Assembly: GCA_037381445.1 (NCBI GenBank)
Contig: JARRQT010000070.1
Coordinates: 1 to 19,450 of the forward strand
Length of the DNA stretch: 19,450 bases
Direction: 5' to 3'
Source of the DNA: Calditrichia bacterium
Lineage (GTDB): Bacteria; Calditrichota; Calditrichia; RBG-13-44-9
Part shown: positions 1 through 19,450 of the stretch, in pieces
Layout of the letters: every line of letters starts with the position of its first letter
How positions within the stretch are numbered: the first letter of the stretch is position 1
Program-made: the position numbers and the translations under genes
The notes under the pieces: generated by a model
Told to the model about the DNA's origin: nothing
Database searches by the model: none
The model's input: only the letters and a program-made list of their open reading frames with translations

Positions 1-11
1 AGCGGCAGCTA

Positions 12-40
12 TTGACAAATTGGTTCGGTTTTAATATATT
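12..40 (+). promoter_or_regulatory. sigma70-type promoter
   Basis: TTGACA (12-17), 17-bp spacer, TATATT (35-40): consensus -35, 5/6 match at -10, ideal spacing. Confidence 0.7.
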
Positions 41-46
41 AAAAAT

Positions 47-141
47 ACCATCCACGGGCTAACCCACCTTGCCCTTGCAGTATCGGTAAGACTGAGTATT
101 TCTGTGTACAAAGACCCGGTCCTCAATATGCCGGGTCTTTG
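47..141 (+). ncRNA. candidate small/antisense RNA, about 95 nt
   Basis: Lies between the 12-40 promoter and the 109-141 hairpin, with no convincing ORF. Internal stems GGGC/GCCC (loop holds CCACCTT) and CAGT/ACTG. No known RNA family recognised. Confidence 0.4.
109..141. terminator. intrinsic terminator-like hairpin, possibly bidirectional
   Basis: Perfect 11-bp inverted repeat CAAAGACCCGG (109-119) / CCGGGTCTTTG (131-141). U-tracts are short on both strands. Confidence 0.65.
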
Positions 142-411
142 CATTATTAATTGATCGAATATTTTAATATTGTATTGATTCCATACAGCCTCAGCACTTG
201 TGTGGCCTCTTCGAAATAAGGTCGATTTTCCAGACCTGGTCCTCTAAGCGCAACACCCTTATTTATTTCTTTGAGGTATCTCTTATTAAAAAGACTATAA
301 GAATATCTCTGGCGAAATCCCACTTTACGGACCATACATATCAAATAAGCCTGTAAGTGAATTTGAATAATTGTACTCGAAAATCCGGTAATAGTTGTTT
401 GGACTGGTATT

Positions 412-1446
412 TTATCTGCTCAGGATACTATTCCAAAATTCATTGACCTTATTGGCGTATAATTCCTTTTCAGCATTCGGAAGAAATGCTGATGAGACAG
501 CATTTAATGTCAGCTTTCTAAAATCCTGGTATTCAAATCCCAATTTTCTATGTATCAGCATGAACTCATCCGTAATTGTTGCACCAAACATGGACGGATC
601 ATCAGAATTGATGGTCACCAACACACCTTGATCATAGAATGCTGGAAATGGATGCAATACGCATGAAGGATAAATGCCGGTTTTAATGTTACTGGTAATG
701 CAGATCTCGAGTGGTATTTGTTGCCTGCGGATTTTTTCCAGCAAAAGCGGATTCTCCACTCCTCTTACTCCATGTCCTATTCGTTCAACCTTAAGAACAT
801 CCATGGCCTGTTGGACCGAGGATGGACCTGCTGCCTCCCCCGCATGGGCGGTCAAATGAAAACCACGATTCCTGGCCTCCTGGAAAACATCCTCAAATAA
901 TTCAGCGGGGAATTTTTGTTCGCTTCCTCCCAATCCGATTCCGATGAGACCATTACTCAAATATGGTGTTATCTGATCCAGGCGCTCAATGCCTGTTTCC
1001 GGTCCATGATCCCGAACAATATCGGCAATTAATCCGCAGCGGATTCCAAAATCTCTCTCCGCTCTGCGAACACCTGAAAGTGTTGCCTCGGTAATTTCCG
1101 CCGCCTGCAAATTATTATCTTCAAAGTCCCAGGGCGAGAAGAAAACTTCCGCATAGATAACATTTTGAGTATGCAGGTCTTCCAGGGTTCGATAGGCTGA
1201 TTCTTCAAAATCGACGGCTTCCCGGAAAAATCTATTCTTCCAGAACCAGGTTTCAATGAAATGGGGAAAATCGCGAAAAACAAATTTTTGCTTCAAATCC
1301 TCCACTGTGCTAACAGAGGGATCTCCACCATATTTACCTATCAAATTGAGCAGGAATTCAAAAGTAAAAGCTCCCTCCAGATGAAGATGAAGTTCAGCTT
1401 TTGGCATTATCCTGATGATTTGTTCCGCCGTCATAGTCTCTTTCAT
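412..1446 (-). CDS. add: adenosine deaminase
   Basis: 344 aa with PKAELHLHLEG metal motif, HAGE, RIGHG and NSDDP: a full set of adenosine/adenine deaminase motifs. Confidence 0.9.
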   Translation of the reverse strand: MKETMTAEQIIRIMPKAELHLHLEGAFTFEFLLNLIGKYGGDPSVSTVEDLKQKFVFRDFPHFIETWFWKNRFFREAVDFEESAYRTLEDLHTQNVIYAEVFFSPWDFEDNNLQAAEITEATLSGVRRAERDFGIRCGLIADIVRDHGPETGIERLDQITPYLSNGLIGIGLGGSEQKFPAELFEDVFQEARNRGFHLTAHAGEAAGPSSVQQAMDVLKVERIGHGVRGVENPLLLEKIRRQQIPLEICITSNIKTGIYPSCVLHPFPAFYDQGVLVTINSDDPSMFGATITDEFMLIHRKLGFEYQDFRKLTLNAVSSAFLPNAEKELYANKVNEFWNSILSR

Positions 1447-1452
1447 TATTTT

Positions 1453-2760
1453 TTACCTGAAAAGGATTGTCCCGTGCGTGAAGAAAAGGCCGGCAATACT
1501 TCCGGTTAACAGACATGCCAGGGTAGCGCCCAGTAATGCCCTGAAGCCCAGTCGGCTCAAATCGCGCAATCTCTCGGGGACGAGGGCGGAAAAGCCTCCC
1601 ACAAATATGGCCAGTGATGCGACGTGCGCAAAACCGGCGAGCACATAGGTAGTTATAACCACTGTGCGCGGCGACAATTGAACTCCGGAACTCAGCAGAG
1701 CAGCCAGATCCTGATAGGAAGCCACTTCAGTGACAATCAATCGCTCACCGATGATTCGGGCAATGTGGCCGGCGTCTTTTAAAGGGATCCCAATAATTAT
1801 GGTTAAAGGATAAAAAAGATAGCCCAGCAGGCCTTTTATCGTCCAGTCGATATGGATGCCCAATAAATGGTTCAGATTTGTTCCCGCGAGTACCAGAATT
1901 TTATCCGCCAGGGAGACTATTCCCAGGAATGCCAGCAGAAGCGCAACAATTCCCACTACCAGCTTAACACCTGAATTCGCCCCATTGATAATGGATTCAA
2001 ACAGGTTATTTTCCTTTTTATATTCGGGCTGAAGATGCTCCCCGAGCGTTTCCGGTTTCTCCGTCTCAGGATACAATATTTTGGAAATTACGATTGCAGC
2101 GGGCGCGTTCATAATTGATGCCGAAACCAGGTGCCCCGCGATGGTGGGGAAATTGTTCTTTAACAAAAGAACATATACCGCCAGCATGCTGGAAGCAATT
2201 GTGGCCATTCCCGCGGTTAAAACCGTGCATAGCTCAGAACGCGTCATATTTTTTAGATATGGTTTTATCACCAGGGATGATTCGACACCGACAAAAATAT
2301 TTGATGATGCTGCCAGCGATTCTGCCCCGCTGATCCGCATTAAACGGGTGAAGATGTAGGCAAAAAACCGGATTATTCTGTTCATTATTCCCAGATAGTA
2401 GAGCATGGCCATCAGGGAGGCGAAAAATATTATGGTCGGAAGTGCCTGAAAGGCCAGAATAAATCCGATAGAGTGTTCTCCGCCCGGTCCTGTCGCCCCA
2501 GGGCCCAACGCAAGCGGGCCAAACACAAACCTGATTCCCGCGGAGGCGCTGTCCAGAACCTGCAGGACTAGGTTGTTGACAAAAAGAAAAAACTTGGTTC
2601 CAAAGGGGATGATGAATACAAAAGTCGCAAAAATGGATTGAATAATTATTCCGGCGATAACAACCCGCCAACTGATCTGCTTCCTGTTTGTTGAAAACAG
2701 CCAGGCTATGGCCAATAAGCAGATAATCCCCGCAACACTAATAAGGTTTGAAAATCCCAT
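1453..2760 (-). CDS. nupC: CNT/NupC-family concentrative nucleoside transporter
   Basis: Highly hydrophobic; motifs FQALPTIIFFASL, SGAESL..SNIFVG.ES, SEL..VLTAGMATIA. Start moved to ATG 2760 (MGFSNL), which has GGAGG upstream. Confidence 0.9.
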   Translation of the reverse strand: MGFSNLISVAGIICLLAIAWLFSTNRKQISWRVVIAGIIIQSIFATFVFIIPFGTKFFLFVNNLVLQVLDSASAGIRFVFGPLALGPGATGPGGEHSIGFILAFQALPTIIFFASLMAMLYYLGIMNRIIRFFAYIFTRLMRISGAESLAASSNIFVGVESSLVIKPYLKNMTRSELCTVLTAGMATIASSMLAVYVLLLKNNFPTIAGHLVSASIMNAPAAIVISKILYPETEKPETLGEHLQPEYKKENNLFESIINGANSGVKLVVGIVALLLAFLGIVSLADKILVLAGTNLNHLLGIHIDWTIKGLLGYLFYPLTIIIGIPLKDAGHIARIIGERLIVTEVASYQDLAALLSSGVQLSPRTVVITTYVLAGFAHVASLAIFVGGFSALVPERLRDLSRLGFRALLGATLACLLTGSIAGLFFTHGTILFR

Positions 2761-2875
2761 AAAAAATAATTTCCTCCAGATTAACACATGACAGCGATAA
2801 CCAAGGTCATGATCAAAATTAAAGTGAACGCATTTACTCCTGCGATGCCGCTGTGTCTGTCAGGGCCTGCTGTAA

Positions 2876-3979
2876 TCAGCTGTCGATCTCTATGCGTTCG
2901 ACCTTCAATTTCTCACGAGTGACCAACTCATCAATTTCCGGCGGAACCCGGTAGACTGCCGGGGCCTGTTTTTCGGATGAGAGAAAATAATTAATGCACC
3001 CCAACTGCACGGAAAATGACATATCCATGATGTCTACCGGATGCCCCAATCCGCCGGCAATATTTATTATTCCGCCCCCGATTTCAAAATCAAAATGACC
3101 CGCATTTGACAGCATGGCGCCGCTGCGCATCTTCTGAATATGCGCGGTAGTGATGACGCCGCTGAGGCCCGTGGTGGTTATGAAGAAATCGCCTTCGCCC
3201 GCCGCCTTCATCATGGGCATGACGCGAAAACCGTCCATTCTGGCTTCTAGGGCTTTCCAGGGATCAATTTCAGTCACGATCACCTCGGCACCCATGCCAT
3301 GGGCCCTTGCTGCAACCCCGCGGCCAACCCATCCATAACCTGCCACCACGACGGTTTTTCCTGCTACGTTCAGATTGGTCAAATGGGTGATTGCCGTCCA
3401 TGTGGATTGCCCGGTGCCATAACGGTTATCAAAAAGGTGCTTGGATTTGGCGTCATTGACCGCAATTGCGGGATAGAGCAACTTGCCCGTTGACGCTAAT
3501 TCCTTCAATCGGTTGACGCCGGTGGTTGTTTCCTCGCATATTCCTTTTAAATTGACACCATACCGGGGATTTTCCTGCAAAAATTCGCATACATCCCCGC
3601 CGTCATCCACAATAACATCCATATTGTTTTCAACAATGGACTTGATAAATGAATGATATTCCTCAGGTGCCGCCGCGTGTTTGGCAAACACATGCACGCC
3701 CTGTTTTGCCAGGGCAGCGGCTATTTCATCTTTGGTCGACAGCGGATTGCTTCCCGTGATCCATACTTCAGCACCCAATTTTTGAATGGTTAGAGCCAGA
3801 TAAGCGGTTTTTGCCTCCAGATGAATGCATAGCGCCACTTTCTTATTTTTAAAATTGTTTTCGGATGAAAATTTTTTATAAAGACTGTTTAAAACCGGCA
3901 TCCAACCGGAAACCCATTCAATTTTTTGCTGGCCTTCTTCGGCGAGATTTATATCCCGCACCTGATAATCTTTGCTCAT
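2876..3979 (-). CDS. ahcY: adenosylhomocysteinase, archaeal/Thermotoga type, with an apparent in-frame internal deletion
   Basis: HLEAKT, SNPLST, DDGGD, EETTTG, VNDA.SKHLFDNRYGTGQS, GYGWVGRG, GHFD and GHP..MDMSF; AAGGAG RBS. Only 367 aa, and the segment normally found between GHFDxEI and xGRLVN is absent. Confidence 0.88.
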   Translation of the reverse strand: MSKDYQVRDINLAEEGQQKIEWVSGWMPVLNSLYKKFSSENNFKNKKVALCIHLEAKTAYLALTIQKLGAEVWITGSNPLSTKDEIAAALAKQGVHVFAKHAAAPEEYHSFIKSIVENNMDVIVDDGGDVCEFLQENPRYGVNLKGICEETTTGVNRLKELASTGKLLYPAIAVNDAKSKHLFDNRYGTGQSTWTAITHLTNLNVAGKTVVVAGYGWVGRGVAARAHGMGAEVIVTEIDPWKALEARMDGFRVMPMMKAAGEGDFFITTTGLSGVITTAHIQKMRSGAMLSNAGHFDFEIGGGIINIAGGLGHPVDIMDMSFSVQLGCINYFLSSEKQAPAVYRVPPEIDELVTREKLKVERIEIDS

Positions 3980-4017
3980 CTATTACTCCTTAAATTAAAT
4001 GCTGAAATTCAATCCGC

Positions 4018-4038
4018 GGAAAATGATTGGCATTTTCC
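4018..4038. other. stem-loop upstream of ahcY
   Basis: GGAAAATG-ATTGG-CATTTTCC, perfect 8-bp stem; function unknown. Confidence 0.4.
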
Positions 4039-4100
4039 TGTTTGCCTTCACCCGATGAACCTTGTCGGCTGTTGGAAACCTTACCCGAAAGATCGGCTTT

Positions 4101-6317
4101 TTATTTCAGAAACGAGCCATCGATTCCCAAAGTCACCCGAAATTCCCGGCCCGGGACAGGGGAGCCCTTGGATATCTGAATATCTTTATTTGCCAGGTTA
4201 TTAACTTCAAAACGCAGCAACCACCGAACGCCCATCACCCGGGGATTAATTCCCAGGTTAAGGTTTATTAAAGAATAGGGGTCCAGTTCTATGGTATTTG
4301 CAGCATCATGAAAGCGTTTCCCTACATAGTGATAGTATACGTTGAATGCTGCCATTCCATAATTAAATCCCAGACTGGCGTCATATTTGTGACGGGGCCG
4401 GTAAATCAGATAGTTGCCGGCAGTGGCTGGATCATCGCCATCGTCGGTGGATTTCATAAAAGTATAACCGATCTGAGCATTGAGAGCACCATTGAATCCA
4501 CTCCAGCTCATTTTCGATTCTACTCCCCTCGTAAATCCTTTCGCGACATTTTCAGGCATCCATTTCCCTGAAGGTCCCGGTGCCCAGAGGATGAGATTAT
4601 CCAGACGGCTCGCGAAATAGGTCTGTTCAATGCTCCAGTATCCAAGTCCTCCGAATTGTGCAATGTAGCCGCCGTCATAAGAAATTCCTTTTTCAGGTTT
4701 CAGATCCGGATTCCCTTTTGTCCAGGCATCTTCGGGCCAGTAGAGGTCATTATAGGTTGGTGCCCGGAAGACCCGCCCGATATTTCCGCGAATTGAACCA
4801 CGCCAGCCTGTCACCCGGCTCAGGGTGACGCCAATCTTGGGAGAGTACTGGCTGCCAACGCCTTCTTCGGGGTAGCGATCCAACCGGATGGCCGGTACGG
4901 CCAGAATCTTCCATGCATGGTCTATTCCATATTTCCAATCATCCTGCAGGAAAAAACTGTGAACATTGCGCTGGTGATCACCAATAAAAGGCTGCGACAC
5001 ACCGTTGATCCAGTAATTGGATTTCAACCGGTCCTGGCGGAATTCGTATCCGTAGGAGAATAAGCCCGCAGCATTCATATCGGTAAATACCTGTAGTGAG
5101 GCCCCCAGCGCCCTGTTTTTATAGTTGTTTTTCTCAAGCCCGAGGTACGATTCGGGATTGGTATAGCTCTGATCATTTTGCATCAGATATCCCTGCATCT
5201 GCAAGGCCACGGGTCCGAAGCACAGATCTTTATACGAAACGCTGGTATGGTTTCCGGTAATATTCAACCTGGCACTTGCGTTTGGGAAATCGATCGATCC
5301 GGGAGATCCCTGTTTTCCACTATGATACTGATGAAATACAGAAAGTCTGGACTGGTTGGGGAAAAGATAACCGCCTTTGACAAAAATGTCATCTGAGGTA
5401 TTATCCGCATTTACCATTTTCATGCGTTTATTCTGCAGATCATTAAAATATTCAAAATCGCCATTCGTCTGGGTGCGGTTATAGGAAACAAAATAATCCA
5501 GGTTACCAAGTCCCTGACCAACGGAAAAATCATGGATTTGCGTGTTGAATGATCCCATGGTGCTATGCCAGGAAGCATCCAATCCTTTGTCCCGCGCCTT
5601 GCTCTTGGTAATTATATTTATCACGCCCCCCACTGCATCGCTGCCATAAAGGGCAGAGTGCCCTCCTTTTACCACTTCTATTTTTTCCACTGCATCGAGA
5701 GGTATTTGACTCAGATCGACGGAACCGCTCTGGGCATCATTGAGCCGTTGTCCGTCCACCAGGACTAATACCTGTGAATCTGTTGAGCCCCGGAGTGAAA
5801 TGGTTTCGAGCGAACCGACCGGGCCATAACTCTTCACGAGAGCTCCGCCGATGGATTCCAGCGCCTGGCCGACATTTTGAGCATTTGTCTCTTGCAGTTC
5901 CTTTGCACCCAGAATTTCGGTCGCTACGGGAACGGAAGTCACCAGTTCCTGACTGCGCGTTGCAGTGACCACCACATTTCCCATATTAAGCGCGACCGGA
6001 TTAAGCTCGAAATTGAAGCTTAGATCTTCTCCGGCATGAATTGACAACTGTTTCTCAATTGTTTCATAACCCAGCATGTTCACCATCAGCATGTAGGCGC
6101 CGGGAGGAATGTTACTAATTGTAAACTCTCCGTGACTCCCGGCCGCAGTACCCATGTGGGTGTCTTTTAAATAAATATTTGTTCCGGTAAGCATTTCGCC
6201 CGAGGAAGCATCTTTTATTGTCCCTGAGATGGTACCCGAAGATGATTGGGCGACCAAAGAATAAGTAAAAATAAACATGAGGAAAAGAATCCAAATCTTC
6301 AAATCAGAAGTTTTCAT
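4101..6317 (-). CDS. TonB-dependent receptor (BtuB-like) with N-terminal carboxypeptidase-regulatory-like domain
   Basis: Signal peptide; GTISGTIKD..SGE.L.G domain; TonB box VVVTATR; plug motifs SLRG, VLVLVDGQRLN and IEVVKGGHSALYGSDAVGGVINIITK; barrel motif FRAPTYNDLYWP..GNPDLKPE. B12 specificity is inferred from context only. Confidence 0.9.
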   Translation of the reverse strand: MKTSDLKIWILFLMFIFTYSLVAQSSSGTISGTIKDASSGEMLTGTNIYLKDTHMGTAAGSHGEFTISNIPPGAYMLMVNMLGYETIEKQLSIHAGEDLSFNFELNPVALNMGNVVVTATRSQELVTSVPVATEILGAKELQETNAQNVGQALESIGGALVKSYGPVGSLETISLRGSTDSQVLVLVDGQRLNDAQSGSVDLSQIPLDAVEKIEVVKGGHSALYGSDAVGGVINIITKSKARDKGLDASWHSTMGSFNTQIHDFSVGQGLGNLDYFVSYNRTQTNGDFEYFNDLQNKRMKMVNADNTSDDIFVKGGYLFPNQSRLSVFHQYHSGKQGSPGSIDFPNASARLNITGNHTSVSYKDLCFGPVALQMQGYLMQNDQSYTNPESYLGLEKNNYKNRALGASLQVFTDMNAAGLFSYGYEFRQDRLKSNYWINGVSQPFIGDHQRNVHSFFLQDDWKYGIDHAWKILAVPAIRLDRYPEEGVGSQYSPKIGVTLSRVTGWRGSIRGNIGRVFRAPTYNDLYWPEDAWTKGNPDLKPEKGISYDGGYIAQFGGLGYWSIEQTYFASRLDNLILWAPGPSGKWMPENVAKGFTRGVESKMSWSGFNGALNAQIGYTFMKSTDDGDDPATAGNYLIYRPRHKYDASLGFNYGMAAFNVYYHYVGKRFHDAANTIELDPYSLINLNLGINPRVMGVRWLLRFEVNNLANKDIQISKGSPVPGREFRVTLGIDGSFLK

Positions 6318-6357
6318 CTCAAATTTTCCTCTTTCAATAGTTTTCGGTTAACGAGAA

Positions 6358-6394
6358 TTATCTGAGCCGGCAATTTAATTCCCGGCCCAGATAA
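6358..6394 (-). terminator. long hairpin between the two receptor genes (partial terminator or mRNA stabiliser)
   Basis: Minus strand reads TTATCTGGGCCGGGAATT-A-AATTGCCGGCTCAGATAA, with one G-U pair and one G-G mismatch, followed by TTCTCGTT. Confidence 0.55.
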
Positions 6395-6429
6395 ATGATT
6401 ATCCAATATTTTTTTCACAAGATTTTTAG

Positions 6430-8346
6430 TTATCGCAAATTCATTCCTACGGTCATTCGGATTTCCCTGCCCGGCATCGGATATCCATCGCTCAGGCGAT
6501 AGGATTTATCCGCCAGGTTGTTTAAATCCAGTCTGACCATCCACTTTAATCCGGCTGCCGAAAGATTGGTGCCGATATTTGCATTCCATAGTTCCAGACT
6601 CGGCAGATAAGCCGTATTGGCAGCATCCACATATCGTTTGCTGAGCCACTGGTAATTTACATTGAACTCAACCCTCATGTACTTCAAGCCCATATTGACA
6701 TCCATTTTGTTATGCGGCCGGTAGAAGAGCAATTTGCCATCGTTCAGGCCGCTGCTTGCATCACGGGCGTCCATATAGGTATGATTAACTTCTAGATTCA
6801 AAAATTCGCCAAACGGATGTATGCCAATATAAGATTCCAAGCCTGAGGTTACCGATTTGTCCACATTACTGGGGGTCCATTTATAATCAGAGGTACGCGG
6901 TGCCCAGATAATCTGATCCTGCATGTTATTCAGGAAGTAATTGAACCGCATCTGTGTATTGCGCAAAAACGGAACGTTGAAAGCCATACCCACATCGTAG
7001 TTCATTCCTTTTTCCGGTTTCAGATTTGGGTTGCCAACCGTATACCCATCATCTGGCCAGTAGAGGTCATTGAATGTCGGGGCGCGATATGATTTGCTGA
7101 CATGTGCACTAAAATTAACTCCATAGCTTCCCGAATTAGAAAGCATCAGGCTGAGTTTGGGGCTGAAGACTTTGTCAAAGTCAGAGGGAGCATCATAACG
7201 AACCGCCGGAATCACGGAGATTTTATCAAATACAAAGTCAAGCTTTTTTGTAGCAAGCGTCATTGCCGCATGAGCACTGTGGGTATCGCGTGATTTCTGA
7301 CCTAATTGGGTGCTGTTTGCCTTATCGTAACGATACACATAGCCATAGGTAAAGGAAAGGTTATCATTGACCAGAAGATTCTGGGTAGCATCGAATCCAA
7401 GGGCTTTGCTTTTCTGATCGCTTATATTGGGTCCGCCAAATGCGTACGGCTCTTCATATCCCGTGTTGAAATTGTGATAATAGGCGTGAGTACTTAAATC
7501 GGCATTGTGGAAAATTTCTTTTTGGTCGTAAGAAAGGTTGTAAATCTGGTTGTCCAGTTTCAAGGTAGCACCGGGAGTGGGATATCCGCCATAATTCAAC
7601 AAGCCGGGGACGCTGCCCGGGGAGCCACTTCTGGTCTGCGTAAATTGTGACGTAAAGAGGAGATTTCCGTTCTGGCTGACCTGATAGCCGAGGTTTGCCA
7701 TAAAATCATTGGATCTGCTGTAATTATCTTTTCTGGTACTTTCCGTTCCGTCCAGTTCCTGATACTTAAAATTTCCATCACTGCTGGTACGCTTATAGGA
7801 CACGTAGAAATTAAACTTATTAATCTGATTGGAAGCGTAAATATTATAGAATTGGGAGTTGAAGGAACCATAGGTGGAACGAATTCCCAGATTCATATTC
7901 GAACTCTCCGACCCTTTGCGGGTAATAAAGTTGATAACACCGCCAACCGCATCTGCCCCAAAACGGGCAGAATTACCTCCCCGCAGCACTTCCACTTTTT
8001 CAATGGCATCAATAGGGAGTGTCGTCACATCGAATTCACCGCTCTGGGCGCTGTTCATGCGCTGTCCGTCGATGAGAATGAGCACTTTATTGGAACTGGC
8101 ATCACGAATGTTGATCTGGCCGTCGCGAATAAAAACTCCAGGGACCGATTTCAACGCATCTGACATATCTTCCGCATTTGTTTTGTCAGAAAGCTCTTTC
8201 GAAGAGACCACTTCAACTGAAGCTGTCTTTTTGTAAGACTCATAATCAGTCTGATCTGCCTTCTTATCCTTGTCCTGCGCCCAGAGCAATCCGGTGAACA
8301 GCAGAGAAAAGACAAGCGCAAAAAAGATGTTTAATTTGTTTGACAT
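6430..8346 (-). CDS. TonB-dependent receptor (BtuB-like), paralog of 4101-6317, with no recognisable TonB box
   Basis: Signal peptide; AAGGAGG RBS; plug motifs LILIDGQRMN and VEVLRGGNSARFGADAVGGVINFITR; YRAPTFNDLYWP..GNPNLKPE. Confidence 0.88.
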   Translation of the reverse strand: MSNKLNIFFALVFSLLFTGLLWAQDKDKKADQTDYESYKKTASVEVVSSKELSDKTNAEDMSDALKSVPGVFIRDGQINIRDASSNKVLILIDGQRMNSAQSGEFDVTTLPIDAIEKVEVLRGGNSARFGADAVGGVINFITRKGSESSNMNLGIRSTYGSFNSQFYNIYASNQINKFNFYVSYKRTSSDGNFKYQELDGTESTRKDNYSRSNDFMANLGYQVSQNGNLLFTSQFTQTRSGSPGSVPGLLNYGGYPTPGATLKLDNQIYNLSYDQKEIFHNADLSTHAYYHNFNTGYEEPYAFGGPNISDQKSKALGFDATQNLLVNDNLSFTYGYVYRYDKANSTQLGQKSRDTHSAHAAMTLATKKLDFVFDKISVIPAVRYDAPSDFDKVFSPKLSLMLSNSGSYGVNFSAHVSKSYRAPTFNDLYWPDDGYTVGNPNLKPEKGMNYDVGMAFNVPFLRNTQMRFNYFLNNMQDQIIWAPRTSDYKWTPSNVDKSVTSGLESYIGIHPFGEFLNLEVNHTYMDARDASSGLNDGKLLFYRPHNKMDVNMGLKYMRVEFNVNYQWLSKRYVDAANTAYLPSLELWNANIGTNLSAAGLKWMVRLDLNNLADKSYRLSDGYPMPGREIRMTVGMNLR

Positions 8347-8544
8347 AATAATGCCTCCTTGGTTTAACTAATGCATTTTTAATAGATCAATATTCTGTTC
8401 ATGAGAGACTCATAAATAAATACTTGCTCTGCTAAATGCTTCAAAATCCCCCCTGCTTCCCTGGTATCGAAATAATACAGACTCTTTAAATTGGGATTTT
8501 CAGTTCCTCCTTGTTTTTGTTGATACTGTTTGAATTAAAATTTA

Positions 8545-10173
8545 TCATTCCGAATCTTTCCAGCTTGAGGGTCCGTCGGGAATTGTGATGGCAGGGTGCG
8601 CCTTAAATTTGTTCCATTCCTGGGCATGAACAGGATTCTGCCAAACAGGATTTTCCCAGTCACCATATGGAGGATAATCCACGTAAATAGCGTTTGTAAT
8701 GGCATACATGGGCCATTTCCCGAAAGCTTCCGCCACGATCCAACTGTCTTTCATTATTTTTAAAGGTACATCAGTTTTAAAAGTCAGGTCAGTCCCGGTT
8801 GCCAGCCTCTTCACAATTTGTCCATTTATTATTATCCGGAGGCCGTCGTCGGTTTTAAGTAATGGCTGATTTGCCAGTACTTCGCATTTCAATTTTAAAA
8901 TTCCGTCTTCGCCAACTTTGACAATCTCGCCGGGAGTTTTCTTGCCTGCTTTTATTAAGAGCAGCGGACCAAAACCGGAGGTCAAAAATGACTGCCCGTT
9001 TTTGAGGGATTTTTCCAGGTTTTGCTTATTCAGTTTTCTGCATTGTGTATAAGTCCGCGGATTGCCGATGGTAGTGGTCCAGTAAAATTTTCCTTTGGGA
9101 TATGCCTGTGTTCCGTAAATATCATGACCATCCGAGCCGGCAAGAGCAGGCATGCGGTTCCCGGCATTAAGATATTCGAACCAGGCCTGGACTGCCCAGG
9201 TATTTATATTAATTTTCGAGCTGTCCCAGGTTGAGGTCGTGAGCGAATGCGGCGGATCACCATTCCAGACTTCAATGGCATCAAAATCTTTCACTAGGCC
9301 CCATGATTTGAAACGGCCAGCCCAGTCCCAGCTTTGAAAGGGGTGATTAATAGTAATAATTCCACCCTGCCCATGCGTCGCATCGATCATTCTCTGAACG
9401 TCCTCCTGACCGTCAAAAACAGCCCTTGCCCAGATATTTGCATCGTCCGGATGTGTCCCATTCAAGGCGGTAATGAAGGTCTGGTTCATATGCCCATAGC
9501 CGTTTTCGGCTGCTTTATCCGAAGCCTCGGTTGAGATCTCATTTCCCAGAATGGGAAGAAAATGACCGGATTTTGTGGAATGCCATTCCTCGCCGCCCGA
9601 GATTGAATTGTGGTCGGTCAGAATACCCCAGGAGAGGCCGACTGCCTGCATTGCCTTTGCAAGCGCCGAAGGATATTGGTATCCGTCGCTGTGCAGGGTG
9701 TGGGAATGAGGATCGCCGCCGTACCATCCGAGTTTTTTGAGATTATATAGCTGTTTCAGCCTGACATTATATTGCAGCCCGTCAAATTGATTCCTGCCAA
9801 TAACGAATACTTTATGAATCAGCTCCCATTCGGGACCGTGGGTAATAATCAGCAGAAGGGTATCAGCCGGCACTTCCACATCATAGAATCCGTTTTCATT
9901 GGAATAGGTCATCGCAATCAGGTTATCGGTACGTCCAGTTGATTTCTGGGGACCGAAGGCCGGAACGACGTCCGTGATCGGTTCGTACCAAACCTGGACC
10001 TGTGCCACAAGAGGATGTCCCTGACCATCCAAAATTCTTCCATGGATCGTCTGCCGGGACGATTTGGGGATATTTACCGCAGCATCAGCAAAGGATATTA
10101 TTCCGCTGAAAGAAACTGCGAGTAAGGCGAACAATATCAGGTATGCAGATTTTTTAAGTATTGACTTTTTCAT
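8545..10173 (-). CDS. exported PHP-domain metallohydrolase (CehA/McbA-like)
   Basis: Sec-type signal peptide ending ADA; N-terminal beta domain; PHP motifs GDPHSHTLHSDG, LTDHN, GNEIST, GHMN, NHP, IEVWNG and GSDGH. Confidence 0.8.
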   Translation of the reverse strand: MKKSILKKSAYLILFALLAVSFSGIISFADAAVNIPKSSRQTIHGRILDGQGHPLVAQVQVWYEPITDVVPAFGPQKSTGRTDNLIAMTYSNENGFYDVEVPADTLLLIITHGPEWELIHKVFVIGRNQFDGLQYNVRLKQLYNLKKLGWYGGDPHSHTLHSDGYQYPSALAKAMQAVGLSWGILTDHNSISGGEEWHSTKSGHFLPILGNEISTEASDKAAENGYGHMNQTFITALNGTHPDDANIWARAVFDGQEDVQRMIDATHGQGGIITINHPFQSWDWAGRFKSWGLVKDFDAIEVWNGDPPHSLTTSTWDSSKININTWAVQAWFEYLNAGNRMPALAGSDGHDIYGTQAYPKGKFYWTTTIGNPRTYTQCRKLNKQNLEKSLKNGQSFLTSGFGPLLLIKAGKKTPGEIVKVGEDGILKLKCEVLANQPLLKTDDGLRIIINGQIVKRLATGTDLTFKTDVPLKIMKDSWIVAEAFGKWPMYAITNAIYVDYPPYGDWENPVWQNPVHAQEWNKFKAHPAITIPDGPSSWKDSE

Positions 10174-10204
10174 AGTTAGATTAATCCAGAATTTATTCCT
10201 GTGA

Positions 10205-11239
10205 TTATTTTAAAATTTCCATCCCGGCAAGCACGCGTTCCGCCAGGCGGGAAACGTGATCGTTAAGGTGAAGGTTGTTGATCGCCTCAATTTTCTCCAG
10301 GAATTCCAGGGGGAAATTGCCTGCTCCACTATACGCACCGGCAATTCCGCCGGCAATCGCCCCGACAGTATCGCAATCACCGCCCATATTTGTGGCCGCC
10401 TCAATTGTTCGAACCGGATCGCCGCCGTAATAGACAACCAGCGCCAATGCGGTTGGAACGGCTTCTGTAATTGCCACGCCGGCTCCGATATAATTGTATA
10501 AATCCTGCCAGATTGTTTCTTCTCTTTTGCCGCTGCGAGCAATATCCAATGCCCATTCGGTTCTGTGTGTCAGGGAAGCGCCGAACCATTTTTTATCATA
10601 TGCCATGCCTTCTTTGATTCCATAGAAGAAGGCCTCTATCAATTCGTCAAGCGAGGCGCCTGCCATTCCGGCTGAAACCGCGCACGCCACCGCCGAGGCT
10701 CCTGCGATCGCAATATTTGTGTTGTGGGTCGGAACGCACACTTCAATTACATCTTTTAATGTTCTCTGCAGGTTGCCGGGATTAATGACACCGATGGGAG
10801 CGATTCTCATGGCGGCCCCGTTCGTGTCGCCAAGATATCCCGCTTCATCCACCGGGACTCCCTCACGAATCATTTTTAATGCCCTGAGCGAGCTGGGACC
10901 AAGAATTAGCGAGTCGAAGGCGTTCAGGCTTTCTCCCCATTCGATCAACTTGCGGGCCACACCATCTCTGCTGATTCGTCCCTCTTCCAGGAAAAGCTTT
11001 ACCAAAATCATGGCCTGCTGAGTGTCATCTGTTATCTGCCCGGCTACCATCCCGTTGTGTATGACATGACCCTCGGGAGCGGGTAAAAAGGATGTGATTC
11101 TTTCAGGAAAAATATTTCTGATTTCATCCGGGCTCAACATAGATGTTGGCATTCCCATTGCGTCTCCGCAAGCGACACCCAAAAGGCATCCCAGCGCATG
11201 TTCTTTATACTTTTCAATATCCAGATTCTGCAACTTCAT
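10205..11239 (-). CDS. ADP-ribosylglycohydrolase family protein, YegU-like
   Basis: GDAMGMP, TDDT, LGPSS, TNGAAMR, PTH and GGDCDT. Start moved to ATG 11239, which has a GGAG RBS and follows the ecfT stop by 1 nt. Confidence 0.88.
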   Translation of the reverse strand: MKLQNLDIEKYKEHALGCLLGVACGDAMGMPTSMLSPDEIRNIFPERITSFLPAPEGHVIHNGMVAGQITDDTQQAMILVKLFLEEGRISRDGVARKLIEWGESLNAFDSLILGPSSLRALKMIREGVPVDEAGYLGDTNGAAMRIAPIGVINPGNLQRTLKDVIEVCVPTHNTNIAIAGASAVACAVSAGMAGASLDELIEAFFYGIKEGMAYDKKWFGASLTHRTEWALDIARSGKREETIWQDLYNYIGAGVAITEAVPTALALVVYYGGDPVRTIEAATNMGGDCDTVGAIAGGIAGAYSGAGNFPLEFLEKIEAINNLHLNDHVSRLAERVLAGMEILK

Positions 11240-11240
11240 T

Positions 11241-12047
11241 TTATAAAACTCCATAGTTTAGTGTTTTTGCCCAAATCGCAATTGCCAAAATCACGACTTC
11301 GAATACTATCATCCAATAATCTTTTTTATTCATCTTAATTTCAACCAGATCGGTTGTGGTGTCCATGGCTCCAAAACCTCTGTTCAGCATGGATATTGCG
11401 AGGTTGTCTGACATACGTATTGAATCTACAATTACAGGGATCAGCACCGGAATAAAAGAGCGGATCCGCTTTATCATCCCACCGGAGTTAAACTCATGGC
11501 CGCGCGCTCTCTGAGCATCCATAACCATCCTTGTTTTCTTCTCCATAGTTGGTATAAAACGAATGCCGGTGGCGATAACAAATGCCAGTTGATGCGGGAG
11601 CCTCATTTTCTTTAAAAACTGCAAAATATCTTCGATGGGGGTCGTGTAGGTGATGACTGTTGACAATAGAACCATAATCAGAATCCGAAGGAGAAGCGTA
11701 ATCCCATAAAAGAAACCGCCGGACGTGAATTCAATTTTATTTGAGAATAGCTTAAACCAAACATGGTGCATGGTGGGCGATTTAAAATTGGAGGTGGAAT
11801 AGGAAAAACCCGTGAGCACTATCATGATAAGGAAGATAGGAAGCAGCGGCTTTATTAATTTGATAACATTATCCATTGGCGTTTTGGAACTCCATAAGAG
11901 AAGCAGGCAAAAGACCACCAGCAATGAATTGATAAGCGGAGAGGTAAACATGAAAGCAGTTGCAGTAATAACAATGAAACCCAGTAATTTTGTTCTCACA
12001 TCCAGCTTATGAAGAAGAGTCATGCCGGGAAAATATTCAATAAACAC
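11241..12047 (-). CDS. ecfT: ECF transporter transmembrane T component
   Basis: LHKLDVRTKL N-terminus, RFIP, and the two conserved Arg motifs AQRARG and MLNRGF; GTG start with AAGGAG. Confidence 0.9.
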   Translation of the reverse strand: MFIEYFPGMTLLHKLDVRTKLLGFIVITATAFMFTSPLINSLLVVFCLLLLWSSKTPMDNVIKLIKPLLPIFLIMIVLTGFSYSTSNFKSPTMHHVWFKLFSNKIEFTSGGFFYGITLLLRILIMVLLSTVITYTTPIEDILQFLKKMRLPHQLAFVIATGIRFIPTMEKKTRMVMDAQRARGHEFNSGGMIKRIRSFIPVLIPVIVDSIRMSDNLAISMLNRGFGAMDTTTDLVEIKMNKKDYWMIVFEVVILAIAIWAKTLNYGVL

Positions 12048-12056
12048 TTGGGCTCC

Positions 12057-13808
12057 TTAATTGGCAATCTTGCTAAAGTATTGAACGATTTCATAAATAG
12101 TCACAATTCCCCCGGGCATTCCATAGGGCTGTAGCTGATGGGCCAACACAGCGCTCAGGGGAGGGGAGACAGAACATGCTTTCAATTTATCTATTTGACT
12201 GAAGACCCGGGAAGGAATACCGTCCAGTTCAATTTGCCCATTTGAAAAGACTATTACCCGATCCGCATATTCCGCTGCGATTCTCATATCGTGGGTAATT
12301 ATGAGAATGGTATGTTGCTTCTGATGAAGCTGGCGGATCATTTTCATCATCTGCTGGGTGCCTGACCAATCCTGTCCGGTGGTCGGCTCATCAATCACAA
12401 GAATTTGGGGTTCCATCGCCAGAACCGTCGCCACGGCCAGTTTCTGCCGTTCGCCTTTTCCCAGCGTGAATGGATGTCTTTTTTCAAAACCCGTCAGACC
12501 GACAAACTCTATGGCGTCTGCAACTCTTTTCCTTTTCTCTTCCTCAGAAATATTGTAGGAGCGAAGACCATACTCGATTTCTTCCCGGACCGAAGAGCTG
12601 AATATCTGGTGGTCAGGATTCTGAAAGACATAACCCACCGATTTACTCAATTCTCCGATAGACAAACCCGCAATGTTTTTTCCGTATATTTTAATTTCAC
12701 CCGAGGTTGGCCGGAGCAATCCATTGAGATGTTTGGAAAAAGTTGTTTTGCCGGCGCCATTTTTTCCTATCAGTGCGACGAATTCGCCTTCATAAATTTC
12801 CAGGTTTAATCCCTTCAGCGCCGGGTGCTTTTTTCCATAGGAATAATGCAGCGAAGAGATTTCGATGACCGGCTTTCTGTCTTGTTTCAAAGGACTTTTT
12901 GGTTCTTCCTGATCGACCGGCGTTTTGGCTTTTAGTATCTCGGAAAGTCTCCGCCGGGCATCATCAAGGGTCAGCGGGATGTCTTCCTTTTTAAAAATTC
13001 CAATTTTCGACAGCTCATGTCCGATTTCGGCGATTTCCGGCGGCCGGATGCCTAATTTTTTTGTAAGCGGTATATCTTTGAATAACCTGTCAGGCGCACC
13101 TTGCCAGGCAATCCCGCCATTGTTCAGAACAATCAATTTTCGCACGAATTGAAGGATCTCTTCGCTGTCGTGGGCAGATACCAATACGGTGACATTCCGG
13201 GTTTGTTTTAATTCCGCCAGTAATTTGAATATTCCCAGCCGTCCTTCCGGGTCAAGCTCGGAAGTCGGCTCATCCAGCACCAATATCTCCGGCTGCATGG
13301 CCAGAACGCCGGCAATTGCCAGCCGCTGTTTTTCTCCGCCGGACAGTTCGGCGGTTAAGCGCTTTTCGTAGCCGGCCAGACCAACTGACTTCAGGGTATC
13401 GGAAATGCTTTTCTGTATTTTTTCTTTGTCATATTTTAGATTTGAAGGTCCAAAGGCAACATCTTTTTCGACAGTGATTCCAAATATCTGCGTTTCGGGA
13501 TCCTGGAGCACCAGTCCGATAAAACTGGATAGCGTCTGAATCCGGTACCGTTTGGTATCCATGCTATTGGCAATCACATTCCCTTCCAGGTTGCCTTCCA
13601 GAAAATGCGGAATCAGACCATTTGTCAACATCAGGGAAGTGGTTTTTCCGGCGCCTGTCGGCCCCATCAGACCTACAATATCACCTTTTTCGATAAAAAA
13701 GTGTAAGCTTGTTAGGGTGTCAGCTTGACTTTGGGGATAGTTGTATTTCTCCACATCAAATAATACAGTTCCTCTTTCAAAGCTGGTTTTTACTTCTTTG
13801 CTTGCCAT
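12057..13808 (-). CDS. ECF transporter fused double ATPase (EcfA-A')
   Basis: Two ABC domains: GPTGAGKT, QDPETQ, LSGGEKQR, LDEPT and GKNGAGKT, QNPDHQ, LGKGERQK, IDEPT. Confidence 0.92.
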   Translation of the reverse strand: MASKEVKTSFERGTVLFDVEKYNYPQSQADTLTSLHFFIEKGDIVGLMGPTGAGKTTSLMLTNGLIPHFLEGNLEGNVIANSMDTKRYRIQTLSSFIGLVLQDPETQIFGITVEKDVAFGPSNLKYDKEKIQKSISDTLKSVGLAGYEKRLTAELSGGEKQRLAIAGVLAMQPEILVLDEPTSELDPEGRLGIFKLLAELKQTRNVTVLVSAHDSEEILQFVRKLIVLNNGGIAWQGAPDRLFKDIPLTKKLGIRPPEIAEIGHELSKIGIFKKEDIPLTLDDARRRLSEILKAKTPVDQEEPKSPLKQDRKPVIEISSLHYSYGKKHPALKGLNLEIYEGEFVALIGKNGAGKTTFSKHLNGLLRPTSGEIKIYGKNIAGLSIGELSKSVGYVFQNPDHQIFSSSVREEIEYGLRSYNISEEEKRKRVADAIEFVGLTGFEKRHPFTLGKGERQKLAVATVLAMEPQILVIDEPTTGQDWSGTQQMMKMIRQLHQKQHTILIITHDMRIAAEYADRVIVFSNGQIELDGIPSRVFSQIDKLKACSVSPPLSAVLAHQLQPYGMPGGIVTIYEIVQYFSKIAN

Positions 13809-14605
13809 AAACTTCCAATATTTTTAACAGGTTGCTGAATTGCCTGCCTGACCAGGTCTATTTTTTCTGCGGGCAGGGAGACGAGAAAGCAGGTAGATGG
13901 GCCCGCCGATTTTTTCAGATCGACTGCCGGAGGATCCTCGATGCGCGAACTCAAACCGGCACTTTGGGCCAGTTGATCCAGTTCATATCCAATTCCCTTC
14001 GAACCGACCGGCAGGATGTCATGAATGCCTTCTATCGATCTTACCGTTTTCACTGCCTTTAAATCGGCTATCTCGGGATCAGCATAATGTATCTTATCCG
14101 TCATTCCTGATTTGGGTATTCCCACGCAAATAACCGTATCGCCTGGCAGGGAACTTCCGGGCCGAAAATCATTTTTTGAAACCAGTCCGATTGCCACAAC
14201 TCCCATACCGGTCTGAATGGTTGGTATATTGTCTTCGGTGCTTCCGGTGACCACTGCGCTGCCGTCCAGCCCCGCCTCGGCGACCTCTTCCCGAACGCCT
14301 CGAATTATGTCCCTGCCGGTAGGCTCCATTTCCACCGCCAGCACATCCACGATAAAAAGCGGCAGGGCGCCGGAGGCCAGCATTTCCAGCATCGGAACAC
14401 GAACGGCCAGACGTCCCAGTTCATAGCCGCTGATCCGCACGTTGTCAGAGGGCTTTGGTCCTATGCCTCCATCCGAATCGCTGGCAACCACCAGCATCAG
14501 ATTGTTGTCCAATTCTGTGATTAACAGATCCCGGACCGGCCTGACTTTAAAAGCCGGACTATTTTTATTGTTCTTAAACTGGTTATAGAGCGTTATTAAA
14601 TCCAT
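13790..14605 (-). CDS. cblS: alpha-ribazole kinase-like protein (PurM/AIR-synthase-related fold)
   Basis: VRDL, SDS.GGIG.K..D, RV..LEMLASGA, EMEPTG, GSTEDN..IQT, LPVGSKGI.YE and KSAGP, as I recall them from Firmicute CblS. ATG 14605 follows the cblT stop by 1 nt. Confidence 0.78.
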   Translation of the reverse strand: MDLITLYNQFKNNKNSPAFKVRPVRDLLITELDNNLMLVVASDSDGGIGPKPSDNVRISGYELGRLAVRVPMLEMLASGALPLFIVDVLAVEMEPTGRDIIRGVREEVAEAGLDGSAVVTGSTEDNIPTIQTGMGVVAIGLVSKNDFRPGSSLPGDTVICVGIPKSGMTDKIHYADPEIADLKAVKTVRSIEGIHDILPVGSKGIGYELDQLAQSAGLSSRIEDPPAVDLKKSAGPSTCFLVSLPAEKIDLVRQAIQQPVKNIGSLWQAKK

Positions 14606-14606
14606 A

Positions 14607-15146
14607 TTAATTCTGTTCAATCAGCGTGCTTCTTTTTACAATCAGGAAGGCGACTACCGCCACTCCGACATTTATCATCGAACCCACTGTTAGGGGGAGA
14701 ATAAGCGCAGCCATCAATCCTATTCCTCCGATGGGAATTACCAGCAGGGATGAGACGGGACCATTGAGCAGGACAGCCACGGCAATCCCAATCCATAAAT
14801 GAATCTTTCGGGAAATCCAGTAAAATAGCGAAACCCAGACTGCCATTTGCACGGCAATGAAAAGATGCATTGGCAAACCAAGCGGAAAACCGGTGGTGAG
14901 TGCGGTAAGCAGATGGCCCAGTGCGGCAACGATGCTGCCCTCCCGCCAGCCGAAGGTTATTGCCGCAAAGTAGGCGAAGGCAGCATCCAGCGCCACTGTG
15001 CCGGTGGGACTTGGGACTTTTATCATTGCCCCTACCGCGCTCAGGGCAATAAAAATTGCCATCCTGGCAACTCTTTTGGGTTCCCAGAATATCTTGCTTT
15101 CCCCGATATTCAACTCTTCTTTCGGTATGGGTAAATCTGCGGGCAC
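14607..15146 (-). CDS. cblT: ECF S component, alpha-ribazole transporter-like
   Basis: 179 aa with about six hydrophobic segments; GAMIK..GTVALDAA, GHLLTALTTGFPLGLPMH and NGP.S. Directly upstream of the cblS-like gene. Confidence 0.78.
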   Translation of the reverse strand: MPADLPIPKEELNIGESKIFWEPKRVARMAIFIALSAVGAMIKVPSPTGTVALDAAFAYFAAITFGWREGSIVAALGHLLTALTTGFPLGLPMHLFIAVQMAVWVSLFYWISRKIHLWIGIAVAVLLNGPVSSLLVIPIGGIGLMAALILPLTVGSMINVGVAVVAFLIVKRSTLIEQN

Positions 15147-15157
15147 TGCTTGCTTTC

Positions 15158-15925
15158 CTAACTTGTCCGTTTGTAACTGTTGAGTTTAATGGCCATCCTC
15201 TCTCCAATCTCACTGTAAAACTGGCATCTTTCCCCAGGCATATAAGACCTAACCAATTCGATCATTGTTCCGCGGTCAGAAAAAGTTTTGCGGGAGAGGA
15301 TAAAAATAGCCGAATTCTTGCCGACCTTCAGAAGCTCGGCTTCATACTTTCCTGCAATCGCACACTCCAAAGTCTCATCCACGTGGCTGAGGTTAATACC
15401 AAACTCTTTTTCAAGTATGTCAAAAAGAGAACTGTTTTCGAGATCATAGTCCAGAAGGGTCGGAAAGAGCTTCTTTGGTAAATAAGAGGTTTGCAGGGCA
15501 ATGGGCTCCATGTTTACTTCACGTACTCTTTGAATCCGGAATAATGCTTCATTCTGAGCAATCTTGAAATATCTAGTCAGTTCACTCGAAGCAGTAACGA
15601 CTTCAGCGGATATCACGCGTGTCTTTACTTCCATGTCTGTTTGCGATAAACCTGCGGAAAAGCTAAGTTTTTCGGTTAAACCATGAAAGACTTTCTTTTT
15701 CGCAACAAAAGTGCCCTTGCCCTGCAACCTATATAAAATACCTTCATTTACGAGACTGGCGATTGCCTGTTTTGCCGTATTTCTGCTGACCTGATGGGTT
15801 CTTGACAATTCGTTTTCGGATGGCACCTGCTGGGAAGGCAAAAATTCACCCAGTTCGATCTTTTCCAGCAGAAGCTCCTTTAATTGATAGTAGAGCGGCA
15901 AAACACTGGTCTTATCAATTCCCAT
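15158..15925 (-). CDS. GntR-family transcription regulator, HutC/UTRA subfamily
   Basis: PLYYQL, PSENEL, VSRNT, GKGTFV winged HTH followed by a UTRA-type domain (R.R...EPI....SYLP, SLF..LE). Confidence 0.92.
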   Translation of the reverse strand: MGIDKTSVLPLYYQLKELLLEKIELGEFLPSQQVPSENELSRTHQVSRNTAKQAIASLVNEGILYRLQGKGTFVAKKKVFHGLTEKLSFSAGLSQTDMEVKTRVISAEVVTASSELTRYFKIAQNEALFRIQRVREVNMEPIALQTSYLPKKLFPTLLDYDLENSSLFDILEKEFGINLSHVDETLECAIAGKYEAELLKVGKNSAIFILSRKTFSDRGTMIELVRSYMPGERCQFYSEIGERMAIKLNSYKRTS

Positions 15926-15943
15926 AACCTACTCCATATATCT

Positions 15944-15955
15944 TATTATATAACA
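15944..15955. promoter_or_regulatory. candidate GntR/HutC operator overlapping a TATAAT
   Basis: Minus strand TGTTATATAATA is one mismatch from the palindrome TGTTATATAACA and lies 18 nt upstream of the regulator ATG. Confidence 0.4.
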
Positions 15956-15959
15956 CTTT

Positions 15960-16869
15960 TTAATTTGTTAATCCGCATAATTCATAAGGCGTATTCCAGG
16001 GCATAACAGATGAAAAAACGTCTTTCATCTCCTCCGGAACAACCTTCATTTTCAGCAGCGCCTTGTTTCCCCTGGCATGAATTGTCTTCCCGATCAGATC
16101 CGCTGCAACAGGAATTTTAGGTCCTGCCTGTTTTGTTTTGGCTGAGTCGATGTACCACACCCTGCCGTTTTTAATTGCATTCACTTTATCGGCATTGGGG
16201 CGCGAAGCGATTTCATAGGGAGTCGTTGTGCCGTTTCCGCGTTCCGGACCTTCAAAATACGGGCCGCCCGCATGATCCCATAACGGGAGCATTATCACAT
16301 CTGGATTTACCTGAACCACTTCCTCCCACGTGACGGCAGGCGCTATTCCGGGACGTTTCGAGAAAATAGGATCTCCGCCAACCATTTTTATGAGCTCGGT
16401 AATGTATGAATCATTTCCCGGGACGCATTTATAGAAGTAATTAATTTCATAATATACTTTGACCCGGGGCATATTGGCATATTTTTGTTTTACCTGCTCC
16501 AGACGGGTTTGAATGAAATTTACCAGGCTGTCTGCCCGGTTGGACGTGCCAATAACCTGGCCCAACTCTTTTATTTTGGAATACACCTCTTCCAAACTGC
16601 TTTCATCCATGTGCACAATGGTTATGTTTTTGTTTTTCGATCACAGTAAGATCACCATTTTTAACCATCTTGGGGACCGTATCGGGGAAAATGCAATAGC
16701 GGGTTACGCCCACCAGGTCATTCAAGGCACCCAGTTCGGCAACGATATTCGTCCAGTTAGGGGCCAGCGACACTATCCTGGGGCCTGCAAAGGCATTGAA
16801 AGAAAAAAATAACGTCAGGATAATGGAAATCAGAAGGTGTTTTCGGTGGGTCAGGTTTAAAGATTTCAT
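15960..16869 (-). pseudogene. BtuF/TroA-like (cobalamin or Fe-siderophore) periplasmic binding protein, split by a frameshifting deletion
   Basis: 5' part: signal peptide, RIVSLAP, LVGVTRYC.FP. 3' part in another frame: KNITIVHMDESSLEEVY, GNDSYITELI..VGG, WEEVVQVNPDVI, AIKNGRV, GP. Junction at 16638; the first PDL-type loop is missing. Confidence 0.75.
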
Positions 16870-16910
16870 ATTCAGCTCCCTTATTCAAGAAATTATTTGA
16901 GCCAGCGGTG

Positions 16911-16950
16911 AAACAAAATTTGTTGGGTTGTACCATCAACCCATCAACAA
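16911..16950 (-). other. hairpin with U-rich tail in the btuF leader
   Basis: Minus strand reads TTGTTGATGGGTTG-ATGGTA-CAACCCAACAA then ATTTTGTTT. Confidence 0.35.
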
Positions 16951-17039
16951 TATACCCGGAGAAGAAAATAAATTTCTGGTTATGAAATTTACTGCCCGAA
17001 AAAACAACTTTCTTTTGGGCCAAGGCTATCCGCCCGTAA

Positions 17040-17205
17040 CAGCAAGATAAAGCCCCAGAGGATTATCGCAATCCGGGGAGCAAGCATCCCGCTCTGTTCA
17101 GGCGCATGCCCGGTTTTCATATTTACAACTATGAACAGCTCGATTTCAACCGGCTGGATCTTCAGGTGAGCTATGATAAGAACTGAACCATTGGGGGGCG
17201 TTATT
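17040..17205 (+). pseudogene. fragment resembling the N-terminus of OmpA/DUF4892-type proteins
   Basis: Own translation from 17040: QQDKAPEDYRNPGSKHPALFRRMPGFHIYNYEQLDFNRLDLQVSYDK. It resembles the GSKDHPLFSRMP motif and ends in a stop/frameshift. Confidence 0.45.
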
Positions 17206-17208
17206 AAA

Positions 17209-17436
17209 GACATGGCTATTTGTTTTCTTAACCGAGGTGTTGAGCCCAGATCAATTGATTTCGATTTGAAAAGAAATCTTTCGGATAATGATTTCGGATG
17301 GAAAAAATATATCATTGATGATTAATACCAGATAAAAGACTTATGGAGTCATAGGATTATTGGGACAACAGCTAAATCGATAAGAGCAACCATCCAGGGA
17401 CATGACGTTTTTCTTATAAGATTATCCAGAATATAG
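17209..17436 (+). pseudogene. C-terminal beta-domain remnant of a GH27 alpha-galactosidase
   Basis: Own translation: [74 protein letters not shown]. Motifs AxxFLNR, DLW and HDVxLxRL; internal TAA at 17323-17325. Confidence 0.7.
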
Positions 17437-17812
17437 ACGGTGCATTTATTCGGGGGAGAAACATCTTATTGGTGGCGGCGATAATCCGCACATCCACCTT
17501 GCAGGGAATGTTCTCGCCGATCACCTCAATTTCACCTTCCTCCAGCACCCGGAGCAGTTTGGCCTGCAGGTTAAAGTCCATATCGCCGATTTCATCCAGG
17601 AAAAGGGTCCCGCCGCTGGCCGCCGCAAATTTTCCCTCGCGATCGGTCACGGCCCCGGTGAAGGCGCCCTTGCGGTGACCGAACAGCTCGCTCTCCAGCA
17701 ATTCCGACGGGACCGCCGCACAATTCAGTTTGATGTAAGGTTTGCCGTTCCGTTCGCTGTAATGATGCAGCGCCCAGGCCACCAGTTCCTTGCCGGTCCC
17801 GCTCTCGCCCAT
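17414..17812 (-). pseudogene. sigma-54 activator (NtrC-type) AAA domain fragment
   Basis: [33 protein letters not shown] and RIIAATN are present. No N-terminal domain, arginine-finger region or HTH; visibly GC-richer than the flanks. Confidence 0.8.
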
Positions 17813-17901
17813 AATGAAATGATAAGTACATAAGACTGGATATTGGGTCTGCCATAGCCGGTTTTTGAAAAAAGCGTAACCGCAGCCTTCGTCCTGAGCC
17901 T

Positions 17902-17929
17902 AAAAATAAAAGCGGGCGTAAAGCCCCGC
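17902..17929 (-). terminator. intrinsic terminator
   Basis: Minus strand GCGGGGC-TTTAC-GCCCGC followed by TTTTATTTTT. Confidence 0.6.
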
Positions 17930-17990
17930 CCAGCCTAACCAGAATCGACTTGAATCAAAGAAACTATAGAATGGTCAGACTTTCCCCCAA

Positions 17991-18250
17991 GCCGTTAGAA
18001 TCGATATGAAGTACCTTATTTTGAATTCATGGGATAATGACAGGATAAAAAATGTCGCGCCTGCAGCCTGAGCCTGCTGCAAGGGGAGAGGGGAAGGAAT
18101 TTGTTCGGTTAATACTCTTCGGCTCTTGAAAAGAAACTGAACCAATCCGCTCCGGAGGTGAAATTGGTTGTAAAGGCCGCTCAGTCTCGCCATGATCGAC
18201 ACGAAATGGGGAAACTTATATTGGGTTGGATTCTTAGGCCGTTAGAATCG
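17991..18250. repeat. 13-bp perfect direct repeat GCCGTTAGAATCG
   Basis: Copies at 17991-18003 and 18238-18250. Confidence 0.7.
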
Positions 18251-18334
18251 GGCTGAGGGGGCTCTAATTTGATTTTGCCACGGTCTTGGCATGAACTATT
18301 TTTGGGGGGACGAAGATATGAATAGCCGGGTGAT

Positions 18335-18706
18335 TCACCCCGTAACCAATGATGAATGGGCGGCAATGACCTGCCATTTGTTGCTTTCCCTTTTTTGCCA
18401 GACACGAGTAAAACGCAGAGCCGCATCATATTGCACATTCCTGAATTCTCCGGAAATATGCGAAAGAACCGAGACGATTGCAGCATCACCTTCCACCATG
18501 ATTTGCTTTTCAGACTGCTTAATTGACTTGATTTTGGCGATGCCCGAACGATAGGCTTCTATATCGTCTTCTTTTGACGTGACTTGACCGAGGTGATTGG
18601 TAAAGATAAGCCCATCAGCCAAAAGTTCATCGAGAACGGATACATCGGAATTTAGCATGGCTGATTTGAGTTGATCTTCCAAGACCGCAATTTTTTCATT
18701 GTCCAT
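18335..18706 (-). CDS. NTF2-like / DUF4440 family protein
   Basis: AMLNSDVSVLDELLADGLIFTNHLG..SKEDD, GDAAIV, RFTRVW and WQVIAAHSS. Start moved to ATG 18706, which has AAGGA upstream. Confidence 0.85.
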   Translation of the reverse strand: MDNEKIAVLEDQLKSAMLNSDVSVLDELLADGLIFTNHLGQVTSKEDDIEAYRSGIAKIKSIKQSEKQIMVEGDAAIVSVLSHISGEFRNVQYDAALRFTRVWQKRESNKWQVIAAHSSLVTG

Positions 18707-18813
18707 TTTTTTATAAATCCTTTTTATTTTGTGCGCCGCACGGATAAATGCCGGGCAAGGCAAATGCGCAGTCGCCAGTCAGCCCGCCCCTGTTTGTCAA
18801 ATTACTGTGGCAC

Positions 18814-19137
18814 TTACTTGTTGCCGTACTCCGCAAATGATTCGGGAGTGCCCAAAATGGTTTTTGATATAACATATTTGAACACTTCCAGTTCTTCATT
18901 CTCGAACTTTTCCCGCTCTTTAATGGCTGCCATTGAGGGCCATTGTTCCACGCCAACATAATCCCACTCATCATTCGACCAACCGCAGTTAATCATAGTG
19001 ATAGCTTTCATTCCGAGTTTGTCCAGGTTCCGTCGGTCTCTTCTCATAAAAGCCATTTTCTCTTCATCGGGCAAGTTGGTAAACGACTCCTTCATTTTGG
19101 CGAAATACAGCCTGATGATGGGTTTGTTTTCGATCAT
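18814..19137 (-). CDS. hypothetical protein, possibly a dimeric alpha+beta barrel (GYD/chlorite-dismutase-like) fold
   Basis: 107 aa with an AAAGGTG RBS and protein-like composition; pattern L..EE.., WDYVGVEQWPS.AA, SKTILGT. The fold is a guess. Confidence 0.65.
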   Translation of the reverse strand: MIENKPIIRLYFAKMKESFTNLPDEEKMAFMRRDRRNLDKLGMKAITMINCGWSNDEWDYVGVEQWPSMAAIKEREKFENEELEVFKYVISKTILGTPESFAEYGNK

Positions 19138-19225
19138 AATTTGTCACCTTTCTATATACTGTTGTTAGTTTGAAACATAACGGCCAGAGGCGAATCCCCT
19201 CTCCAAAAAAACAAAATGCCTGGTT

Positions 19226-19290
19226 AGCACTGTAACGCCGAAAACTTATGATTTTTTTACAAAGCACTATAACGCGGAACAAAAATGATT
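19226..19290. repeat. imperfect 28-bp direct repeat, 37-bp period
   Basis: AGCACTGTAACGCCGAAAACTTATGATT (19226-19253) vs AGCACTATAACGCGGAACAAAAATGATT (19263-19290), 22/28 identical. Confidence 0.7.
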
Positions 19291-19365
19291 GAAAAGTACG
19301 AGAGATTAAAAATTTTCCAATAGGCCGAAGGCGAGTTTACGGCCCGGTTGAGCCGAGCCTCAACC

Positions 19366-19393
19366 ATTATAATTTTATTACTTAATATGTTAA
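19366..19393 (-). promoter_or_regulatory. possible sigma70 promoter facing the small ORFs
   Basis: Minus strand TTAACA-16 bp-TATAAT. The AT-rich context lowers its significance. Confidence 0.3.
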
Positions 19394-19450
19394 AAAGAAA
19401 ACATTATCTGCAGAAATATGTCTGCATCAAGAAGGATGCATGTTCTGGTG

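Follow-up and report, generated by a model that had tools for sequence, protein, structure and literature searches.

A thirteen-gene operon predicted to capture cobamides and break down their lower-ligand alpha-riboside in a Calditrichia bacterium

The window analysed here, a stretch of 19,450 nucleotides from a Calditrichia bacterium, contains 13 genes, all encoded on the minus strand and spanning positions 412–16869 (Table 1). We propose, at a probability of roughly 0.55, that this operon captures cobamides, cleaves their nucleotide loop in the periplasm and afterwards takes up the alpha-riboside, which it phosphorylates and hydrolyses; all substrates and reactions in this scheme are predicted. 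Two BtuB-like receptors and a BtuF-like binder would bring the cobamide into the periplasm, where an exported metallohydrolase would cut the phosphodiester of the nucleotide loop. The freed alpha-riboside would be imported by the CblT-like ECF transporter, phosphorylated by the CblS-like kinase and split by the YegU-type hydrolase, yielding ribose 5-phosphate and the base. As no BtuCD is encoded, the corrin ring would remain outside. NupC, Add and the inosine-type AhcY would likely form a side branch in which a 5'-substituted adenosine is imported and deaminated and inosine is freed; the substituted adenosine might come from SAH or MTA scavenged alongside, or from the upper ligand of coenzyme B12. 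The UTRA protein would likely repress the operon at 16926–16941 until a pathway intermediate appears. A precedent for the loop cut is CbiR, which according to the available part of PMC7733943 hydrolyses AdoCbl to cobinamide-phosphate and alpha-ribazole.

Table 1. Genes of the operon and a candidate regulatory site, with positions in the window
Position	Strand	Feature	Basis
412..1446	-	Adenosine/adenine deaminase family protein (Add), second copy in the genome	TIGR01430, 304 bits, above cut-off
1453..2787	-	Concentrative nucleoside transporter of the NupC type, probable start ATG at 2760	PF01773, PF07670, PF07662
2876..3979	-	Second-copy AhcY, HxExK motif (inosine-preferring), lacking 102 bases at an assembly gap	NF004005, above cut-off
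4101..6317	-	TonB-dependent receptor, long form, BtuB-like clade	PDB matches, tree
6430..8346	-	TonB-dependent receptor, short form, BtuB-like clade	Best NCBIfam model and tree
8545..10173	-	Exported PHP-fold metallohydrolase, predicted phosphodiesterase	NF038032, structure model, fold matches
10205..11254	-	ADP-ribosylglycohydrolase (ARH), YegU type, predicted 5-phospho-riboside hydrolase	PF03747
11241..12047	-	ECF T component	PF02361
12057..13808	-	Fused ECF A-A' ATPase	TIGR04520, TIGR04521, above cut-off
13790..14620	-	CblS-like kinase of a distinct subfamily, with PurM/AIRS fold; predicted to phosphorylate alpha-ribosides at the 5' position	Homology and tree
14607..15146	-	CblT-like ECF S component	PF12822
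15158..15925	-	GntR/HutC-type regulator with UTRA domain	PF07702, PF00392
15960..16869	-	BtuF-like periplasmic binding protein, a single gene interrupted by an assembly gap of ~98 bases	PF01497 (Peripla_BP_2), gap contigs
16926..16941	.	Palindromic site GGTTGTACCATCAACC, candidate operator of the UTRA regulator	Gibbs search; location 56 bases upstream of the operon's first gene

An earlier note on this DNA had described 13 co-directional genes, some overlapping or 1 nt apart, and this is confirmed by the ORF coordinates: the arh/ecfT, ecfA/kinase and kinase/S pairs overlap when the longest starts are taken, and with the ATG at 14605 as kinase start, the kinase/S gap is 1 nt. Its family labels agree with the profile searches (Pfam, NCBIfam), and the lack of cobS, cobC, cobU, cbiZ and btuCD that it reported holds for the 18 window proteins scanned, none of which matched these families. 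In this assembly the binder appears as two ORFs (16603–16869 and 15960–16616) and AhcY is 367 aa long. Contigs of three sequencing runs carry 98–99 additional letters at 16636–16638 in the binder and 102 at 3078/3079 in AhcY; of these runs, X1 possibly represents the sample that yielded the window, X2 and X3 share one sample of a second study, and a further run, X4, covered the stretch scantly. The split binder and the short AhcY are thus most likely assembly gaps in two intact genes. Pseudogene decay was rejected, since both breaks are filled in the contigs of three runs.

The gene set is conserved, a point on which the original proposal could have fallen. The CblS-like kinase and the ARH are paired in 68/80 related genome loci, and an ARH is found in 57/80 metagenome loci, some of whose sequences are shared with the genome set. 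The complete 13-gene order is kept in 8/17 extended relatives and is broken in a ninth. Carriers are labelled Ignavibacteria, Marinimicrobia, Calditrichota and Bacillota, the versions in the last being reduced to regulator, ECF, kinase and ARH; the core module is also present in cultured Bacillus and Brevibacillus species (loci L040, L055, L068 and L070). Two positions of the operon are filled by alternative proteins that never co-occur. Among the 80 genome loci, 10 encode the PHP protein, 25 a calcineurin-like phosphoesterase and none both, while 41 encode the S component, five a 10-TM membrane protein and none both. The same exclusions are seen in the metagenome loci (PHP/calcineurin-like/both 16/22/0; S component/10-TM/both 41/9/0). 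These mutually exclusive replacements point to fixed roles. The 10-TM protein had no match in Pfam or NCBIfam and is possibly DMT-like, judging from size and hydropathy.

The receptors and the binder suggest that the operon likely captures B12-type molecules, i.e. cobamides. The best model for both receptors is TIGR01779 (B12), with 198 and 164 bits, far below its cut-off of 600, as was every B12-specific model in the window. PDB matches of the long receptor include E. coli BtuB and Bacteroides BtuB1-3, and its top match, 9GBC, carries no B12 label. In the tree, the operon receptors form a clade (support 0.98) that holds two receptors headed by cobalamin riboswitches, two more of which are successive outgroups. 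Furthermore, stand-alone relatives of the long receptor have a cobalamin riboswitch upstream in 3/8 loci. A paralogue of the long receptor in the host (62%) adjoins carbohydrate-enzyme-like genes and has no riboswitch. A full-length relative of the binder matched 4M7O (1.7e-27), then BtuF (1e-21 to 8e-14) and then heme binders (4.8e-11 or weaker); 4M7O is not labelled B12, and the best functionally named structural relatives are BtuF. The earlier note had named clustering with siderophore or thiamine transporters as evidence against it; instead, the receptors group with riboswitch-headed receptors and the binder lies nearest BtuF, so that siderophore or heme uptake is disfavoured by riboswitch context, tree and PDB ranking. 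A beta-propeller lipoprotein with BtuG structure matches is added in 17/80 loci. These matches are weak (8e-6 to 3e-3), the top match being an archaeal surface-layer propeller (9e-18), and relatives of the lipoprotein follow riboswitch-headed receptors in L130 and L131.

The sole family match of the PHP protein is the CehA/McbA model NF038032 (182 bits against a cut-off of 80). Pfam gave none, and its ESM Atlas matches are CehA/McbA or unnamed clusters only. CehA and McbA are carbamate hydrolases. The structure model (pLDDT 93) has the features of a PHP barrel, with a metal-type His/Asp/Glu set that is invariant across 43 sequences, and its closest folds are the PHP phosphoesterases 3E38, 2ANU and RNase AM. 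We infer export from an N-terminal hydrophobic stretch, and phosphoester hydrolysis is predicted from the swap with the calcineurin-like phosphoesterase, for which a sequence search of the PDB returned nothing at E ≤ 0.1.

The kinase is 37% identical to the pMF1298-5 gene that the available part of PMC6722938 names cblS, and 29% to a Listeria gene preceding cobU. Its identity to cob-cluster genes is 29–37% over 84–93% of the query, with shared motifs, and it is thus homologous to CblS, whose role with CblT in alpha-ribazole salvage is summarised in the accessible text of PMC6461909. The S component is 31% identical over 154 aa to the S gene beside cblS/cobS of pMF1298-5 and 49% over 77 aa to that of a Cytobacillus cob cluster, and shares motifs with CblT. 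Both proteins form a subfamily of their own. In a midpoint-rooted tree the kinase clade (n = 41, support 0.64) is sister to the pMF1298-5 and Listeria genes, and the subfamily scores 286–444 bits against at most 142 for Bacillaceae CblS. Given this score gap and the support of 0.64, specificity may have changed relative to CblS. A PDB search with the kinase returned no CblS structure, the matches being weak ones to PurM and SelD. All of the Bacillaceae-type cblS loci fetched (29/29) adjoin cobU-like and adenosyltransferase genes.

The survey of the host genome proposed in the earlier note agrees with the original proposal: cobS, cobU, cbiZ and cobT were not found in this genome, which is 91.85% complete. 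CobS is encoded in 4/50 and CobT in 1/50 carrier genomes, mostly assemblies of unstated completeness that are related to one another, and this rarity leaves the kinase product without a known biosynthetic use. Ordinary CblT/CblS salvage was rejected because CobS is missing in the host and in 46/50 carriers. BtuCD is absent from the window and from the mapped diderm loci; in one Bacillota locus (L038) a binder, FecCD and an ATPase are located after the ARH. The host encodes MetH-like and B12-binding proteins and has two methylmalonyl-CoA mutase matches. No clear BtuC was found in its genome, the sole FecCD match being weak (2.7e-10). A cobalamin riboswitch lies ~400 bases from a contig end, so the host's own btu genes may be unassembled.

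The ARH is 36% identical to E. coli YegU, and its best structure match is MJ1187. All six relatives opened, among 95 plasmid-collection records, adjoin a phosphorylating partner, either a PfkB kinase (4) or a PTS permease (2), from which hydrolysis after phosphorylation is predicted. As the two PTS pairings are with a beta-glucoside PTS, the family is not riboside-specific. The yeg genes are without demonstrated function in the available part of PMC10819704, and a literature search on YegU gave no functional study beyond that paper.

The regulator is present in 61/80 related loci, and the palindrome at 16926–16941 is likely its site, judging from motif and position. A Gibbs search of 49 upstream regions scored it at 9.4 against 5.7–5.8 for shuffles, and recovered it in one of nine runs. 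The pattern occurs once in the window (0.01 expected by chance), at two sites in the host genome and in 24/80 genome loci, in which it usually sits at the first gene's 5' end; as it was derived from these loci, the support lies in its position, not in the count. Plain palindrome counting found no operator, and a promoter and terminator scan gave counts at chance level (34 vs 28.8; 20 vs 19.1). A structured RNA scan of the window gave nothing at gathering score and two chance-level matches at E up to 5. Upstream of the operon, neither the window nor seven related loci have a cobalamin riboswitch; 35/50 carriers have one elsewhere in the genome, and in 2/50 (L045; G098) a riboswitch-headed gene adjoins the operon.

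The best structure for Add is 3OU8/3PAN, which we take to be adenine deaminase, and its Trp motifs are family-specific. NupC has three CNT Pfam domains above cut-off, TIGR00804 being below, and a second copy is found elsewhere in the host genome. The best structure match of AhcY is the Thermotoga enzyme. The operon copy reads HLEAKT where the host's other copy reads HVTAET; the HxExK motif, characteristic of SIH/inosine-preferring AhcY (PMC10978960), is found in the window protein and in 119/120 of its closest homologues. A loop lysine is present in 114/114 scored homologues (6/120 were unscored), whereas the Thermotoga and housekeeping copies, the two reference sequences on the other side of this contrast, have a glutamine, which hints at a substrate other than plain SIH. 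The available part of the review PMC7765604 does not name the loop residue that differs. The suggestion that NupC, Add and AhcY handle adenosine-derived parts stands as regards family identities, and leaves a homocysteine-type, inosine-preferring hydrolase with an altered loop unexplained. The lower-ligand scheme offers this AhcY no clear substrate, and the operon may act on other substrates.

The pathway first put forward for this DNA is therefore upheld in part: gene-set conservation, the cobamide-type receptors and binder and the missing cobS support it, whereas the separate subfamily of kinase and S component, the restriction of PHP matches to CehA/McbA and the AhcY with altered loop do not. 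The branch could find its place if, as we tentatively consider, whole coenzyme B12 is dismantled in the periplasm and both nucleosides are harvested, the lower alpha-riboside through CblT/CblS/ARH and the upper adenosyl moiety (a thioether or 4',5'-anhydroadenosine) by NupC, Add and an AhcY of altered specificity, while the corrin ring is discarded. Equally speculative is that repurposed B12 parts perform the same chemistry on a non-cobamide alpha-riboside. Ribosyl-adenosine from poly(ADP-ribose) or ADP-ribosylated necromass, for example, would be dephosphorylated outside, imported, phosphorylated and cut by the ARH into ribose 5-phosphate and adenosine, which is then deaminated; the alpha-riboside of methanopterin is a further candidate. 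Cleavage of alpha ribose-ribose bonds by ARH3-type enzymes is established chemistry and counts for ribosyl-adenosine, a single molecule that would supply both ARH and Add. The separate kinase and S-component subfamily, the lack of an operon riboswitch and the single inner-membrane importer of some loci (L037 without nupC; L060 with the 10-TM protein only) also fit a non-cobamide substrate. Nevertheless, five proteins (the three for capture, the S component and the kinase) go back to cobamide families, their joint repurposing is less parsimonious, and AhcY is left unexplained here too.

A somewhat weaker candidate is a system that scavenges nucleoside-bearing cofactors of lysed cells in general, with one receptor for cobamides or ribosides, the other for SAM, SAH or MTA, and two cytoplasmic branches under one regulator. 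The receptors are only about 33% identical to each other, a SAH to SIH to inosine route like that of Thermotoga (PMC10978960) can be recognised in NupC, Add and the HxExK AhcY, the Bacillota versions are confined to regulator, ECF, kinase and ARH, and L173 and L181 have a second, divergent PfkB-ARH pair upstream. However, both receptors fall within one BtuB-related clade, and the AhcY loop lysine hints at a substrate beyond plain SIH. It is improbable that the operon serves the cell's own B12 need, by CobS-independent import or remodelling or with the ECF module carrying the corrinoid itself. The B12-dependent enzymes of a host without a clear BtuC and the two carriers with an adjoining riboswitch-headed gene would agree with this, but the operon has no riboswitch while most carriers have one elsewhere, the host's btu genes may simply be unassembled, the hydrolase beside the kinase would destroy the CobS substrate, and CobS and CobT are missing for rebuilding the loop.

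If cobamide capture and alpha-riboside breakdown is the true function, genomes labelled Ignavibacteria, Marinimicrobia, Calditrichota and Bacillota would hold a dedicated route acting as a sink for a vitamin that is limiting in many communities, and complete cobamides could become cobinamide for neighbours. As B12 in the ocean is picomolar (available part of PMC9296465), a carbon-source purpose is doubtful outside corrinoid-rich sediments. Were the whole coenzyme dismantled, these sediment bacteria would be dedicated B12 destroyers and a biological sink in the cobamide cycle, and YegU-type enzymes a class of phospho-riboside hydrolases. Whatever the substrate, the operon offers testable functions for two unrelated exported hydrolase families, for a CblS subfamily of Gram-negatives without CobS and for ADP-ribosylglycohydrolases of the YegU type, which would hydrolyse after phosphorylation.

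Among known systems, CblT/CblS salvage in Listeria, Bacillaceae and lactobacilli likewise has an S component next to a PurM-fold kinase, both homologous to those here and arranged in the same order. Those genes sit with cobS, cobU, cobC or adenosyltransferase genes and feed cobamide synthesis, whereas the present operon has its own ECF module, a hydrolase, a UTRA regulator, hosts without cobS and a separate subfamily. E. coli yegTUV-yegW, and modules of GntR, transporter, PfkB (or PTS) and ARH, have a four-part logic in common with the operon, which likewise combines a YegU-type ARH, a GntR/UTRA regulator and an importer; here, however, the kinase is CblS-like (AIRS/PurM fold) and not PfkB, the importer is CblT-ECF, and the operon also has an exported hydrolase, outer-membrane capture and an adenosyl branch. 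BtuB-like receptors, the BtuF-like binder and, in some relatives, the BtuG-like lipoprotein are shared with BtuB-BtuG-BtuFCD of Bacteroides thetaiotaomicron, but the operon lacks both BtuCD and a riboswitch and has enzymes in their place. Remodelling by CbiR or CbiZ has the predicted first step, nucleotide-loop removal, in common (available part of PMC7733943). CbiR has an AP-endonuclease-2 fold, serves rebuilding and is found beside biosynthesis genes, whereas the operon hydrolase is an exported PHP or calcineurin-like protein without rebuilding machinery; no CbiZ or AP-endonuclease-2 family is found among the window genes. The ribose utilisation systems (RUS) of Bacteroidetes, as described in the accessible part of 10.1101/574913, resemble the operon in TonB uptake, kinase, permease, variable enzymes including ADP-ribosylglycohydrolases and scavenging of bound ribose, but use SusC/SusD, ribokinases and a sugar permease (RusT), families that had no match among the window genes. 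The SAH to SIH to inosine route of Thermotoga and Methanocaldococcus (PMC10978960) also has a deaminase and an HxExK hydrolase; here the deaminase is of the Add family and the hydrolase, tied to an importer, is a second gene copy in which a loop residue has changed. The literature found in our searches treats cobamide biology as synthesis, uptake, salvage and remodelling, and contained no gene pathway that catabolises the nucleotide loop. The parts of the operon all come from known families and its logic parallels the uncharacterised yegTUVW module and the RUS loci, while the pathway as a whole belongs to none of the known systems compared.

Gene calling and family matches in the window bear out the 13 co-directional genes claimed in the earlier note.

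Features of the window and their coordinates
Feature	Coordinates	Strand	Content or basis
Operon	16869 to 412	-	13 genes in the order binder, UTRA regulator, ECF S component, kinase, ECF ATPase, ECF T, ARH, exported metallohydrolase, two TonB receptors, AhcY, NupC, Add
Palindromic candidate operator	16926-16941		Motif search; recovered in one of nine motif runs

In the window assembly the binder appears as a split gene and AhcY as a short gene. Contigs of sequencing runs X1 (possibly the source sample), X2 and X3 (a single sample of another study) carry 98–99 additional letters at 16636-16638, in the binder, and 102 at 3078/3079, in AhcY. The split and the shortening are therefore assembly gaps, and with the added letters AhcY would reach 401 residues, as in its relatives. 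The two runs with substantial matches come from salt marsh and sediment. A third discrepancy lies upstream of the operon (16963-17073), where the X2/X3 contigs have 157 different letters versus 109 here and X1 also shows a joint there, so the sequence past the candidate operator is unreliable. Beyond it is a lone 132-aa piece of a sigma-54 activator AAA domain (17414-17812), at which many unrelated contigs terminate (near 17465-17500) and which may be a remnant or a mis-join. Further upstream, on the same strand, 18335-19137 holds one gene of the DUF4440 (SnoaL-like) family and another of 107 aa that matches no family; they did not appear as clusters among the related loci.

Relatives were gathered with a profile of 28 homologues of the CblS-like kinase, and the best 80 of 134 genome loci were fetched, many of them incomplete. 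The co-occurrence search proposed in the earlier note finds the gene set kept together: in these best 80 of 134 loci the ADP-ribosylglycohydrolase (ARH) accompanies the kinase in 68, the regulator is present in 61, the S component in 43, receptors in 42–43, the binder in 28, ahcY in 24, nupC in 12 and add in 10, with an additional BtuG-like propeller lipoprotein in 17. When 17 loci were extended, the complete 13-gene order was intact in eight Ignavibacteria-type genomes and interrupted in a ninth. Further record titles with kinase loci include Marinimicrobia, Calditrichaceae, Lentisphaeria, Thermoanaerobaculia and Bacillota, the last retaining just regulator, S component, kinase, ECF and ARH. 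The best 80 of 204 metagenome loci, in part identical in sequence to the genome set, follow the same pattern. In the host's phylum the kinase has a patchy distribution, with 5 of 86 genomes carrying it. At locus L019, where ecfA is split, the 593-aa ARH ORF continues into a PHP fragment; decay or assembly error would account for this. Loci L051 and L059, both from genomes with cobS, show the core pair in another setting, with kinase and ARH flanked by genes for a large outer-membrane receptor, TPR proteins and FG-GAP proteins.

Identity of the kinase is 37% to the pMF1298-5 gene named cblS in the accessible text of PMC6722938, and 29% to a Listeria gene preceding cobU; the S component matches adjacent cblT genes of cob clusters. 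Kinase homologues occur in 176 of 251 genomes of a Bacillaceae-type family, where all 29 fetched loci adjoin cobU-like and adenosyltransferase genes and bit scores, except in an operon carrier, are at most 142, versus 286–444 for operon kinases. A midpoint-rooted tree places the operon kinases in one clade with 41 members (support 0.64), the Listeria and Lactiplantibacillus proteins being its sister group. The CblT/CblS identity given in the earlier note stands as homology of both proteins; the operon kinases are related to CblS but make up a subfamily of their own. Four members of the operon-kinase set have no ARH nearby. The same subfamily is also found behind nucleoside-type ABC permease genes, with no ARH near, in L078 (~4723), L079 (~10001) and L073 (~2950), from Atribacteria and an actinomycete; the first two also have a Bmp binder. 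CblS has been reported in 363 species, mostly Firmicutes, and is treated as salvage in the available part of PMC6461909.

Every B12-specific model scores far under its cut-off for the operon proteins, and genomic context was therefore used for the question of the ligand. Relatives of the long receptor are also found in genomes without the kinase; a cobalamin riboswitch lies directly upstream in three of eight such stand-alone loci, and one stand-alone locus is ordered riboswitch, receptor, propeller, binder, ATPase. A tree built from 69 receptors puts both operon forms in one clade (0.98) that includes two riboswitch-headed receptors, two more being its successive outgroups. The check on grouping with siderophore or thiamine transporters named in the earlier note did not refute the cobamide reading. 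For a full-length binder, BtuF structures rank over heme binders, with 4M7O as top match. The propeller matches BtuG chains weakly (8e-6 to 3e-3), below an archaeal surface protein (BtuG structures 8BMX, 8BMZ and 8P98; accessible text of PMC13616437). Combined, the receptor, propeller and binder evidence supports a probable corrinoid ligand, short of proof. The host's remaining receptors lie outside the operon clade, save one 62% paralogue of the long receptor (G000:C9:6541-8964, L120). It stands behind large secreted carbohydrate-enzyme-like genes, without a riboswitch, and is possibly a copy with changed ligand or a stranded one.

In the best 80 of 134 loci the exported PHP protein is found in 10 and a calcineurin-like phosphoesterase (PF00149), likewise exported, in 25, but never both in one locus. 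The S component (41) and a 10-TM membrane protein for which no family match was found (5) exclude each other in the same way. Both exclusions recur in the best 80 of 204 metagenome loci. We therefore infer a single exported phosphoester-cutting step and a single dedicated import step. The structure model of the PHP protein has high confidence (pLDDT 93), its nearest folds are PHP phosphoesterases and its metal-type residues are invariant. Its sole family match is the CehA/McbA model, whose name-giving enzymes are carbamate hydrolases.

The host survey suggested earlier found none of cobS, cobU and cbiZ, nor cobT, in a genome that is 91.85% complete. CobS is present in 4 and CobT in 1 of 50 carrier genomes, whose completeness is not stated and which were picked from 66 loci combining kinase and ARH. 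Identity between the ARH and E. coli YegU is 36%. All six relatives opened (of 95 records) adjoin a PfkB kinase or PTS permease, which suggests that the family may hydrolyse glycosides once phosphorylated; the partner of two of these relatives is a beta-glucoside PTS, so the family is not confined to ribosides. A predicted alpha-riboside kinase, a hydrolase after it and no CobS point to a pathway that would run toward breakdown. In L134:3072-5981 and L246:1076-3981 a beta-glucoside PTS permease immediately precedes a YegU-type ARH and there is no kinase, an arrangement that suggests the family may act as phospho-glycosidases. L173:5503-7455 and L181:5563-7471 hold a PfkB-like kinase and a second ARH, divergent and immediately upstream, across the candidate operator from the operon.

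Scans of the window and of seven related loci in full found no cobalamin riboswitch ahead of the operon, and 35/50 carriers have one elsewhere in the genome. The palindrome is present in 24 of the best 80 of 134 loci, in most of these at the 5' end of the first gene. Riboswitch-headed genes adjoin the operon in 2/50 carriers (L045:7468-7648, receptor; G098:C9:1608-1807, binder).

For AhcY, Add and NupC alike, the host genome has one other copy besides that in the operon. The best structural match of Add is an adenine deaminase, and its motifs are mixed. SAH hydrolases hydrate 4',5'-anhydroadenosine. The operon AhcY has HxExK, as do 119 of its 120 closest homologues, and the host's housekeeping copy HxTxE; HxExK is linked to S-inosylhomocysteine preference in the available text of PMC10978960. 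All 114 scored homologues have Lys at a site that is Gln in the Thermotoga enzyme and the housekeeping copy, the rest of the loop being variable. The natural sequence of steps would be deamination first and cleavage by AhcY second. One possible source of the substrate is the upper ligand of coenzyme B12, another is co-scavenged SAH or MTA, and this adenosyl branch is the main loose end of the model.

With a probability of roughly 0.55, a cobamide would be captured, its nucleotide loop cut in the periplasm, and the alpha-riboside imported to the cytoplasm, where phosphorylation and then cleavage would yield base and ribose 5-phosphate, the operon being induced by its substrate. The feasibility of such a loop cut is illustrated by CbiR (PMC7733943, accessible part). 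It is unlikely that repurposed parts process another alpha-riboside; the separate kinase subfamily speaks for this reading, and the kinship of the receptors with riboswitch-headed ones against it. A general cofactor scavenger of two branches, one of them adenosyl, is somewhat less likely still.

Least probable, and rather doubtful, is supply of B12 to the cell itself. The host uses B12 and is without a clear BtuC, but its riboswitch sits near a contig end. This sole host cobalamin riboswitch (G000:C34:19290-19476, L001) is ~400 bases from that end, and the genes it controls are not assembled next to it. The purpose of the predicted cobamide stripping is uncertain, because seawater B12 is picomolar (PMC9296465, available text).

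No such pathway was found in the openly accessible literature searched. The operon would work like yegTUVW, the functions of which are unknown according to the accessible text of PMC10819704, and like the ribose utilisation loci in the available part of 10.1101/574913, but fails a defining feature of each. The CblT/CblS and Btu systems supply part types of the operon, which likewise departs from both in a defining feature.
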